A stretch of 64,000 nucleotides of DNA from contig CBDCDC010000002.1 of assembly GCA_965215195.1 (NCBI GenBank), positions 1,632,001 to 1,696,000 on the forward strand, in the 5' to 3' direction. The notes under the pieces are model-generated. The model saw nothing but the letters and a program-made list of their open reading frames with translations, was not told the origin of the DNA and did not search any database. This DNA comes from Candidatus Latescibacterota bacterium (lineage in GTDB: Bacteria; Latescibacterota; UBA2968; UBA8231). Shown here in pieces: positions 1 to 64,000 of the stretch. Positions within the stretch are counted from its first letter, which is position 1; every line of letters begins with the position of its first letter. Both the position numbers and the translations under genes were made by a program.

Positions 1-1477
1 GATTGGTGCGCCCAGCGCCGGTGCGTTGGCCTTGCGCGATGTGGACTACACCGCGGTTCTTGGGGGCGTCGTCACCATTGCCGCTGGCGAGACTCAAGGG
101 ACGACGACGCTGATCCTGACGCCGCTGGACAACGCGTCGGTAGATGGCAATAAGTACTTGGGTGTGCAGGCGACGACGTCTGGGGGTTCGGCGCAGACGG
201 ACATCAAGATCGCCGACGACGAAACCCCGAGTACGACCATCTCGCTGTCGGTATCGCCGCACATGGTCAGCGAAGCCGCCGGGGTAACCTCTCTTACGAT
301 AACGGCTACGTTGGACGGCAAGGCGTTGGACGAGGCCGCGACGGTATCCGTCTCCATTGATGGTGGTTCGGTTGCCACGCGCGATGTGGATTACTCGGCA
401 CTGTTCAATCCGCTGCTCGTGATTCCGGCTGGCGAAACGTCGGGTTCAATTGCCTTGCTGATTGATCCCACCGCCGATGGCGAGGATGAGGGCGACGAGA
501 CGATCACGCTCAACGGGGCGATTGCCGGCTTGAACGGCGGATCGGCCGATATCACGCTGTCCGACGCCGAAGCAGTGGCCCCAGAACCTGAACCGACGCC
601 CTTGGCCTTTGCCGACGGGGCTTCGGTTGCGGACGTGATGTCCACGGCTGGCACGGCGATTGATCCTATCGAACTGCCGGCTGTGTTGGACGGCACGGGC
701 GAGGGCGATGTTGCATATAGCGTCTCCGAACTGCCGGCGGGCTTGGCGTTTGACGCGGCCACGCGGATGCTGTCGGGAGAGCCGGCCGAGGTGAGCGAGA
801 AGACGGTGGTCGAAGTTACGTACACGGCGACCGATAGCGAAGGTGCTACCGCCACTTTGACCTTCTCTATCACGGTCAACCCGGCGTTGAGTTTTGGCGA
901 CTTTTTCGGCCAGTTCGATGCGGCCGGCAAGGTCATTCCCACGGACTCGCACGACGGAGTTGACATCCGCGAATTCGTCGTTGGCCAGCGGGTAGAGGCG
1001 GTGCTCCCAGAGGCCACAGGCGGCACCTCGCCGCATACGTACAGCCTTTCGCCGGCCCTGCCGGCGGGGCTGACGTTTGACGCGGCCACGCGGACGATTG
1101 CGGGTACGCCGATGGCCGCGGGCGAATCCGTCTATACATACACGGTTACGGACGCCAACGGCGCGAGCGCATCGCTAGCGTTGCAGACGCTGCCGGCCGC
1201 ATTCACGTTGGCGGACAACTTTCCGAATCCTTTCAACCCGGAGACGACCATCCACTACGCGCTGCCGCAAGCGGCGAACGTGGAGCTGACCGTGTATAAT
1301 GTAGTAGGTCAGCCAGTGCGGACGCTAGTGGCCGAGCATCAGAACGCGGGTCGCTACGTGGTGGAGTGGGACGCGACCAACGATAGCGGGCACAGCTTGT
1401 CGTCGGGGATGTATTTCTACCGCCTGCAGGCTGGGGACGAGTTCCACGCAATTAAGAAGATGCTGCTGCTCAAGTAA
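1..1477 (+). CDS. 5'-truncated large surface protein with Ig-like/He_PIG repeats and a C-terminal FlgD-Ig/T9SS type A-like sorting domain
   Basis: The ORF appears to run in from the window edge. It has two LPAGL.FDAATR..SG/AG.P He_PIG motifs and Calx-beta-like ATRDVDY segments. The C-terminus reads LADNFPNPFNPETTIHYALP...YNVVGQPVRTL...WDATND...SGMYFYRL...KKMLLLK. Confidence 0.85.
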   Translation, partial: IGAPSAGALALRDVDYTAVLGGVVTIAAGETQGTTTLILTPLDNASVDGNKYLGVQATTSGGSAQTDIKIADDETPSTTISLSVSPHMVSEAAGVTSLTITATLDGKALDEAATVSVSIDGGSVATRDVDYSALFNPLLVIPAGETSGSIALLIDPTADGEDEGDETITLNGAIAGLNGGSADITLSDAEAVAPEPEPTPLAFADGASVADVMSTAGTAIDPIELPAVLDGTGEGDVAYSVSELPAGLAFDAATRMLSGEPAEVSEKTVVEVTYTATDSEGATATLTFSITVNPALSFGDFFGQFDAAGKVIPTDSHDGVDIREFVVGQRVEAVLPEATGGTSPHTYSLSPALPAGLTFDAATRTIAGTPMAAGESVYTYTVTDANGASASLALQTLPAAFTLADNFPNPFNPETTIHYALPQAANVELTVYNVVGQPVRTLVAEHQNAGRYVVEWDATNDSGHSLSSGMYFYRLQAGDEFHAIKKMLLLK

Positions 1478-1505
1478 GTAAGCACCCACTCCATAGCGAG
1501 TTAGT

Positions 1506-1540
1506 GAAATGGGGCCTCTGTTTGCGAGAGGCCCCATTTC
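1506..1540. terminator. Inverted-repeat hairpin between convergent genes
   Basis: gaaatggggcctct-gtttgcg-agaggccccatttc, a perfect 14-bp stem. Confidence 0.8.
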
Positions 1541-1550
1541 CTATGTACTT

Positions 1551-2051
1551 TTAGATCAGCTCGGCCTCGCAGCGGGGACACTGTTCCCACGCAGGCGATT
1601 CCACCGGCTTATCGCAATCCGGGCACAAGCCGAGTGGATGCTCGTCCTCGCGGCAGCGACGGCCGTTTTTGTAGGTAATGCGACGCCAGACCGTCTCGCC
1701 ATCAATGGCGTAAAAAGTCCAAATGCCCGTCTTGCGCCCGTCTGTGCTCTTGCCGCGGTATTCGTTGAATTGTCCGGTCTGTTTCCGGTTGCCGTTTTCA
1801 TAATAGGACACATGGTCGCCAGTGAGTTGGTTTTCTCGGTAGTAATTGATACTGGCGGGCTGGCCGTTTCTGTGGTACTCGACCCATTGGCCCGTCTTTT
1901 TGCCCATGTCGAAAGAACCTTCGCGCCGCTTGCCGCCATCGGCGTAGTACAGCACCGAGGGACCGTGTTTTTTGCCGTTTTTGTACTCGACGTCTTCGAG
2001 ATGGCTGGCCATGATTTCCTCCGTATTAATCGGCCAATACTGTGCGGACAT
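1551..2051 (-). CDS. MORN-variant repeat (YwqK-like) protein with a C-terminal zinc ribbon
   Basis: Repeats YKNGKKHG..YY..G, GKKTGQWVEYHRNG, YYENG, GRKTGIWTFY. The C-terminus has CPDC...CPRC. Confidence 0.75.
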   Translation of the reverse strand: MSAQYWPINTEEIMASHLEDVEYKNGKKHGPSVLYYADGGKRREGSFDMGKKTGQWVEYHRNGQPASINYYRENQLTGDHVSYYENGNRKQTGQFNEYRGKSTDGRKTGIWTFYAIDGETVWRRITYKNGRRCREDEHPLGLCPDCDKPVESPAWEQCPRCEAELI

Positions 2052-2126
2052 CTGATCCGTCTTAGAGCGAAAGAGACACGCTATGCAATTGAACCGCGAT
2101 CAATTCTGGGAGAAGGGTTTCTCGTC

Positions 2127-3023
2127 TCAGGGGGGATTTATCAGCCCGATGGCATCCAAGACGGCACCTATCTTCTCCACCTCCTCGTCTGTGGCCGTGA
2201 CCATGGGCGGGCGCAACCAGCGCGAGGCAATGCCGTTGAGTTCAAGCGCGGTGCGCCACACAGCCTGGCCGCCGCCTAGTACATCGGTGGCCACTCCCCA
2301 GAAGGGTTCTTCGATTTGGGTGATGATGGTCTGAGCCGTTTTGGCGTCGCCATCTTGGAAGGCCCGCCAGTAGCTTTGTGCTACGTGGGGAGCAAACGAA
2401 GATGGATAGCAAAAGAAGGCGCGGATGCCGCAGGGCCATTGTGCAAAATTACGCCATAGGCCCCCGCCGGTCATGAACTTCCACCGATCGCCATAGCGAT
2501 GCACAGTCGCCTTCGCGTATTCGAGTGTGCCGTCTTCTTTGAAGGTACAGATATTGGGCGCGTCGAGTAGCGCGTCGAGGATTTCATAGGAAGGACATCC
2601 CACCAACATCAAGGGCATGACTTGGGCTACTTTGCGGTATTGGACGACCTTGCCTTGCGGCTGGGCTTGTTCCGACGGCAGCACCATCAGCGCGTCGGCC
2701 CCCCAACTGCGGCAATACTCGGCGAATTGGACCGCCCGGTCGTCTGGCCAGCGCCGAGTAGCCGCCACAGCCAACGCCCGTCCGGCGACCCGATCGACCA
2801 AGAAGCGAGTGAGCTGGGCGACCTCTTCGTCGCTGAGGAACTCGAACTGGCTATCCCCGTATGTCAGCAAGCTGACCCTACTGCCGCTTGCGATGCCAAT
2901 GTCGATTATGCTACCGATGCCCTCCCAGTCTAGCTGGCCGTTGGGCAAAAAAGTGGTGGGGATGGAATTGACCGGACCTTCGAGTAAGTTTTTGATCTCG
3001 TCCGGCGTCTTGGCTGATGGCAT
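2127..3023 (-). CDS. Dihydrodipicolinate synthase/N-acetylneuraminate lyase family protein (non-canonical)
   Basis: PTTFLPNGQLDW, LSDEEVAQL, GADALMVLP, catalytic-Lys region FKED, RPPM. Confidence 0.8.
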   Translation of the reverse strand: MPSAKTPDEIKNLLEGPVNSIPTTFLPNGQLDWEGIGSIIDIGIASGSRVSLLTYGDSQFEFLSDEEVAQLTRFLVDRVAGRALAVAATRRWPDDRAVQFAEYCRSWGADALMVLPSEQAQPQGKVVQYRKVAQVMPLMLVGCPSYEILDALLDAPNICTFKEDGTLEYAKATVHRYGDRWKFMTGGGLWRNFAQWPCGIRAFFCYPSSFAPHVAQSYWRAFQDGDAKTAQTIITQIEEPFWGVATDVLGGGQAVWRTALELNGIASRWLRPPMVTATDEEVEKIGAVLDAIGLINPP

Positions 3024-3183
3024 GGCGCACTCCTTTTGCGAATAAAGGTAGAGGAAAACTCCAGTATCCTCCAGCCTAGCCCTCCCAAGCAGGCATTGCC
3101 CAGAGCACCGCGAGATACCAGATTATGCAATGGCCTCGCGCCGCTCGCACAATACCACCCAACCACCGCTGTTAGCTAAAAAC

Positions 3184-4467
3184 ATGAATGCCGATTCGCT
3201 CGAAATACAACCCTTGCAAGAGCCACTCGACGCCATAGTCGCCGTGCCCGGTTCCAAAAGCTACACCAACCGGGCACTGCTGGTCGCAGCACTAGCCAAC
3301 GGGGAATCGCACCTTACGGATGCACTCTTTAGCGATGATACCGACTACATGGTCCAGTCGTTGCGCAAACTCGGCGTCTCCATAGAGGCCGATCCAAAGG
3401 CGGCCAGCTTTATGGTCACCGGCAACGGTGGACGGATCCCCGTCGATGGTGCCGAGCTGTACATTGGCAATTCGGGCACTACTTCGCGGTCAATCACGAG
3501 CTATGTCGCGCTCGGCAATGGGACCTTCATTATCGACGGCGACGCGCCCATGCGCCAGAGCCGACCGCTGGCCGACCTGCTTAACGCGCTCGGCCAGCTC
3601 GGTATCGATGCTCGCTCGCGCAATGGATACCTGCCAGTAGAGGTGCGGGCCAAGGGGTTCAGAGGCGGAAAAACCCAACTCAACGCCAGCAAAAGTAGCC
3701 AGTTTCTCACTTCGCTGCTGCTCGTCGCCCCTTACGCTGACAACGGCTTGGAAATCGAAATGATCGGCGAGTTCAAGACCGAATACATCGACATCACGAT
3801 GGCGGTAATGCAGGCATTTGGGATCGCGGTCAAGCACGACGATTACCGGCGCTTTCGCGTCGCCGGCAGCCAGCGTTATAAACCCCGCGCCTACGCCATT
3901 GAGCCGGATGCCTCCAACGCCTCGTATTTCTTTGCTGCCGCTGCGCTCAATGGCGGCCGGGTGCGCGTAGCCGATATTGCCGCCGACTCGGCTCAAGGCG
4001 ATATCCACTTCGTCGATGTGCTCGAGAAAATGGGATGCACGGTCAACCGCTATGCCCACGGAGTCGAAGTGATCGGGCCGGACCAACTCAGAGGAATAGA
4101 CATCGATATGAAGGCCATATCGGATACCTCGCTGACGCTGGCCGCGATCGCGCCCTTTGCCAAGGATCCAGTGCGCATCCGCAACATCGAACACACGCGC
4201 TGGCAGGAGACCGACCGGATTGCCGCCATGGTCGCCCAATTGCGTCGGCTCGGCGTAGAAGTAGAAGAACACAGAGATGGCGTTACTATCGCGCCGTCCA
4301 AGCCAAAAAGCAGCACCATCGATACCTATAAGGATCACCGAGTGGCTATGAGTTTTGCCCTAGTCGGATTGCGAGTGCCCGGAATCCGCATCAACGACCC
4401 AAGCTGCGTCGGCAAAACCTTTCCGACGTATTTCGACATCTGGAATCAAATAAGAGAATCGACGTAA
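3184..4467 (+). CDS. aroA: 3-phosphoshikimate 1-carboxyvinyltransferase (EPSP synthase)
   Basis: PGSKSYTNRAL, GNSGTT.R, SSQFLTSLL, EPDASNASYF, R.QETDRI, DHRVAMSF, CVGKTFP. Start placed at ATG 3184. Confidence 0.97.
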   Translation: MNADSLEIQPLQEPLDAIVAVPGSKSYTNRALLVAALANGESHLTDALFSDDTDYMVQSLRKLGVSIEADPKAASFMVTGNGGRIPVDGAELYIGNSGTTSRSITSYVALGNGTFIIDGDAPMRQSRPLADLLNALGQLGIDARSRNGYLPVEVRAKGFRGGKTQLNASKSSQFLTSLLLVAPYADNGLEIEMIGEFKTEYIDITMAVMQAFGIAVKHDDYRRFRVAGSQRYKPRAYAIEPDASNASYFFAAAALNGGRVRVADIAADSAQGDIHFVDVLEKMGCTVNRYAHGVEVIGPDQLRGIDIDMKAISDTSLTLAAIAPFAKDPVRIRNIEHTRWQETDRIAAMVAQLRRLGVEVEEHRDGVTIAPSKPKSSTIDTYKDHRVAMSFALVGLRVPGIRINDPSCVGKTFPTYFDIWNQIREST

Positions 4468-4510
4468 GAAAGAAGGCGATACTAGTGAGGGGACGGTCGA
4501 CTCGAAACGC

Positions 4511-4550
4511 AGATGCCCTACCGGTAGATAAATCAACCGGTAGGGCATCT
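4511..4550. terminator. Hairpin between convergent aroA and DUF4159 genes
   Basis: agatgccctaccggt-N10-accggtagggcatct, a perfect 15-bp stem. Confidence 0.8.
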
Positions 4551-4573
4551 ACGACCTGCCGCTTAAAGGATGC

Positions 4574-5935
4574 TTATTGGGTGAATTGGGTCACATTGGC
4601 GATCCCACCCGGCTGGGTTAATGCATAGACGATTAGGTTGACCCCAAACTGTAGCCCGCGCTCTCGTGCATCGGCTAGCGGATCTCCCCAGTACCAGCTA
4701 ATATTTAGGTCGCTGAAGACCACTGCAACCCGACCACGCAGTTCCAGCATCTCCAAGTCAAAAACATTGCCAGCGGGTGCTCCGCCCATCGGCGGGCCAT
4801 CAGGGAAATCCCAGAAGCTGTAGTAAAGCGCGTGGCTCTTCGGCACTTTTTGCCACTTGGAGCCATCGCTACCCAGCACCAGCGGATGTTTCATCAGGGC
4901 CTTGAACTGGCGGTCAAACGGCGTACCCGAAACCCCGGCTTCCTTGCCTTCAAGCCCGTTCTCAGCGTCGCTTTGGCGAATCTCCTCGGCATAGAGAAAA
5001 CCACCGTTCTTGAGGTATTCGCCTAGGTTGGTCCTCTCTGTATTGCTGATTTGCAAGACAGCATCGTTGCCTGTCACGTAAAGCATGGGGGCATCCATGA
5101 TGCGCGGATCCGAAAACTCCAAGGTCGTGCCTTCAATTCGGGCATTGATTTGGGTATGGTCGCGCATATAGCGCATCAATTCCTCTACCGCAGTTGGGAA
5201 CCGATCGCGGTTCTTGTCTGCGATATCGTAGTCGATGACCGTCATGTTAAAGAAGCCGCGGATATTGCGTTTGTTGTCTGGATCCTGAATCAAGATCGCT
5301 TGGTAGCGGCCGATGTCCAAGTCGCCGACATTGAGCAATTCGTGCCTCAGACTCAGAGCCTCTTGCACCGGTGCCGACGTTTCAGCCAGTTCGATCATCG
5401 CAACCTCGTCGAAGGCTAACTCTTCGGCCTTGGCACCTGAGAAGGCACCCAAAACCTGCGTACCAGGCAAGACCGAGCTCAGGAGATCGCTACCTACCGC
5501 GCTAACATCGGCTATAGCAGAGATATCCTGCGGCAAATCCGGCGGTGCCATCGACTGTAGCATCTCCATCTGCACTTCGGATATCTCGGGACGCTTGGCT
5601 AAATCGAAGTTCTTTTCGAGAATCGGCGGAGGAGCGCGGAAGATGATTAGCTGCTCCTTTTTCTCTTCTTCGCCAATGCCAAAGAGATAATCATAAACGA
5701 AGACGCCAGCGTGAATGGCTACCGAGAGCACAAAGGCCACGCTCATGCTCAGCCGGCGGCCAGTGGTAGCCGTATATAGGGCGTATAACAGCACCCCGGC
5801 ACCCGCCAAACCAGCGGCGATCACCACCCACTTGGACAGGATGAAAAGCACATGAATGAGAAGGGCCGCGCCGACCGCTATATAGGCCGTTTTTTGGCGC
5901 TGGGCCTGTACTGCTTTTTTGTACTCGTCTACCAC
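4574..5935 (-). CDS. Membrane-anchored protein with a TonB-like TM segment (LSVAIH) and a C-terminal DUF4159-like domain
   Basis: N-terminal hydrophobic helices. The C-terminal part has PMLYVTG, ERTNLGEYLKNGGFLYAE, VPKSHALY, GRVAVVFS, GVNLIVYAL, typical of DUF4159. Confidence 0.75.
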   Translation of the reverse strand: MVDEYKKAVQAQRQKTAYIAVGAALLIHVLFILSKWVVIAAGLAGAGVLLYALYTATTGRRLSMSVAFVLSVAIHAGVFVYDYLFGIGEEEKKEQLIIFRAPPPILEKNFDLAKRPEISEVQMEMLQSMAPPDLPQDISAIADVSAVGSDLLSSVLPGTQVLGAFSGAKAEELAFDEVAMIELAETSAPVQEALSLRHELLNVGDLDIGRYQAILIQDPDNKRNIRGFFNMTVIDYDIADKNRDRFPTAVEELMRYMRDHTQINARIEGTTLEFSDPRIMDAPMLYVTGNDAVLQISNTERTNLGEYLKNGGFLYAEEIRQSDAENGLEGKEAGVSGTPFDRQFKALMKHPLVLGSDGSKWQKVPKSHALYYSFWDFPDGPPMGGAPAGNVFDLEMLELRGRVAVVFSDLNISWYWGDPLADARERGLQFGVNLIVYALTQPGGIANVTQFTQ

Positions 5936-5972
5936 AGTTCTTCCCCCTCTTGGAAGGGCCTAGAAACCTCAC

Positions 5973-6380
5973 TCAGTTACGCTGCGGTTCCGTGGCGATG
6001 ACCTGATCGATGACGCCCACTTGGCGAGCAATATCCATGATCTGGACAATTTGCCCGTGCGTAGAGCGCTCGTCTCCCTGGATAATAATCATCGTGGTGT
6101 TGTCCAGCAGTTGTCTCTTCGCCTGCAATTCCTCTTTGAGGGTTGCAAAGGTCACCGACTTGTGGTTCAGCTTCATGTTGCCGTCTTGGTCCACGACGAT
6201 AAAGAGGTTCTCCTTCTCCGGAGCCTGAGCCTCTTCGGCCTCGGGCAATTTGATATCCAAACCCGGAGTAATGGCGAACACAGCGGTCACCATAAAGAAG
6301 ATGAGTAGCTGAAAGACCACGTCAATCATCGGCGTCAGATCGGGCATGGTCAGTTCTTTTTTTTCTACTCTCTCAGCCAT
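5973..6380 (-). CDS. exbD: Biopolymer transporter ExbD/TolR
   Basis: DLTPMIDVVFQLLIFFMVT, IKLPEA, IIIQGD...HGQIVQIMD. Confidence 0.93.
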   Translation of the reverse strand: MAERVEKKELTMPDLTPMIDVVFQLLIFFMVTAVFAITPGLDIKLPEAEEAQAPEKENLFIVVDQDGNMKLNHKSVTFATLKEELQAKRQLLDNTTMIIIQGDERSTHGQIVQIMDIARQVGVIDQVIATEPQRN

Positions 6381-6409
6381 CTATTCATGCCTCCTAAGAA
6401 GAGCCGCCC

Positions 6410-7063
6410 TTAGGCAGCTTGAGTGCCTTGCCAGCGACGCAGCAGGGCGTCCACAAAACCGTGGCCGTATGCTTCAAACTCAACGGACTTGCCTGTGGCG
6501 CGGTTACTAAAGTACGTGAAGATGGCAATTGAAGGCACAGCAATCACCAGACCGGTAACTGTGGTGATCAGCGCTTCGGAAATACCTGCGGCGACGATCG
6601 TCGGCTCACCGAGACCCTTTTCCGCAATACCTTCGAAAGCGTTGATCATACCGTTGACCGTGCCCAGCAGGCCGAGCAACACCACGGATTTGGACACGAA
6701 GTCGATAACGGCCAGATACCGTTCGAGATATCCCAAGGCGGCGCGTTCAACCGTGCCGTTCATTTCCTCGCGCATCTCCTCCATCGTGCGTTGCTCGCGC
6801 GATAAATGCTCAAAGCGCTCGAGCCCTTCGCCGTACACCTCGCCTTCGAGCTTGCCGACCTCGGCGCAGTACTCTCTGAGCTGGTTAATGGAAGCACCCG
6901 AGTCGATACGCGCATTGATGTCGTTGGTGATTTCGGCCAATTCGTCCTCGGAGCGCAGCCGTGCATAAGTCCAGATGCGCTCGAGAAAGAACGCAATGGA
7001 AAGCATAGACCAGAGCCCCAAAGGATACATGAAAGGTCCGCCTTCTCGAAAAAGTTCAATCAT
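6410..7063 (-). CDS. exbB: MotA/TolQ/ExbB proton channel protein
   Basis: GGPFMYPL...ER, LLGLLGTVNGMINAF, AAGISEALITTVTGLVIAVP. Confidence 0.93.
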   Translation of the reverse strand: MIELFREGGPFMYPLGLWSMLSIAFFLERIWTYARLRSEDELAEITNDINARIDSGASINQLREYCAEVGKLEGEVYGEGLERFEHLSREQRTMEEMREEMNGTVERAALGYLERYLAVIDFVSKSVVLLGLLGTVNGMINAFEGIAEKGLGEPTIVAAGISEALITTVTGLVIAVPSIAIFTYFSNRATGKSVEFEAYGHGFVDALLRRWQGTQAA

Positions 7064-7105
7064 TTTCTTTCTCCCTCCTTAAGTTAGGACGCAAAAAAAT
7101 CAAGG

Positions 7106-10100
7106 TTATAGGACGCGAGCTTCCTGCATTACCTCTAGCTGCTCTCTGGCATAGTCCACCTGCGTCACGTACTTGGGGTTGTCGCCATAGTTGTCGACGA
7201 CTTCCTGAAAGATGGCACCGGCTTGGCGGAATTCTTCTTGGGCCATATAGGCGGCACCGACGTTGACCAGCGAGTTGACAGCTTGGTCGCTCTTGGGGTA
7301 CTTCTGCTGCACCTCCTTGAAGATCGCCATTGCCTCGTCGTAATTCTTCTCAGCTAAGAGCTTTTCACCTGTTGCATAAAGATTGTAGGCATCGATTTCA
7401 GCCAAGTGGCCGAGCAGGGTTCTTGCCTTTTTCGGCAGCACTCGATCTTGGGCAATCAGCTTGTCAGCGGGAAAGCGGTCCAAGAAAGTCTGGTAGCTCT
7501 CGGTGGCCTTCTCGTAATTTTTGAGGCCGTAATAGTAATCTCCGAGCGTAAATTGGCTGCGCGCCCCATAAGTACCATCGGAATATTCAGCGACGATTCG
7601 CTCGAAGACCGGCACCGCCTCTTCCTTTCGGTTGAGGTTAATCAGGCACCAAGCCTTGTTGTAGAGCGCATCGTCCATATGGCTCGACCTAGGATAGCGC
7701 TTAATGATTCGGTCATAGAAGACCATAGCATCTAGGAAGTTCTGGTTTTTGTCCTCCAAGCCGCTCCTATTAGTCATGTTAAATAGGGCATCGCCAGCGC
7801 GAAAAAGCGCCTCAGATGCATAGCGGGACCGCGGATACTTATCTGCTAGGCTAGCAAAAATATCGCTGGCAGCTCGCCATTTACCCATCCGATAATGCGC
7901 CCAAGCATCGTAGTAATAAGCATGCACAGCGCGCTCGTCTTCGGGATATTGGTTGTAATAGGCATTGAACGCCTTTGACATCGCTGGTAGCACTTCGACA
8001 TTGCCGTTAGCCGATAGCCTGTTATAAGCTACGCCGATTTGGAACTGGGCATTTTTGGCCCAAGCAATCTGCGGGTAGTTTTCGATGATAGTGTTATAAG
8101 TGGCAATCGCTTGGACGAACTGCTCCGACCTGTAGAAGCAGTTGCCTTGGACGAAGAGCGCGTTGGCAATGCTCTCGGCATTAATGGCCAGATTGATTAG
8201 CTCCTGGGCCGCGTCAATACTTTGCTGAAATTTATCTAGTTTGAAGTAGGCATTGGCCAAGCGAATGAGTAAGCGCTCCCGGTCCTCGCTAGAGGTAGTA
8301 GTAGCCAACATCTCCTCGTAAATGCGCACCGCTTCCTCTGGATTGCCCTTCTTTTCGGCCATTGAGATCAGCTGCAGCCGCGCCGAACGCACCAAGCTCT
8401 CGTCTCCTGAAGCAATGACTTCGTTCAGCAGCTTCTCCGCCTCGTCGTCGCTGCCTTCCGCAGAGTACGAGAGTGCCATCGAGAAAGTAACCTTTAGCTG
8501 CATAGCCTTCGGAATCTTGGTGTCCAATAGCCACTTGTAATCGACCAGCGCACGGTCGTAACGGCCCGAATAGTGGTAGGCCAATGCACGACCGTAGCGG
8601 CAGTCGCGAATGACATCGCTTTCTGGGTACTCTTCAAGTACCATGGTGTAGCGCTCGACTGCGTCGACGTAGTTCTTATTGTTAAGGTCGAGTTGAGCCA
8701 TCTGGAAATGGGCCCTAGCCTCCAAGTCGCGGTCGCCGGTTACACCTTCCAGCAATTGATTGAGCAACGCACGCCCCTCGACGATGCGATCTTGAGAAAT
8801 ATAGATATTGGCCGCCTCAATCAGCGCGGCGATGTACGTCTCGCGGGCATCGCGGTCAACCTTGGAAAAAGCAGCGACGGCCTCGTCTTGCCGCCCTTCG
8901 TCTCGGTAGAGAATACCAAGGCCATAGTAAGCATCGGCCGTATGCCGCGTATCCTGATAGCTTTCCGTTATGGCCTTGTAGGCTCCAATGGCCTCCTCGA
9001 CTTTCTGCTGCTCGTAGCTGAGCCGAGCGATGCGCAACAAGCACAACGGCGCTTGGTCAGAACGGGGGAAGTTGTCCACCGCCTGCGTGTAACTCGCAAT
9101 AGCCTGGTCCACCACGCCGAATTTCTCGGCAGACCAACCTGCGCTATAAAGCGCTGCGGAGCGCAAACCCGTATCGCTATCCGGGTAATCCATCAGCAGT
9201 TGTAGGTAGTCTTCGCGGGCAGCGGCGTAGTCCCCGGCGAAGTATTTAGCTTCGCCTTTCTGATACTGAGCGTTAGATGGATAAGGCGTATCCCCGTAGA
9301 GTTCAATCACTTGGTTGTAAGCGGTCCATGCCTCGTCGAACTTATCCCACTCCATGTAGTTGTCGCCAATTCTCATCTGCACCTTAGCCTTGTAAAAGCG
9401 CTCCTCGGCGGTTTCCTGAGCGGCGATCAATTCTTGGTAGGCTTCCTCGAACTGATCTGTTTTGCGAAAAATTTCAGCGACGCGCAACGAGGAGGTCTCG
9501 AAGAGCTCTCGGTAGTTTTCAAAATCGACATTCTTACCCTCGCGAAACGAACCGCGCAGGAGTTCAAACATCCGGTCGTAGAGATTGCGCACATCGCGAT
9601 AGGCTTTAATTGCCTCCTCGTCGCGTCCCATCTGGTCATAGGCTCTGGCCTCCAGATAGAGGGCCTGAGCAATGACCGGGCTATTGGGGTACTTGTCGAG
9701 GACTATCTGGGTCATGTCGACAGCTACACCGTACTCACCCTTCTCATAAAGAGCACTGGCGATGCGATATTGGGAATCCGGAGCATAGCGATCTTGCGGA
9801 TAAGCCGCCAGCATGCCGTTGAGCGTTTCGATGGACTGGTCGTATTCTTTTGTATTAAACTCGCTCCAGCCCGCGTAAAAATACGCCTTGCCGGCTTCTT
9901 TCGTCTCGGGGAACAACTCGACATAGCGCTTGTATTCCTTTGCTGCCTCGCCGTACTCTTTGGCGAGGAAGCGGGTCTCGGCGACTTGGAACTGCACCAA
10001 TGACCTGAAATCCTCGGCTACGGTCCCGACGTCAATAACTTGGCGATAGGCTTCCACCGCTTTTTCGTGTTGCCCGCTCTTTTTGTAGGCATTGCCCAGC

Positions 10101-10351
10101 TGGTACCAAGCCGCCGCGACTACGGGCAATTCCAATTCGTTGCCAAACACCACCCGTACACTATCGGTGCGCACGGCCTTGCTATTGAACTTGACTATCT
10201 TTGAATACTCGAGGATCGCCCCTTCAAACTCGCCAAGGGCATAGAGAGATTGTCCGGCGTCAAAACTGGTCTTCAGATTTTGCGGCACCGGTAGAAAAAG
10301 GCTAGCTCCTAGCCCCAATCCTAGTGCGATAAGTCCAGCCCAGACCGTCAT
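7106..10351 (-). CDS. Very large TPR protein (BamD/CpoB-like repeats) with an N-terminal membrane anchor or signal
   Basis: 1081 aa of tandem A.Y..G..YY...Y..A...Y..V...YP.S repeats, preceded by a hydrophobic N-terminus. Confidence 0.88.
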   Translation of the reverse strand: MTVWAGLIALGLGLGASLFLPVPQNLKTSFDAGQSLYALGEFEGAILEYSKIVKFNSKAVRTDSVRVVFGNELELPVVAAAWYQLGNAYKKSGQHEKAVEAYRQVIDVGTVAEDFRSLVQFQVAETRFLAKEYGEAAKEYKRYVELFPETKEAGKAYFYAGWSEFNTKEYDQSIETLNGMLAAYPQDRYAPDSQYRIASALYEKGEYGVAVDMTQIVLDKYPNSPVIAQALYLEARAYDQMGRDEEAIKAYRDVRNLYDRMFELLRGSFREGKNVDFENYRELFETSSLRVAEIFRKTDQFEEAYQELIAAQETAEERFYKAKVQMRIGDNYMEWDKFDEAWTAYNQVIELYGDTPYPSNAQYQKGEAKYFAGDYAAAREDYLQLLMDYPDSDTGLRSAALYSAGWSAEKFGVVDQAIASYTQAVDNFPRSDQAPLCLLRIARLSYEQQKVEEAIGAYKAITESYQDTRHTADAYYGLGILYRDEGRQDEAVAAFSKVDRDARETYIAALIEAANIYISQDRIVEGRALLNQLLEGVTGDRDLEARAHFQMAQLDLNNKNYVDAVERYTMVLEEYPESDVIRDCRYGRALAYHYSGRYDRALVDYKWLLDTKIPKAMQLKVTFSMALSYSAEGSDDEAEKLLNEVIASGDESLVRSARLQLISMAEKKGNPEEAVRIYEEMLATTTSSEDRERLLIRLANAYFKLDKFQQSIDAAQELINLAINAESIANALFVQGNCFYRSEQFVQAIATYNTIIENYPQIAWAKNAQFQIGVAYNRLSANGNVEVLPAMSKAFNAYYNQYPEDERAVHAYYYDAWAHYRMGKWRAASDIFASLADKYPRSRYASEALFRAGDALFNMTNRSGLEDKNQNFLDAMVFYDRIIKRYPRSSHMDDALYNKAWCLINLNRKEEAVPVFERIVAEYSDGTYGARSQFTLGDYYYGLKNYEKATESYQTFLDRFPADKLIAQDRVLPKKARTLLGHLAEIDAYNLYATGEKLLAEKNYDEAMAIFKEVQQKYPKSDQAVNSLVNVGAAYMAQEEFRQAGAIFQEVVDNYGDNPKYVTQVDYAREQLEVMQEARVL

Positions 10352-10408
10352 TTGTGTATCTCCTTATCTAGGTTTCTAGTTTGGAGTTCATCTAGGGCTT
10401 TTTTTGTT

Positions 10409-11347
10409 TTAGAATTGGTATGCAAAGGAGAACCGATGCGCCCCATTGGTCTCGGTCAAGTCCAAGCTGATGTCATACGCATAGTCGAACATCAACTGAT
10501 TCCACTGATAGCCCAACCCCGCATTCAACCCCCCCCCCGCGTCCTCCGACACCAAACGACGCCCCCCCGCCCGCAGCAGCAACCCCTCCACCACCTGCGT
10601 CTCCCCACCGACGACCAACCCCTGATCCGAACCCTCCCCCGTCAAGTCCCGAACCACGTATTGCACCGACACCAACGACTGACTGCTCAGCCGATAGCCC
10701 ACCCCCACATGCACGTCCATCGGCAACGCACCCGCATCCGCGTCGCCAGCCACCTCGCCATACGCCACATTCGGCTGGTTGACATTCTTCAACAACACCC
10801 CCACCTGCGCCCCTGGCACCGGACTCTGCCACAGCAAACCCAAATCCAAGCCCACGTTGCCCGCGCTCTGGTTCGACAGCGGATCGGGACCATTCACCGG
10901 ATCATCGGGAATGGAGCCCACGCTCCAAAACAGATACTTGGCCGACACCCCCACCTGCAGCCGCCGCTGCACCTGATACGACAGCGCCACAAACGCCCCG
11001 TTCTCGCTCATCAGCGACGAGCCAATCCGTTCATATCCCAAGCCCAAGCCCAGCCGGTCACCCAAAGGCTGCGCATAGGACACCACGTGCTGACCCAAGT
11101 CGTCGCCTTCGATGCCCGCATACAAAAGCGACACATTGGTGTAGGCCACCTGCCGCTGCGCCACCTGACCCAACCCCGCCGGGTTGGCAAACACCGCATC
11201 CGCGTTGTCGGCCACCGCCACAAAGCTGTTGCCCAACCCCTGCGCACGCGCTCCCGAACCCACATTCTGAATGTTCACAACCCCTTCGCTTGATTGGGCG
11301 ACGAACAGCAAGCCGATTAAAATACTAAGCATTTTTAGAGATTTCAT
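10409..11347 (-). CDS. PorV/PorQ (UPF0164, FadL-like) outer-membrane beta-barrel protein
   Basis: Signal peptide, GSGARAQGLGNSFVAVADNADAVFANPAGL motif, LDLGLL, FDYAY, and terminal HRFSFAYQF. Confidence 0.85.
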   Translation of the reverse strand: MKSLKMLSILIGLLFVAQSSEGVVNIQNVGSGARAQGLGNSFVAVADNADAVFANPAGLGQVAQRQVAYTNVSLLYAGIEGDDLGQHVVSYAQPLGDRLGLGLGYERIGSSLMSENGAFVALSYQVQRRLQVGVSAKYLFWSVGSIPDDPVNGPDPLSNQSAGNVGLDLGLLWQSPVPGAQVGVLLKNVNQPNVAYGEVAGDADAGALPMDVHVGVGYRLSSQSLVSVQYVVRDLTGEGSDQGLVVGGETQVVEGLLLRAGGRRLVSEDAGGGLNAGLGYQWNQLMFDYAYDISLDLTETNGAHRFSFAYQF

Positions 11348-11382
11348 AATGCCAACTCCTCCTTGGTGGTCTCGCTTAAAGG

Positions 11383-12129
11383 CTAGTTTGCCTTAGCGAC
11401 TTTAGGAATGACCGTGCCGTCCTTGTAAATCTTGCCGATATCTCGGACGAATTTATAGGAAATATTGGTGGTCTCCACCGGCTCGTTGCGAAAGTCAAAT
11501 CGCAGGATTACATCAAGCACTTGGACTTCGATATCACTCACGTCGGGGTGGAGTACGGGAAAAATGACGAAACCCTCCGCCTCTTGGCCGCTGAAGATCT
11601 CCTCGTCTTTGAGCATCGTCCGCCTCAGCAAGTCGCGGCGCTCCTGGTAGCGGGCATATTCGTTGCCCCTATAGCCTATGGCATAGGCGCGATAATAAGT
11701 ATCGAGTTGCTCAAAGTTGAGACTCCAATACTCACGCTTATTGCTCGCTTTGACGACGATTTTGCTCGGATCAATCTTGACTTTGGGATAGGCGTAATTC
11801 TTAATGCTGAGACGAAAGACGGTGAATCGCTGTTTTTCTTCGTCTGTCCCCCAAAATACCGTATTGCCAAAGGTATAGGGGTTTGTGGACTTAGGACCCG
11901 CTTGGGAATTGTTGAAAAACTGGCGGTTCAATTCCTCGTCAGTCATAGGCTTGAGTCGCACTTCAAAGCGGTCCTGGGCAAAGGTCAGGGTCCCGTCATC
12001 TGCCACGCTGATAGACGAGGCCTGGTCTTGGCCAGGCTGTAATGGCCCTGTGTAATAGCTATATCCACAGCCCAGCAAACCCGAGCCAATAATCAAGGCC
12101 GAGAATAATACTCGTGTGAAACTCATCAT
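11383..12129 (-). CDS. Hypothetical lipoprotein, paralog of 26839-27597
   Basis: Lipobox LLGC. Shares VADDGT, PMTDEELNRQF, NPYTFGN, QRFTVFR and NY.YPKV..DP with the paralog. Confidence 0.8.
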   Translation of the reverse strand: MMSFTRVLFSALIIGSGLLGCGYSYYTGPLQPGQDQASSISVADDGTLTFAQDRFEVRLKPMTDEELNRQFFNNSQAGPKSTNPYTFGNTVFWGTDEEKQRFTVFRLSIKNYAYPKVKIDPSKIVVKASNKREYWSLNFEQLDTYYRAYAIGYRGNEYARYQERRDLLRRTMLKDEEIFSGQEAEGFVIFPVLHPDVSDIEVQVLDVILRFDFRNEPVETTNISYKFVRDIGKIYKDGTVIPKVAKAN

Positions 12130-13062
12130 TCAGAAACTCCTCGGTGGTACAGCTTCTGTGTATAAAGAGGCTTTCAAACGCCCCCAAGACCTCGACTCCA
12201 CAGCCGTCCCTTGAAAAGTACCCTCTAGCGGCATCAGGATCAAGTCAGTGAAGCGATCGGAAAAGCGATACGAGTTGTGTTGGCCCGAAAGCGACCACTT
12301 AGCATCAAAAAGCTCTGAATGCGCATCAAGATCGTTGAACTCTACATTAAAACCAAGGATTTCACCTTCCCGCAAGAGGTGCTCTTCGCTTTGAAAGACC
12401 GCATTGATATCGACGTGGTCAAAAGGCAGAAGCATGACTTCGTAGTTCGTCACTCCCTCTCCTCCCAAGATGCCTATAAACTCAACTGCCGCCCTAGTAT
12501 AGGGACCATCGGATAGCGCGTACCAAGCGGCGGCGGAAAAATTGACGAAGAAATCTTCGTCAGGCGACGGGCCAGCCAGAACGAAGTGATTGGCTTCAGA
12601 TCCGTTGCGTCGCCTCTGCTCTTCGTGGCTCAACTCGGTGAAATTGGCGAATTGTCCCCCTGAGTGGTCCGCGTCGATAAATAATTCCATCGCATCGTCT
12701 TGGAAAAGCACCGTAGCACTACCGGCAGGACGATCGATCTGATGTATATCATCGCGAACCAGAGCAGCGATGTAGAGCCTGTTCATCGCTTTATTCCACC
12801 CTACCATGAGACGGGCGGAAAAATCGCCCGAATCGCTCGCCTTAACTTTTGGACTAATCAGGTCGTGAAATTGACCCGTTAATATAGCGTAGGAGTCGCC
12901 TACAACCTCCCAATCTCTCAAATCTCCATCAATGGTGGGAACCAAGTGATCGGGAAATTGAAAGGCTCTATAGGCCACTCCTTCGGGGTAATGACCCAGA
13001 ACCGATTTAGTCGAGCCTACTATTATCTGTAGCACCAGCCCTAAAAAAATAAACGCGACCAT
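12130..13062 (-). CDS. Exported CBM9/DOMON-like protein with a C-terminal TAVE..SWGR.K motif
   Basis: Signal-like N-terminus, PTIDGDLRDW, LYIAALVRDD, DAMELFID, GEILGFNV, TAVESRSWGRLK. Confidence 0.7.
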   Translation of the reverse strand: MVAFIFLGLVLQIIVGSTKSVLGHYPEGVAYRAFQFPDHLVPTIDGDLRDWEVVGDSYAILTGQFHDLISPKVKASDSGDFSARLMVGWNKAMNRLYIAALVRDDIHQIDRPAGSATVLFQDDAMELFIDADHSGGQFANFTELSHEEQRRRNGSEANHFVLAGPSPDEDFFVNFSAAAWYALSDGPYTRAAVEFIGILGGEGVTNYEVMLLPFDHVDINAVFQSEEHLLREGEILGFNVEFNDLDAHSELFDAKWSLSGQHNSYRFSDRFTDLILMPLEGTFQGTAVESRSWGRLKASLYTEAVPPRSF

Positions 13063-13124
13063 AGAACCTCGGCCAACGCCCTCTCATCCGTTTTTTGATG
13101 TCTTTCAATCTATTATCGGGCTGT

Positions 13125-13153
13125 ATGATAATCAATGGTCTAAGACGTGTCAA
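13125..13153 (-). promoter_or_regulatory. Sigma70-type promoter for module A
   Basis: Minus strand TTGACA-17 nt-TATCAT in the AT-rich divergent intergenic region. Confidence 0.7.
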
Positions 13154-13347
13154 GATATATTAGAGACCGCCGTGAAAACAATGGACCTATAACGGATAAA
13201 ACCAATAAATAACAATACGTTAGGGTTATTCAACCCTCGTACAACTCTTTGCAAATCACCTCATCCGTGCCTCGACTGCACTGATTATCTAAGCGATTGA
13301 CGACAAAGGCCCCTTCTTTTCGTACTCGTCGGCCCGATCTGACTATC

Positions 13348-13376
13348 TTGAGATGCTCATCAATATACTATATACT
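13348..13376 (+). promoter_or_regulatory. Sigma70-type promoter for the gene at 13507
   Basis: TTGAGA-17 nt-TATACT. Confidence 0.6.
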
Positions 13377-13506
13377 ATAGAATAGCAAAACCTCACGTGC
13401 TTAGCCCGGCTGGTGCGGGCTGAGATAGAGTGAGCAACTGCCGTCGGCGTCTTTGTTATGCTCGTCGCAGGCAATCAAGGCCTACATTCTTGTGCGGAGG
13501 TATTCG

Positions 13507-16161
13507 ATGATCAGGCTATTGGTAGCGGTACTCGGCATCGCGTTTGTGTCCAGTGACGGCTATACCGAAATCAAGCGGTGGCGGATCGGCGACGATGTGC
13601 ATCCCTGGACCCTGCGGCCGGTCACCGGTCGCCTCGACTTGGGCCGTAGCTGGGCTGTCGAACTGATCGCCGACGACGATGGCGACGGACTCATCGACGA
13701 AGACCCGGTCGAGCTAGTCGACAACGATGACGACGGCCAGCTCAACGAAGATCCCGTGGACCCGCAAGTCGACAATGACGGCGACGGCCAGCTCAACGAA
13801 GACCCAGCCAACGGAAGCGATGACGACCAAGATGGACTCATCGACGAAGACCCACCGGAATTTTTTGACAACGATCTCGACGGGCTCATCGACGAGGACG
13901 GGCCGGATCCTCAGTTCGACAATGACGGCGATGGGCGGCTCAACGAGGACGGGTTGTACACTCCCTTTGATGACGATTGGGACGGCCAGCTCAACGAGGA
14001 CCCGGCTAATACTCTCGACGACGACGGCGACGGACTTATCGACGAGGATCCACCATTGCCCGAGCACGGCCAAGGCGTCACCACTTGGCTTCGGCCGGTA
14101 CGTCTCGACAGCCTGCGCAACCTCGCCTATTTGCTCAACCAGCGCTTCAAGGCCGGCGAGTTCGGCGGCATCATCCCCGGCAAGGATTCCCAGCGCCCCT
14201 TTATGGTGGTGCCGAGCGAATACGGCTTCCGCCGCGAGGTCGCCGACCCCATCTCGGCCGACTACTGGGCGGTCGCGGGGGTGATTGACCGCAAAGAGGC
14301 CGAAAAGGCCGTCGATGGCAATCTGAGGACAGACTTTACTTCCACCAAGTATGGCCGCGGCGGGATTGCCGTCAACCTGATGGGCTACTACTATATCAAC
14401 CGCATCGTCTTTCGCCCACAGCCAACCTTGCCCGGCGGTACCATCGCCAACTACTACATCCGCTACGGCGACCAGACCTCCATTAACAGGCTCTCTGAGA
14501 CCATCCAAGCGAACCGGACACTAGTTCAAGCCGTCCGAGGCCAATTCAACCCAGTGATCAAAGACCTCCGATTTGCCCCCCCCTTTATCGCTGGCCGCAT
14601 CGACGTGTACTCAATTGATAAAGAGGGGAAACTCAGCCAGACCGCCGAAGCTGGCTACTTCGGCGATGGTTATGCCATCGACGGGCGGTACACTTCGGCC
14701 ATCATCGACGTGGGCACACCTACCCCGCGCATCCGTCGTTACGACCGCGAGATTGAGCAGTTCGCCGGCTCGCAGCGAGATGCTTATGAAAGCCAGTTTC
14801 CCCTCAATGTTGCCGGCGACCGAGTCAACTGGGGCAAGGTGCGCTGGCGCGGGCGCCGGGACAGCCGCGACGGCGATGTCCGCATCCAGTTCCGCGTTGG
14901 CAACTCCCTCGATACCCACATCTACGCCCGCCGCTTGGGCCCGGGCCTCTCGGACACCCAAGACGAAAACGGCAATCCTCTCGACCTGTTTTCCTGGATC
15001 AAGCTTCCCGAAGGCCGCGTTCCCGAGCGCGAGCTTCAGTACAATGAGCTAGGTGTTGATCTAGGTGACGACGGCCCCTTGGGCTGGAGCTTCTGGTCGG
15101 CACCTTTCAAGCTCGAAGACGCCCTCATCGACGAGAGCTTGCCTGAATCCGAGTGGCGCAACGCCGGCGTCCAACTACCCCTACCTGGAGGGACTCGCTA
15201 CATCCAGTTCCGCATTTTTTTCGACTCCACCCAACATAGTGCGGCCTTGTTGGACTTCATCGAGTTCGACTACGACGCGCCGCTAGTCTCGGGTGGGATC
15301 GTCGCCGAAATTTTTCCCCCGTATGCCTCATTAGGCGAGGAGACTTCGTTCCGCTACTTCGTCCGGCCATTCTTCAACCAAAGCGAAGCCACCTCTTTCA
15401 ACCGGATCGAAATCGCCGTGCCCAGCACCGACACGCGCATCGACACCTTGCGCTTCGATGGCCAAGACTGGGCCGAAATTGCCGCCGGGACCGCCGCCGA
15501 CCTCCTGCGCGATGTCCATCCCATCCGCCTCGCCCCGGCAGAGGGTCGCTCCGACAGCCTAGGGCAATTCGCGCAGAGCCTGACTTCTGACCCGCTCACT
15601 GGCTCGTCTAAGCTACACCTCAAGTTGCCCGCAATGGGCGCGGAGCATTTCCGACTCGGCGAGACCATCGAAATCGTCTTTCGTTCCAAGATCTTCCGCG
15701 GCTCTGAGGAGTTCACCAGCACGGTGTGGAACGACCAGATCGACAAGGGCGTCGAATTTATCCCCCAGCCGACCGAAGATGGAGACGCCACCCCCGACAT
15801 AGCCACCAACGCCCGCCTCGTGGTCGCCGACGAGATCAATCAACTCATCGAGTCCCCCCATATCGCTCCCAATCCCTTTACCCCCAACGGCGATGGCATC
15901 AACGACGAGGTGACCTTTTTCTTCGATCTTGTCCGCCTCCTAGAGTCGGTCAATGTTCAAGTCAACATCTATGACCTGTCCGGCCGCCCCATTGCCCAGA
16001 TACACACCGGCGGCTCGTACGCGAGCAATGTCCAAATTAAGTGGGACGGCCGCGAAAGCCACGGCCAACTCGCGTCGCCAGGGATCTATCTCTACCGGCT
16101 CGTCGCAGACTCGGACGCTACCTCCACGGCATATACGGGAGCTCTATCGCTGGTCTATTGA
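13507..16161 (+). CDS. Large exported protein with acidic DxDxDG..[DN]ED repeats and a CHU_C/FlgD-type C-terminal domain
   Basis: GGAGG RBS, ATG at 13507 and a signal peptide. Eight D-x-D-x-D-G-x-[IL]-[DN]-E-D repeats. C-terminus PNPFTPNGDGINDE...IYDLSGR...WDGR...PGIYLYRL...SLVY. Confidence 0.85.
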   Translation: MIRLLVAVLGIAFVSSDGYTEIKRWRIGDDVHPWTLRPVTGRLDLGRSWAVELIADDDGDGLIDEDPVELVDNDDDGQLNEDPVDPQVDNDGDGQLNEDPANGSDDDQDGLIDEDPPEFFDNDLDGLIDEDGPDPQFDNDGDGRLNEDGLYTPFDDDWDGQLNEDPANTLDDDGDGLIDEDPPLPEHGQGVTTWLRPVRLDSLRNLAYLLNQRFKAGEFGGIIPGKDSQRPFMVVPSEYGFRREVADPISADYWAVAGVIDRKEAEKAVDGNLRTDFTSTKYGRGGIAVNLMGYYYINRIVFRPQPTLPGGTIANYYIRYGDQTSINRLSETIQANRTLVQAVRGQFNPVIKDLRFAPPFIAGRIDVYSIDKEGKLSQTAEAGYFGDGYAIDGRYTSAIIDVGTPTPRIRRYDREIEQFAGSQRDAYESQFPLNVAGDRVNWGKVRWRGRRDSRDGDVRIQFRVGNSLDTHIYARRLGPGLSDTQDENGNPLDLFSWIKLPEGRVPERELQYNELGVDLGDDGPLGWSFWSAPFKLEDALIDESLPESEWRNAGVQLPLPGGTRYIQFRIFFDSTQHSAALLDFIEFDYDAPLVSGGIVAEIFPPYASLGEETSFRYFVRPFFNQSEATSFNRIEIAVPSTDTRIDTLRFDGQDWAEIAAGTAADLLRDVHPIRLAPAEGRSDSLGQFAQSLTSDPLTGSSKLHLKLPAMGAEHFRLGETIEIVFRSKIFRGSEEFTSTVWNDQIDKGVEFIPQPTEDGDATPDIATNARLVVADEINQLIESPHIAPNPFTPNGDGINDEVTFFFDLVRLLESVNVQVNIYDLSGRPIAQIHTGGSYASNVQIKWDGRESHGQLASPGIYLYRLVADSDATSTAYTGALSLVY
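13672..14052 (+). repeat. Eight degenerate in-frame repeats encoding probable Ca2+-binding loops
   Basis: DDDGDGLIDEDP / DNDDDGQLNEDP / DNDGDGQLNEDP / DDDQDGLIDEDP / DNDLDGLIDEDG / DNDGDGRLNEDG / DDDWDGQLNEDP / DDDGDGLIDEDP. Confidence 0.85.
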
Positions 16162-16256
16162 CCAAAATGCACGACTCTGCCCGGTCCTTCGAAGCCGAGC
16201 GAAGTACGCGGCGAAACGCTTGCAGAATTTTCCTTCCTCGTCACCATTCTAACGCC

Positions 16257-18353
16257 ATGGTGCGCAGCACCCGCTTTTTCTTAGGCGCGCTCTTGCTAGT
16301 CGCCCTTGCATTGCGGCTGAGCTACTTGTGGGAACATCGCGCCAGTCCCTTCTTCGACGCGCCCATAGTTGACGCCCAGACCTTTCTCAAACAGGCACAG
16401 GCCCTTGCCAGCGGTCCATTCTGGGGAGGGGACGAACCGTATTGGCAACCCCCCTTCTACACCTACCTGCTGGCGTTCGTTTGCTGGCTCCTGCCAGCCT
16501 CGTACTTCGTCGGCATCCGGCTCGTACACGCGAGCCTCGGCGTCCTTTCCTGCCTCTTGGTGTACGCGTTGGCCCGGCACGCCTTTGGCGAACAGATCGG
16601 CCGCATCGCCGGCGTCATGGCGGCCTTGTGCGGCTCCTTGCTCTACTTTGAGGGCGAGCTATTGGCCGTACCGGTGGAGGTCTTCCTCAACCTCCTGCTC
16701 TTGTACGGCCTGTTGCTGGCGTGGAGACGCGATCGCAGGCGCGACTGGGTGCTAGCCGGCCTCATCGCGGGCCTTGCGGCCCTCACTCGCCCCAATATCT
16801 TGCTCTTTATCGCGGCCTTTTGCGCTTGGGCACTATGGCACCGGCGCACATCTGCCTACCGTTCCCTGTTCTCTTTGGTCGTTCCCATAGCACTGGTCAT
16901 CTTGCCTATCACCTACCGCAACTGGGCCATTGAGCCAGACCTCGTCTTCATCTCCTCCAATGCCGGCGTCAACTTCTACATCGGCAACAACGCCGACTAC
17001 GAGCGCACGGTCTCGCTGCGTCCGGGTACGCAGTGGGAGACCATGATCGCCGAGGCGGCGAGCTCGGGGCATGAGACCGCAGCCGCCCAATCGGCCTTTT
17101 TCTTTAATAAAGCCCTCGATTACATAATCGCGCAGCCCCTCGACTATCTCGGCCTGCTCTGCAAAAAGGGATTCCACTTTTGGAGCGGCCCGGAGACCAA
17201 GCGCAACCAAGACATATACTACGCCCGCCAACACTCGCGGATTTTGAGTCTCTTGCTCTGGGATTGGCACGTGTCGATTCCCTTCGGCCTGATCGGCCCG
17301 CTGAGCTTGCTCGGCTTGGGGCTGAGCATGAGGGGAGAGTGGAGGCCGCCGATTGCCTTGCTGCGGCTCTACGCTCTCGTGTACACGACCTCGGTCGTCC
17401 TCTTCTTTCCGGCGGCTCGCTACCGCATGCCGGTCGTGCCGGTGCTGATCGCCTTTGCTGCTTTTGCCGCCTTTCAGCTCTACCTCGGCGTGCGCCTCAG
17501 AGCCTATATCCGCACCACACTGCTTGCCGTGCCTTTAGGGGGTCTATTGGTCTTGTGCAACCTCGCCGAGGCCGCTCCGACTGCCGAGGACGCTCAACTC
17601 TACTTCGACTTGGGCGAGGTGCATCTGCGCAAGCGAGACTACGCCCGGTCCGCGCGTTACTCGCGCCGGGCGCTGGAATTGGACCCAGAGTACAACTACG
17701 CCCGCCACAATCTGGCCGTGGCGTACTTTCACCAAAGGCACTATGGGGAAAGCGAGCGCGAGGCCCTGCACACCCTAGCGGAAAATCCTCGGCGCGGCGA
17801 CACTCGTGTACTTCTAGGCCGAATTTACCTAGCAACCAATAAGCCACAGCAAGCCACAGCGCATCTGCGCCACGCCCTCGAACGCAACCCAGAGTCCGGC
17901 ATGGCCCACTACTACTACGGCCGCCTGCTCTACCGCCAAGGGCACTACCCCGCGGCCGCAACCCACTTGCAACTGGCGCTTCCTTGGCAGCCACAGGACT
18001 TCTGGCTGCACTATGAACTGGGGAGAGCCTTACAGCAGGCCGGGCACACCGAGGCCGCATTGAGCCAGTACCAACAAGCACTGTCCGTGGAGCGAAGGCC
18101 CGAAGCACTCGTCGCCATCGGTGCCCTGCACCTAATCGCCGGGCACACCGCAAAAGCACACACCCAGTTCCTCCAAGCCCTAGAACTGGCTCCAGACAAC
18201 TCAGAGGCCCACGTCAACCTCGCGCTCATCGAACTCGAAAATGGAGACCATGCCGCCGCCATTGACCGGCTGCGCCAAGTACTGGCGCGAGGGCCCTCTC
18301 CCCACGCACAGCGTCTGCTCGACGAAGCCTATCGCCGGCTCGAATCGCCATAG
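16257..18353 (+). CDS. ArnT/PMT-like (GT-C) glycosyltransferase with C-terminal TPRs
   Basis: DAQTF, PPFYTYLLA, multiple TM helices, LAALTRPNIL, GVNFYIGNN, RYRMP, then TPRs. Start at ATG 16257. Confidence 0.85.
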   Translation: MVRSTRFFLGALLLVALALRLSYLWEHRASPFFDAPIVDAQTFLKQAQALASGPFWGGDEPYWQPPFYTYLLAFVCWLLPASYFVGIRLVHASLGVLSCLLVYALARHAFGEQIGRIAGVMAALCGSLLYFEGELLAVPVEVFLNLLLLYGLLLAWRRDRRRDWVLAGLIAGLAALTRPNILLFIAAFCAWALWHRRTSAYRSLFSLVVPIALVILPITYRNWAIEPDLVFISSNAGVNFYIGNNADYERTVSLRPGTQWETMIAEAASSGHETAAAQSAFFFNKALDYIIAQPLDYLGLLCKKGFHFWSGPETKRNQDIYYARQHSRILSLLLWDWHVSIPFGLIGPLSLLGLGLSMRGEWRPPIALLRLYALVYTTSVVLFFPAARYRMPVVPVLIAFAAFAAFQLYLGVRLRAYIRTTLLAVPLGGLLVLCNLAEAAPTAEDAQLYFDLGEVHLRKRDYARSARYSRRALELDPEYNYARHNLAVAYFHQRHYGESEREALHTLAENPRRGDTRVLLGRIYLATNKPQQATAHLRHALERNPESGMAHYYYGRLLYRQGHYPAAATHLQLALPWQPQDFWLHYELGRALQQAGHTEAALSQYQQALSVERRPEALVAIGALHLIAGHTAKAHTQFLQALELAPDNSEAHVNLALIELENGDHAAAIDRLRQVLARGPSPHAQRLLDEAYRRLESP

Positions 18354-18543
18354 GAAGTACCTTGTCCAGCTACTTCCAAGCTCTCTTTTACGCATTGCCT
18401 GTCTCCAGTGCCGGGCCGCTCTGTACCGACGTGAAAGACGCCGGCATCGCCTTCATAGCCACTGCGGCCGCTTGGGCAGGCGGCGAGCACCAACCGCTAC
18501 GCCATTCACCGGGGCGTCAATCGCCTTATATCGGAGTAGAATT

Positions 18544-19875
18544 ATGCGCTTTGCCCTGCTTTTTTTGTTTTTTTGCGCCTGTGCCCGCGAAACACCCGAT
18601 CCACCGCAAGCTCCCTCCCCGCCAGCCGGTTCAGCGGCCCAGATATTTGCCACCGGCCGAGCACTCCAAGCCCGCGGCCTCTTCACCCAAGCCGAGCAGG
18701 CCTATCGCCAAGCACTGCAACAAGCCCCGGCCAACCCTCAATACCATTACTATCTCGGCGTCGCATTACACGCCCAGAGTCGTTTTGCCGAGGCGCAAAC
18801 CCAATTTGAGAAAGCACTCGAACTAAAACCCGACTACGCCGGTCCCCGCATTGCCTTGGGCAAAATGCTCTATGATGTACACGGCAAAGTAGAGAAAGCG
18901 CGCCAGTTCCTCGCCGAGGCACTAGAACTGGCTCCCAGCGCGGTTGAAGCGCGCTACATACTAGGCGTGATCCACCAGCGCGAAGGCCAGCTACAAGAGG
19001 CCCGCGAAATTTTCGCCGCCATCGCCGCTGCCGACTCCACCCACCTCCAAGCCCGGCTAAAGCTAGGTCTAGTGGACCTGAAACTAGGCAACTACCAAGA
19101 GGCCGAAAGGCAACTCCGCCAAGTCGCGCACCTCAGCCCGCACGATCCGGCCGCGTTTCTCGGGATCGGGCAGGCCCTGTTGCGCATGGGCCGCACCGCA
19201 GAGGGGGAGCGCGTCCTCGAACGCGCACGGGTTTTGGGCGAACAAAACGACCAGCTCAAGCCCCACCAAGACGCGGTGCGCCAGTACCCCGACCAACCCC
19301 AAGCCCACTCCAATCTCGCCGCCCTCTACAGCCGCTTTGGGCGTCTCAAACTGGCCGTCGAGCACTACCGCCAGTCCATCCTCATCGACTCAGCCTATGC
19401 CTTGGGGTACCAAGGATTGGGCACTCTGCTCCAGCGCCGGGGCAAGGACGACTTGGCGGCGCACTACTACCTCGAAGCCCTGAGCCACGACTCAACCTTG
19501 GCCGAAAGCCACAACAATCTGGGCTTGATCTTTCACAAGCAGGGCGAACTGGAAAAGGCCCTCAGACAATACGAGCAAGCTGTGCAGTTCGCCCCATCTA
19601 CGGGTTTCTACTACTCCAATCTCGGCAATGCGTACCTCGAAATGGATCAACTGAACCAAGCGCAGGCGGCCGTTGAGCGGGCCATCGAACTGGACGCCAA
19701 GCTCTATAGTGCCCACATACTGCTCGGCGATATCCACGCCCGCCGCGGCGAATTCGCACGGGCCATTGCACTCTGGGAAGACCTCCCCTCCAGTGGAGCG
19801 GCCAATGAGCCTCTGTACGCCAAGATCGCCGAGGCCCGACAGAAACTATCCGCGCAAGAGCGCACGCCGCGATGA
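18544..19875 (+). CDS. TPR-repeat lipoprotein
   Basis: MRFALLFLFFCAC lipobox-like start followed by TPRs (AESHNNLG, YYSNLGNAY). Confidence 0.85.
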   Translation: MRFALLFLFFCACARETPDPPQAPSPPAGSAAQIFATGRALQARGLFTQAEQAYRQALQQAPANPQYHYYLGVALHAQSRFAEAQTQFEKALELKPDYAGPRIALGKMLYDVHGKVEKARQFLAEALELAPSAVEARYILGVIHQREGQLQEAREIFAAIAAADSTHLQARLKLGLVDLKLGNYQEAERQLRQVAHLSPHDPAAFLGIGQALLRMGRTAEGERVLERARVLGEQNDQLKPHQDAVRQYPDQPQAHSNLAALYSRFGRLKLAVEHYRQSILIDSAYALGYQGLGTLLQRRGKDDLAAHYYLEALSHDSTLAESHNNLGLIFHKQGELEKALRQYEQAVQFAPSTGFYYSNLGNAYLEMDQLNQAQAAVERAIELDAKLYSAHILLGDIHARRGEFARAIALWEDLPSSGAANEPLYAKIAEARQKLSAQERTPR

Positions 19876-21374
19876 GCTTGGCTGTCCCGCTCGCCGCGCT
19901 ATGGGTGTTCTGGGGTGGTTGCGGTGTAGGTTCCGACCCGGCAGGAGAAAGTGCCCGCTTGATACGGGCCGGGCGCTCCTTCGCCGAAGCACAGCGCTAC
20001 GCCGAGGCGCGCCGCGCCTTTGAAAAAGCTCTAGCCCTAGACTCGCTCGACGCCGCAGCGCACTGTGCATTGGGCGATCTCGACGCCCGGCTCGGGCACC
20101 TAGAGCGGGCCGTCCGGGCCTACAACGCCGCGCTCGCCGCCGACACCACGTACCACCGCGCCCGGCACAACTTAGCTGTAATCGAGGCCGACCGGGGCCA
20201 CCTGCCCTTGGCCATTGAGCTGCTCGAACACATTCCGACCTATGTCCCCGCCCTCCGCACTCTGCCCCTCTTCTACGCCAAACAGGGACGCTACGACCTA
20301 GCCGAAAAAGGACTACATACTGCCCTAGCTGCGGGCGGGGAAAACATTGACGTGCGGCAACAACTCGGCCGGCTCTATTTGCGCCAAGGACGCTACGACG
20401 AGGCCCGAGCCGCACTCAACTTAGCCCTCGCCCAAGACTCAACCCTAGCCGAGAGTCACCGTCTGCTCGGTTTGCTGCACCTAGCCGAGCGACGCTACCC
20501 GGAGGCGATAGCGGCCTTTCGCCGCACGCTCGCGCTCAACCCACACCTGATTGAGGCCCACTACAACCTTTCTTCAGCGCTTTTGGGCCTAAGACAGCCA
20601 ACTCAAGCGCAGGCGGCACTGGCGCGTTTTGAGACCCTCGCCGCCCACGCCGCCCAAGTCGCGCATCTGCGCCGCCAGCTCGACGCCGACCCCGACCACC
20701 GCGAAACCCGCTTGCAGCTAGCCCAGCACTATCGGCAACTGGGGCGAGACGACGACGCCCTCACCCACTATCGGGCTGCGCTGTTGGCCGACCCGGACGA
20801 CTTAGAGGCCCTAATTCCGCTAAGCGGGCTTTTGTTGGCGCGAGGCGAAGACCAAGAAGTGCTCGAACTATGCCGCCGAGGCATCTCCCGGCATCCAGAG
20901 GATGTGCGCACCAGCAAGCTCCACTTCGCCCGTGGCTATGTCTATATGCAGCGCAACCAATATCAAGAGGCCCGCACGGCCTTTGAGCACGCCTTGGCGC
21001 TGGATTCGTCTGCGGCCACAGCTTGGAACAACCTCGGCCATGTCCAGCTAAGTTTGGGCGAAGAAGCAGCGGCCCGACGGGCGCTGGAGGCGGCCATTGC
21101 CGCCGATTCAAGCCTCGCCGATGCCCACTACAATCTCGGCAGCCTCTTCCTGCAAAAGGGACAGCTAGACCGGGCGCAACGGGCCTATCAGGCGGCGCTT
21201 GCGGCCGATTCGGCCTTTGTGCGGACCTATTACGCCCTCGCAACCGTGTACCAAGCCCAAGGCGCGCTCATAGAGGCCCGCCGTTGCTATCAGAGCTTTA
21301 TCGACAAGTGGCAAGGCGACCCAGATTTCCTGCGCCAAGCCCGCGAGCGGCTCGCCCAACTGCCGAGTCCCTGA
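19872..21374 (+). CDS. TPR-repeat protein, probable lipoprotein
   Basis: ATGA overlap with the previous gene, WGGC, and TPRs (EAHYNL, AWNNLG, DAHYNLG). Confidence 0.85.
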   Translation: MSLAVPLAALWVFWGGCGVGSDPAGESARLIRAGRSFAEAQRYAEARRAFEKALALDSLDAAAHCALGDLDARLGHLERAVRAYNAALAADTTYHRARHNLAVIEADRGHLPLAIELLEHIPTYVPALRTLPLFYAKQGRYDLAEKGLHTALAAGGENIDVRQQLGRLYLRQGRYDEARAALNLALAQDSTLAESHRLLGLLHLAERRYPEAIAAFRRTLALNPHLIEAHYNLSSALLGLRQPTQAQAALARFETLAAHAAQVAHLRRQLDADPDHRETRLQLAQHYRQLGRDDDALTHYRAALLADPDDLEALIPLSGLLLARGEDQEVLELCRRGISRHPEDVRTSKLHFARGYVYMQRNQYQEARTAFEHALALDSSAATAWNNLGHVQLSLGEEAAARRALEAAIAADSSLADAHYNLGSLFLQKGQLDRAQRAYQAALAADSAFVRTYYALATVYQAQGALIEARRCYQSFIDKWQGDPDFLRQARERLAQLPSP

Positions 21375-21375
21375 T

Positions 21376-23097
21376 ATGTCCGCACCAGTTCTGCTCATCT
21401 GCTTTCTCTGTCTGTCCTGCAGCCCCACCGAAGAGACCGCGCCACCTGCACCGCTACAACGCGCCGCGCCCGCAGCCTCGTCTCTCCGCTTTGTCGAAGT
21501 TGCATCTGCCGTCGGCCTGACATGGCAGCACCAAAACGGCCGCAGCCCCCAGCGCTACTTTCCCGAGACCATGGGCGGCGGGGGTGCTTTCTTCGACTAT
21601 GACGGCGATGGCGATTTGGATGTTTACGCTGTAAACGGTGCTTTTATTGCCGCCGATCCGCAGGATGCGACCCCTGTCAATAGGCTTTTTCGCAACGATG
21701 GCCAGCGCTTTGTCTCGGTCGCGGCTGGGGTCGCCCACCCGGGCGTTGGCATGGGGGTCGCCGCGGCCGACTACGACAGCGACGGCGATCTCGACCTCTA
21801 TCTGACCAACTTTGGCCTCAACGCGCTCTTTCGCAACGACGACGGACACTTTGCCGAAATCGGACGGCAAACAGGCGTTGCCGATGCGCGCTGGGGCACG
21901 AGCTGCGCCTTTGCCGATTACGACCGCGACGGCGATCTCGACCTCTATGTCGCCAACTACGTGGCCTACGATCCGGCCGCAGCCCGCGCCGACCAAGTGC
22001 CCTATATGGCCGGCTACGAAAGCTACGGCGGCCAAGCACCTGTGGGCTATCCGCATCCTGACAACTTCCAAGGCCAAGCCGATCTGCTCTTTCGCAACGA
22101 TGGCGCGGGGCACTTTGCTGATGTCTCGGCAGGGGCAGGCATCGCCGATGCGAGCGGCAAAGGGCTGGGGGTGGCTTTTGGCGACTACGACCGCGACGGT
22201 TGGCCCGACCTCTACGTGGCCAACGACGCGGTGCGCAACTTCCTCTACCACAACAGCCGCGACGGCACCTTCGCCGAAAGGGCAGGACTAGCGGGGGTGG
22301 CTTATGGCCAAGACGGGCAAATGGAAGCGGGCATGGGGGTGGATTGGGGCGACTACGATGGCGACGGCGTACTCGATTTGACGGTGACCAACTTCCAGGC
22401 CGAGCCTAATGCGCTCTATCGAGGCGAGGGCGGTTTCTTCTCGGTTGCGACCTTTGTCGCCGGGACAGGCCTTCCGTCGCTGCCCTTCCTCGGGTTTGGC
22501 ACCCAGTTTTTCGACCCCGACCTCGATGGCGATCTCGACCTGTTTGCCGCCAACGGCCACGTCCTCGACAACGTCCTCGACATTGACCAATCCACCAGCT
22601 ATGGGCAGCGCAATTTGCTCTTCCGCAACGACGGCGGCCGCTTCGCCGAAGTTTCCGCGACAGCCGGCCCCGGCTTCTCCTTAGAGCGCGTCAGTCGCGG
22701 CAGCGCCACCGGCGACTACGATGGCGATGGCGATCCCGATTTGCTGGTCTTTAACTCGGGACAAGCGCTCAGCTTGCTGCGCAACGATCAAGGCGACGCC
22801 AATCACTGGATCACCATCCGGCTCGCCGGGGCCAACGGCAACCCGAACGGCATCGGTGCTCGGCTGACAGCGACCAGTGGCGACTTGGTCCAGACTAGGG
22901 AACTGCGCGGCAGCCGCTCGTACCTATCGCAGAGCCAACTCCGCATTTGTTTGGGACTAGGAAAACGGCCGCAACTCGACGCGCTAGCAGTGCGCTGGCC
23001 TTCGGGCCGGACCGAGCGATTCGGCCCCTTTGCCGCCAACCAAGCTATCGCGCTCGTCGAGGGCGGGGGGGTCAGCGTGGTTTCTGACCCGCCTTAA
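21376..23097 (+). CDS. CRTAC1-family (FG-GAP + ASPIC/UnbV) lipoprotein
   Basis: FPETMGGGGAFFDYDGDGDLD repeats, SRGSATGDYDGDGD.D, NPNGIGARL, SYLSQS, GLG, VRWPSG. Confidence 0.93.
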   Translation: MSAPVLLICFLCLSCSPTEETAPPAPLQRAAPAASSLRFVEVASAVGLTWQHQNGRSPQRYFPETMGGGGAFFDYDGDGDLDVYAVNGAFIAADPQDATPVNRLFRNDGQRFVSVAAGVAHPGVGMGVAAADYDSDGDLDLYLTNFGLNALFRNDDGHFAEIGRQTGVADARWGTSCAFADYDRDGDLDLYVANYVAYDPAAARADQVPYMAGYESYGGQAPVGYPHPDNFQGQADLLFRNDGAGHFADVSAGAGIADASGKGLGVAFGDYDRDGWPDLYVANDAVRNFLYHNSRDGTFAERAGLAGVAYGQDGQMEAGMGVDWGDYDGDGVLDLTVTNFQAEPNALYRGEGGFFSVATFVAGTGLPSLPFLGFGTQFFDPDLDGDLDLFAANGHVLDNVLDIDQSTSYGQRNLLFRNDGGRFAEVSATAGPGFSLERVSRGSATGDYDGDGDPDLLVFNSGQALSLLRNDQGDANHWITIRLAGANGNPNGIGARLTATSGDLVQTRELRGSRSYLSQSQLRICLGLGKRPQLDALAVRWPSGRTERFGPFAANQAIALVEGGGVSVVSDPP

Positions 23098-25075
23098 TCT
23101 GCGCGACGAGTGCGCGGCCGAACGCCTCTTGCTGCTGCTCGGCAGCTATCTGCACGGCGTACTGCTCGGCGTCGGCCAAGCGGCCCGCAGTCATCAGCTC
23201 AGCGACGAGCAGCTCTAACAAGTCCGTTGTAAACGTCTTGCGGATATTCGCGTCTTGCGCTGCGCGCTCTAGTGCTGCTAACGCCCTGCTATGCTCCCCG
23301 AGCAAATGGTAGGTATAGCCGCGAATAAAGTCCTGTAACCCTGGGGAAAAGTCCGGGGCCGCGCTCAAGAAGCGCAAGCGGTCTAGCAGGGCGAGGAGCG
23401 CGGCGCGCTCGTCCGGCCCAATGGGAGCTCCCGCGAGTTGTCCGCAACGCATCTGGCGCAGCGTACTCCACAAATCGCCCCATATCGTATAAGGCTCCTC
23501 CAAACGGGCCGCGCGATAATAGAGACCCGCGCGCTCGTACTCCCGAGCGGCGTAACACGCTTCAGCTACGTTCAGTGCCAGCAGCTCCGGCCCCGCTCCC
23601 GTTCGCCAACGCTCGACTCCGCTCTGCTCTCCGGCGCTCAATTCGTCCCACAGGGCCGCAGCCTGCTGGCGCAAGGTCTGCACACGACGCTCATTGCCCG
23701 CATCCAAAGGGGGCGCGGCCAAGAGCGCGGCCATGGCCCGCAGCACGGCCAACTGCTCGACGGGCAGGTCGCCAACGTCGGCTGCCGCCAACCGATCCGC
23801 AGCCCCGGGCGCGACCTTCCAAGGGGCCGGTGCTCCTTCTAGTGCAGCGACAATGGCCCGGGCCAAGAGCACTTGGCCGGCCGCCGCCGGATGCAAGTGA
23901 TCGGCCATCAGTTCCCAACCTACGCCGGCCGCTGGGCTGTGGGCGCAGAAGTGCGCCTCAACATCGGCGAGGAGCACCCCTTCTTCAGCCGCGACCCGAC
24001 GCACGACTTCGTTTAGGGCTGCTGTCGCCCGCCAAGGCCGAGGGTCCAACTCGCGTGCCTGCACATAAGCCGCCCGCGCCCTAGCCCCACGGCCTAACTG
24101 CTCTAAGTGATAACCGCGCAAGAAGTGCAAATAGGCGTCGTCCGCATAGAGTGCCTCGGCCTGTTCCAAAGCCGCTAGCGCGGCCGGCGACGCTTGCTTC
24201 CTATGGCCCTGCGCCAAAAAATCCACATAGCGTGCGCGCTCCCCATCCGGCAAAGGCGGCTCAATGCGCGCTGGTGCGAAACCGCGCTCGTTGCTGGTCG
24301 CCGTGCAGAGCACCAAGGGAATGCGCCGCGCTCGGCAAAAGGCCGCCATGTCGCGGAGATTGGCCTCCAAATTGGCCGCCGCCTGCGCCCGCCGCGGATC
24401 GGACGCCGGGATCGCGCCGGCCTTAGACATCACCTCGATTAAGGGACCATCCGCCCACTCTTTGCCCAACGGCCCTATCAGCTTGCCGACCAAGGGCGTC
24501 AGCCGCCACTGCACCAGCGCGTAGTGGACCCGTTTCATCCACACCGCTTGTCCTCCTTGGGCCAATGAGGCCGCTCCATAAACCCCGTATAGCTCGTTGT
24601 GCCCGGTATAGACTACGACCAAGTCCACCCCGAGCGCGGCTGCGCCGTCTTCCACAGCGCGGGCCACGGCAAAACTCGAAGCAGCGGTAATCCCGGCGTT
24701 AAAGACCTCGATCTGGCGCTCTGGAAAGAGATCGCCGAGCATTTCTTGGAGATAAGACGGAGCCGATAAACGCTTGGGGTGGGGGTAGCCCTGTACGGTC
24801 GAACCCCCGGCAAAGAGCACGCGCAACGCACCCTCGGGCGCGGGTTCGATATAGGGCCGCGGAGTCATGCGAATGCCGCGCCGGATAGGCTCGGCCACGC
24901 CGGCGAAGAAGCGACGGGCATAGTCCGGGTTGATCGCGTGGAGCACCCGGCCTTCGACGCGGGCTAGTTGGATGGCAAACGCCGGCGGATCCAACGCCGG
25001 GATCAGCCGCAACCCCCCTTCGATGAGCGCGACCAGTACTAGGCCGAGTAGTAGCGCCGCAAACCGAGCGCGCAT
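23072..25075 (-). CDS. SGNH/GDSL-fold membrane-anchored protein with TPR-like helices
   Basis: EGGLRL, RVLFAGGSTVQGYP, EVFNAG, YTGHNELYG, DHLHP. Confidence 0.8.
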   Translation of the reverse strand: MRARFAALLLGLVLVALIEGGLRLIPALDPPAFAIQLARVEGRVLHAINPDYARRFFAGVAEPIRRGIRMTPRPYIEPAPEGALRVLFAGGSTVQGYPHPKRLSAPSYLQEMLGDLFPERQIEVFNAGITAASSFAVARAVEDGAAALGVDLVVVYTGHNELYGVYGAASLAQGGQAVWMKRVHYALVQWRLTPLVGKLIGPLGKEWADGPLIEVMSKAGAIPASDPRRAQAAANLEANLRDMAAFCRARRIPLVLCTATSNERGFAPARIEPPLPDGERARYVDFLAQGHRKQASPAALAALEQAEALYADDAYLHFLRGYHLEQLGRGARARAAYVQARELDPRPWRATAALNEVVRRVAAEEGVLLADVEAHFCAHSPAAGVGWELMADHLHPAAAGQVLLARAIVAALEGAPAPWKVAPGAADRLAAADVGDLPVEQLAVLRAMAALLAAPPLDAGNERRVQTLRQQAAALWDELSAGEQSGVERWRTGAGPELLALNVAEACYAAREYERAGLYYRAARLEEPYTIWGDLWSTLRQMRCGQLAGAPIGPDERAALLALLDRLRFLSAAPDFSPGLQDFIRGYTYHLLGEHSRALAALERAAQDANIRKTFTTDLLELLVAELMTAGRLADAEQYAVQIAAEQQQEAFGRALVAQIKAGQKPR

Positions 25076-25078
25076 GTT

Positions 25079-26746
25079 TTAAGGAGCGGCTGCGTAGCGG
25101 AAGAGCGCTTCTTCCCTGATTTGCACCTGATCGGCCTCTGCCCGGCGCAGCGAGTCGAGGAAGGCATTGAAGAGCACCCCTTCTCGGCGCTTGCGAATAT
25201 CCGCGCGAATGGGCCGCTGCACCTGCTTAAAGGGCAGCAACGCCATCTCGTAGGGCTGGTCGAGGCGGAACACGCTGTATTTCTCTTGAACTTCCATCGG
25301 GCCTTGTAGCACGCCGACGTCTTTGGAATTGCTGTCGCCAAAGAAGGTGCGGTACGGCGACTGGTAAAGCGACTCAATGGTGACCCGACCGCTGTCGGCA
25401 AAAGTGTGGCCGCCCACTGGCTTCATGCTGGGCCGCACCGAATGGCGAATGGCCAACTCCTCTAGCCGTTCCCCGCTGCGCACCCGCGCGAGAATTTCTT
25501 CGGCCTCCGTGCGCGTATCGACCAGCACCTCGGTCATCTCGATGACGCCGGGCAGGGATTTGTAGGTATCGAGGTATTTTTCGTAATAGGCTCTAACTTC
25601 GGCGTCCGTCACTTCGACCCTGCCCTCTACCTCGTCCAGACGCAATTGGGATGCGAGGAGCTTCTGGAGCTTTTTCTCTTTCCACTCCACTATGTCGGCC
25701 CGCTGATGCCGCCCCTGAGCGCGGGCTTCGAGGGCCAGCAGCGAATCGGGAAGAATCCACAACTCGAGCACATGGCAGACCGCTGCGCTGTCGGGCGGCA
25801 GCGCACCCTTTTCCACGGCGAGCAGTCCCTGCACGAAGTCGCCCACCTTGATCGCGCTGCCTCTGTATTCGATCAGCGGTGCCTGCGCTTGCGCTTGGTC
25901 CAATCCACGGCCGTGCAACCCATCAAGCACGGCGCGGATGCGATCGCGGTGATAGCGCAACTCGTGCGCCTTCTTGAGCGAATCAATGACCGCTTCGCGC
26001 CGACTCCTCCACTTGCGCTGGCTCAACTGTTTGGCGATATCGGTGCGCAACTGCTCAAAGGGAATGCGCTGCTTCTTGAGGACCTTGACCACCTCATAGC
26101 CGTCGATGGTGCGGATCGGCTCGCTGATTTGGCCTTCCTCCAAGTGGAAGGTGCCATCGCGCAGGCTGGACACGGCACCAGATTGGCCGAAGAAGGCACC
26201 GAGATTGCCGCCTTTGTCTGCGTCGTCAGCTAGGGAACGCTCTCGTGCCAATTCGGAGAAGCTAGCCCCTGCATTTAGCAGGCGGATGATTTCGCGGGCG
26301 TCTTCTTCGCGGGCGGAGAGGATGTGCGCCGGCCAGATTTCCCAACCCAGCGATTGCTCCTCATAGGACGCCCGAAGTTCCTCTTCGGTAATTGTGAGTT
26401 GGGCATCGACTATTTCGCGAGACAACTCCTCAGATAGGCGCTTATTGACCATCTTGGAGAGCTTGTGTTTCAGATCGGGTAGCTGCTCCAGCCCCCGCTT
26501 CCTAGACTCGCGCAGCACGAGCTCCTTATCTACCAAGCTCTGCAAATGGGCGCGATGGGCAGCCACGCCCTCTTTCTTTGAGCGCAGATAGTCGGGCAAC
26601 TCCTGCTCGTAGCGGTCGAGGTCTAGGACCGTGATTGCCTTCTCAGCGACCGTGGCCAGGACCGTCTCAGGAGTGGCCGGTCCACTTTCCGGCTCGCAGC
26701 CCGCAACCGCTAAAAGGAGGCCACAAACAAAAAATCGCCAAAACAT
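25079..26746 (-). CDS. Peptidyl-prolyl cis-trans isomerase (SurA/PrsA-like, two PpiC-type domains), lipoprotein
   Basis: Lipobox VAGC, AHIL, GASFSELARERS.AD...GGNLG, GQISEPIRT..GYEVVKV, then a second rotamase-like domain. Start placed at ATG 26746. Confidence 0.85.
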   Translation of the reverse strand: MFWRFFVCGLLLAVAGCEPESGPATPETVLATVAEKAITVLDLDRYEQELPDYLRSKKEGVAAHRAHLQSLVDKELVLRESRKRGLEQLPDLKHKLSKMVNKRLSEELSREIVDAQLTITEEELRASYEEQSLGWEIWPAHILSAREEDAREIIRLLNAGASFSELARERSLADDADKGGNLGAFFGQSGAVSSLRDGTFHLEEGQISEPIRTIDGYEVVKVLKKQRIPFEQLRTDIAKQLSQRKWRSRREAVIDSLKKAHELRYHRDRIRAVLDGLHGRGLDQAQAQAPLIEYRGSAIKVGDFVQGLLAVEKGALPPDSAAVCHVLELWILPDSLLALEARAQGRHQRADIVEWKEKKLQKLLASQLRLDEVEGRVEVTDAEVRAYYEKYLDTYKSLPGVIEMTEVLVDTRTEAEEILARVRSGERLEELAIRHSVRPSMKPVGGHTFADSGRVTIESLYQSPYRTFFGDSNSKDVGVLQGPMEVQEKYSVFRLDQPYEMALLPFKQVQRPIRADIRKRREGVLFNAFLDSLRRAEADQVQIREEALFRYAAAP

Positions 26747-26838
26747 AACGTTATCACCTGTGTACAAAACTGCGCGGTCCCGCTTGCCCAGCGGCACCGC
26801 GCAGCTAGTTGAAATTGGCTTGTGAACCCTGCGCTGCG

Positions 26839-27597
26839 CTATTGGCCGGTCGCCACCTTGCGCCCGTCTGGATAGATGCGACCGATCTCGCGCTCAAAGT
26901 GCATTTCGACGTCCACGTCCTCAATCGGATCCCCCTTGTAGTCGAAGCGCACCACCACATCGGGAATATGGACGATCAGTTCCTCCACGTCCGGTGCCAG
27001 CGGCTTAAAGACGATATACCCTTCGTTCTCTTGGGCACTGAACACCTGCTCATCGGGAAACATCGTGCGCCGTAAGATACTATCGCGCTCGTTCCAGACC
27101 TCCAAGGCATTGCCGGGCATCCCAGGGTCGTTGCCGCCGCTGCCACCGCCGATATAACTGCGGTAATACCTCGAGATCTGTTCGTGCCTCAGCGCGTAGT
27201 ACTTGCGCCCATTAGCGGTGGTTATATAGACCTTTTTGGGGTCGAGATAGACCTTGGGGTATTCGTAATTAGAAAGGTACATGCGAAAGACAGTGAAGCG
27301 CTGCGGGGTGTCCCCAGTGCGAAAGTACGTCGAGTTGCCAAACGTGTAGGGGTTGCGCGAGTTGGCCCCTTCGTTGGAGTACGCGCCGAACTGGCGGTTC
27401 AACTCCTCGTCGGTCATCGGCCGTAGGCTGATTTCAAGGCGCGCTTGTGTATAGGACACAGTGCCATCGTCGGCCACCGTCTTGTTAGCCCCTTGCTCGG
27501 CCTCGCTCATAGGCGTGAGATCTTCGGCGTAATAGCGATAGGAGCAGCCCGGAAAAAGCAGCCCGACCAAAAGCAGCGGCGTGAAACATCTCAGCAT
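26839..27597 (-). CDS. Hypothetical lipoprotein, paralog of 11383-12129
   Basis: Lipobox FPGC and conserved blocks shared with 11383-12129. Confidence 0.8.
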   Translation of the reverse strand: MLRCFTPLLLVGLLFPGCSYRYYAEDLTPMSEAEQGANKTVADDGTVSYTQARLEISLRPMTDEELNRQFGAYSNEGANSRNPYTFGNSTYFRTGDTPQRFTVFRMYLSNYEYPKVYLDPKKVYITTANGRKYYALRHEQISRYYRSYIGGGSGGNDPGMPGNALEVWNERDSILRRTMFPDEQVFSAQENEGYIVFKPLAPDVEELIVHIPDVVVRFDYKGDPIEDVDVEMHFEREIGRIYPDGRKVATGQ

Positions 27598-27607
27598 GGG
27601 TGACCTC

Positions 27608-30358
27608 CTACTCGAGACCGGCGAACACGGTGATGAACATAGCCGTTTCAGTGTGTGCCTTTTCGACCGAGGCGCGATCGATCCGCGACACGCGGAACCC
27701 AGTCTGGGTCCATAAGTTGTAGCCTAGGTATTCGGCGTTGTTGGTAAACTGCAAGGCATAAACCATCTCGTTGCGATCCGAGCGCAGCAAATGGGTTTCC
27801 AACTCCTTGCGGAACTGCTCAACGAGCAGGTACTCTAGGCCGGTCTGCAATTCGGTGCGCGACAGGATGGGTACGCGCAGGACCAAAGACCAGAGCTCGC
27901 GCAATTCCGTAGTTGCCACCCGCACCTGGGTGGCCTCGCGGCGCGAAGGACGCTGGCGCTGGAACTCGCTCTTCCAGCGCGGCTGGAACTTGATGACTCC
28001 GAGATCGAACGTGTAATCGACCTTATTGAGGATGCCAAAGAAGGAAGCCGTCTCGCGGATGTCCTGCTCCTCAATGGGCCGCTCGTCGAAATTGGATTGC
28101 TTGAATACCTCCCACTTGAAGCGATTCTTGAAGTGGATGTGGTCACTTTGGTACTGATAGCCTAAGTACAGGGTATTGGCCCAACCATCGCGTAGGGGTA
28201 GAGGATCAGCATAGGGTACGTCGTCGCCGCGTGATCCCTCGAATACAACCCACTCAATCACATCGTCGCGAATATCGTCCTGGACTTTACGGTAGTTATT
28301 GTATACTTGCACACGCCCCTTGCTGGCGTAGTCCTTGTCAAAGGTAAGCAAAGCGTAATTAGTGACGTTCTCGCGGGCGTCGGCTAGCTGTCGTTCGTCG
28401 AGGCGACCGACGGTTAGCCGCGCCTCCGGCCCCAAATGGGATCCCACGTAGATATTGTACCCGCGCCGATCCCGTTTGTACAAGTAGTCGGGCTGTTCGT
28501 CGTTTTCGAAGCGGTCAACGATGCCATTGTTGTTCATATCGACGCCGAAGAGGAACTCGGGTCGATCGGATGCATACCGCAAGAACGGCTCCTCGTAATC
28601 GGGAACTGTATTCTCGCGCCAATCATTGTCATTTTGGTTGAAGTCGTTGATGAAGTCGTTGTTCTCGTCAAAACCGGGGAAGACCCGGAGGTCCTGCGAG
28701 AAATTGGCGCGCAGCCAGTCGGGATTGCGGTCTTGATCGTCATTATCGTCGACGAATTCGTAAACGAAACGTCTTTCGTCGTCGTAGTCGATATCGGCCG
28801 CGTCGTTTAGGGTGCCGGCTAAAAAGGTGCTGGTGCTGTAGCTGGGATCAACGCTATAGACCTCGCCGAAGCTGTAGTAGGGATACGCTCGCTTATAGGC
28901 ATTGATAAACCAAGCGTCGGCCGAGATATTGTGGGCTTGGTGATTGGTCACATCAATCTCGGACCGCCGCGGGTAGCGAAAGTGCTGTCGGTTCCGATCG
29001 TATTCACCCGCAAGATAAAATCCGCTGACGTCGGAAACGTCGAGGGTGACGCCGAAAATCTCATTGGCTACCGGCAACCCGTATTTGACGCGCACGAAGC
29101 CTTGGTTTGAGCCATCCTTCACATTGCCGTCAGCACGTACCGTGCGCTCGGGGATACCCTCGGAGAGCAAGACTGGCTGAAAGTTGCGGTTAGCTTGGCG
29201 GTTGGAGGTGACGTCGATCCGGTAATCGTTGGCCAAGAGCAACAGGAACTCAATGCTCTTAATCTGTTCGGGCCGGGGGCCGAAGGAATTGCGGTACTGA
29301 GGACCCTCGAGGTCGTACACTAGCACAATGATTTCGTTGCCATCGGCCGAGAGGAATCCCTCGCGGCGGAAACCACCCTGTACCGACGGGCTGAAGTCGA
29401 GGACATTGCTATCACCAATTTGGCGACGATTACTGATGCGCTCGCCATCGATGGTCGTAATGATCATCTCCTCCTGGAAGAAGGCCGTGCCGGCGATGTT
29501 ATCCTCGGGTGAATCGTCGCTCAAGCGCACTTCAATACGCGTAATGTCGGCGTTGTTCTGGCCCTCGGTAAGCGTACCTTTGAAGGGGTTGCCCTGGAAT
29601 GCCTGCCCCTTGGTCGAGGAGTTGAAAGCATTGACGTAGGTCGCGCCAACCTTGACAAAGTCGCCGACCTGCATGGTGCCGCGACCACCGATCAAGTTGG
29701 TGTCGTTCGAGCGGAAACGAGCAGTGCTGGCCGTCTCTAAGGTTTCGACTTGCCCAGGCGAGCTGGGACGCGACACGAGAAGAGTCGTCTCGTACTTGTC
29801 GGTGGCCAAGTCGAACTGAATACCGGCGAACGTCGGTTTGGAAAAAGTCATCGGCGTCAGCGTCGTGCGGATGCGATCGCCAATGGTCAGGGCATAGGCA
29901 TATTGGCCCTTCTGGTCAGAGGCAATAACCACGCTTGCAAACCAAGAAGAGAATCTGTCCGTCTTGAACAGGCTGCTACCCGAGGTTTGTGGTGCCGCGA
30001 CGCTCCAATCGTAAACGAGTTGGCCGCGGGTGATGTAATTCCCGTAGAGGTCGTAGAAATACGTGCCCTCTTGGTTGGTATTCACAAAGCGCTCATAATG
30101 TCGACGAGCGTAATTGGTATAGTCCTGTTGTCGCCACTGGTACTCGTTGAAGAGTTCCTGGGGCACGTACCACTTCTTCACCGCCGGATCCAGCGCGTCA
30201 AAGAGGACGCCAGGCCCCACAGGGTCGTAATATACTTCTCCACCGCGGCGCACACCCAAGCGCGAACCGAAGTCCTCCTGTGCTAGGAGATGCTCTACCA
30301 CCACTCCCAGCATCAGCAACACAACCGCACCGATGCGGCAACTCCTAGCTGTGTTCAC
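27608..30358 (-). CDS. Large hypothetical exported protein, probable outer-membrane beta-barrel with acidic loops
   Basis: Signal peptide, many alternating amphipathic strands, terminal strand MFITVFAGLE, and loops DDNDDQD and DMNNNGIVD. Confidence 0.65.
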   Translation of the reverse strand: MNTARSCRIGAVVLLMLGVVVEHLLAQEDFGSRLGVRRGGEVYYDPVGPGVLFDALDPAVKKWYVPQELFNEYQWRQQDYTNYARRHYERFVNTNQEGTYFYDLYGNYITRGQLVYDWSVAAPQTSGSSLFKTDRFSSWFASVVIASDQKGQYAYALTIGDRIRTTLTPMTFSKPTFAGIQFDLATDKYETTLLVSRPSSPGQVETLETASTARFRSNDTNLIGGRGTMQVGDFVKVGATYVNAFNSSTKGQAFQGNPFKGTLTEGQNNADITRIEVRLSDDSPEDNIAGTAFFQEEMIITTIDGERISNRRQIGDSNVLDFSPSVQGGFRREGFLSADGNEIIVLVYDLEGPQYRNSFGPRPEQIKSIEFLLLLANDYRIDVTSNRQANRNFQPVLLSEGIPERTVRADGNVKDGSNQGFVRVKYGLPVANEIFGVTLDVSDVSGFYLAGEYDRNRQHFRYPRRSEIDVTNHQAHNISADAWFINAYKRAYPYYSFGEVYSVDPSYSTSTFLAGTLNDAADIDYDDERRFVYEFVDDNDDQDRNPDWLRANFSQDLRVFPGFDENNDFINDFNQNDNDWRENTVPDYEEPFLRYASDRPEFLFGVDMNNNGIVDRFENDEQPDYLYKRDRRGYNIYVGSHLGPEARLTVGRLDERQLADARENVTNYALLTFDKDYASKGRVQVYNNYRKVQDDIRDDVIEWVVFEGSRGDDVPYADPLPLRDGWANTLYLGYQYQSDHIHFKNRFKWEVFKQSNFDERPIEEQDIRETASFFGILNKVDYTFDLGVIKFQPRWKSEFQRQRPSRREATQVRVATTELRELWSLVLRVPILSRTELQTGLEYLLVEQFRKELETHLLRSDRNEMVYALQFTNNAEYLGYNLWTQTGFRVSRIDRASVEKAHTETAMFITVFAGLE

Positions 30359-30411
30359 AAAAGCCCTCCCTCGTTTATCAAATTTCCGGTCTGAGTTGCA
30401 ACGTATTCCAA

Positions 30412-33400
30412 TCAGTAGGCAACGTGGACGAGGCGCACGAGTTGGTTATCCTTGTCGTCGGCCTCAACCTCAATCCGGCAGAGATAGATCCCCGGCGACA
30501 CGACCTGTCCATCCAAATCCCGCCCGTTCCAGATGAACGTCTGATCTCCCACTTTGCCGCTCCCCGTCGCACCCTGTCCCCGGCCGACCAATCGACCACT
30601 CAGATCGTAAAATGCCACCCCCAACGGCCGCTCTTCCAATACCTTCAACAGCGCGAAATGCACCAAAAGCTCATCGTTGATCCCGTCGCCGTTGGGCGTA
30701 AAGATCGGTGTCAGCACTACGTCTTGGATCAACGAACCTAGCAAGGCCATCAGACTGACCCGCGTCGTCGAGGAGTCCACCAACTCAGTGGCGTCCTCGG
30801 CGTCGGTATCGACCCGCTGGAAGACGCCCTCATCGGAGTCTGACGCACGAACAAAGGAGGTGAACTCAATGCCCTCGCGGAAGCTCTGCGAATCGAACTG
30901 TATCTCGATGAGAGCGTGCGCCTCAGCGGGCAAGTCGGCGTTGAGCGAGAAGGGAAAGCGGACCCAGATGGAGTCCTCTGCCGTCGCTATGCGCTCCAGT
31001 ACCGAGCCATCCTCGGTACGCAAGATTCCGTCATCACCCTCGGTAAAGGCGCGGTCGAAGCGCGTGGTTACCGCTGAGGTTCGCATTTGATCTGGGTTGA
31101 TGAGCGAGGGTGTCTGGTTGACCTCAACCCGGCCGAGGCGGATTCCGGTCAGACGCACGGCGCGCGGAGTGACGACCAGCACCTCATTGAAGCCATCGCG
31201 CACGGTGGCATCGGTGGGGTCGGGTGCGGCAGCGCGGATAAAATAAGAAAATCGCTGAGGTTTGAGCGGATTGATATCGCGCGGCGGAGTGTAGTCGGCC
31301 GGCAAAACATCTAAGTTGGTCAGCCTCTTTGTCGTCCCCTCGTCGCTTACCAGCGCCAACTCACCAGCCAACTCCAGTGCCAGCGGCGGTGCGAGCTCAA
31401 TGCGCAACTCGCGGATTCGCGCCGTCTTGAAGGGATTCTCAGAGGAGATATTGACCCGGACCTGGATGAATTTGCGCGGATTGGGTGAGGTGATCGTCGC
31501 CTCATTGACGCCGTTAGTAGGCAGATAGCTCTCGCTCCATGCGCTCCAGCCGACGAAGGCCAACTCGCCATCCTTAGCAAAGCTCGTACGCGGTGCTCGG
31601 CGCAATTTCTTGCCATCTTCGTCGATGAGTCCGTCGCCGTCATTGTCGATGAGGTCAATGGGATCTTCATCGTTGGCACCGTCACCATCGTCGTCCTTGC
31701 GCGAAGCGTGTCTCTTGTTGTCGGGCAGAGTCTGCCAGATCTCCCATGCCAACCACTCCAAGGCTATCTCGTTGTAAACACTTTCTGATACTTCCTCTCG
31801 CTCTTCGCTGCCAGCGATGCTGACGACCTGATAGTAAGTAAAATTGGTGTCCGTCTGATCGGAGGTGCGGGTCTGTACCTGCAAGCGGACATCCGGGTGA
31901 AGATCCAGCGGCTCAATCCGCTCAATAGACTCACCAGTGAGCGGATCGGTGTCGCGGATGAGGACGTCCCCCTCCCAAGCGATGCTCGGCAGGGTCTTGC
32001 GGATGAAGTTGCCGCGCGAATCGGTCAGGGAGATAGGTGGCGAGTACGCCCACACGCTCACCGGATACCCTTCGCCGTAGAGCTGGATCTCGGCCATGGT
32101 CGCCAACGCACCATAGCGGCCCGACTGATGCCCGGTGACGTCGATATCGCGGACCTGTAGGAAGCGGATCTTGCGAGGGGCAAAAGCCTCTTGGAAAATG
32201 CGCACTACTGGCGTGTGGTTGTCGATATGCTCCTCGCTAATGATGTTGTCCCATTTGATCCCCTCTTCGAGCTGGGGGAAATCGTTGCGGTCTTTCATGC
32301 TCAAGGGTTTGAGCAGCGTACCGTCGGAGACTAAGATGCCCGGCCCCAAGAAGGCACCCAAGTGGCTCTGGTTGATGCGCTTGTTGACCACCGAAAGATT
32401 ATCGACCCAGAACACGGCTCCTAAATCGTACCAAGCTGTGCCCTTGACGTAAACTGGCGACCAAGTATTGGCAGTCCACTGCGAGTCGTACAACCCGTCG
32501 GTGGCCAACTCGGGAGCACCCAAGCCACCGTGTTCAAACGAGGCACCACCGCGCTTTTCGGGCTGCAGTGAGTAGTTGTCGCCCTTAGCCCAGACTCGGA
32601 CCTCGGAGATGCGGGGAACCTCCTTGACATAGTAGAGGATTGGCCCGCGCTTTTCTTCGGGGAGGGTTTGGTATTTTTCGCGGGCGGTCTGGTTGGCATC
32701 GTCTTGGAGCTCGACGAGCAAACCGCCGGCTGTCTGGCGCTGATAGACAAGCGCACCACGCTGCTCCTCGGGTAGTGCTTCATAAGCAAGGTGCGCCTCT
32801 TCACCGGCCCCTAGAAAGGAATCGCGCCAGAGATCCGAATCTGTAATTTTGACGCGGACATACTGGATGAAGGCTCCACCAATATCGGGCAGACCGTCCA
32901 AGTCCCAGTCGGCCCGATCCAGCGGCGAAAGAGGGAAGGTCATCTGTACGTAGCGCCCCCCGGTCCCGGGGACCGAAACCAGAGTCACTTCACCAGTCTC
33001 AACTCCCCCACCCCCTGCACAGCGGGTCTCACCGGCAAAACCCACACTTTCGTCGCGCACACACTGAGCCAACTTGCCGGCGACGAATCCAGTCAAGACT
33101 TCTTCTACGAGTGTGAACTGGAGATTGTTGCCCAAGGGAAAAGGAAAACGCTCGCCCATTGAGGCGAAGAGTGCTAATGCCTTGACCGGTTGGCCGAGGA
33201 ATCTGTCTTCGAACTGACCGGCAGGAAAGATGATCGTCAAGCTATCGGCGAAAACTAGCCTCCCTAGGTCTATTTCAAGCTCCCAATTGCTGAGTCCGTC
33301 GAGATTGAAGTCGCCGGGATCGCTCAAGCGGCTTGCAAAGCTGACCGGCGTATCCGGCTCCCAGAATGTGCTCAAGTCGTTGTCGAGAATATTGTTGGCC

Positions 33401-33747
33401 AAGGGGTCGTTGGATTTGGCGGTCGCGCCGCCAGTAGTTAGCGCACCGGCAGCGCGGACTAAGTCGGGATAGGTGAAGTCTCTAGCTGTGGGGCCGACAT
33501 TGATATTGCGGCGGAAAAACACCGGTCGCAGCCCGTCGGTCCCAACTTGGAAGATATCCGTTTCCCTGAGCGGTACGTTCAAGCTCGTGACCAGATCGTT
33601 CTGATATATCCAATTTCCCCAGAGAGAAGCCCGATCCACGAGGATCGCATTTCCTTGGAGGCGATAGGCATCGCTGTTCTGGGCCAGACAAAAATTCGGC
33701 ATAGATACTACGACGAGGGGAATTCCCCACTTTAGCAGCCGCTTCAT
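30412..33747 (-). CDS. Large exported protein with discoidin-like segments and a CHU_C/FlgD-type C-terminal domain
   Basis: Signal peptide, DNDLSTFW...IDLG, DGLYDSQW...DLG, two DDGDG..DED repeats, and FTPNGDGINDE...YDLSGR...WNGRD...PGIYLCR...VAY. Confidence 0.85.
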   Translation of the reverse strand: MKRLLKWGIPLVVVSMPNFCLAQNSDAYRLQGNAILVDRASLWGNWIYQNDLVTSLNVPLRETDIFQVGTDGLRPVFFRRNINVGPTARDFTYPDLVRAAGALTTGGATAKSNDPLANNILDNDLSTFWEPDTPVSFASRLSDPGDFNLDGLSNWELEIDLGRLVFADSLTIIFPAGQFEDRFLGQPVKALALFASMGERFPFPLGNNLQFTLVEEVLTGFVAGKLAQCVRDESVGFAGETRCAGGGGVETGEVTLVSVPGTGGRYVQMTFPLSPLDRADWDLDGLPDIGGAFIQYVRVKITDSDLWRDSFLGAGEEAHLAYEALPEEQRGALVYQRQTAGGLLVELQDDANQTAREKYQTLPEEKRGPILYYVKEVPRISEVRVWAKGDNYSLQPEKRGGASFEHGGLGAPELATDGLYDSQWTANTWSPVYVKGTAWYDLGAVFWVDNLSVVNKRINQSHLGAFLGPGILVSDGTLLKPLSMKDRNDFPQLEEGIKWDNIISEEHIDNHTPVVRIFQEAFAPRKIRFLQVRDIDVTGHQSGRYGALATMAEIQLYGEGYPVSVWAYSPPISLTDSRGNFIRKTLPSIAWEGDVLIRDTDPLTGESIERIEPLDLHPDVRLQVQTRTSDQTDTNFTYYQVVSIAGSEEREEVSESVYNEIALEWLAWEIWQTLPDNKRHASRKDDDGDGANDEDPIDLIDNDGDGLIDEDGKKLRRAPRTSFAKDGELAFVGWSAWSESYLPTNGVNEATITSPNPRKFIQVRVNISSENPFKTARIRELRIELAPPLALELAGELALVSDEGTTKRLTNLDVLPADYTPPRDINPLKPQRFSYFIRAAAPDPTDATVRDGFNEVLVVTPRAVRLTGIRLGRVEVNQTPSLINPDQMRTSAVTTRFDRAFTEGDDGILRTEDGSVLERIATAEDSIWVRFPFSLNADLPAEAHALIEIQFDSQSFREGIEFTSFVRASDSDEGVFQRVDTDAEDATELVDSSTTRVSLMALLGSLIQDVVLTPIFTPNGDGINDELLVHFALLKVLEERPLGVAFYDLSGRLVGRGQGATGSGKVGDQTFIWNGRDLDGQVVSPGIYLCRIEVEADDKDNQLVRLVHVAY

Positions 33748-33782
33748 AGCAAACCCTCTCTTTCAGTGCTTTCCTCCTAAGG

Positions 33783-36266
33783 CTAATACGCTACAGAAAC
33801 GATGCGCGTTTGGGCATCGCCCGCATCATCGGCTTCGGCCGAAATGCGCAATACGTAGAGGCCCGGCGGTACGCTCTGTCCGCCATCAGCGCGGCCATCC
33901 CACTGTTGCGAATACCCTCCCGACGACAGATAGCGCTCAATAAGACGCAAGCGCCGACCGTTCAAATCGAATATCTCCAGACGCACCGGTTTCGGCGTCA
34001 ACAGGCGCTGTACATCGAAGAGCACGGTCATCTCGTCGTTGACGCCGTCGCCATTGGGGGTAAAAGGATTGGGCGCGGCCTTAAAATTGCTCACCAGATT
34101 CTCGCTCTGGGCCGAAACATCGGCGATAACAGCTAGAGAGTTGCGATCTGAGAGCTGGTCCGTCGCTACGAAGTCCACCACATCGTTGCCCTCCACCCCC
34201 TGCGGCAGAAAGAAAGCCAGCGTATCGAGTGTACCCTCACCGTCTGCGACCGCTAGAATCCCGTTGCGGGTAAAGCGCCGTTCCACATCGGCATCCAAGG
34301 TATCGAGGAAGGCATTGGCGGAGAAGTTAGTGTGGAAATTAATAACCCGGCCTCGGAAGCGGACTTTCATCAACGCATCACGCACTTGTCCGTCCTCGGC
34401 TGGGCCAATGGTCGAAAAACCAACGACGAACTGGTTATCGGCGATGTACAATTCTTGAAATTGCCCTTCTCCAGCCTCGCCTTCGCCGAGCCCGACGCGA
34501 GAGAGAACCTGGACTTGGCCATCGCCCAGATCCACTTCCATCCCCTCAATCTCCTCAGTGTGTGCCGGCGTAAAAACCTGTAGGCGATTAAAGCCGTTGT
34601 TCTCGGGCCCTATGGAAGCTTTCAAGACCAGTACGAAAGAGGTATCGCGGCCGGCGATTACATCTACTGCCGGGGCGATCTCGCCGAGAACTTGATCGGC
34701 GATCTGGGGGGCGGAGTATTCAACGCGCATGTTGCGAATAACTGTCGCCGACTCCGGCGACTGGCTCAGGAACTCTACCTCAACTTGGATAAAGGGCCGC
34801 CCGCTCGGCGCATTGATCAGTTCGCCATTGTCGGCTGTTTGTGCACTGCTCCAGAACTCAAGATCGGGTTCGATGCGGCGCCGGACGCTGACCGGCAATC
34901 CTATATAGTCCTCACGGGTCAAGCGGATCGACTGGCGATCCTCGGGCAGGGCGGCACTGAAGACCTCGCGGGCCTCTATGTTGAATTCCGAGGAGTCCAA
35001 ATGTACTGCTTGGCCTTGAGTCGAGGAACCGAGCCGTCGGTCGATGAGAACTGCCCCCTCTTTCCACTCAACTTCGCGGTCATAGTAGTTGACGCGGAAT
35101 AGCACATCGGGCTCGGCAGTGAATCCTGTCCGCATGCGTACGATCGCTCTCGACTTGGTGGGATCGCCGATTTTTTCTTCATCCCAGAAGATCCTCCCCA
35201 GAGTCGCTGGGGGCAGCGGTAGCGCCTTGGAGGTATATACCGCTTCGGGCATGAAACCGTCAGCGAAAAACTCCATTTCAGCCAAATCGTAGTCCAGCGG
35301 AGTCTGAAAATCGAAGCGCGCGTAGCGCATTTCGGCGAGCGGGTCGAACACTACTGCAATAGTATCTTCCACGTTGACTGGCACACTCGCTTCGGGAACG
35401 AAGGTCGGAAACGTCTCTCCTATCTTGTCGAATCTAGGGAAGCCTAATGGCCCCGTGATCGGATCTTCAAGACTGAGGCCGGCGATCACTGTCTCGGTCC
35501 CAAGCAGACCGCGAAAGAGAGTGTAGGCGGAAACGCGCACTGGCTCTTCGAGGCTGGGATAGAGGCGAAAAAGCCGAATTGGAAAGTAGTGGCCCAAGTC
35601 AATATAGAGGATCCATTGCTGCGTGACGTCTTCCCCCAACCGATCGATGCGTTCAAAATGGGTCAATGGTTCGCCATCGAAGACGCGCCCCAAGCCCTCC
35701 TGCAACCGTATGCCGGTCAAGGCTCTTTCAAATCTACCGAGGGCCGTGAGGTTCAAGCTCTTGTTATACTTATTGCCTCCGGGCGGACGGGGGAAAGACT
35801 CAGCCACGTTGATCATGGCCTCGATCTCGGTGATGCCGGCCCGGCGCAATAATTGGATGGCTTCCAAGCTGCGCGGGAAAGGGCTCCAGCGAGGAATCAG
35901 CACCGTGCCTTCCTCGACGATTATACCATCTTCGCGTTCCGCATCGGTCAGGGACACCACATCGGTCCTAGTCACATTGAGCGAAAAGGCGAAGAGGATA
36001 GAGTCAATCGCCGCATCTACTTCGTCGGAAGTTAAGGCGAGGGAAATTTCGGGAACGGGCACTATGCGCACGGGCGCGATGGGGCCAATGCCGTTCTCAT
36101 AATTTTCGAGATCTACTAGTTCAATAAAGGTATTCTCTGAGACCGACCCCTGTTTGACGTCGCCCCAAGTGGAATTGCCAGGAATGGATAACAAGCGCAA
36201 CTCCGCGGCAGCGTTCACCACCCAACCCGACAAAACTAGCACAGCGACACAAATCCCTATTCTCAT
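33783..36266 (-). CDS. Large exported protein with a CHU_C/FlgD-type C-terminal domain (paralog family)
   Basis: Signal peptide, FDGEPLTHF...IDLG, and PNPFTPNGDGVNDE...FDLNGR...WDGR...PGLYVLR...VAY. Confidence 0.85.
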   Translation of the reverse strand: MRIGICVAVLVLSGWVVNAAAELRLLSIPGNSTWGDVKQGSVSENTFIELVDLENYENGIGPIAPVRIVPVPEISLALTSDEVDAAIDSILFAFSLNVTRTDVVSLTDAEREDGIIVEEGTVLIPRWSPFPRSLEAIQLLRRAGITEIEAMINVAESFPRPPGGNKYNKSLNLTALGRFERALTGIRLQEGLGRVFDGEPLTHFERIDRLGEDVTQQWILYIDLGHYFPIRLFRLYPSLEEPVRVSAYTLFRGLLGTETVIAGLSLEDPITGPLGFPRFDKIGETFPTFVPEASVPVNVEDTIAVVFDPLAEMRYARFDFQTPLDYDLAEMEFFADGFMPEAVYTSKALPLPPATLGRIFWDEEKIGDPTKSRAIVRMRTGFTAEPDVLFRVNYYDREVEWKEGAVLIDRRLGSSTQGQAVHLDSSEFNIEAREVFSAALPEDRQSIRLTREDYIGLPVSVRRRIEPDLEFWSSAQTADNGELINAPSGRPFIQVEVEFLSQSPESATVIRNMRVEYSAPQIADQVLGEIAPAVDVIAGRDTSFVLVLKASIGPENNGFNRLQVFTPAHTEEIEGMEVDLGDGQVQVLSRVGLGEGEAGEGQFQELYIADNQFVVGFSTIGPAEDGQVRDALMKVRFRGRVINFHTNFSANAFLDTLDADVERRFTRNGILAVADGEGTLDTLAFFLPQGVEGNDVVDFVATDQLSDRNSLAVIADVSAQSENLVSNFKAAPNPFTPNGDGVNDEMTVLFDVQRLLTPKPVRLEIFDLNGRRLRLIERYLSSGGYSQQWDGRADGGQSVPPGLYVLRISAEADDAGDAQTRIVSVAY

Positions 36267-36406
36267 TCCGTTACTCCTCTCCTCGGTAGAGTTTGCGCTC
36301 TCGCCCAGGTTGGCATAGGCATTGGGAACGAGCTGTTAGGCGATACAAGCAGCTATAGCTAGAGAAAAATGATAGATAAGTGACAATATAAGTAACAATT
36401 TTAAGC

Positions 36407-36442
36407 GCAAAGAGAGGGAGGATGCTTCCCCCCTCTCTTTGC
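36407..36442 (-). terminator. Hairpin downstream of the CBM9-like gene
   Basis: gcaaagagagggagga...tccccCctctctttgc, a near-perfect stem just after the stop at 36477. Confidence 0.65.
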
Positions 36443-36476
36443 TTTGCACAGGTCAAACAACAGGATGTTCGATCGC

Positions 36477-37379
36477 CTACTCGCTCAGCGAGGCCTTGAT
36501 GCGACCCCAAGAGTCTTCTTCGACCGCCGTACCGATATCGCCACCGGCACCTACCAAGCGAGCATCGACAAAGCGCTCGGCAAAGCGCCAAGTTGCGGCC
36601 TGACCAGATATGGTGTGGAAGGCGCGATCTTGGCCCGGAGCCTGATCCGTATCCGGCGTCGAAATTTGGTAACCAATGATCTTACCTTCGAAGAGAGACG
36701 ACGCAACGCTGTCGTCGGGGCTATTCCAGATCAGATCGTCGAAAGGCGTACAGAAAAATTCGATGATGCTGACCGTTGGTCCGTCGCCAATGGAGACGCC
36801 ACCACCATCGGCATAGGGCAGATCGTTGACCCACTCAGAGCCTGCACCAAGGTAGAAGACATGGCGACCCGAGGGGTCGTCCGCGACAGCGATGTACTGC
36901 TGCGCCGTGCGGTTGTTGTTCAGTTTCTTCTCTTCGTCGGTCCAGTCGGGGTTGGCCGAACCAGTGTAGTCGCCCCCAGTGTGGTCGCCATCGAGCATGA
37001 CTTCAATCGCCTCGTAATTCCAAGGGCTGCTGCCGTCGTACTCTCTGCCGAAATACACGTTATCGATGCGCTCCATGGCGAACCAGATCGTGCCTTGGCT
37101 GGCGTTCCAACCCGACCAGATGCGATAGTCGAGGTCCGCCGGGTCGTACTGTGCACCGTCGCCCACTGTGGGATCTTGGTATAGATCAGTGGGGAGAAAC
37201 TGGGGATCACCGACTACATCTTCCCAATCCTCAACGGTGCCATCGGTAAAGTCGAGGTCACCTATATCCTCATCGACCATTTCAAAGAGCAGGTAAACCT
37301 GTTCTCCAATATGCGCATTGGCACCGCTTGTCAGGCCCAGTATCAGACCCATAGCGACAAGGCCATATAGACGTTTCAT
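36477..37379 (-). CDS. Exported CBM9/DOMON-like protein with a C-terminal TAVE..SWGR.K motif, paralog of 12130-13062
   Basis: GGAAGGAG RBS, ATG at 37379, signal peptide ending ANA, DGTVEDW, GWN, EAIEVMLDGDHTGG, SGQ...RF..RF.D, TAVEEDSWGRIK. Confidence 0.8.
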   Translation of the reverse strand: MKRLYGLVAMGLILGLTSGANAHIGEQVYLLFEMVDEDIGDLDFTDGTVEDWEDVVGDPQFLPTDLYQDPTVGDGAQYDPADLDYRIWSGWNASQGTIWFAMERIDNVYFGREYDGSSPWNYEAIEVMLDGDHTGGDYTGSANPDWTDEEKKLNNNRTAQQYIAVADDPSGRHVFYLGAGSEWVNDLPYADGGGVSIGDGPTVSIIEFFCTPFDDLIWNSPDDSVASSLFEGKIIGYQISTPDTDQAPGQDRAFHTISGQAATWRFAERFVDARLVGAGGDIGTAVEEDSWGRIKASLSE

Positions 37380-37396
37380 AAGCTGCGACTCCTTCC

Positions 37397-37681
37397 AATA
37401 TCCCTTATCGGGAGTGTGAGTGTGGTGGTTTAGGGGCAGCGACCTTTTCGGCTCAATCCGCGTCGTAGCACGGGCGGCCATCGCTTATTGCCTCCGTAGG
37501 TCTGTCTTCCCCTCGTAGAAAATTACGCCCACTAGCAATCGACATCCGACCTTTCCTGACTAGTCGGAACCGCTGTAGAGGGCTTTTGTTCGGCGTAATA
37601 TAGAATATCCTCCACTATACCGCAAGTATTTTACATTTTACGCTGGCCTGACTCCTTGGCATACTCCCGATAAGGGATATT
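37397..37681. repeat. Perfect 19-bp inverted repeat pair enclosing a promoter
   Basis: aatatcccttatcgggagt (37397-37415) is the exact reverse complement of actcccgataagggatatt (37663-37681). Confidence 0.85.
37597..37625 (-). promoter_or_regulatory. Sigma70-type promoter for module B
   Basis: Minus strand TTGCGG-17 nt-TATATT in an AT-rich patch. Confidence 0.55.
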
Positions 37682-37704
37682 ATCGGGAATTAAACAAGAC
37701 GCAC

Positions 37705-38631
37705 TTATTGAGAATCTTCGGCGCTGTCGTCAGCATTATCTCCGGTGTCATCTCCGGCACTGTCGTCAGTGTCGTTAGCACCGTCTTCAGCGTTGTCTTC
37801 GTCGCTGTCTTTCCGGAAGCGAATATGCTTTATGTCGTGCATACCAATCGCAAACGGACTCGAACCCACGACGCCCGTAAAGGCCCGGTTGACGCGCTCG
37901 AAATAGCTTTTGTCGGTCTCGCCCGAAAGGCGGACTAGGCTCGCCTCGACTGTGCCCATAACGGTTTTTCCCGACCAATAGGTCGCCGTTATCGGCCTAA
38001 ACTCGTCGCCCGTCCCGCCATCCTCAAAGTCGATTCGCGCCACTTTGTCTAGGGGAATAAAGCGCTTGTCGCGGCCCTTAAAAAAGTCGAGCCGCTGCTT
38101 GCCGTGAAAGCGCAAATTCTCCACCTCAAAGCGCCTGCCGTTTAACGTGATGATCGTGGCCTTGAGGATCTTTTCCGCAGGAGGCTCCTCGCCGAGGGGA
38201 TGGCGCAAAACAATCTCTTGCACATCGCTGGCGAGAATGAAAAACGGCCCCAACTCGGTCACTCCAGCGAAGCGACGCCCGCTACTCCCACCACCGACGG
38301 CGTCTTGGTGGGGCGAAGAAGAACCGCCTGTCACCATCAAGCCTGCTTCTTGGCTACCGTTCCGGAATACGAGCACGACGCGCTGTTCCTCGTCGCTGCG
38401 CTCCCCCTCAAAGCGCAACCGAGCTACCTTGACCAATTCCACCAGCCGACGCTGGCCTTGGACGTAGATTTCCAAATCCTGACGCCCCTGAAAGGTGAAC
38501 TTATCTACTTGGTGCTGGTTTCCGTAGCGATCAATAACGGTCGCCTTGAGAGGGGAAGTAGCAGCTCCACTGGCCGATACCCATAGCGCGGCCAAGAGTA
38601 CAACTCCACCCCATAGTCCTTTGCACTGCAT
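37705..38631 (-). CDS. Exported hypothetical protein with an internal duplication and an acidic tail
   Basis: Signal peptide, KATVIDRYG..QVDKFTFQG versus KATIITLNG..EVENLRFHG, and a D/E-rich C-terminus. Confidence 0.75.
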   Translation of the reverse strand: MQCKGLWGGVVLLAALWVSASGAATSPLKATVIDRYGNQHQVDKFTFQGRQDLEIYVQGQRRLVELVKVARLRFEGERSDEEQRVVLVFRNGSQEAGLMVTGGSSSPHQDAVGGGSSGRRFAGVTELGPFFILASDVQEIVLRHPLGEEPPAEKILKATIITLNGRRFEVENLRFHGKQRLDFFKGRDKRFIPLDKVARIDFEDGGTGDEFRPITATYWSGKTVMGTVEASLVRLSGETDKSYFERVNRAFTGVVGSSPFAIGMHDIKHIRFRKDSDEDNAEDGANDTDDSAGDDTGDNADDSAEDSQ

Positions 38632-38651
38632 GGTATTGCTCCGCGATAAGC

Positions 38652-39347
38652 CTAAGGCTGTGCGGCCCCCTCGCCCCCGCCTTCGCCCGGTTGTGCCGGC
38701 GAGGGGGGCGGTCCGATGAGAATGTTTTGGGTCTGTCCCATACTCACCTGTACAGGCCTGATGTCGTCCCTACCAGTGGAAGAATTTTCAATCCGCACCT
38801 TGTACTCGCCCACCGGCACGATAAAGTAGCGCACCTCTGTCGAGGTCATGCCCCGGCCCAGCATAGTCCGCAAATTGTAGTCAAAAATTAGGAAAGGCAC
38901 CTGACTGCGGCCCTGTGCATCGGAAAAAATGACCTGAAAACGGCCGATGGGTATGGTCGCGTACATTTCCTGTCCCATCAGGACTTCGACTTCCTTCTCG
39001 ACGCTGTCGTCGATATCCGTATTGACCACAACCCGATAACTGCCAGGGTCCAGATCGACGAATTGCGGCAGAGAGCGGTAGCCCGTCTCGTATCCTATGG
39101 GTGAACTCGCGGCCACGCGCGGCGATTCCGAGTGGACCTCCTCGCCGGTCTCTTCGTCGAGCACATAGTAGTTGACTTCGTTGATCCCTCCCGTCTCCAA
39201 CATGAGCCGCCCCTTACCCTCGGGAATGGGCGGCAGACCATAACCGCCTCCGCTGCCTCCGGTGGTGGCACAGCCAGCCACAATAGCCGCTAAAGCACCG
39301 ACCAGAAACCACTTGCGCACCTGTGTATATTCGACTTTCGACGCCAT
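38652..39347 (-). CDS. Hypothetical lipoprotein with two small beta-sandwich-like repeats
   Basis: Lipobox VAGC, LDPGSYRVVV versus VPVGEYKVRI, and a Pro/Gly-rich tail. Confidence 0.75.
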   Translation of the reverse strand: MASKVEYTQVRKWFLVGALAAIVAGCATTGGSGGGYGLPPIPEGKGRLMLETGGINEVNYYVLDEETGEEVHSESPRVAASSPIGYETGYRSLPQFVDLDPGSYRVVVNTDIDDSVEKEVEVLMGQEMYATIPIGRFQVIFSDAQGRSQVPFLIFDYNLRTMLGRGMTSTEVRYFIVPVGEYKVRIENSSTGRDDIRPVQVSMGQTQNILIGPPPSPAQPGEGGGEGAAQP

Positions 39348-39412
39348 CTTTCCCTCCTTAGTGACGAGCGGTAGAAAACGGACTTAACTGCCTAAGAGCC
39401 AAGTTGAACATC

Positions 39413-39441
39413 ATAATATATAGGCCCTCTTCCGCTGTCAA
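39413..39441 (-). promoter_or_regulatory. Sigma70-type promoter for the gene at 39347
   Basis: Minus strand TTGACA-17 nt-TATTAT. Confidence 0.7.
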
Positions 39442-41052
39442 CTACTCGTCGCGGCCTGCGAGAGATGCGAGGATGAAGTGCCGATCCTCTCTGGGCTGCC
39501 GGCTGACGAAGCGCATAAATTCTGCTTTGTCGTGCCATTGGCGCGGGTGCGCCGAAGGGATCGTCACGCCCCGGCTCAAAAGGTCTTGCCAAAAAGGCTC
39601 GTTTCCCACGACGAATCCGGCCGCCGCTAGGAAATAGTCTGCGCCCTCGGCCGCAAGGCTGTCGAGCCGCTCGGGCGCAAACTCGGCCGGGGTTATTTGC
39701 CAGCCCTTGCGATGGCAGTAGTAGAGCAAGGTCGGGCTTTGCGACCGGTGCGGCACTCCGGTGTTTTCGTCCTCGTCGCCAATGACCAGCATCGCATCCC
39801 GCGGCAACTTGGCGTCGAGTATCCGCCCCACCAAGTGGCAGCTCCGGTAGTAGTTGTGCCAATTGTTGGGCTGCGCGTAATACGGCCCAACCGCCCAAGC
39901 ACTGTAGGCGGCGATCCCGACGATTAGGGTACATACCAAAACGACGCGCCAGTGGCACTTCCAGTTCCGCATGAACCGACACCACCCCTGCGATGCAGCA
40001 TCTGCCCCGAGAATGGCTTCAAGCGTCCGCCCAGCGAGAAGAGCCCCCACCGGAGCAAAGGGTAGCTGATAGTAATGCAGTCCGCGATTGCCCTCGGGAA
40101 CGACAAAGACGTAGAGCACCAGCCCCCCCATCCACACCCAGAGCGTCCACTCGCGCCGTTGGCTAGGCGCTAGGACGAGTCCCGCCAAAATTAGGACCGC
40201 ACCCACAGGTGTATAGACGCTGTGCCAGAAGCGCTCCAAGAGCGTCAGGTAGAAATCAGCCGTAAAGAGCAGGCTGCGATCCCACTTGTCATAGCCGTAG
40301 CGATTCCAAATGCCAAACGTCAGGCCGGTTTCCTCAAAGAGCAGGTTGGCGTGCCAGTACCAGAACGCGGCGGGTGCCAAGGCCAGTACGAGGTAGAGCC
40401 AAAGCGCGGGCTTGAGGGCGAAGCGCCACCCCCAGCGCACCCAAGCTAAGGCGACCAGCGGAAAACCGAGATAGAGAGTAGGTATTTTGACGAGGAAACA
40501 CAGGGCGGCCAAAAGGGCGGCCAGCGCGAAGTCCCATCGGCGGCCGCTGTCAATCCACCGCGCGAAAGCCCAAAGCGACCCCGCGCTCAAAAGGATCATC
40601 AGCGCCTCGGGCATAAAGGTGCGCCCGTAGTAGATGCTCATGGGGAAAAGCAGATAGAGCAAGGCGGCCAACAGCGCACCCGGCCGCCCCATACCCAATC
40701 GCAAGCCCAGCCAATAGAGCACGGCCGCCGCGGCCGTTGAGCACAGCGCCGCCACGAGTCGCCCGAGCCACTCATGGGGCCCGTCGGCTGCGGCGTAGAG
40801 CAGGGCAACGACGAAGGGGTACAGAGGGAAATTCGTCTCCACGTACCCAGCGGTGGTACCGCGCCAATCGACGCGCGGATAGAAGAGCGAATAACCCTCT
40901 TCGTAAAAATTGCGGGCCATGGCGGCCGTGTCCGTCTGGCGCCAAGCCTGCTTGTCGGTCAGGGGATCTTGCAGGTTTATAAACCGCAGGGCCAGCCCCA
41001 GGGCGAGGACGATATAGAGGTAAGAAGCGCCCGTAGCCCCCTTCGTTTGCAT
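39442..41052 (-). CDS. ArnT/PMT_2-family (GT-C) glycosyltransferase
   Basis: WRQTDTAAMARNF, NFPLYP, GRL, YGRTFMPEAL, LVK, HYYQLP, multiple TM helices. Confidence 0.88.
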   Translation of the reverse strand: MQTKGATGASYLYIVLALGLALRFINLQDPLTDKQAWRQTDTAAMARNFYEEGYSLFYPRVDWRGTTAGYVETNFPLYPFVVALLYAAADGPHEWLGRLVAALCSTAAAAVLYWLGLRLGMGRPGALLAALLYLLFPMSIYYGRTFMPEALMILLSAGSLWAFARWIDSGRRWDFALAALLAALCFLVKIPTLYLGFPLVALAWVRWGWRFALKPALWLYLVLALAPAAFWYWHANLLFEETGLTFGIWNRYGYDKWDRSLLFTADFYLTLLERFWHSVYTPVGAVLILAGLVLAPSQRREWTLWVWMGGLVLYVFVVPEGNRGLHYYQLPFAPVGALLAGRTLEAILGADAASQGWCRFMRNWKCHWRVVLVCTLIVGIAAYSAWAVGPYYAQPNNWHNYYRSCHLVGRILDAKLPRDAMLVIGDEDENTGVPHRSQSPTLLYYCHRKGWQITPAEFAPERLDSLAAEGADYFLAAAGFVVGNEPFWQDLLSRGVTIPSAHPRQWHDKAEFMRFVSRQPREDRHFILASLAGRDE

Positions 41053-41058
41053 GTCAGA

Positions 41059-42234
41059 TCAGTAGGGATGCCAGCTCGGCGACATATCGTCGCGGTCGTC
41101 GTTGTCGGTCAGGTTGATTGGCATCAGCGGTGGCGCGTCCATCTCGTCCAAGTCAAAGCCGGCCGTGCCGACCAAGTAAATATCGTATTCGTCGTCGCCC
41201 ATTTTGCCCGCATACGCTATCCCCTTGCCATCGGGCGACCAGACGGGCTCTTGCTCGTAGGTCTCCTCGGCAATCGAGATGCGGGTCTGCCCTTGGCCAT
41301 CGGCCCGCATAATCATCAGCTCTTGGCCGCCAAATTCCTCTGAGTTGTAAACCAAGTAGTCGCCTTTTGGAGAAAACGACGCGAACCAGTCGAGCTTACG
41401 CCGATTCTCGGTGAGGCGAGTCCGGTTCGACCCGTCGAGCTCAATGAGGTAGATCTCGTCGTTGTCGTCGAAGGCCGAAGAAGTAAAGGCGATGCGGCGG
41501 CCATCGGGCGAAAACGAAGGCTGGCTGCCTTGGACCAACTTCCGCGGATTGGCTCCGTCGGCGTCCATGAGCCAGACAGCCACATCGCCGTCGCGCTGGC
41601 TGACGAAGGCGATCGTCTCGCCGTCGGGCGAAAAGACGCCGCGCTGATCGCGCTCGGGATGTTCGGTTAGGCGCACGGCATTAGAGCCATCGGCATCCAT
41701 GACGTAGAGGTCGATGTTGGTCATCACATCGCCGCGGGTGAAGAGGATCTTCTCGCCATCGGGCGACCAAGAGGGATGCTGCTCGGGTTCGGGAGTGGCG
41801 GTTAGCTGCTGGCGGTCGCTGCCATCGGCCTTGATGGTAAACAAGTCCCAGCTGCGGGTGTTTTTCTGGGTCGAGGCGTAGAGGATCGTGCCCTCGCGTT
41901 TGAAAGCGGCATTGCTCCCCGCGGGAATGTCGAAGATCGCCTCGTAGGTCCGCACGCCCCACAGCGGCGGCGATTCCACTTGCAAGACCTTATTCTCCAT
42001 ATAATCCCCCGCAGCGACATTGACTGCGTACGCACCGCGGCCCAATTCGATCTTGCTGTCCGGCTCGGGCAAGACGTAGGTTCCAGCTTTGACCAAGTGG
42101 TTGTATTTGTATTGGACGTCATTGGCGTCCAAGCGCACGAACTGGCCATCCCCGCCCCGAATTTCAATTTTAACTTGGTTCGAGCCACATCCTGCGACCG
42201 CGGCGACCAAAACCAATGTAGATAGCTTGAACAT
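41059..42234 (-). CDS. TolB-like PD40 beta-propeller lipoprotein
   Basis: Lipobox VAGC, repeated P.[WF]SPDG..I.F and M.ADG....LT. Confidence 0.88.
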   Translation of the reverse strand: MFKLSTLVLVAAVAGCGSNQVKIEIRGGDGQFVRLDANDVQYKYNHLVKAGTYVLPEPDSKIELGRGAYAVNVAAGDYMENKVLQVESPPLWGVRTYEAIFDIPAGSNAAFKREGTILYASTQKNTRSWDLFTIKADGSDRQQLTATPEPEQHPSWSPDGEKILFTRGDVMTNIDLYVMDADGSNAVRLTEHPERDQRGVFSPDGETIAFVSQRDGDVAVWLMDADGANPRKLVQGSQPSFSPDGRRIAFTSSAFDDNDEIYLIELDGSNRTRLTENRRKLDWFASFSPKGDYLVYNSEEFGGQELMIMRADGQGQTRISIAEETYEQEPVWSPDGKGIAYAGKMGDDEYDIYLVGTAGFDLDEMDAPPLMPINLTDNDDRDDMSPSWHPY

Positions 42235-42290
42235 GTATTCTCCTTACTGACTGATGTTACGCACGGGTGTCTTGGGTTTGAGATGCTGTC

Positions 42291-42329
42291 CTGCCTAAAG
42301 GCGCGGTGAAGCACCCTGCCTTTAGGCAG
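42291..42329. terminator. Intergenic hairpin
   Basis: ctgcctaaaggc...gcctttaggcag 12-bp stem with inner ggtg/cacc pairing. Confidence 0.6.
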
Positions 42330-42337
42330 ATCGGCCA

Positions 42338-43021
42338 TCAGGCCAACCCGCTGAGTACCCGCAAGCGCTCGCCGAGGTGATCCATCAGTCCGTTGATATT
42401 GGCGAAGGAAGCCGCGTAGAGCGGTTCGTCAACCCGAAAGTACACCCGCGCACCAGGCCGAGCATAGCTATCGTATTCCAAGCCAATGGGAATCAACGGT
42501 ACGCGCATCCCCAACCGCTTTTCGGCCTGTACCAGATGCTCGACCACTCCCTTTTGCAGCGGCCCCAACTCGTCTTGATAGCGCATGCCTTCCGGGTGCG
42601 AGACGACCAATTCCCCGCGCTGGTACAGCCCGTCTAAATAGTCTTGCATCTGCTGGTTGGCCGCGCGGGCTCGCCGAATCTCGGCGCGGCGTTGCTCGCG
42701 GTCTGCGATCCGCCTGATGTCTTTGGGCCTCTCCACTTTGACCCCCCCCATCCACTCCAGTATCCCCCACAGACCAACCTTCATAACGTAGTTGGCATAG
42801 CGCCGAGTGATCCTGTACAGCAAAACTCCTTCGAGCAGAATGTCGCGGTACGCGCAATGCTTGGGCAAAAGCAGGGCCGGCCCCTCGCGCGGCAGATTGC
42901 GACCGCCTTCGACCGCCAAGCGGTGATAGCGCATGGCACCGGCCGCGAGCAAGCGAGCACAGCAGGCGAGGGCATCTACGCGCTTGATGGAAAAGTCTCT
43001 ATGCTCAGGCTCTGCGGACAT
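42338..43021 (-). CDS. 1-acyl-sn-glycerol-3-phosphate acyltransferase (PlsC-like)
   Basis: HxxxxD motif (KHCAYRD), HPEGMR, VPLIPIG. Confidence 0.85.
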   Translation of the reverse strand: MSAEPEHRDFSIKRVDALACCARLLAAGAMRYHRLAVEGGRNLPREGPALLLPKHCAYRDILLEGVLLYRITRRYANYVMKVGLWGILEWMGGVKVERPKDIRRIADREQRRAEIRRARAANQQMQDYLDGLYQRGELVVSHPEGMRYQDELGPLQKGVVEHLVQAEKRLGMRVPLIPIGLEYDSYARPGARVYFRVDEPLYAASFANINGLMDHLGERLRVLSGLA

Positions 43022-43025
43022 GGCC

Positions 43026-43478
43026 CTACCTGAACAAGTCCTTTACCTTGCCCCAAGTGCTTTCGTCCACTTCTGTGGACAAGGGTTGCAGCAGGTCTTG
43101 CCCCGGGCCGGCCAAGTACAAATCGCCTTCGGGATCTATGGCCGCGAAATAATCCCCGTCGGCGTCCAGCCGCGCTTTGATGTACGCGGGCACCTCCGGG
43201 GACTGCGCGGCCATAGCGGCAGACCACAGGGCCAAGCCCTCAACCGCCAGCACTTGTCCGTCGCGGGCAATAGCGACAAACCGCTGCTCGGCATCCTGTG
43301 CGCCCAACTGCCGCCATAGCTGTACGACCCGCTGGCGCTGCGCGGCCCTATCGTGCGAGAAGAGGTAAAATACGCGACTGTCTTCCGGCAGGGCCTTAAT
43401 CTCGCCGCTGCTAATTCCACTCGCTGCGACCAGCAGCAGGACCAAGCCCGTCGTCCATTTCGTCCGTAGTGCGTTCAT
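43026..43478 (-). CDS. Small exported protein ending in TEVDESTWGKVKDLFR
   Basis: Signal peptide from ATG 43478 and a C-terminal [ST]WG.vK motif. Confidence 0.7.
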   Translation of the reverse strand: MNALRTKWTTGLVLLLVAASGISSGEIKALPEDSRVFYLFSHDRAAQRQRVVQLWRQLGAQDAEQRFVAIARDGQVLAVEGLALWSAAMAAQSPEVPAYIKARLDADGDYFAAIDPEGDLYLAGPGQDLLQPLSTEVDESTWGKVKDLFR

Positions 43479-43485
43479 ATCGACC

Positions 43486-44553
43486 TTATTCGGCGCGAAT
43501 TCCATAGTCCTTTTGCACGGCGTCTTCCCCTTGGAGAATCCTCACCAGCGACAGGTGTTGGCTGAGCACCTGTTCGACTTGCACGACGCCGACCCGGCGC
43601 GGCAGGGACGTTCCCAACACCTCGCCGGTATCCGGGTCTTGCAGTTCCCGCCCCTTGTCCCACACGCCGTACTTGTTGCCTTTCTGCACTGAATCGGCTA
43701 ATCCCACATTAATATAGGCACTCAACCGCACTCGCACAGATTGGCCGTTCTGCACGGTATCAGCCACCACCTCTATGATTTTCGGCTCGGAGACCTTGAG
43801 CGCGGCCGGGGGTTGGATGAGGCTGTCTAGCCCGGCGGCCAAGTGCGCCAGACATCGGCTCACCGACTTGCCCAGCAAGGTCTGGTGAAACTCCTCACTG
43901 CCCCACTCCATCTGCCCCAAGAGAAAGTACTCCTTTTCCAGCGGCACGTAGGCCGCCGGGTTGGTGATCCCATAGCGCTTGCTGTCCTCAGCTACTTCCC
44001 GCACCACCTCGCCGGCGGCTTCCCCGTCGATGACCTTATAGGGATGTAGCTGCACCGTGGTCAAGCCCTGATAGCTGCGATAACCGCCGATGGGCACGGT
44101 GGCGCGAAAGCGCCTCATGCTCATCTCGTCGATCTGCCCCAAGACGACGTAGTCAGCGTCCAGCTCGCGGCCAATGCTCAAGGCGCGCTCGACATTGAGC
44201 TTGCCTTGCAATTCCTTCTTTTTTAATCGCACGAGCGCCGAATCAATGGACACAGTGCTAAAAAAGGCACTGCTGCGCAGCGAATCGGCCAAGCCGCGGG
44301 GCATGGCCGAGTAGATGTCCCACTCGCCCTTGTATTTCGACTTGTCGCGAAAGGGCATAAAGAGCAGGCGCTGCTTCAACCCTTCCGAAAAGGTGCTGTC
44401 GCTGACCACCGGCCCCTTTGGGGCCTCTTCCTCTTCTTCTTGATCGCCCAACCCCATAATCGGCACCACAGCCGCCCCTCCGTCTGCCCCCCAGTACAGC
44501 GCGGCCAGCAAAGCGAGTCCCCCCCGCAAAAACCATCTGTGTCTATCGGACAT
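43486..44553 (-). CDS. Exported CsgG/FlgT-like protein
   Basis: IGRELDADYVVLGQI (TolB_N/CsgG-like) and YINVG..D.V.KG..Y.V...DPDTGEVLG...VGVVQV (FlgT_C-like). Start overlaps the larA stop (TGATG). Confidence 0.6.
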   Translation of the reverse strand: MSDRHRWFLRGGLALLAALYWGADGGAAVVPIMGLGDQEEEEEAPKGPVVSDSTFSEGLKQRLLFMPFRDKSKYKGEWDIYSAMPRGLADSLRSSAFFSTVSIDSALVRLKKKELQGKLNVERALSIGRELDADYVVLGQIDEMSMRRFRATVPIGGYRSYQGLTTVQLHPYKVIDGEAAGEVVREVAEDSKRYGITNPAAYVPLEKEYFLLGQMEWGSEEFHQTLLGKSVSRCLAHLAAGLDSLIQPPAALKVSEPKIIEVVADTVQNGQSVRVRLSAYINVGLADSVQKGNKYGVWDKGRELQDPDTGEVLGTSLPRRVGVVQVEQVLSQHLSLVRILQGEDAVQKDYGIRAE

Positions 44554-45827
44554 CAGTGCCCTCCTTTGGTTTGCGTGAGTACGTAAGGCCCTTGGGGCAC
44601 GACCGCTATGCGCGCCCCGGCACCGTGCCGCGCCAGCGCCGCGGCTAGCCCTTGCTCCACAGAGGAAATGACCTCGACCCACACCTCGTCGCGGTACTGA
44701 GGATCAATGCCCTCCGAGTAGAACATGACCTCGGCCTTGTCGAGTACCTTGCACAACTCTTGCAACTGCCATTGGTCGATGGCGAAGAAATCGGGATCCG
44801 CGAGGCGGGCCGCGAATTCGGCCGCAGCGGATGAGCCGAGCAGCATCTCGGCAAATTCCGCGCTGCCCAAGCCCTCGGCGCAGCGAGCGGCAATGAGGAT
44901 CGTCCCGCCCTCTTTGACGATGGGCAACACCGCCGTCAGGCCCTTGACAGCTTGGTAAAACGTCAAGTCCAGCGGCCAGCCGGCGCTGCTGGTGACCGCG
45001 ATGTCGAACGGCTCGTCGACCAAGACGCCGTTCTGCCGCTCGACGAAGCGGGCCCCTTCGGCATGGGCCTTCTCTAGGTCGCCACAGAACAGGCCGGTAA
45101 TTTGCCGCCGGTCGTTCATAGCCACATTGAACGTAAAATCAACGCCAGCGCGCTGCGCCACTTCGAGGGCTTGGCGGTGGAAAGGGTTGCCTTCAATGGA
45201 GCCTTCGCACGCCCGAGGGTGGCCCAACAGCTCGGGGCCGTGCAGGATGCGCATCGTCTCAATGCCCATCAATCCCGGGCAAATGGCCTTGCGGCCACCC
45301 GAGTACCCGGCCATCAAGTGCGGCTCGATCAGGGAGGTGGCGATTTTTAGGTCGGCCTCCACGTAGAGCGCGGCGATCCATATTGGGGCACCGCCCGAGG
45401 TTTCCCCCAGATACGCGAGGGTCTCGCGGCGGCGGGCGGCGTGGTTGACGATGCGATAGTTGCCGGCGATATCGGCCCCGACGAGCTGCACCAATTCCCC
45501 GCCTTCGTTGGGCCGGTGCAGGCCGGTGCCGACCAACAAGGTAATATCCTCGCGGGCGATGCCTTCCTCTTCAAGGATCCGCAGCATCGGCGGCAAAAGG
45601 ACGGCGTTGGGCACCGGGCGGGTAATATCGGCAATAACCACGCAGGCATTTTTGCGCCCCCGCGCCAGCCGCCGCAAGGCCGGAGTCCCTATCGGATGGG
45701 CCAATGCACACGCGATCCGCTCCTCGATCCGGTCGAGCCCTTCACTCGGAGCCATCTGCAATACCTCGGCCGAGTCCGGCACTTCGATTTCGAGGCCGTC
45801 GCGGCCATAGTCGAGCTTTACTTTCAT
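44553..45827 (-). CDS. larA: Nickel-pincer-dependent lactate racemase (LarA) family
   Basis: PIGTP.L, DITRPVP, TGLHRP, NH, EPHLMAGYSGGRKAICPG, DLTFYQAVKG, CAEGLG, DQWQ. Confidence 0.92.
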   Translation of the reverse strand: MKVKLDYGRDGLEIEVPDSAEVLQMAPSEGLDRIEERIACALAHPIGTPALRRLARGRKNACVVIADITRPVPNAVLLPPMLRILEEEGIAREDITLLVGTGLHRPNEGGELVQLVGADIAGNYRIVNHAARRRETLAYLGETSGGAPIWIAALYVEADLKIATSLIEPHLMAGYSGGRKAICPGLMGIETMRILHGPELLGHPRACEGSIEGNPFHRQALEVAQRAGVDFTFNVAMNDRRQITGLFCGDLEKAHAEGARFVERQNGVLVDEPFDIAVTSSAGWPLDLTFYQAVKGLTAVLPIVKEGGTILIAARCAEGLGSAEFAEMLLGSSAAAEFAARLADPDFFAIDQWQLQELCKVLDKAEVMFYSEGIDPQYRDEVWVEVISSVEQGLAAALARHGAGARIAVVPQGPYVLTQTKGGH

Positions 45828-45837
45828 TTATATATGC

Positions 45838-46707
45838 CTAGGCCAATTTGTCCTCGAGATACGCGCGAAACGCCGCGCCGAACTCCCGGTCGGCCAAGGC
45901 GAAATCCGCAAAGGCCCGGTAGTACGTAAGCGGCGTTCCTATGTCGTAGCGCGCCTCATCGCTTGCAAGGCGCGTACAGCGGACCTCGGCCCCGCGCTGG
46001 ATCAGGACGCGGATGGCATCGGTCAACCACAACTCGCCGCCAACTCCAGGCTCAATCTCGTCAATAGCGGCGAAAATCTCCGGCGAAAAAATATAGCGGG
46101 CCGCAACCGCCAGACAACTCGGCGCAGCTTCCACCGGCGGTTTTTCAACAATATCGGCGATGGCAAAGTCGTCGTCGGCCTCGCCTTGCGGTATGACGAC
46201 CCCGTACTTGTAGGTCTCCTCGCGCGGCACTTCCCATACGCCAATGGTGGCGGCCGCACCCCGTTGGACGTGCGACTGCATCATCCGGCCGACCACGCCC
46301 GGCACCCGCGGCGAGGCGATGATCGTGTCGCCGAACCCCACCACGAATGGCTCGTCGCCCACGAATTCCCGCGCTTGGCGCACGGCATCGGCATTGCCGG
46401 CCGGCCGGCGCTGCCGCACATAGTAGAATTCAACGCCCTCGGCCGCGTAGTCAACCTCCCCGATCGCGCTGGCACCCAAGTGCGCCGCGAGCTCGGGATC
46501 GTCGTCGAAGTGATCCTCAATCGAGCGCTTCTTGCGGCCCGTTACAAAGAGAAACTTGTCCAACCCCTGCTCGATCATCTCCTCAACCACGTACTGCACG
46601 ACCGGCTTGCAACCAACGGGCAGCATCTCCTTAGGTTGGGACTTGGTCGCCGGCAGCAGGCGAGTACCCAAACCCGCGACGGGGAATACGGCTTTGCGAA
46701 TCGGCAC
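45838..46707 (-). CDS. galU: UTP--glucose-1-phosphate uridylyltransferase
   Basis: RKAVFPVAGLGTRLLPATKSQPKEMLP, TGRKKRSIEDHFD, VEKP, GELWLTDAI, RYDIG. Confidence 0.93.
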   Translation of the reverse strand: MPIRKAVFPVAGLGTRLLPATKSQPKEMLPVGCKPVVQYVVEEMIEQGLDKFLFVTGRKKRSIEDHFDDDPELAAHLGASAIGEVDYAAEGVEFYYVRQRRPAGNADAVRQAREFVGDEPFVVGFGDTIIASPRVPGVVGRMMQSHVQRGAAATIGVWEVPREETYKYGVVIPQGEADDDFAIADIVEKPPVEAAPSCLAVAARYIFSPEIFAAIDEIEPGVGGELWLTDAIRVLIQRGAEVRCTRLASDEARYDIGTPLTYYRAFADFALADREFGAAFRAYLEDKLA

Positions 46708-46809
46708 GATTTCTTTTTAATTTAAGTTTAAGAGAATCAAGGACATAACTAAAAATAGCACCTAGTGAAAATAGGGTGCAAGAGGTGCTAAATCAAGCCC
46801 GGCCTACCC

Positions 46810-47856
46810 ATGTTTGACTTGGCCCCAACTCGCCTGCGCACCCTCGTGGAAGCGTTTCCCGCGCTACGCATCGGCGTAGTCGGCGACTTTTTCCTCGACT
46901 CCTATCTCGAATGCGACCCATCCCTCCACGAAAAGTCGCTGGAGACCGGCAAGACCTGCTATCAGGTGATCGGCTACCGCCGCCAACCCGGGGCTGCCGG
47001 CAATGTGGCCGCCAACTTGCGCACCCTCGGCGTGGGTGCGGTCGAGGCCGTGGGCTATTGCGGCGACGACGGCGAAGGCTACGAACTGCGGCGGGCCATG
47101 CGCCGACTGGGCCTAGACTTGACGGGCTTTTTCACCGCTCCGGGCCGCCTGACCCCGACCTATGACAAGCCCTGCTACGTCGCTAGCAGCCAGCGCGGCC
47201 GACCCGTACTCGAGGAACTAGAGCGGCTCGATGTCAAAAACCGCCGCCCGACCCCTGCCAGCCTCCAACGCGCGCTCATCGCCCACGTCCGCCAGCGTCT
47301 AAGCCACTGGGACGGACTCGTACTCAGCGACCAAGTCGCCGAAGCCAATTGCGGCGTCCTCACCACGCGCGTGCGCCGCGCCATCGCCGCTGCACTCGGC
47401 CCCCAGCCAGAGCTTGTAGCCCTCGCCGATTCGCGCATGCGCATCGGGCTCTTCAAGCGCACCATCCTCAAGCCCAACCAGCGCGAGGCTTGGGCCGCGC
47501 TCGGCGGCCACGGGCACTTGTCGCTCGAGGCCGCACACCACCACGCCCACGTGCTCAGCAACCAGACCGGTCGCCCGGTATTTCTAACGCTTGGCAAGAG
47601 GGGAATACTCGTAGCCGACGGCAACGCAGTCGAGCGCGTACCGGCCGTGTGCCTCACCGCACCCGTCGACCCGGTCGGTGCCGGGGACACTTGTGCGGCC
47701 GCCCTCTGCGCGGCCCTATCGGCAGGTGCCGGGCTGACGGAAGCGGCGACCGTAGCCTGCTTGGCTGCGTCCATTACCGCTCAGCAGGTCGGCACGACCG
47801 GCACGGCTTCGCCCACCGATCTGAGCCGCCGCTTGCATCAGTTGCGGCGCAGCTAG
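46810..47856 (+). CDS. PfkB-family sugar kinase (HldE/RfaE kinase-domain-like)
   Basis: VVGDFFLD, GAAGNVAANL, LKPNQRE, DPVGAGDT, GT. Confidence 0.85.
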   Translation: MFDLAPTRLRTLVEAFPALRIGVVGDFFLDSYLECDPSLHEKSLETGKTCYQVIGYRRQPGAAGNVAANLRTLGVGAVEAVGYCGDDGEGYELRRAMRRLGLDLTGFFTAPGRLTPTYDKPCYVASSQRGRPVLEELERLDVKNRRPTPASLQRALIAHVRQRLSHWDGLVLSDQVAEANCGVLTTRVRRAIAAALGPQPELVALADSRMRIGLFKRTILKPNQREAWAALGGHGHLSLEAAHHHAHVLSNQTGRPVFLTLGKRGILVADGNAVERVPAVCLTAPVDPVGAGDTCAAALCAALSAGAGLTEAATVACLAASITAQQVGTTGTASPTDLSRRLHQLRRS

Positions 47857-49691
47857 GATGCGTAGGTCTGTTCGACGACTGTGCGATACCGCTCGACGAT
47901 CGCCTTGGGCACGACCTTCTTCAGGCCCTTGGTCAAGGTCCCGGCGTCCTCGCTCAGCGGCTCGGGCAAGAGCGCGACGCGCTGCGGCCGCTGGTAGCTC
48001 GGCAAGCCGGCGGCTGTGGCCTCGGCGAGAAGCCCGGCGCGGATTTGCTCGCCCAAGCTCGGATGCGTGCGCAGAGCGGCCTCGTCCTCTATCGGCAACC
48101 CGTCAATGCCGCTCTTTTTCGCCTCTTCCACATCCACCGTCACCAACGGCAGAGGGTAGTCGCGCTGCTGGTCGCCGTACACGATCACGTGCTCAACTAA
48201 GGGCACCCGGGCGAAAATCCGCTCCAAGGCTTCGGGATTGACGAACTCGCCGTTGCGCAGCTTGAACTGCCGGCCAACCCGCCCGTGGAACGTGAGAAAG
48301 CCCTCGTCGTCCATGCTGAACAAGTCGCCGGTCCGATACCAGATCTGGCCGCCCTCCTCCACCAGCACCTGCTCGGTCTGCGCGGGGTCGCGTAAATACC
48401 CGCGCATGACGTTGGGGCCGCTGGTCCACAGCTCCCCGACCTGGTCGCGGCTGGGCCGGCACTCGGCCTGCGCTGGATCGTTGTACCCAATTTCCGACCC
48501 GTCTTCGGCCACGATCTTCACCGCTTGCAACGGCCTCCCCACCGTGCCGCTCTTGCGCCCGCCGAGATGGTTGGCGGCAATCAGGGGTGCACACTCGGTC
48601 GTGCCGTAGCCTTCGTACGTAGTGATGTCGAGCACTTCGTGAAAAAAGTCCAAGGCCTGGGGATCGGCCTTGGCCGAGCCCACGATCAAAAGCTCTAGAT
48701 GAGGCCCGACCCGCGTGGCGAGCTGAGCGCGGATTTTGCCGATGATGGAACGGCCTAGGGCGGCCAAAAAGAGCTTGTCGCCCAGCCCAGCTTGGCCGCG
48801 CACCAACCGCTCCTTGGCCGCAACTGAGCGCTGGATCAAGCCCCCCTTGACGCCGCCGCCGTCGATTTCCTTGCGCACATTGCCGTACACTTTGTCGAGG
48901 ATCAGCGGCACGGTGAGAAAGCCCTCCGGCTCGGAGAGGCGGATATCGCTGAGGACGCGGTCGGGCGAGCGCGCCAAGTCCAAAATCCACCCCTTGGCCA
49001 AGGGATAGTAGATGTTGAGAATTCCCATAGAGTGGTAGTCGGGCGCGGACTTGAACATGCGGAGAGGATGGCGCGTGCTAATCACGTCCCAAACCTCTTC
49101 GACGTTGGCGACGATGTTGGCGTGGGTCTGGATCACGCCCTTGGGCAGGCCGGACGAACCCGAGGTATAGAGAATTTTCGCTTCGTCTTCCGGCAGCAGT
49201 TCGACCTCGGGGACGGCCGCGCTGCTCTCGGCCAACTCGTCCCACGAGATCGCGTCCTCGGCTTGGCCCTCGGTCAACGCGATTTGCGGCGTCTTGTCGA
49301 GCCGCTGCCGAATCGCACCCAACCGCTCGTAGCCCTTGCGATCCACCACCAGCAATTCGACCGCAGAGTGCGCGATGCTGTGGGCGAGCACCTCGTCCGG
49401 CGACTGGATGCACAGCGGCACTGCACTGACCCCGATGCAGTCGGTCGCCAAAAAAATCAAGAGCGGCTCGCTGCCGCCATCGGTGAGGATGCCCACGCGC
49501 TGGCCCTTGGCCAAGCCCTGCGCCGCAAGGCCCGCCGCAAGCCGATCGCGGCGGCTTTTGAGCGCGGCGTAGGTCACGGGCTGGTAGGTCCATGCGCGGC
49601 TGCCCTCTACGGGTTCGAGCACGCGAATGGCCGTCTGTTCGGCATACGTTGCGAAGCTATGGTTGAGTAGGTCCTTCAGGGTTTTTCCCAT
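47853..49691 (-). CDS. Long-chain fatty-acid--CoA ligase (AMP-binding)
   Basis: YTSGSSGLPKGV, YEGYGTTE, GPNVMRGY, WYRTGD, NGEFVNPE.LE. Start placed at ATG 49691. Confidence 0.92.
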   Translation of the reverse strand: MGKTLKDLLNHSFATYAEQTAIRVLEPVEGSRAWTYQPVTYAALKSRRDRLAAGLAAQGLAKGQRVGILTDGGSEPLLIFLATDCIGVSAVPLCIQSPDEVLAHSIAHSAVELLVVDRKGYERLGAIRQRLDKTPQIALTEGQAEDAISWDELAESSAAVPEVELLPEDEAKILYTSGSSGLPKGVIQTHANIVANVEEVWDVISTRHPLRMFKSAPDYHSMGILNIYYPLAKGWILDLARSPDRVLSDIRLSEPEGFLTVPLILDKVYGNVRKEIDGGGVKGGLIQRSVAAKERLVRGQAGLGDKLFLAALGRSIIGKIRAQLATRVGPHLELLIVGSAKADPQALDFFHEVLDITTYEGYGTTECAPLIAANHLGGRKSGTVGRPLQAVKIVAEDGSEIGYNDPAQAECRPSRDQVGELWTSGPNVMRGYLRDPAQTEQVLVEEGGQIWYRTGDLFSMDDEGFLTFHGRVGRQFKLRNGEFVNPEALERIFARVPLVEHVIVYGDQQRDYPLPLVTVDVEEAKKSGIDGLPIEDEAALRTHPSLGEQIRAGLLAEATAAGLPSYQRPQRVALLPEPLSEDAGTLTKGLKKVVPKAIVERYRTVVEQTYAS

Positions 49692-49793
49692 CGCAAGCCT
49701 CTTTCCGGTGATTTGTATCGTCGTGGTTTGCGGCGCGCAAAAAGGGCCGCCCCAGCCATTGCACCCGCGGCCCGGCGACCGCATCTTTCCTAT

Positions 49794-51422
49794 GTGAACT
49801 TTTCCTGCAAATGCGCCCTAGTCTCGCTGCTGTTAGCCGGCCCGGTCGCCTCCTCGGCCCAGCCCTCGGTGGCCATGTTCGGCTACTCGCTCAGCATGGG
49901 CAGCGTCACCGTTGGCCAAGAGCAACTGTATCGCCTCAGCCTCCGGCCCGACTTCCCCATGGGCCGCTTGGGCATTGGCCTCGACCTAGAGCTTTTTGTC
50001 GAGCGCAATGGCGACCTCGGGTCCCGCGGCTGGGAGGCTGGCTCGTCAACTCAAACCTTCGACTCGATCTTGCGCAAGATCTACTACGTGCGCTATGGCC
50101 GTCCCAACGACGCGGTGTACGTCAAAATCGGCGCACTCGACGACGTGACGCTGGGGTACGGCCTCATCATGGACAACTACCGCAACACCCTGCACTATCC
50201 AGGCATCAAGAAAACCGGACTCCAGTTCCGCATCGCCAATCTCGCCGGCACTAATATCGGACTCGAAGGAGCGATCAACAACCTGCAAGACTTCCAAGAG
50301 GGCGGTGCGCTCATCGGCCTGCGGGCCTTTGGCCGCGCCGCCAACATCGAGTTGGGCGCGACCTTTGTGGCCGATCTCGACCAGTACAGCGGCCTGCGCG
50401 ACAGCGATTTCGACGGCGTGCCCGACCCTATTGACGCCTTCCCGCACGACGGCAACTTCGCCCTCGACAACGACGCCGACGGCGTACCCGACCACCTCGA
50501 CAGCGACGACGACAACGACGGCATCATCGACGCCGACGCCGGCAGCGGCCTCTCGGCCGACATCGCCTCCGCCTTGTTGGGGCTCAACGCCAATTACGGC
50601 GACGCCTTCCCAATAGACCAAGACGTGGACCGCCGCAAGCCCTTCAACAGAAACCGCGTTGGCCGCGACTTCTTTTCGATCTTGGGCGTAGATGTGGGCT
50701 ATCCGCTCATCCACGACTTAGGCCTACAGCTCAAGCTCTACGGCCAATTCGCCCTGCTGCTCGACGACCGCGACAACCTCTCCAGCTTGGAGGCGCAACA
50801 GCAGGGCGTTTTCCCCGGCAATCGCCAAGCGACCGGGTTTGGGGTCGCCGCCCCGAGCCTAGGGCTGGCTTTAGGCCCGCTCAACGGCCAACTGGAGTTC
50901 CGCCACTTCCGCCGCGATTTTGACTCGCGTTACTTCGACGAGCTGTACGAACTCAACCGCGCTCACCTCGACCTCGCCACCGGACAGGCCCAGTCCAAGG
51001 ACGCACGGCTAGGCCACAGCAACGATCTCTCCGGCTTCTTCGGGCACTTGGGCACTGAACTCGGCTCGTACGCGCATGCCTCGGCCTCCTATCAGTACCT
51101 GACGGGCACCAGCGACCCCAAACAGCAGCTCATCGCCAGTGCATCCCTATCGCGCAAACTGCTCAAATACTTCCCCCGCCTCAAGCGCGCGTACGCTTAT
51201 TTCCACAAGAACAACATCGGTCGGCACCTCAACGAGGACGGCACCGGCCAAGACAGCTTCTTCGAGCCAACCGAGGACACGTTCTATGGATTTGACATCG
51301 GCCTGAACGCAAAAGAAGGCGCGTCGGTGCGTTGGGATACCCGCTTCGTCTTTGAGCGTGCGGCCGATGGACGCCTGCAACGACTCAAAATTATGACCCT
51401 CGAAACCGTATTCGACTTTTGA
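49794..51422 (+). CDS. Hypothetical outer-membrane protein with a thrombospondin type-3-like acidic insertion
   Basis: Signal-like N-terminus, IYYVRYG, GALDDVTLGYGLIM, DSDFDGVPD..DAFP.D...DNDADGVPD..DSDDDNDGIID, terminal ETVFDF. Start is uncertain (GTG 49794). Confidence 0.7.
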   Translation: MNFSCKCALVSLLLAGPVASSAQPSVAMFGYSLSMGSVTVGQEQLYRLSLRPDFPMGRLGIGLDLELFVERNGDLGSRGWEAGSSTQTFDSILRKIYYVRYGRPNDAVYVKIGALDDVTLGYGLIMDNYRNTLHYPGIKKTGLQFRIANLAGTNIGLEGAINNLQDFQEGGALIGLRAFGRAANIELGATFVADLDQYSGLRDSDFDGVPDPIDAFPHDGNFALDNDADGVPDHLDSDDDNDGIIDADAGSGLSADIASALLGLNANYGDAFPIDQDVDRRKPFNRNRVGRDFFSILGVDVGYPLIHDLGLQLKLYGQFALLLDDRDNLSSLEAQQQGVFPGNRQATGFGVAAPSLGLALGPLNGQLEFRHFRRDFDSRYFDELYELNRAHLDLATGQAQSKDARLGHSNDLSGFFGHLGTELGSYAHASASYQYLTGTSDPKQQLIASASLSRKLLKYFPRLKRAYAYFHKNNIGRHLNEDGTGQDSFFEPTEDTFYGFDIGLNAKEGASVRWDTRFVFERAADGRLQRLKIMTLETVFDF

Positions 51423-51423
51423 C

Positions 51424-52536
51424 GTGAAAATCACCCGCGTATCCGCCCATTACCTGCGCCTGCCCAACGTCACCGCCCACTGCGACGGCACGCAGGACAC
51501 CTGTCTGATTCAAATAGAAACCGACGCCGGCATCACCGGCTGGGGCGAAGTTGATTCGGCCCCCACCGTGGTCAAGGCCGTCGTCGAGGCGCCGCTCTCC
51601 CACCAGATTAGCAACGGCCTCGCCAATGCGCTAGAGGGCCTAGACCCGCTGGCCATCGACGTATGCGGGGATCGCATGCTCGACGCGGCCAATTACTACG
51701 GCCGCGTCGGCGTGGGCACACACGCCATGGCTGGCGTCAACCTCGCGCTGTGGGACATTGCGGGCAAGGCGCGCGGCTGCCCGGCCTACGAGCTGCTCGG
51801 CGGCCCCTATCAAAGCAAATTCCGCGCGTATTGCTCCGTCCTCTTCGGCGACACGCCGCAAGAGACCAGCGAGCTGGCCCGCCGCTTTGCCGACGAGGGG
51901 TTCACGGCCATCAAGTTCGGCTGGGGGCCGATGGGGCAGAGCGAGGCCAACGATATCGCCTTGGTGCGCGAAGCGAGGAAGGGGGCCGGGCCGGAAGTGG
52001 ACATCTTGGTGGATGCTGGGCAGGTGTGGGACTGGAAAACCGGCCTCAAGCGCGCCGAGCAGTTTGCCGAGTACGGCGTATTCTGGCTCGAAGAACCTTT
52101 GCACCCCGAGGATGTTGCAGGCTATGCGCATCTCTGCGAGCGCAGCCCGGTGCCCATCGCCACGGGCGAGGCCGAGTCGCGCTATCGGGATTTTGAGCGG
52201 CTGCTCGTCGAGGGCCGCATCGACTGGGTTCAGCCGGACCCGGGCCGCTGCGGGCTTTCGACCATGGTCGCGGTTGGCCGCCTCGCGCACCGCCTACACC
52301 GCAAAGTAGTAAACCACTCGTTCAAAAGCGGCATCACCATCGCGGCCTCCCTGCACGGGCTAGCGGCGGTCCCCCACGGCGAGGTCTTTGAATACTGCAT
52401 GGCCGACTCGCCCTTGCGCCATGACTTGACGCACGAAAAATTCGCGGTCGTCGATGGGTACGTTCACGTGCCGGAGGGGCCGGGGTTGGGCGTGACCATC
52501 AATGAAGAGATCGTAGAAAAGTACCTAGTGAGCTAA
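51424..52536 (+). CDS. Mandelate racemase/muconate lactonizing enzyme family (enolase superfamily)
   Basis: IETDAGITGWGE, ALWDIAGK, LLGG, GFTAIKF, LVDAG, WLEEP, IATGE, QPD, H, P.GPGLGV. Confidence 0.93.
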   Translation: MKITRVSAHYLRLPNVTAHCDGTQDTCLIQIETDAGITGWGEVDSAPTVVKAVVEAPLSHQISNGLANALEGLDPLAIDVCGDRMLDAANYYGRVGVGTHAMAGVNLALWDIAGKARGCPAYELLGGPYQSKFRAYCSVLFGDTPQETSELARRFADEGFTAIKFGWGPMGQSEANDIALVREARKGAGPEVDILVDAGQVWDWKTGLKRAEQFAEYGVFWLEEPLHPEDVAGYAHLCERSPVPIATGEAESRYRDFERLLVEGRIDWVQPDPGRCGLSTMVAVGRLAHRLHRKVVNHSFKSGITIAASLHGLAAVPHGEVFEYCMADSPLRHDLTHEKFAVVDGYVHVPEGPGLGVTINEEIVEKYLVS

Positions 52537-52669
52537 CGGACGTTGCGCATCGCCCTGTCTGTGCGCGAGGCACTGGCCGCTCTTCGCGCCCTCGGGTTTA
52601 TTTTACTTTATTTTTCGTCGATAGAAAGTTCGCACCCCGCACATCGAGCGACAAGAGAGGAGGGTTGCC

Positions 52670-53254
52670 ATGCTCAGCCCCAACCCGGCCGTCAAGTTCA
52701 CCTATGAGGACTACCAGCACACCCCAGAGGACCAGCACTACGAGTTATTGGACGGAGAGTTGATTATGGCCCCCGCGCCCAACCTAGGACACCAGCGAAT
52801 TGACACCAAATTGGGATGGCGACTGGCTCAATTTGTGGAGGAGCGGGATTTGGGCGAAGTCTTTTTCGCGCCCTGCGACGTGGTGCTGTCGAACGCAGAT
52901 GTGGTGCAGCCGGATCTGCTGTTCGTCTCCCACCAGCGAGCGCACCTATTGCTCGGCGGCGCGAATGTCCTCGGCGCACCGGATTTGGTCGTCGAGATCC
53001 TGTCGCCTTCCACGGCCGGGCGGGACCGGACGCTCAAACGCACCCTGTACGCCAAGCACGGGGTGCAGGAGTACTGGCTGGTCGATCCAGACGCCCGGAC
53101 GGTGACGGTGCTGCGGCTGGATGCAGGTGCCTTTGAGGTGGCGGCCCTGTACGGCGAGGGGCAGACGATGACCTCGCCTACACTCGCCGGCTTCACCGCT
53201 GACCTGAACGAAATTTTCGGCCCCCGCGCCCAACCCAAGGCACCAGCGAATTGA
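52670..53254 (+). CDS. Uma2-family endonuclease
   Basis: YELLDGEL..APAP...HQ, VVQPDL, GAPDLVVEILSPST...D...K...Y...GVQEYWLVDP. Confidence 0.93.
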   Translation: MLSPNPAVKFTYEDYQHTPEDQHYELLDGELIMAPAPNLGHQRIDTKLGWRLAQFVEERDLGEVFFAPCDVVLSNADVVQPDLLFVSHQRAHLLLGGANVLGAPDLVVEILSPSTAGRDRTLKRTLYAKHGVQEYWLVDPDARTVTVLRLDAGAFEVAALYGEGQTMTSPTLAGFTADLNEIFGPRAQPKAPAN

Positions 53255-53452
53255 CGCCAAACCTACCTGCCCGGCCGCCGCGAGACCTATGTCCACAGGC
53301 GTAAAGCGGATATTAACCCAATAAGACCGTAGGGCGTCCCGCCAAAAACGCCCACTCAGGTCAGGGGTCGTGTACTTAGATAAAAATGTCTTTTACCGCT
53401 CTTGCGCCTTGCCTCAGGATAAAAATTGCCCCAGATGCCGGCGGCTCGTACT

Positions 53453-53485
53453 TTACAGATTGTAAATTCAATTTCCAATCTGTAA
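53453..53485. promoter_or_regulatory. 33-bp near-perfect palindrome directly upstream of the AAA_14 gene (operator-like)
   Basis: ttacagattg-t-aaatt-c-aattt-c-caatctgtaa, ending 10 nt before the GTG start. Confidence 0.7.
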
Positions 53486-53495
53486 GGATCGCACC

Positions 53496-54665
53496 GTGAT
53501 TCCTCGGCAAGCCGCCACTTTAGCCGCCAATTTGGCGCGGGCGTTCAAAGTGCTGGCCATCATCGGCCCCCGTCAGTCGGGCAAGACGACGCTAGCCCGC
53601 AGTCTGTTCGGCGACAAACCCTACGTCAACCTCGAAGAGCCGGATCAACGCACCTACGCCCGCGAAGAGCCGCGCCGCTTTCTGGCCCAGTACCCCGACG
53701 GGGCCATCCTCGACGAAGCTCAGCACTGCCCCGACCTGTTCTCCTATCTGCAAGGGCTCGTCGATGCCCAGCCAAGGCCCGGCCAGTTCATTCTCACTGG
53801 ATCGCAGCACTTAGGTTTGGTCGAGCGCATCACCCAGTCGCTGGCCGGTCGGGTCGGCTTTGTCCGGCTGCTGCCTTTTTCCTTGGACGAATTGACCAGC
53901 GGCGGCGTACGTCCCTCCTCCTTGGAAGAGGTCCTCTACATCGGCGGCTATCCCCCGGTGTACGACCAGCCCGTGACGCCTGAGTGGTGGTACAATGCCT
54001 ACATTACGACCTACGTAGAGCGCGATGTGCGGCAGTTGATCAATGTGCGCGACTTGATCGTTTTTCAGCGCTTTGTGGCCCTGTGCGCCGGGCATATCGG
54101 CCAACTGCTCAACACCACCCGCATGGGCGCGGATTTGGGCATAACCCACAATACGGTGCGGACTTGGCTGGACCTCCTCGAAGCTAGTTTCGTCCTCTTT
54201 CGGCTGCGGCCCCACTACCGCAACTTTCGCAAACGACTCATAAAGACGCCCAAACTCTACTTCTACGACACCGGCCTAGCCGCCCGCCTGCTCGGCCTTG
54301 AAGCCCCGCAGCAACTGGCCACTCACCCCATGCGGGGGCCTCTGTTTGAAAACTGGGTTGTGGCCGACCTACTCAAGCAGCGCGGCAACCGCGGCAAGGC
54401 CGACAACTTCTTCTTCTGGCGCAACCACACCGGCTTGGAAGTCGATCTGTTGGCCGACCAAGGCCAAACCCTCTTGCCGGTGGAAATTAAAGCCGGCAGC
54501 ACAGTGGCGGCGGATTGGTTTAGACCGCTGGCTCGCTGGAGCACCCTAGCCGGTGCGGTCGGGCGGTCTCCTTGGCTGGTGTACGGGGGCGATCAGCGGC
54601 AGCAGCGTCGGGGGGTCGATATCGTGCCGTGGGCCGGTATTGGCGAATTGGGAGCGGTGATTTGA
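53496..54665 (+). CDS. AAA_14 ATPase with DUF4143 domain
   Basis: GPRQSGKTT, LDEAQ, ILTGS, SLAGR, GGYP, YVERDV, KTPKLYFYDTGL, G.LFEN, EVD, VEIK. Confidence 0.92.
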   Translation: MIPRQAATLAANLARAFKVLAIIGPRQSGKTTLARSLFGDKPYVNLEEPDQRTYAREEPRRFLAQYPDGAILDEAQHCPDLFSYLQGLVDAQPRPGQFILTGSQHLGLVERITQSLAGRVGFVRLLPFSLDELTSGGVRPSSLEEVLYIGGYPPVYDQPVTPEWWYNAYITTYVERDVRQLINVRDLIVFQRFVALCAGHIGQLLNTTRMGADLGITHNTVRTWLDLLEASFVLFRLRPHYRNFRKRLIKTPKLYFYDTGLAARLLGLEAPQQLATHPMRGPLFENWVVADLLKQRGNRGKADNFFFWRNHTGLEVDLLADQGQTLLPVEIKAGSTVAADWFRPLARWSTLAGAVGRSPWLVYGGDQRQQRRGVDIVPWAGIGELGAVI

Positions 54666-54717
54666 ACAGCCGCTGGCCCTCTGGACGGACGGGCCGACAC
54701 ACAACAGGAGATTGTTT

Positions 54718-55851
54718 ATGCTCATCATCGACGGCCACCTCGACTTGGCCTTCAACGCCCTGCACCACCGCCGCGACCTCACCCAAGACGTCCGCGTCCT
54801 GCGCGAGCGCGAGGACCCCAAACCTGTAGGCCCTTCGCACCCCGACTCACTGCGCGACAGAAAGCGCCCCGAAAGCACCGCCCGCGGCACCGCCACCGTA
54901 TCCTTGCCGCAGATGCGCCAAGGCTGCGTCGGGATCGCGCTCTCGACCATTATGAGCCGGGTGCAGATGCCCACCGGCATCCTCGACGACGGCATGAGAA
55001 CCCAAGAAGCAGCCCACGCCATCGGCCAATCGCATCTCCACTATTACAAGGCATTAGAACGCGAAGGCGAGGTCCGCTTCATCCGCGACCCAAGTGACCT
55101 CAACGCGGCCATTGCCGCTTGGCAACATCCCGACCCAACGACCCCAATCGGCCTAATTCTGAGCATGGAAAGCGCCGACCCCATCTTAGGCCCAGAGCAA
55201 GTAAGGTGGTGGTGGGAGCAGGGCCTGCGCTCGGTGGGTCTGACGCATTTTGGCGCCAATACTTGGGGTCATGGCACCGGCACCCGCGGCGGGTTGTACG
55301 CCGACGCCTATCCCCTGCTCGACGCGCTCGCCGCAACGAACATCGCCCTCGACCTGACCCACGCCTCAGACTTGGTATTTTGGCAGCTTTTGGACTACTG
55401 GTCGGGGCCGGTCCACGCCAGCCACTGCAACTGCCGCGCCCTCGTCCCCGGCCAGCGCCACCTCAGCGACGAGATGGTCCGAGCCATTGCTGAGCGCGGC
55501 GGCGTCATCGGCGCGGTTTTCGCCGAATTCATGCTCAATCCCGCGATCGACTTCGACGACCCGGCCACCTATCCGCAGACCGCCCGCCGCCCCATGTCGG
55601 CTGTCGTCGATCACCTCGACCACATCTGCCAACTCGTCGGTAACTGCGACCACGTCGCCATCGGCTCCGATCTCGACGGCGGCTTTGGGCGCGAAATGGC
55701 CCCCATCGACTACGACACCATTGCCGACCTACAGCGCTTCCTCGACATTCTCGACCGGCGGGGCTACTCGACCAACGACATGGCGGCCATAGCCCACGGC
55801 AACCTCGCGCGCTTCTTCCGCCAAGCCTGGAGCGACAGCCATCCCGAATGA
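54718..55851 (+). CDS. Membrane dipeptidase (peptidase M19) family
   Basis: IDGHLDLA, MESADPI, DLTH, HASHCNCRAL...R.LSD, DHI, IGSDLDGG, GN. Confidence 0.92.
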   Translation: MLIIDGHLDLAFNALHHRRDLTQDVRVLREREDPKPVGPSHPDSLRDRKRPESTARGTATVSLPQMRQGCVGIALSTIMSRVQMPTGILDDGMRTQEAAHAIGQSHLHYYKALEREGEVRFIRDPSDLNAAIAAWQHPDPTTPIGLILSMESADPILGPEQVRWWWEQGLRSVGLTHFGANTWGHGTGTRGGLYADAYPLLDALAATNIALDLTHASDLVFWQLLDYWSGPVHASHCNCRALVPGQRHLSDEMVRAIAERGGVIGAVFAEFMLNPAIDFDDPATYPQTARRPMSAVVDHLDHICQLVGNCDHVAIGSDLDGGFGREMAPIDYDTIADLQRFLDILDRRGYSTNDMAAIAHGNLARFFRQAWSDSHPE

Positions 55852-55914
55852 CTTGAACAATTCAAGAGCGGCTATTTTGCTCCTCACCTTGCAAATAACT
55901 AGGATCGCCATACT

Positions 55915-57003
55915 ATGACCGACGCACACCCCTTGATCCTCGATAGCCACCTCGATCTAGCTTTTTCCGCCCTGCAAATCAACCGCGACCTGACGCAAAA
56001 GGCGGCCACCGTGCGCGTCCACGACTCGGTGCAGACCATGGAAGGGTTCGGCTCCTGCACGGTGACCTTCCCCGAGCTGCGCCGCGGCAAGGTCGGCCTG
56101 TTCTGCGGCACGGTGATGTCGCGCCTAGACCAAGGCGACCGGTGGACCCGCACCGGCATGTACTGCCAGAGCCAGTGCTACGGCGTCGGCCGCGGACATT
56201 TGGCGTACTACCAAGCACTCGAACGCGCGGGCCTGCTCCGCTTCGTCAAAAGCATCGCCGATCTAGACGAAACCATCGCCGCCTGGCAAAACCCCGGCCC
56301 GACGACCCCCTTCGGCCTGATTCTCGCGATGGAGAGTGCCGACCCCATTTTAGGCCCGGACCAAGTGCCCGAGTGGCGCGAACTCGGCTTGCGCCTAGTG
56401 TCGATCTCGCATTACGGAACCAGCACCTACGCGCACGGCACCGGCACCGAAGGCGGGCTGTTGCCGCCGGCCAAACCCCTGCTCGACGCGCTCAAAGCGG
56501 CCGGCATCATCATCGACTTGACCCACTTGACCGACCAAGCCCACTGGGAGCTTTTGGACGCGTACGACGGCCCGGTCTGCGCTTCGCACCACAATTGCCG
56601 CGCCCTCACCCCCGGCCAGCGCCAGCTCACCGACGCAATGATCCGCTCCATCGCCGAGCGCGATGGGGTCATCGGCACGGCCTTCGACGCTTGGATGCTC
56701 GACCCGGGCTGGCAGCGCAAAGTCCCCGCCTTTGCACAACTGACCAACGCCACCTTGGAAACCGTCGCCAACCACATCGACCACATCAGCCAGCTTTTGG
56801 GCACTGTGCGCCACTGCGGCATTGGCACTGATCTCGACGGCGGCTTCGGCACCGAGCAAGCCCCGCGCAACCTCAACACCATCGCCGATCTGCAAAAACT
56901 CCAGCCCATCTTCGCACACCGCGGCTACTCGCCAGCAGACATCGCCGGGATTTTTTCGGGCAACTGGATCCGGCTCTTCAAGGACGTGTGGGGCCGCTCT
57001 TAA
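55915..57003 (+). CDS. Membrane dipeptidase (peptidase M19) family, tandem paralog
   Basis: LDSHLDLA, MESADPI, DLTH, ASHHNCRAL, IGTDLDGG, GNWIR. Confidence 0.92.
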   Translation: MTDAHPLILDSHLDLAFSALQINRDLTQKAATVRVHDSVQTMEGFGSCTVTFPELRRGKVGLFCGTVMSRLDQGDRWTRTGMYCQSQCYGVGRGHLAYYQALERAGLLRFVKSIADLDETIAAWQNPGPTTPFGLILAMESADPILGPDQVPEWRELGLRLVSISHYGTSTYAHGTGTEGGLLPPAKPLLDALKAAGIIIDLTHLTDQAHWELLDAYDGPVCASHHNCRALTPGQRQLTDAMIRSIAERDGVIGTAFDAWMLDPGWQRKVPAFAQLTNATLETVANHIDHISQLLGTVRHCGIGTDLDGGFGTEQAPRNLNTIADLQKLQPIFAHRGYSPADIAGIFSGNWIRLFKDVWGRS

Positions 57004-57088
57004 AATCGGCGGATGCGTTGCCGCCATGCGACTGCCTCTGACGTTCTCTCCTTTTTCGTTACAAATCGTTCAAAGTCGTCTCTTTCTC

Positions 57089-57117
57089 TTGTCATTATCG
57101 CCATTCTTGCCTATACT
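57089..57117 (+). promoter_or_regulatory. Sigma70-type promoter for ilvBN
   Basis: TTGTCA-17 nt-TATACT, with an AGGAGG RBS before ATG 57175. Confidence 0.7.
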
Positions 57118-57174
57118 TTGCTTAGGTTAATTACATAATAATTTCCAAACCACTTATTCTAGGAGGAAATCGAC

Positions 57175-58893
57175 ATGGCGAGAGGAGCCGACAAGGTAAT
57201 CGAAGCACTCGACCGCTTTGGCGTCGAGTACGTCTTCGGCCATCCGGGCGGCGCGGCCATGCCCATCTTTGACGCGCTGCTCAACTCCGAGCAGATCCGC
57301 TTCGTCCTCACCCGGCACGAGCAAGGCGCGACCCACATGGCCGACGGGTATGCCCGCGCCACCGGCAAGCCCGGCGTCGTCCTCGTAACCTCCGGCCCGG
57401 GCGCAACCAACACCATCACCGGCCTGCTAACCGCGCTGATGGATTCCTCGCCCGTCATCGCCCTCACCGGCCAAACCGTCACCTCCATGCTCGGCAAGGA
57501 CGCCTTTCAGGAGGCCGATGTCTTCGGCATCTCCATGCCCGTCGTCAAGCACTCCTATCTGGTGAGAGACCCCAACGACATCCCCCGCGTGATGACCGAG
57601 GCATTCCACATCGCCACCACTGGCCGGCCGGGGCCGGTGCTCGTCGATTTGCCCAAGGACGTCACCCAAGGCGACCCCTTCCCCGAATGCACGGCCGACT
57701 TTCCCGAGAAGGTTTATTTGCCTGGTTACACTTGGCAGACCAAGCCCGCGCCCGAGCTGCTCGAAGCCACCGCCGCCCTCCTGCGCCGGAGCAAGCGTCC
57801 CTTGCTCTACTTGGGCGGCGGCTGCATTGCCTCGGGTGCCCACGAAGCCGCTAGAGCTTTTGCCGAAAAGACGCGGATGCCAGTGACCAACACCCTGCTC
57901 GGCAAGGGAGCGTTCCCCGAGCAGCACGCGCTCTCGGTGGGTATGCTCGGCATGCACGGCACGGCCTATGCCAACAAGGCCGTCGTCGGCTGCGATCTGA
58001 TTATGTCGGTGGGCGGGCGCTGGGACGACCGGATCACGGGCAAGCTGGCAGAATTTTGTCCAGACGCAAAAAAGATCCACATCGACATCGACCCAGCCGA
58101 ATACGGCAAAGTGGTCGTGCCCGACGTTTTTATCGAGGGCGATGCGCGCCAAGTGCTCGAAGAGCTAATCAACTACCTCGAGCCGCTCAACACGGCAGCT
58201 TGGCTGGCCCAAATCGACGAGTGGAAGGAGAAATACCCGCTCAAATACGGCAAGCGCGGCGGCCTCAAGATGCAGGCCGTCATCGACCGCCTGTACGAAC
58301 TGACCGCTGGCCGCGCCGTGGTGACCACGGACGTCGGCCAGCACCAGATGTGGGCGGCCCAGTTCTACAAGACGGCACACCACCGCCAGTGGCTTTCCTC
58401 CGGCGGCGCTGGCACCATGGGCTTTGGCTTCCCCGCGGCCATCGGCGCCCAATTCGGCCGTCCCGAAGAGACCGTGGTCGCCATCTGCGGCGACGGCGGC
58501 TTCCAGATGACCCTGTGCGAGCTGGCCACGGCCGTCATCCATCGGCTGCCGATTAAAATTCTAGTCCTCGACAACAAGTACCTCGGCATGGTCCGCCAGT
58601 GGCAGAACCTCTTTTTTGACAATCGCCTCTCCGGCGTCGATCTGGAGGGCAACCCCGACTTCTCCAAGCTCGCCGAAGCCTACGGGGCCAAGGGCTTCCG
58701 CATCAAGCGCACCGCCGACATCGACAAAGTCCTCAAGCAGGCCCTCGCCTGCGACGACGGCCCTTGCGTCATCCACGCCGAATGCGAGAAAGAAGACAAC
58801 GTCTTTCCCATGATCCCGGCCGGAGCCGCGCTCACCGACATGCTGATCGAGGCCCCCAAGCAGAAACTGGCTCAACCCAAAGGGAGCACCTGA
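57175..58893 (+). CDS. ilvB: Acetolactate synthase large subunit
   Basis: [65 protein letters not shown]. Confidence 0.97.
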
Positions 58894-59471
58894 TGCCGAC
58901 GACCATCATCGACTTTGCCGCCGAGGAGCTCAATGCCCGCCAAGAGGCCGTTGACGCGCCTCAGCTCCGGCCGACAGCACCCCAACACAAGACCACCATC
59001 GGCCTGTTGGTCAACGACCGCCCCGGCGTCTTGGTGAGGATCGCCCAGTGCTTTGCGCGCCGCGGCTACAACATCGAGAACCTCGTCGTTTCGCCGGCCC
59101 ACATCCCCCAGTGCTCGCGCATGACCATCACCAGCATCGGGCCGGCCATTGAGCTGCACCAGATCATCCTTCAGCTCAACAAGCTAGTCGACGTCATCCA
59201 CGCCAAAGACCACTCGGCCGACGAGGCCATCACCCGCGAGTTGGCCCTCTTCAAGGTCGGCTGCTCGGTCGCCGAGCGCACCGAGGTCTTGCAGATCGCC
59301 GAGGTTTTCCGCGGCAAGACGGTCGATATCTCGGAGGCCACTATCACCATCGAAGCCACCGGCACCACCGAGAAGATGGACGCGCTCAAGTCGCTTTTGA
59401 GCAAATTCGACCTCAAGGAGATGGTGCGCACCGGCAAGGTGGTCATGGCCCGCGGCATTGAGCCGACGTAA
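58893..59471 (+). CDS. ilvN: Acetolactate synthase small (regulatory) subunit
   Basis: TGATG overlap with ilvB, LVNDRPGVLVRI..CFARRGYNIENL, QLNKLVDV, RELALFKV, EMVRTG. Confidence 0.95.
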   Translation: MPTTIIDFAAEELNARQEAVDAPQLRPTAPQHKTTIGLLVNDRPGVLVRIAQCFARRGYNIENLVVSPAHIPQCSRMTITSIGPAIELHQIILQLNKLVDVIHAKDHSADEAITRELALFKVGCSVAERTEVLQIAEVFRGKTVDISEATITIEATGTTEKMDALKSLLSKFDLKEMVRTGKVVMARGIEPT

Positions 59472-59508
59472 AAAAGGGGGGGACGGGCGTTGCCCGTCCC
59501 CCCCTTTT
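59472..59508. terminator. Bidirectional rho-independent terminator
   Basis: aaaagggggggacgggc-gtt-gcccgtccccccctttt between convergent genes. Confidence 0.9.
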
Positions 59509-59524
59509 GCCATCTGTATCTCCC

Positions 59525-62398
59525 TTAAAACGCCACGCCCAACTGGGCAAAGACCAAGCGGCCAATCTCCGGGGCCCCAATAAAGGTCCGGTGCTTGTTG
59601 TCGAGCGCGTTGGAAACATCTACCCCGAGCCGCAAATTGCTTCCGACCGGCAGCAGATAACTGGCGTTCAAATCGAGTAGCGAGTACGCATCCACATCCC
59701 CGACGAATACCCCCGACTCTTGGCGGAACGCCCCCACGTAGCGCCACTGCGCCCCTAGGGTTAGCTGCGGTTGGTCGAAGGTGTAGGACGTGCCTAGCTT
59801 GTATTTGTTACCCGGCGCGTTGAGGGCCACGTCGGCGATGCCATCGACATTTTCAAACAAGGTCTCATCAACGTAAGAGTAGCTGCCCGTTAGCACCCAT
59901 TCGTCGCTCGGGAAATAGGCCAAGTTCACATCCAGCCCGTTGAGGGTAATCTCGCCGAAGTTGCGATAGGTCAACATCACGGCCGTCGGGTCGTAGGCTT
60001 GCTCGGGCGTAACCGTGCCAAACGGTATGCCCGCGGCTCCGCCGGCAAACAACGCGACAATTTCATCCGCCGGCGAGCCATTGCCATTGCCAGACAAGGT
60101 GCCCGGGACCTGCATGTTGTCGAGCGGAGCGATCGCCTCGGCCAACTCTGCATCTTCGGCCAGCGCCTCGCCAAGGCTAGCACCTAGCGCCGCCCCGAGG
60201 CTAGCCGGATCGAGGAATACATTGGGCGTCTGGACCTGAACTGGGGAGACGAAATCCTCGATCCGGGTGCGATACAGGTCGGCCGCCACCACCAACTTCG
60301 TGCCGATAACCCCCTTGTAGCCCAGTTCAAAGGTCTCGGTAGTTGTCGAGCGAGTCAGGGGCACGTCTAAAACATCGGCTACCGGATCAAAGGGGGCCGG
60401 ATCGCCGGCTGCCACCTTCTCGAGGTTGAGCATAGCCAAGGCATTGTCCAACCCGCTCAGTTGTTCGGGTACCAGCGCAGCTAACCCGCCCAATAGCTGC
60501 TCGGCGGCAGCCTCAGCCGCTGCTTGGTCCAGCTCTCGCAGGACCCCTATCTGGGTCGCCGCTAGTCCCCGAAAAAGCTCTGTATCGAGCCTGCTCAACA
60601 CGCCGCGACGCCCTAGACCCCACATCACATTGGTAAAAACCGGATCCCCCAAGTCGATATAGTCGGCCTTCTGCATCCCCCCCACTGGCGCAAAGGGCGA
60701 GCGGAACTGCGGCCGGCCATTGCCCGAGCGAGCAAAGGTCCAGCCATCGGCAAAACCCTCGCGATAGGTTCCCTGCGCCCGCACGTCAATGGCCGGCGCA
60801 AAGCCCAGCGATGGCGCAAAGGCCGCGCCAATGCCAAAGGGATCCGGGCTGGAGAGGAGGTCCAAATAGAGGTTGTTGCTCGATGGAGTTGCAAAGGCGT
60901 GGTTGTAGGTCAGCCGCAGGATCTGGGTCTCCTGCGGCTTAAAAACTAGCCCGGCGCGCGGCGAGATCTCGGCGTCGGCAATGCGGTTGTGGTCGTCGTA
61001 GCGCAAGGCCACCACCAAGTCGAGCATCTCGCTCAGGGCCGTCTCGCTCTGCACGTAGGCCCCAAATTCGTCGATCTGGTCGTAGTCCTCGTTCTCGCCG
61101 TTGATGGTCCCCTCAGTATCGGGCCGCGTCAGCAGCACATCGACGCCGTAGGTGAAGCGCTGCCTCACTCCCAGCGCCGAGGAGTGCTGAAGTTGGAACG
61201 CGGTCAGCTTGGAGTTATCGACGATCGGATTCCCATCGCGCAGGGTAAAGGTGTCGCCGGCGTTGCTCCCATTTTGAAAGACCTGAGCAAACCAATCCTT
61301 GTACAGCAGGCGAAACTGGACATATTTGTACGCCCAATCTTGAGCTTGGCCGGCCCCTAGGCCGGTCAATTCGATCTGGTCGCCCTTGTTGTATCCGTAC
61401 GCCAAAATGGCCGTCAAGTCATCCGATGCCCGGTAGTCAAAGCGCACTTCGGCGCTCTGGCGCTCAATGTCAAAATTGCGCGCTGGAATGTCTGGATTGG
61501 CGGTCCTAGACCGCACCTCCTCCGGGTCTTCGTATTCCCAATCCATCCCCGTATAGTACTGGGCCGAGACCTTGTAGCCGAGGCGCTCGCCAGCAGCCCC
61601 GGCGTGGCGCATACCGACCTTGTACACACTCCGCTCGCCCACGCCCAAGTTGACATTGGTCCCCGCCGAAGTGAACGGCGAGCGGGTGATGATGTGCATC
61701 ACGCCGTTGGCGCTATTGGGACCGTAGAGCGCCGACCCCGGCCCCAACACCACCTCAATGCGCTCGATATCGTCGTTGGTCACCGGAATGAAATTGTAGG
61801 CATTCAGCCGCAGCGAGGGAATGCGGGCAATGCGATTGTCGGTCAGCGTCAGCAGCGTACCAGAAAAGACATTGTTGAAGCCCCGCACGACCACATTGCT
61901 CTGGGCCAAGCCGGTCTGGGAAAAATCCACGGCCGGCAGGTCGCGGATGTGCTCGGCGACGCTGAGCGCCGGCCGGTTGCGGATCTCCTTGGCCTCAACC
62001 ACTGCCACCGAGGCCGGGGCTTCGAGGACTTTTTCCTGACGCCGCGAGGCCGAGACTACGTTTTGGTCGAGGAAGATGATTCCCGTTTCCAGCGTCAGCA
62101 TCAGCTCCTGCTCGCCAGCGACGATGCCAACCCCTTCTCGCGTTAGGGGCCGATAGCCGATATGCGTGATGCTGAGCTGATACTCGCCGGCCGGCAACCC
62201 CTGCAAGCGGAAGCGACCGTCTTCGTCGGTGGCCGTGCCGACCTTGCCGCCGGGCAGGCGGTCGCCGACGAGGGCGATGTTGGCCCCGGGAATGGCTTCG
62301 CCCTCCGACCCCATCACGACACCGAAAAGCGTTCCCTCTTGGCCGAAGGCGACGCCCGCCCACAGCACCAGAGCATATACCAGCAGCTTGTTTTTCAT
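59525..62398 (-). CDS. TonB-dependent receptor with an N-terminal carboxypeptidase-regulatory-like domain
   Basis: IPGANI...TDEDGRF, VVSASRR.EK..EAPAS, RGFN, IERIEVVLGPGSALYGPNS..GV..IIT, NALDNK, terminal F. Confidence 0.95.
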   Translation of the reverse strand: MKNKLLVYALVLWAGVAFGQEGTLFGVVMGSEGEAIPGANIALVGDRLPGGKVGTATDEDGRFRLQGLPAGEYQLSITHIGYRPLTREGVGIVAGEQELMLTLETGIIFLDQNVVSASRRQEKVLEAPASVAVVEAKEIRNRPALSVAEHIRDLPAVDFSQTGLAQSNVVVRGFNNVFSGTLLTLTDNRIARIPSLRLNAYNFIPVTNDDIERIEVVLGPGSALYGPNSANGVMHIITRSPFTSAGTNVNLGVGERSVYKVGMRHAGAAGERLGYKVSAQYYTGMDWEYEDPEEVRSRTANPDIPARNFDIERQSAEVRFDYRASDDLTAILAYGYNKGDQIELTGLGAGQAQDWAYKYVQFRLLYKDWFAQVFQNGSNAGDTFTLRDGNPIVDNSKLTAFQLQHSSALGVRQRFTYGVDVLLTRPDTEGTINGENEDYDQIDEFGAYVQSETALSEMLDLVVALRYDDHNRIADAEISPRAGLVFKPQETQILRLTYNHAFATPSSNNLYLDLLSSPDPFGIGAAFAPSLGFAPAIDVRAQGTYREGFADGWTFARSGNGRPQFRSPFAPVGGMQKADYIDLGDPVFTNVMWGLGRRGVLSRLDTELFRGLAATQIGVLRELDQAAAEAAAEQLLGGLAALVPEQLSGLDNALAMLNLEKVAAGDPAPFDPVADVLDVPLTRSTTTETFELGYKGVIGTKLVVAADLYRTRIEDFVSPVQVQTPNVFLDPASLGAALGASLGEALAEDAELAEAIAPLDNMQVPGTLSGNGNGSPADEIVALFAGGAAGIPFGTVTPEQAYDPTAVMLTYRNFGEITLNGLDVNLAYFPSDEWVLTGSYSYVDETLFENVDGIADVALNAPGNKYKLGTSYTFDQPQLTLGAQWRYVGAFRQESGVFVGDVDAYSLLDLNASYLLPVGSNLRLGVDVSNALDNKHRTFIGAPEIGRLVFAQLGVAF

Positions 62399-62609
62399 GC
62401 GATTAGCTCCTCCCTTTTTGTCCTATAAAGTATCCCTGAATACCCGATCTCGCTACCCCAATGAGTATTCGGGCCTTGCGTTGACGCGAACTCCGGCGAC
62501 AAAGCTCTGCGCGTTCCCCGCCCAAGGGGAATCTCTTCTATTGATTCCCCGCGTTTCCATTGCGTATTTTCTCAGCCTAAATTCACCTATGCCATCGGAG
62601 AATCATTCC

Positions 62610-63629
62610 ATGCCGGACAAACTCAAACTCGCCTTTATTGGCTGCGGTGCCATCGCTCGCTTTCACCTCGACGGCATCAAGGGCCACGCGCCCCGCATTG
62701 ACGTCACCGCGTTAGTCGATCTCGACGAGTCAAAAGCCCAAGCCTACGCCGCTGAAACCGGCGGGCAGGCCTTCACCTCGCTCGACGAAGCGCTCGAAAA
62801 GGGCGACTTCGACGCCGTTGACATCATGCTGCCCCACGACTTGCACGAACCTATCGCCCTCCAGTGCTTGGCTGCCGACAAACACGTGCTCTTGGAAAAG
62901 CCCATGGCCCCCACCCTCGACGCCTGCGACCGCATTCTCGCGGCCGCACACGAGGCTTCAGGCGTTTTCATGGTTGCCGAAAACAGCCAGTACTGGCCCG
63001 AAATCGTCGAGGCCCAAAAGTACCTTGCAGCCGGGGCCATCGGCGAGATCATCACCGCCCGTGCGGCCTTTGTCTATCCGTTTGACTCCTACTGGTTCAA
63101 AGAGGAGCGGCCCTGGCGTTACGAAAAGGGGCGCACCGGCGGTGGCATTGCCATCGACGGCGGCTCGCACTGGATCCGGCCCTTGCGCATCTGGATGGGC
63201 GAAATCAAAGAGGTGGTCGGCGTGCTGGGGCACCCGCTCGCGCAAATGGAGGGCGAGTCCCTCGCCCGTGCGCTCTTCCGCTTTGACTCGGGCAAGACCG
63301 CCGTCTTCGACGCCATGATGATCGACACGGTCTTTGCCCCAGACCCTTGGTGGCGGATCACTGGCACCAAGGGCGAGCTGACCATCAACGCCGGTCTCGA
63401 CGGGGCCGAACTCTATCTGTGGGACGCAGACCATCCCGAGGGCCAGCGGCTCTTTGCGAGCTTGGGGTACACCGAGTCCTTTGGGCCGGAGCTAGCCGAT
63501 TTTGCCGCCGCCGTCCTCGACGGCAAGGCTCCGGACGCGCCGCCGGAACACGCCCTCGGCGAGCTGCGCACGGCCTTGGCCCTCTATCGCTCGGCCACCA
63601 GCCAGCGGTGGGAGCAGGTGTGGGCGTGA
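62610..63629 (+). CDS. Gfo/Idh/MocA-family oxidoreductase
   Basis: IGCGAIA, PHDLH, KHVLLEKP, G.IGEI, GGG..ID.GSH. Start at ATG 62610. Confidence 0.92.
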   Translation: MPDKLKLAFIGCGAIARFHLDGIKGHAPRIDVTALVDLDESKAQAYAAETGGQAFTSLDEALEKGDFDAVDIMLPHDLHEPIALQCLAADKHVLLEKPMAPTLDACDRILAAAHEASGVFMVAENSQYWPEIVEAQKYLAAGAIGEIITARAAFVYPFDSYWFKEERPWRYEKGRTGGGIAIDGGSHWIRPLRIWMGEIKEVVGVLGHPLAQMEGESLARALFRFDSGKTAVFDAMMIDTVFAPDPWWRITGTKGELTINAGLDGAELYLWDADHPEGQRLFASLGYTESFGPELADFAAAVLDGKAPDAPPEHALGELRTALALYRSATSQRWEQVWA

Positions 63630-63820
63630 TGCTTGCACGAACCCTTCCTTTGGGATATATTCAGCCCTGCGAGGCAGTTCCTCGAAGCACCGAGCATGTT
63701 CGGCCTTTGGACTCTTCCCAACGCCCAAATTCGCCCCCTTTTTCAATCTCAGCGGCAAAGCCTGTCAAGGCCGAGATGCCCTCCCGATCCAAAACGCATT
63801 ACTAATAGAATAGGAAAGCA

Positions 63821-64000
63821 ATGACAGAAAAGTACGTTTACCTGTTTGGAACCTCTCAATCCGAAGGCGACAAGGAAATGCGCAACCTGCTCGGCGGCAA
63901 AGGCGCTAACCTCGCCGAAATGGCCCAGCTCGGCCTGCCCGTCCCAGCCGGTTTTACCATCACCACCGAGGTTTGCACCCATTACTACAATCACGACAAA
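63821..64000 (+). CDS. ppdK: Pyruvate phosphate dikinase, 3'-truncated by the window
   Basis: Manual translation: [52 protein letters not shown]. Not in the ORF track. Confidence 0.93.

Follow-up and report, generated by a model that had tools for sequence, protein, structure and literature searches.

An ExbB-ExbD motor is encoded in the window (the whole 64,000-nucleotide stretch of DNA that was analysed here), and the gene that follows it specifies a protein that ends in a DUF4159 domain. The question raised by this locus is whether such a protein transmits the force of the motor and, if so, to which partner. To our knowledge, DUF4159 is a domain with a solved structure that is otherwise unstudied.

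Genetic organization of the exbBD-DUF4159 locus

The DUF4159-encoding gene (positions 4574 to 5935), an open reading frame specifying 453 amino acids (aa), is the last of seven co-directional genes on the minus strand. The run opens with a gene for a CBM9-like protein (12130 to 13062; PF06452, E 1.3e-4, slightly under the cut-off) and continues with those for an unclassified 248-aa lipoprotein with 20 paralogues in the genome (11383 to 12129), a PorV/PorQ-like small outer-membrane barrel (10409 to 11347; NF033709, E 6.5e-22, under the cut-off), a giant TPR protein of 1081 aa with a hydrophobic N-terminus, being one of five genome paralogues (7106 to 10351), ExbB (6410 to 7063; PF01618, E 3.6e-23) and ExbD (5973 to 6380; PF02472, E 8.3e-28). 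The DUF4159 gene lies directly 3′ of these two motor genes, as reported in the preliminary description of this DNA.

A hairpin (4498 to 4561, minus strand; -42 kcal/mol, z -6.5), located 3′ of the stop codon of the 453-aa gene and before the convergent aroA, is the likely end of the transcript. The sigma-70-type promoter-like site found 5′ of the seven-gene run (13125 to 13153, minus strand) is defined by 11 of 12 consensus matches only, and sigma-70-type sites in the region were not above the number in shuffled sequences (4 versus 6.5). RNA-library contigs of close relatives from four studies span approximately positions 4560 to 13100 and reach little further upstream, which is a weak hint at an operon transcript, as such contigs carry neither strand nor single-transcript information. 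Profile searches detected neither tolB nor pal among the seven genes; no transporter gene is present in the operon here, and no large barrel gene is present in the operon of the source genome or its closest relatives. Among named sequences, the nearest relatives come from metagenome-assembled genomes with the title Candidatus Latescibacterota or Gemmatimonadota, and many of these are 94 to 97% identical. A second copy of the PorV-like gene, 94.5% identical, is located elsewhere in the same genome (G000:C2:634134-635066).

The C-terminal head

The head (residues 196 to 453; 4577 to 5350, minus strand) comprises a beta-strand extension followed by the DUF4159 domain, the latter being matched by PF13709 across residues 235 to 439 (4619 to 5233; E 8.5e-26, 91.2 bits against a cut-off of 25.9). 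An AlphaFold2 model of residues 185 to 453, based on a 109-sequence alignment, reached a pLDDT of 90.2, and the head resembles PDB 4i66 in both sequence (E 1.3e-26) and structure (Foldseek E 1e-8; Z 22.2, rmsd 2.0, 188 residues aligned). The earlier assignment of a DUF4159-like C-terminal domain in place of TonB_C is upheld by these scores and by the absence of TonB_C (PF03544) from the protein, in which PF13709 was the only match at E up to 0.1. The structure 4i66 is that of Hoch_4089, a DUF4159 (PF13709) protein, the family being placed in Pfam clan CL0014 (PMC4702930).

The next structural matches of the head are class I amidotransferase-like folds (Z about 9), and four residues, H368, D379, R400 and N433, are invariant in the DUF4159 subfamily. 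The catalytic triad of class I glutamine amidotransferases includes a cysteine, and none occurs in the 453 residues; the protein therefore lacks an amidotransferase triad, and we infer that the head is a non-catalytic binding domain.

A three-helix anchor with two histidine motifs

The N-terminal part of the protein is predicted to form three membrane helices. The first (about residues 17 to 34; 5834 to 5887, minus strand) carries the motif A24-x3-H28 (5852 to 5866) and is predicted to be oriented N-in/C-out; the second (about residues 36 to 58; 5762 to 5830, minus strand) is a return helix that leads into a basic cytoplasmic loop containing G59 and R61; and the third (about residues 62 to 85; 5681 to 5752, minus strand) carries the motif S71-x3-H75. 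The last of these motifs, encoded at positions 5711 to 5725, is the SxxxH segment noticed previously, and the E. coli TonB motif with which it was then compared agrees with the portion of PMC12215075 available. The single transmembrane segment of the preliminary description is replaced by three helices in the model, the first with a histidine motif of its own. The full-length AlphaFold2 model, which derives from a shallow alignment (pLDDT 38) and was used for the three helices only, places them at residues 2 to 32, 35 to 58 and 64 to 85 with pLDDT values of 55 to 69. Judging from the basic residues ahead of helix 1 (K6, K7, R13 and K15) and those between helices 2 and 3, both histidine helices would be oriented N-in/C-out, as in TonB.

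Among the best 120 of 372 homologues (69 to 96% identity), H28 is retained in 119 (with one gap), A24 in 118 and H75 in 118, while position 71 is occupied by Ser in 84 and by Ala in 36, so that the motif is best written as small-x3-His. A24-x3-H28 is thus the better conserved of the two; mean conservation is 0.71 for helix 1 and 0.64 for helix 3, and the retention of H75 against the latter mean is more than chance. The full S-x3-H-x6-L-x3-S (SHLS) motif was not found in a single membrane helix, as the Leu and the second Ser are missing from both histidine helices, the residues at His+7 and His+11 being D82 and G86 in one and K35 and I39 in the other.

Histidine motifs were scored at 67 loci (64 of 77 homologous loci and 3 further ones) in which the linker motif was found, 13 loci being left out as fragments, short forms, broken frames or motif variants; many of the 67 are near-identical and hence not independent. 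Both histidine motifs are present at 44 of these loci, the first only at 13, and a single histidine helix at 10, while none lacks both. The expectation that the SxxxH motif is conserved in orthologues beside exbBD was, therefore, borne out in part: the cited His75 is replaced by Glu or Leu in 13 of the 57 three-helix loci, whereas the helix-1 histidine, not noticed at the time, is present at every one of the 57. A tree was calculated from 38 de-replicated rows, with an outgroup whose branch is very long. In it, the single-helix forms diverge first, those with three helices cluster (support 94/80), and nine of the ten rows without His75 fall into one clade (support 100/100). Helix 3 corresponds to the single helix of the deeper orthologues, and evolution of the anchor from a single-helix to a three-helix form appears likely, though unproven.

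Several comparisons bear on the origin of this anchor. Of 150 distant representatives, 72 are 370 to 600 aa long, and 63 of these possess an N-terminal hydrophobic segment; a small-x3-His motif was located in that segment in 51 (one of them spurious by eye), compared to 108 of 1168 six-frame control ORFs. Helix 3 aligns His-on-His with the TonB helix of the same genome, albeit weakly (hhalign E 0.042, probability 1.2%). A profile that covers the anchor (the helix and the segment following it), built from 57 DUF4159 proteins without any TonB and run over 27,485 six-frame genome ORFs, retrieved a sole non-DUF4159 match at E <0.5, namely, the TonB of a canonical exbB-exbD-exbD-tonB cluster (E 4.8e-4). 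Of all the findings, this retrieval argues most strongly for a TonB-related anchor module. The same S-x3-H helix is also carried by two tandem proteins of 435 and 426 aa (L150:2592-3899 and L150:4080-5360; G000:C1 about 658.6 to 661.4 kb, minus strand), whose linker resembles residues 99 to 126 and whose C-terminal part is without a Pfam match, apparently representing an additional kind of head on that anchor.

The periplasmic linker

Anchor and head are joined by an acidic, predicted periplasmic linker of 110 aa (residues 86 to 195; 5351 to 5680, minus strand) with a net charge of -13, which is not Pro-rich. Its earlier characterization as low-complexity sequence was not sustained, as no 12-residue window of residues 86 to 195 reached the SEG trigger and residues 99 to 126 display a conservation of 0.96, above that of the DUF4159 domain (0.90). 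In TonB, the D-box that follows the helix is an alternating hydrophobic/polar, proline-flanked strand (according to the available portion of PMC10907165) located 10 to 15 residues past the helix (likewise for PMC12905483). Two candidate ExbD-binding strands are present in the linker, of which residues 96 to 104 (5624 to 5650, minus strand) occupy the D-box position, with residues 96 to 101 fitting the pattern partly, while residues 121 to 127 (5555 to 5575, minus strand), about 36 residues past the last helix, display the exact hydrophobic/polar pattern. The exact pattern was found in 5 of 50 distant homologues (0.7 in shuffled sequences), and a relaxed pattern, defined post hoc, in 39 of 50 (0.2 in shuffled sequences), with its Phe mostly at His+23.

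The ExbB-ExbD motor

The cognate ExbD carries the transmembrane Asp D20, and the ExbB protein possesses the pore threonines T135 and T168, both conserved in 32 of 32 aligned sequences, in addition to P177 and S19, the latter retained in at least 90%. The motor residues are, by these alignments, intact. Equivalence of ExbB residues to those of E. coli is here assumed, partly by way of a TolQ/ExbB alignment. An aliphatic residue stands in place of E. coli Trp38 in the cognate ExbB and its orthologues, and likewise in the ExbB of the canonical Ton cluster of this genome. In E. coli, Ser16 and His20 of TonB contact ExbB Ser34 and Trp38 (PMC12215075, available portion). Five loci (L045, L046, L048, L053 and L064) encode orthologues of the DUF4159 protein that are 64 to 74% identical, yet their motor is only 26 to 32% identical and includes two exbD genes, which points to different histories of motor and transducer.

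Conservation of gene order and genome paralogues

At all 70 loci with an anchored form and available upstream DNA, exbD is located directly upstream of the DUF4159 gene, down to 46% identity; the remainder of the 77 loci consists of three fragments and four short DUF4159 proteins that have a signal peptide and whose genes lack a neighbouring exbD. Among 12 genomes from nine families, with up to 42 DUF4159 matches per genome, eight possess a long DUF4159 frame beside exbD, while the other four contain long DUF4159 frames or matches, none of which adjoins exbD. The range so covered is one phylum, an attempt to reach another via locus L065 having returned the same phylum.

In the source genome, the subfamily profile produced 23 matches: the 453-aa gene, 11 near-identical paralogues with an S-x3-H-x6-L motif, a 584-aa histidine form (twice, identical), six anchored forms without the histidine, two short forms and one fragment. 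The anchored paralogues that lack the histidine, one of which resides in an exbB-exbD cluster, count against a strict histidine rule; one TonB_C protein of this genome likewise has a helix without the histidine. The 11 near-identical paralogues (L079, L081, L083, L084, L087, L088 and L090) have a basic linker, are mostly found inside tandem arrays of approximately 730-aa T9SS sorting-domain proteins and constitute a recent expansion at sites remote from motor genes.

Some further features of these paralogues were observed. The identical copies of the 584-aa gene are located near the ends of both contigs (G000:C1:1584-3338 and C2:4847043-4848797) and are probably an assembly overlap. At L080 (G000:C2 about 1239.4 to 1240.4 kb), a DUF4159 gene of the short, canonical kind overlaps an ORF called as PorZ-like (L080:5574-7766; NF052228, E 1.7e-52), and the two are thus adjacent. 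In three proteins of 582 to 626 aa (P0139, P0143 and P0169), the DUF4159 subfamily is joined to an N-terminus that, by eye, resembles an ECF sigma factor.

Co-distribution with a family of large barrel-like proteins

The DUF4159 subfamily is present in 39 of 67 genomes of the same phylum and a family of approximately 900-aa barrel-like proteins in 38, the two agreeing in 66 of 67; presence runs by family, with both in 10, neither in 3 and a mixture in 1 of 14, so that related genomes are not independent and few independent gains or losses are represented. The source genome contains 53 matches to the barrel-like family, the nearest of which (27608 to 30358, minus strand) lies outside the operon, while at nine orthologous loci (L023, L028, L030, L063, L069, L076, L108, L109 and L119) barrel genes are part of the same-strand run. 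Furthermore, at four of the five giant-TPR loci of the genome an anchored DUF4159 gene is found within about 7 kb.

Pfam and NCBIfam provided no name for any large barrel tested. The family is considered barrel-like on account of its strand periodicity and a sub-threshold lead to DUF6029 (0.89) in the ESM Atlas, which otherwise returned unnamed clusters only. At a threshold of 0.5, 27 strands were counted versus 15.6 in shuffled sequences, with none of 300 shuffles as high; at a loose threshold, the count of 31 was not above shuffles (mean 22.5, maximum 32). No membrane helix beyond the signal region was predicted in 52 of 52 members. Members of the family contain Asp-rich repeats and are often encoded beside one of the 20 paralogous lipoproteins and sorting-domain proteins. 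For the 248-aa lipoprotein of the operon, the ESM Atlas returned nothing; one paralogue (L089:9740-11086, plus strand) has a C-terminal extension that is TonB_C-like by eye, with no Pfam match at E up to 1.

Proposed function and alternative explanations

Anatomy, conservation, gene order, fold and co-distribution are matters of observation here, and contact, energy use and substrate are parts of a proposed mechanism. The DUF4159 protein is very probably a non-TonB force transducer for the neighbouring ExbB-ExbD motor, being TonB/TolA-like at the inner membrane with a different output. The preliminary description had suggested that ExbBD energizes a periplasmic effector other than TonB, a proposal which gains from the gene order, the histidine conservation, the intact motor residues and the retrieval of TonB by the anchor profile. 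The idea of a non-TonB head on an SHLS helix has already been published for vWA domains. The absence of the ExbB Trp, the incomplete SHLS motif, the paralogues without the histidine and the displaced exact D-box pattern are points against a transducer with a TPR/barrel output, as are the operon without a large barrel gene, the few independent gains or losses behind the co-distribution, the barrel assignment by strand periodicity and the four genomes in which no DUF4159 frame adjoins exbD.

According to this proposal, the small-x3-His helix would dock on the ExbB pentamer at its rim, while the conserved linker strand would bind the ExbD dimer. The three-helix anchor of this lineage would present two histidine helices in the same orientation, the first of which may be able to serve alone. 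Proton-driven movement would then pass via the 110-residue linker to the DUF4159 head, and the head, as a non-catalytic domain, would bind a partner in the periplasm, for which the operon's giant TPR protein is the likeliest candidate. The pull may ultimately reach the approximately 900-aa outer-membrane barrels, working with lipoproteins and T9SS-exported sugar-binding proteins, probably in nutrient capture and uptake. That the transducer acts through the giant TPR protein on these barrels is plausible, if just short of an even prospect, and a motor-driven transducer with a TPR/barrel output is the best explanation overall, its chances of being correct being evenly poised. A bolder version, which is speculative and rather doubtful, envisages a third Ton-like system in which ExbBD drives about 20 DUF4159-tipped transducers that act via giant TPR proteins to open or load about 50 barrels of an undescribed family, which replace SusC-type transporters in these bacteria, and in which the second histidine helix may grip two ExbB subunits and have taken over docking in one clade.

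The alternative that fares best, though unlikely, is a motor-bound scaffold or regulator that moves no cargo, acting as a Tol-like envelope tether or as a clamp of motor and TPR protein. A clamp on two ExbB subunits is conceivable with two histidine helices, the conservation and acidity of the linker are unusual, the TPR protein has its top score against a CpoB/YbgF model (TIGR02795, E 3e-87, repeat-driven), and a scaffold would accord with an operon devoid of a transporter gene; the same operon is, however, devoid of tolB and pal, and the logic of transporter paralogues fits the numbers of DUF4159 and barrel-family matches per genome better than does a housekeeping tether.

Replacement of GldL and GldM by ExbBD and the DUF4159 protein, which would thus power type IX secretion in a phylum without them, was the first idea considered and was subsequently lowered, as the subfamily tracks the barrels and not SprA; it is now held to be improbable. 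The genome encodes SprA, a PorZ-like protein and PorV-like barrels, one of the latter within the operon, along with 101 T9SS sorting-domain matches, while GldM, GldL and GldN returned no match in searches run without a positive control, and the placement of most of the 11 S-x3-H-x6-L paralogues within sorting-domain arrays is in keeping with the idea. SprA, however, was detected in 65 of the 67 genomes, and every one of the 28 with neither the DUF4159 subfamily nor the barrels has it; genome G004 possesses SprA and 101 sorting-domain matches without the subfamily. Across the phylum, sorting-domain proteins are many, yet GldM was above the cut-off in none of the 67 genomes (again with no positive control); since the subfamily is missing from 28 SprA-bearing genomes without a GldM match, it is not present wherever SprA works without GldM.

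Still less probable is a TonB substitute that energizes ordinary TonB-dependent receptors via a new binding domain. The homology of the anchor to the TonB anchor of this genome and the TonB-dependent receptor gene in the window (59525 to 62398) would suit such a role, but the genome already has three TonB_C matches, all away from the 453-aa gene and one of them in the canonical exbB-exbD-exbD-tonB cluster, the fold of the head differs from TonB_C, and no receptor occurs among the labelled conserved neighbours. Least probable of all is a membrane-tethered enzyme (an amidase or hydrolase of class I amidotransferase-like fold) with the histidine helices as mere anchors, as, despite the fold match, the four invariant residues and the precedent of the TonB homologue FusB, which indicates that TonB-like proteins can hold added roles (PMC13253070, available portion), the protein has no cysteine and its buried histidine holds its place in homologues ranging from 96% down to about 30% identity, which, like the fixed position of the gene after exbD, is unexpected of a plain anchor.

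Relation to known systems

The proposed transducer shares with the E. coli TonB-ExbB-ExbD and TolA-TolQ-TolR systems (Celia et al. 2025, PMC12215075; Loll et al. 2024, PMC10907165; available portions) a Ser/small-x3-His helix, the gene order after exbB-exbD, the motor Asp and Thr residues and a beta-type segment after the helix; unlike TonB and TolA, it has three helices, no TonB_C or TolA C-terminal domain and no Pro-rich segment, the second half of SHLS is gone, the ExbB Trp is replaced, and tolB and pal are missing from the operon. It matches DUF4159/4i66 above the Pfam cut-off and in fold, but differs in its TonB-type anchor and in the added beta-strand segment before the domain, representing a distinct and much expanded subfamily of which a short form also occurs in the genome. 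As in the T9SS of Bacteroidota, a PorV-like barrel and a TPR protein are encoded in the operon and SprA and sorting-domain proteins in the genome, whereas the motor is ExbBD and not GldLM and the distribution of the subfamily among genomes does not match that of SprA.

The closest parallel is provided by the vWA-headed transducers, in which an SHLS helix, a linker of approximately 100 aa and a vWA head are encoded downstream of TPR-tolQ-tolR (Williams-Jones et al. 2025; PMC12204202, available portion), and which, according to the same portion, are described computationally only and have no known function. Common to both are a histidine helix, a motor box within a linker of some 100 residues, a globular head other than TonB_C and a gene position 3′ of TPR and motor genes. 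The protein described here differs in its DUF4159 head, its three-helix anchor with two histidine motifs, the presence of one exbD (two in some orthologues) and its link to a PorV-like barrel, a lipoprotein and large barrels. A non-TonB head on an SHLS helix is, therefore, a published concept, and what differs is the DUF4159 head and the duplicated-His anchor; the DUF4159 protein would work like TonB without being a TonB and belongs with the published transducer class. DUF4159 is not mentioned in the text or the one supplement of PMC12204202 covered, and the portion of PMC12993501 available does not mention TonB or ExbB. Within the literature searched, which misses most subscription papers, no description of a DUF4159 head on a transducer was found, and DUF4159, PF13709, Hoch_4089 or 4i66 appeared only in a passing mention in the Pfam paper (PMC4702930).

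If correct, the proposed function would give DUF4159 a role at the output end of a proton-driven 5:2 motor, would add a head type to TonB_C, TolA and vWA, and points to the large barrels, a family not yet described, as the probable client. The three states of the anchor that occur in nature (one helix, three helices with two histidines and three helices with the first histidine only) bear on the coupling of the TonB histidine to the motor, and the takeover of docking in one clade would, if true, constitute a natural experiment on the role of that histidine. Elsewhere in the genome, three near-equal weak MotA/ExbB matches with no adjoining ExbD match (G000:C2:1025681, 2895702 and 4035946) are possibly the tolQ-only vWA motors of PMC12204202.

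Follow-up and report, generated by a model that had tools for sequence, protein, structure and literature searches.

Three tagged genes and their neighbours

The window, a stretch of 64,000 nucleotides, belongs to a Latescibacterota genome (G000). A first-pass annotation had noticed a similar peptide near the C-terminus of three proteins of this DNA. All three peptides were indeed present, encoded on the minus strand and located close to the C-terminus of their carriers. Tag 1 (T-A-V-E-x-x-S-W-G-R-L-K; 12172..12207), with 13 residues between its Lys and the stop, belongs to carrier 1 (12130..13062, minus strand), a 310-aa signal-peptide protein of a CBM9-like family, for which the match to PF06452 stayed below the cut-off (E 1.3e-4). 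Carrier 1 is adjoined by the gene for a PorV-family barrel (10409..11347, minus strand; NF033709, 78.5 bits against a cut-off of 90), and a type-B-like (PNGDG) CTD protein is encoded divergently from it (13453..16161, plus strand). Tag 2 (T-A-V-E-x-x-S-W-G-R-I-K; 36495..36530), with 5 residues after the Lys, belongs to carrier 2 (36477..37379, minus strand; open frame 36477-37481, likely start 37379), a 300-aa signal-peptide protein with a CBM9-like fold, as judged from structure matches to 7nwn and 1i82 (E about 1e-9). Two type-B-like CTD proteins are encoded directly downstream (30412..36266, minus strand), and carrier 2 is the first gene of a cassette that includes these two genes and those for an unassigned 916-aa protein, a lipoprotein-like product and a PPIase chaperone. 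Tag 3 (T-E-V-D-x-x-T-W-G-K-V-K; 43041..43076), with 4 residues to the stop, is divergent at the T/A position, where it reads T/E. Its 150-aa signal-peptide carrier 3 (43026..43478, minus strand; open frame 43026-43505, likely start 43478) is unrelated to carriers 1 and 2; a thioredoxin-like fold was obtained as a lead only (ESM Atlas score 0.87).

That the tag could be a structural part of the CBM9 fold had been raised in the first-pass annotation. In the AlphaFold2 model of carrier 2, residue 254 is the last of the CBM9-like sandwich, and the tag is predicted as a separate helix at residues 266-276, with pLDDT about 55. Since the model places this helix beyond the end of the sandwich, the tag is not part of the fold; carriers other than CBM9-like proteins also exist.

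The PorV-like barrel next to carrier 1 had been proposed as the reader of the tag. In favour of this, apart from the adjacency, 15 of the 28 genomes searched had a close homologue of the barrel, and no such genome belongs to families f2-f4, which lack canonical PorU (53 genomes of our phylum sample of 140). However, no close homologue (best E above 1e-17) was detected in G035 (99% complete, 27 tags), G134 (19 tags), G143 (89 tags) or G168 (35 tags). In a tree that included 30 of the 75 matches of the other five genomes, the barrel grouped on a long branch with a second, nearly identical copy, and had no partner from these genomes. On these sequence comparisons the barrel is refuted as the general reader, and we consider this reading of the tag very improbable; the barrel may still play a local role.

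A portable C-terminal tag

The pattern T-A-V-E-x-x-[ST]-W-G-x-I-K was found to form the end of 61 open frames in G000, with a tail of about 16 residues. By single-linkage clustering these carriers fell into 21 sequence clusters, the largest consisting of 37 CBM9-like proteins including carriers 1 and 2, and carrier 3 was a singleton. Among the 61, three are questionable cargo, namely K02, a fragment of 74 codons, K33, a short piece resembling CBM9, and K05, a lipoprotein paralogue without T-A-V. Scanning all six frames of the genome gave 57 matches to [ST]WG.[ILVM]K, of which 54 were located no more than 15 residues from a stop; 12.4% of positions fall in this range, and paralogues among the matches are not independent. 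Reversed sequences gave 6 matches altogether. A signal-peptide-like start, assigned by a crude rule, was observed for 56 of the 61 carriers versus 1355 of 3329 background open frames (41%). The tag is C-terminal and two-part, and portable over about 20 unrelated protein groups. These findings support the first-pass view of a portable motif on exported proteins. FGE-sulfatase, WD40, fasciclin, Cache, HmuY, lipocalin-like and Temptin_C proteins are among the carriers, and some carriers, such as those resembling Spy/CpxP, Cache or SBP_bac_3 proteins, look periplasmic. All were shorter than 500 residues, with a median length of 303 against 705 for CTD cargo.

At the bond within the front part of the tag, T or S was found in 58 of the 61 carriers, A or S in 57, and V at the next position in 53. 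The distance from the tag Thr to the C-terminus ranged from 13 to 32 residues, and the Lys was followed by 2-21 mostly polar residues with a mean hydrophobicity of 0.03. The conserved carrier of family f10 has D-V-K in place of A-V-E, usually without the preceding T; as it was detected in only 15 of 140 genomes, it was rejected as a universal carrier. The tag was covered by no model in Pfam or NCBIfam, its profile gave no match against the PDB at E up to 10, and no description was found in the literature, searched mostly outside subscription journals.

The helix could be a peripheral membrane anchor, or a signal for periplasmic retention or turnover, unrelated to outer-membrane export. The predicted free helix, the typically periplasmic folds of several carriers and the small size of all of them agree with this idea. 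The helical hydrophobic moment, however, was no higher than that of shuffled sequences (0.40 versus 0.39; 0.41 versus 0.37 in a second run), and a membrane-type amphipathic helix is not supported, though the moment at 170 degrees exceeded the shuffled value (0.55 versus 0.35). Anchoring or retention also leaves unexplained the PorU-type linker and the joint absence with PorU described below, and we regard it as improbable.

Alternatively, the tag might be a functionless stump of truncated CTD proteins, copied along in expanding families. In favour of this, 37 of the 61 carriers represent one expanded family, and paralogues with a CTD exist for the WD40 and PD40 carriers. The tag, however, keeps its register and its distance to the stop on unrelated folds and in several phyla: across GTDB, 112 of 114 pattern matches lay near the stop in this register (L118 runs off its contig; L128, a chance match with an internal stop, was excluded), as did 118 of 121 matches to a longer-spacing form of the tag. 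Moreover, the W-G motif was absent from the type-A CTD linkers of G000. A mere stump is therefore very hard to credit.

Co-occurrence with PorU and related sequences

Canonical PorU (NF033707 over the cut-off) was detected in 85 of the 140 phylum genomes and in none of the 53 genomes of f2-f4. The tag followed the same distribution, being carried by at least one protein in 83 of 87 genomes of PorU-bearing families versus 0 of 53 in f2-f4. SprA is kept in these PorU-less families, and G030 also retains canonical PorV and the remaining PorU operon. Families f2-f4 may form one clade and thus represent one loss event. The co-loss by itself cannot name the reader, because PorU, the lipoproteins described below and their BNR-repeat neighbour were lost together. 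Outside the phylum sample, the tag recurs in records of Eisenbacteria, Krumholzibacteriota and Coatesbacteria, and a PorU-like gene was found in 37 of 41 genomes with a match to the tag pattern; G143 and G168 also encode SprA and PorV. No PorU match was obtained in the tag-bearing G145, G146 and G158 (2, 2 and 5 tags), where the first-found contigs are 3-5 kb long and misbinning is suspected. In G050, tags and PorU were detected with no match to SprA.

G000 itself encodes SprA, PorU and PorV, with 12 matches to PorV-family paralogues. For the GldL/GldM motor, TIGR03517 matched none of five genomes and likewise no control genome. At the position of the catalytic Cys in P. gingivalis PorU, the aligned residue is Ser in all 13 readable f1 sequences and in G037, and these genomes hold the most tags; the catalytic His is kept, and Cys was present in the 19 other sequences read. 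Ser at this position in the tag-richest family counts against simple cleavage by PorU. A second PorU-type protease, a paralogue of about 1900 aa, was rejected as reader: this paralogue is not required for the tag because G000 has only one C25 gene, and in tag-less f2 and f4 genomes the paralogue is the only form listed. Prediction of a complex between PorU (residues 169-1030) and a 33-residue tail gave a score of 0.00 in a run without controls and was weighed neither for nor against binding.

The T-A-V-E part had been likened to the linker preceding T9SS CTDs, and the same sequence does occur before the type-A CTDs of G000. T[AS][VI] precedes 60 of 120 type-A-like versus 5 of 95 type-B-like CTDs in this genome. 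Among type-A CTD linkers, it was found in 34 of 53 from G000 versus 0 of 22 from five PorU-less genomes. The PorU site has been described as T, E, D or N followed by G, A or S, type-B CTDs being reported as probably uncleaved (PMC10202324), and elsewhere as a PT/GI consensus (PMC11969387). The tag bond agrees in sequence with [TEDN] before and [GAS] after the cut in 50 of the 61 carriers, and V or I comes next in 57. Cleavage of the tag between T and A-V would thus fit the published PorU rule.

The back half of the tag ([ST]-W-G-x-I-K-x-x-[FY]; W-G-x-[IL]-K) is similar to the terminal helix of an NTF2-like lipoprotein. This lipoprotein is conserved, and its gene sits with those for a BNR-repeat CTD protein and two barrels of the PorV/PorQ family. 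In the lipoprotein's own model the fold is NTF2-like and this helix is well ordered (pLDDT 94-96). A member of this family was detected in 9 of 9 genomes from f5-f11 and in 0 of 16 from f2-f4; the lipoprotein model gave no match in 10 genomes from f12, f13 and other phyla that bear tags.

In PorU-bearing genomes, 113 of 120 homologues of a protein with the Temptin_C domain are tagged, and the tagged form is present in G051-G054, G135 and G140. In f2-f4 this protein ends instead in a dockerin-like domain at 11 of 12 loci. Counts of tags and dockerins per genome were correlated negatively within genus g1 (rho -0.59, n 28), but the correlation was positive in the remaining genera of f1 (rho +0.38, n 35). 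In G000, the dockerin-like model matched 4 proteins, none of them tagged.

The tag could be a purely non-covalent docking peptide, a functional twin of the dockerin that binds a scaffold in the periplasm or on the surface, either the lipoprotein or a CTD-bearing partner, and is never cut, T-A-V-E being an inherited linker. Several observations point this way besides the replacement of the tag by a dockerin on one cargo and the presence of a Ser-type PorU in the family richest in tags. W, G and K are invariant in 101 of 101 aligned tags, an alignment selected by that very pattern, while f10 and tag 3 differ at the T/A bond; at L456 a longer-spacing tag stands directly before an intact type-A CTD; and 28 of the 37 CBM9-like carriers have a type-B-like CTD gene no more than 5 kb away, versus 13% at random. 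On the other hand, only 1 of 24 non-CBM9 carriers lies near such a gene, and T-A-V is conserved in most tags and missing from CTD linkers where PorU is absent. We consider uncleaved docking possible but rather unlikely.

Proposed role and comparison with known systems

We slightly favour the view that the tag is a two-part, CTD-free address to the T9SS attachment complex, consisting of PorU and partner barrels, for small exported proteins. Tagged cargo would be exported by Sec, and the tag helix would then dock on the attachment machinery, most simply on a tail-less paralogue of the lipoprotein, or on PorU. The cargo might cross the outer membrane via SprA, alone or with a CTD partner, after which PorU would cut between T and A, free about 16 residues and join the new C-terminus to a surface glycan; alternatively, PorU with Ser for Cys may hold the tag uncut. 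In PorU-less lineages, dockerin-like domains would do the same job. Weighing against this view are the Ser in PorU, the deviating T/A bond of f10 and of tag 3, the folded nature of known T9SS signals, the tag-bearing genomes that gave no match to PorU, SprA or the lipoprotein model, the positive correlation of tags with dockerins in f1 genera other than g1, and the periplasmic look of some carriers. A bolder version, which we think doubtful, takes the 16-residue peptide as a complete T9SS signal for export and anchoring: its helix would mimic the terminal helix of the lipoprotein and occupy the vacant site of the tail-less paralogue, and that paralogue would hand small folded cargo to SprA and the Ser-nucleophile PorU, dockerins being used instead where PorU is lacking.

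In the prevailing view, the T9SS signal is a folded beta-sandwich CTD, whose cleavage follows little sequence logic. All known T9SS signals are folded beta domains, the shortest of 40-55 residues (PMC11969387; PMC11285876). If the proposed address is correct, a short linear tag would add a further class of signal, carried by up to about 1% of proteins in several uncultured phyla, and thousands of proteins now called hypothetical could be annotated as surface cargo. The 53 PorU-less genomes with dockerin replacement would then serve as natural knock-outs that separate translocation from attachment.

LPXTG, PEP-CTERM and GlyGly-CTERM, the signals of sortase, exosortase and rhombosortase, are likewise short C-terminal motifs on unrelated surface proteins with a linked processing enzyme. 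They include a transmembrane helix and a basic tail; the tag has neither, as the first-pass annotation had recognized for the helix. In PorU-less families, the dockerin of dockerin-cohesin anchoring (PF00404) takes the tag's place at the C-terminus of the same cargo. Type I dockerin, however, is a duplicated Ca-binding loop-helix of about 60 residues, whereas the tag contains neither Ca-binding loops nor a duplication, and no homology is claimed. Type-B CTDs (TIGR04131) have cognate PorP/SprF barrels (PMC12618676), and the many PorV-family paralogues of G000 recall such signal-specific partners; the type-B-like CTDs of G000, however, mostly lack the T-A-V linker, and the tag is not paired with the barrel beside carrier 1. 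Tagged proteins gave no match to the models for T9SS CTDs of type A (TIGR04183, PF18962) or type B (TIGR04131, PF13585). The type-A CTD (TIGR04183/PF18962, in G000 as the FlgD-Ig-like PF13860 form; PorV shuttle, PorU sortase NF033707) resembles the tag in combining a Sec signal peptide with a C-terminal signal on unrelated cargo, in the T-[AS]-[VI] linker of G000, in its fit to the PorU cut site and in co-occurrence with SprA, PorU and PorV. It is nevertheless a beta-sandwich of 70-90 residues, whereas the tag is a predicted helix within about 16 residues and shows none of the motifs B, D and E. In Prevotella intermedia, short type-A CTDs consist of 40-55 residues with three beta-strands and motifs B, D and E, and have been modelled as binding PorV in the usual way (PMC11969387). 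The tag has none of these strands or motifs, but the short CTDs show that signals processed by PorU can shrink, and their PT/GI site parallels the [APG]-T/A-V of the tag.

The C-terminal tag and its carriers

The first-pass annotation had described a short motif shared by the C-termini of three exported proteins, and the three peptides were found where it placed them (12172-12207, 36495-36530 and 43041-43076), all on the minus strand and ending 13, 5 and 4 residues before the stop. In the six-frame translation of the whole genome, G000 (6.1 Mb, two contigs), 54 of 57 matches to [ST]WG.[ILVM]K were located within 15 residues of a stop, as against 12.4% of all positions, and the reversed frames gave 6 matches. 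A position-weight scan added a few variants; above 25 bits, 57 of 58 matches lay within 20 residues of a stop. The working set of 61 frames gave the consensus T-A-V-E-x-x-[ST]-W-G-[RQ]-[IVL]-K-[AS]-x-[FL]. Every one of these 61 carriers is shorter than 500 residues, and a crude signal-peptide rule selected 56 of them against 41% of background ORFs.

The suggested portability of the tag was borne out: the 21 clusters of carriers comprise one of 37 CBM9-like proteins, 16 singletons and four pairs, and Pfam scanning of 20 representatives detected FGE-sulfatase, LTXXQ, PD40, SBP_bac_3, dCache, lipocalin-like, WD40, fasciclin, Temptin_C and HmuY, with CBM9 as a weak match only and no Pfam family for 8 of the 20. 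The tag also appears to lie outside the CBM9 fold, as the AlphaFold2 model of the carrier tagged at 36495-36530 predicts a CBM9-like sandwich followed by a free helix, of low confidence, that corresponds to the tag. The one strict motif match that is distant from a stop (approximately 36197-36214 of the window; ORF 33783-36266) lies near the N-terminus of a protein with a type-B-like T9SS C-terminal domain (CTD). Similar S-W-G-x-[IL]-R strings are found within further CTD proteins of the cassettes; they probably represent a different, structural motif.

As had been advised, Pfam and NCBIfam were checked, and no existing model covers the tag; neither a PDB entry covering it nor a description in the literature searched was found. 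GTDB, at one genome per species, was searched with a DNA pattern encoding A-V-E-x-x-[ST]-W-G-x-I-K. Among the matches listed (at least 114 stretches), 112 were C-terminal, one was interrupted by a contig end and one was a chance match; by record title they include Latescibacterota (also labelled Gemmatimonadota and Handelsmanbacteria), Eisenbacteria, Krumholzibacteriia and Coatesbacteria, and among the titles listed there was none of Bacteroidota. A longer-spacing form, A-V-x-P-x-x-K-L-x-T-T-W-G-x-I-K, was C-terminal in 118 of 121 metagenome matches, and in one case stood directly in front of a type-A CTD.

Occurrence of the tag and of PorU

Among 140 genomes of the phylum, each at least 85% complete, the translocon SprA was detected in 139 and the canonical sortase PorU, above its cut-off, in 85. 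By family, PorU was present in 61 of 63 genomes of the window's family (f1; the two others are fragmented assemblies), in 24 of 24 of families f5-f13, and in none of 53 of families f2-f4, 50 of which gave only a weaker, partial match; the frames listed for these are a paralogue of about 1900 residues or a piece of it. The tag profile matched in all 63 f1 genomes (2 to at least 63 copies each) and in 10 of 10 genomes of f5-f9, f11 and f12. With a broader profile and inspection, real low-copy variants were recognized in 6 of 10 genomes of f10 and 4 of 4 of f13, so that 83 of 87 genomes of the PorU-bearing families carry the tag. Families f2-f4 gave 18 matches at E up to 1; none of the 16 read stood at the end of a protein-length gene, and the frames that hold the other two are 83 and 47 codons long. 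In PorU-less G024 (C2:3368249; L157/L402), a frame of 79 codons that lacks a start ends in a tag-like string, possibly a remnant or chance.

In the complete f2-f4 genome G030, the operon keeps the genes for PorV, the shuttle barrel (within the canonical clade, support 97/98), and for M6-like, Omp85-like and small-barrel proteins, and PorU is missing from its place. Under one and the same rule, T[AS][VI] was found in 34 of 53 type-A CTD linkers of G000 and in 0 of 22 of five PorU-less genomes, for which the best 30 of 106 matches supplied the loci. Families f2-f4 are kin, and the absence of PorU may represent one loss. The PorU operon of G000 includes an M6-like FG-GAP CTD protein and a 1033-residue peptidase-MA/PD40 protein (C2:1732429-1738339, L325), both retained even where PorU is absent.

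Outside the phylum sample, the pattern reached 41 genomes, two of which (G178, G181) duplicate the assemblies G129 and G127. A PorU-like match was detected in 37 of them, 32 above the cut-off; the chance match and three genomes with 2-5 tags account for the other four. One f12 genome (G050, 96% complete) has tags, PorU and PorV and gave no SprA match. We infer that the tag works like a T9SS attachment signal.

Barrels, cassettes and the dockerin-like module

G000 encodes SprA, one PorU and 12 PorV-family matches. For the PorV-like barrel of the window, once proposed as a possible reader of the tag, close homologues were detected in 15 of the 28 genomes searched; a role as general reader was not sustained, as no close homologue was found in G035, G134, G143 and G168, which carry 19-89 tags each. 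The barrel at 10409-11347 has a near-identical second copy at C2:634131-635183 (branch lengths 0.005). It lies in an operon (4574-13062) together with genes for a 1081-aa TPR protein, ExbB/TolQ-like, ExbD/TolR-like and DUF4159 proteins. Another motor may drive this T9SS, since a search of five genomes, run without positive control, gave no GldM.

A type-B-like CTD gene lay within 5 kb of 28 of 37 CBM9-like carriers and 1 of 24 other carriers (random, 13%). The carriers tagged at 12172-12207 and 36495-36530 belong to type-B-like CTD cassettes; the tag itself does not. One such cassette (25079-37379) holds, besides the tagged CBM9-like protein and its two type-B-like CTD proteins, genes for a PPIase, a lipoprotein-like product and an unassigned protein of 916 aa.

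A small Temptin_C-domain protein, several copies of which have a CxxCH motif, carries the tag in G000, as do 113 of its 120 close homologues. The domain was found in 52 of 53 f2-f4 genomes. Among 12 of these loci, the C-terminal module is a duplicated Ca-loop/helix domain in 11 (PF00404, E 6.5e-7 to 1.6e-4 in the three scanned), and one ends in neither module. A dockerin-like profile, biased by 11 of its 12 rows being from f2-f4, gave 28 to at least 45 matches in each of the 53 f2-f4 genomes (highest count 46), 4 in G000 and 1-32 in the remaining f1 genomes. Tag and dockerin-like counts were correlated at rho -0.59 in genus g1 of f1 and +0.38 in its other genera; the two modules are not mutually exclusive. 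G030 (30 PorV-family matches), G070, G024 and other f2-f4 genomes have a T9SS with SprA and PorV and without canonical PorU, and a side reading is a cellulosome-like display system on a T9SS. The dockerin-like domain is present also inside CTD-bearing proteins. In f10 (L162-L165; G038, G039, G040, G044), a giant dockerin-like and CTD protein (2100-2400 aa in two complete copies) is followed by a conserved tagged protein of 210 aa that matches no known family.

Candidate recognition and processing of the tag

At C2:3231972-3237913 (L398) of G000, a BNR-repeat CTD protein, two PorV/PorQ-family barrels and two lipoprotein genes form a conserved cluster that may be, in these phyla, the equivalent of PorZ/PorQ. 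The BNR protein was found in 2 of 2 PorU-bearing and 0 of 3 PorU-less genomes. Both G000 lipoproteins have a degenerate W-[GA]-x-L-[KR] ending without T-A-V. Their family was detected in all 9 f5-f11 genomes searched and in 3 of 10 of other phyla, and in none of 16 of f2-f4 or 3 of f12 and f13; its Atlas clusters are from Krumholzibacteriota, Latescibacterota and Eisenbacteria. Of the paralogues at such loci, one has [ST]-W-G-x-L-R at its C-terminus and another terminates ahead of this tail. In the model of the tailed one, an NTF2-like domain holds the terminal helix (pLDDT 94-96), in contrast to the free helix on cargo; the helix would have a site on the NTF2-like fold, and cargo tags could bind to the paralogue that lacks the tail.

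PorU sequences were aligned with P. gingivalis PorU (6ZA2), in which residue 688, as counted in the chain file, was taken as C690, named as the catalytic mutant site in a passage of PMC5562754. Among 41 rows, four of them unreadable, Ser was aligned with the catalytic Cys in 13 of 13 readable f1 sequences and in G037, and Cys in 19 others; the His is kept in Ser-type sequences. The PorU loci covered are C2:1739554-1743261 (L021) of G000 and L238-L277. As judged from this alignment, Ser-type PorU may be a serine enzyme (serine sortase) or a binding-only pseudo-enzyme. A second C25 protein, about 1800-1980 residues long, is absent from most of g1; in f2 and f4 genomes no other C25 gene is listed.

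In G000, T[AS][VI] stands just ahead of 60 of 120 type-A-like CTDs and of 5 of 95 type-B-like ones; a stricter four-letter form was found upstream of 39 of the 120, against 1.8% of control windows. Passages of one review give the PorU site as T/E/D/N followed by G/A/S and regard cleavage of type-B CTDs as improbable (PMC10202324); another source gives the site as PT/GI in the relevant passage (PMC11969387). The former rule fits 50 of the 61 carriers, from which a cut after Thr would free 13-32 residues, most commonly 16. The Ser-type PorU, and the departures from Thr-Ala in the f10 carrier and the tag at 43041-43076, count against cleavage.

The shortest known CTDs, in the part of PMC11969387 on this point, have three strands and 40-55 residues; passages of PMC4804311 and PMC11285876 stress that a folded CTD is required for recognition, and one of PMC12618676 describes type-B shuttle barrels as specific to the signal. 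The tag lies outside every described CTD class. The type-A CTD linker in G000 and the front of the tag have a T[AS][VI]-type sequence in common, and this sequence fits the published PorU rule.
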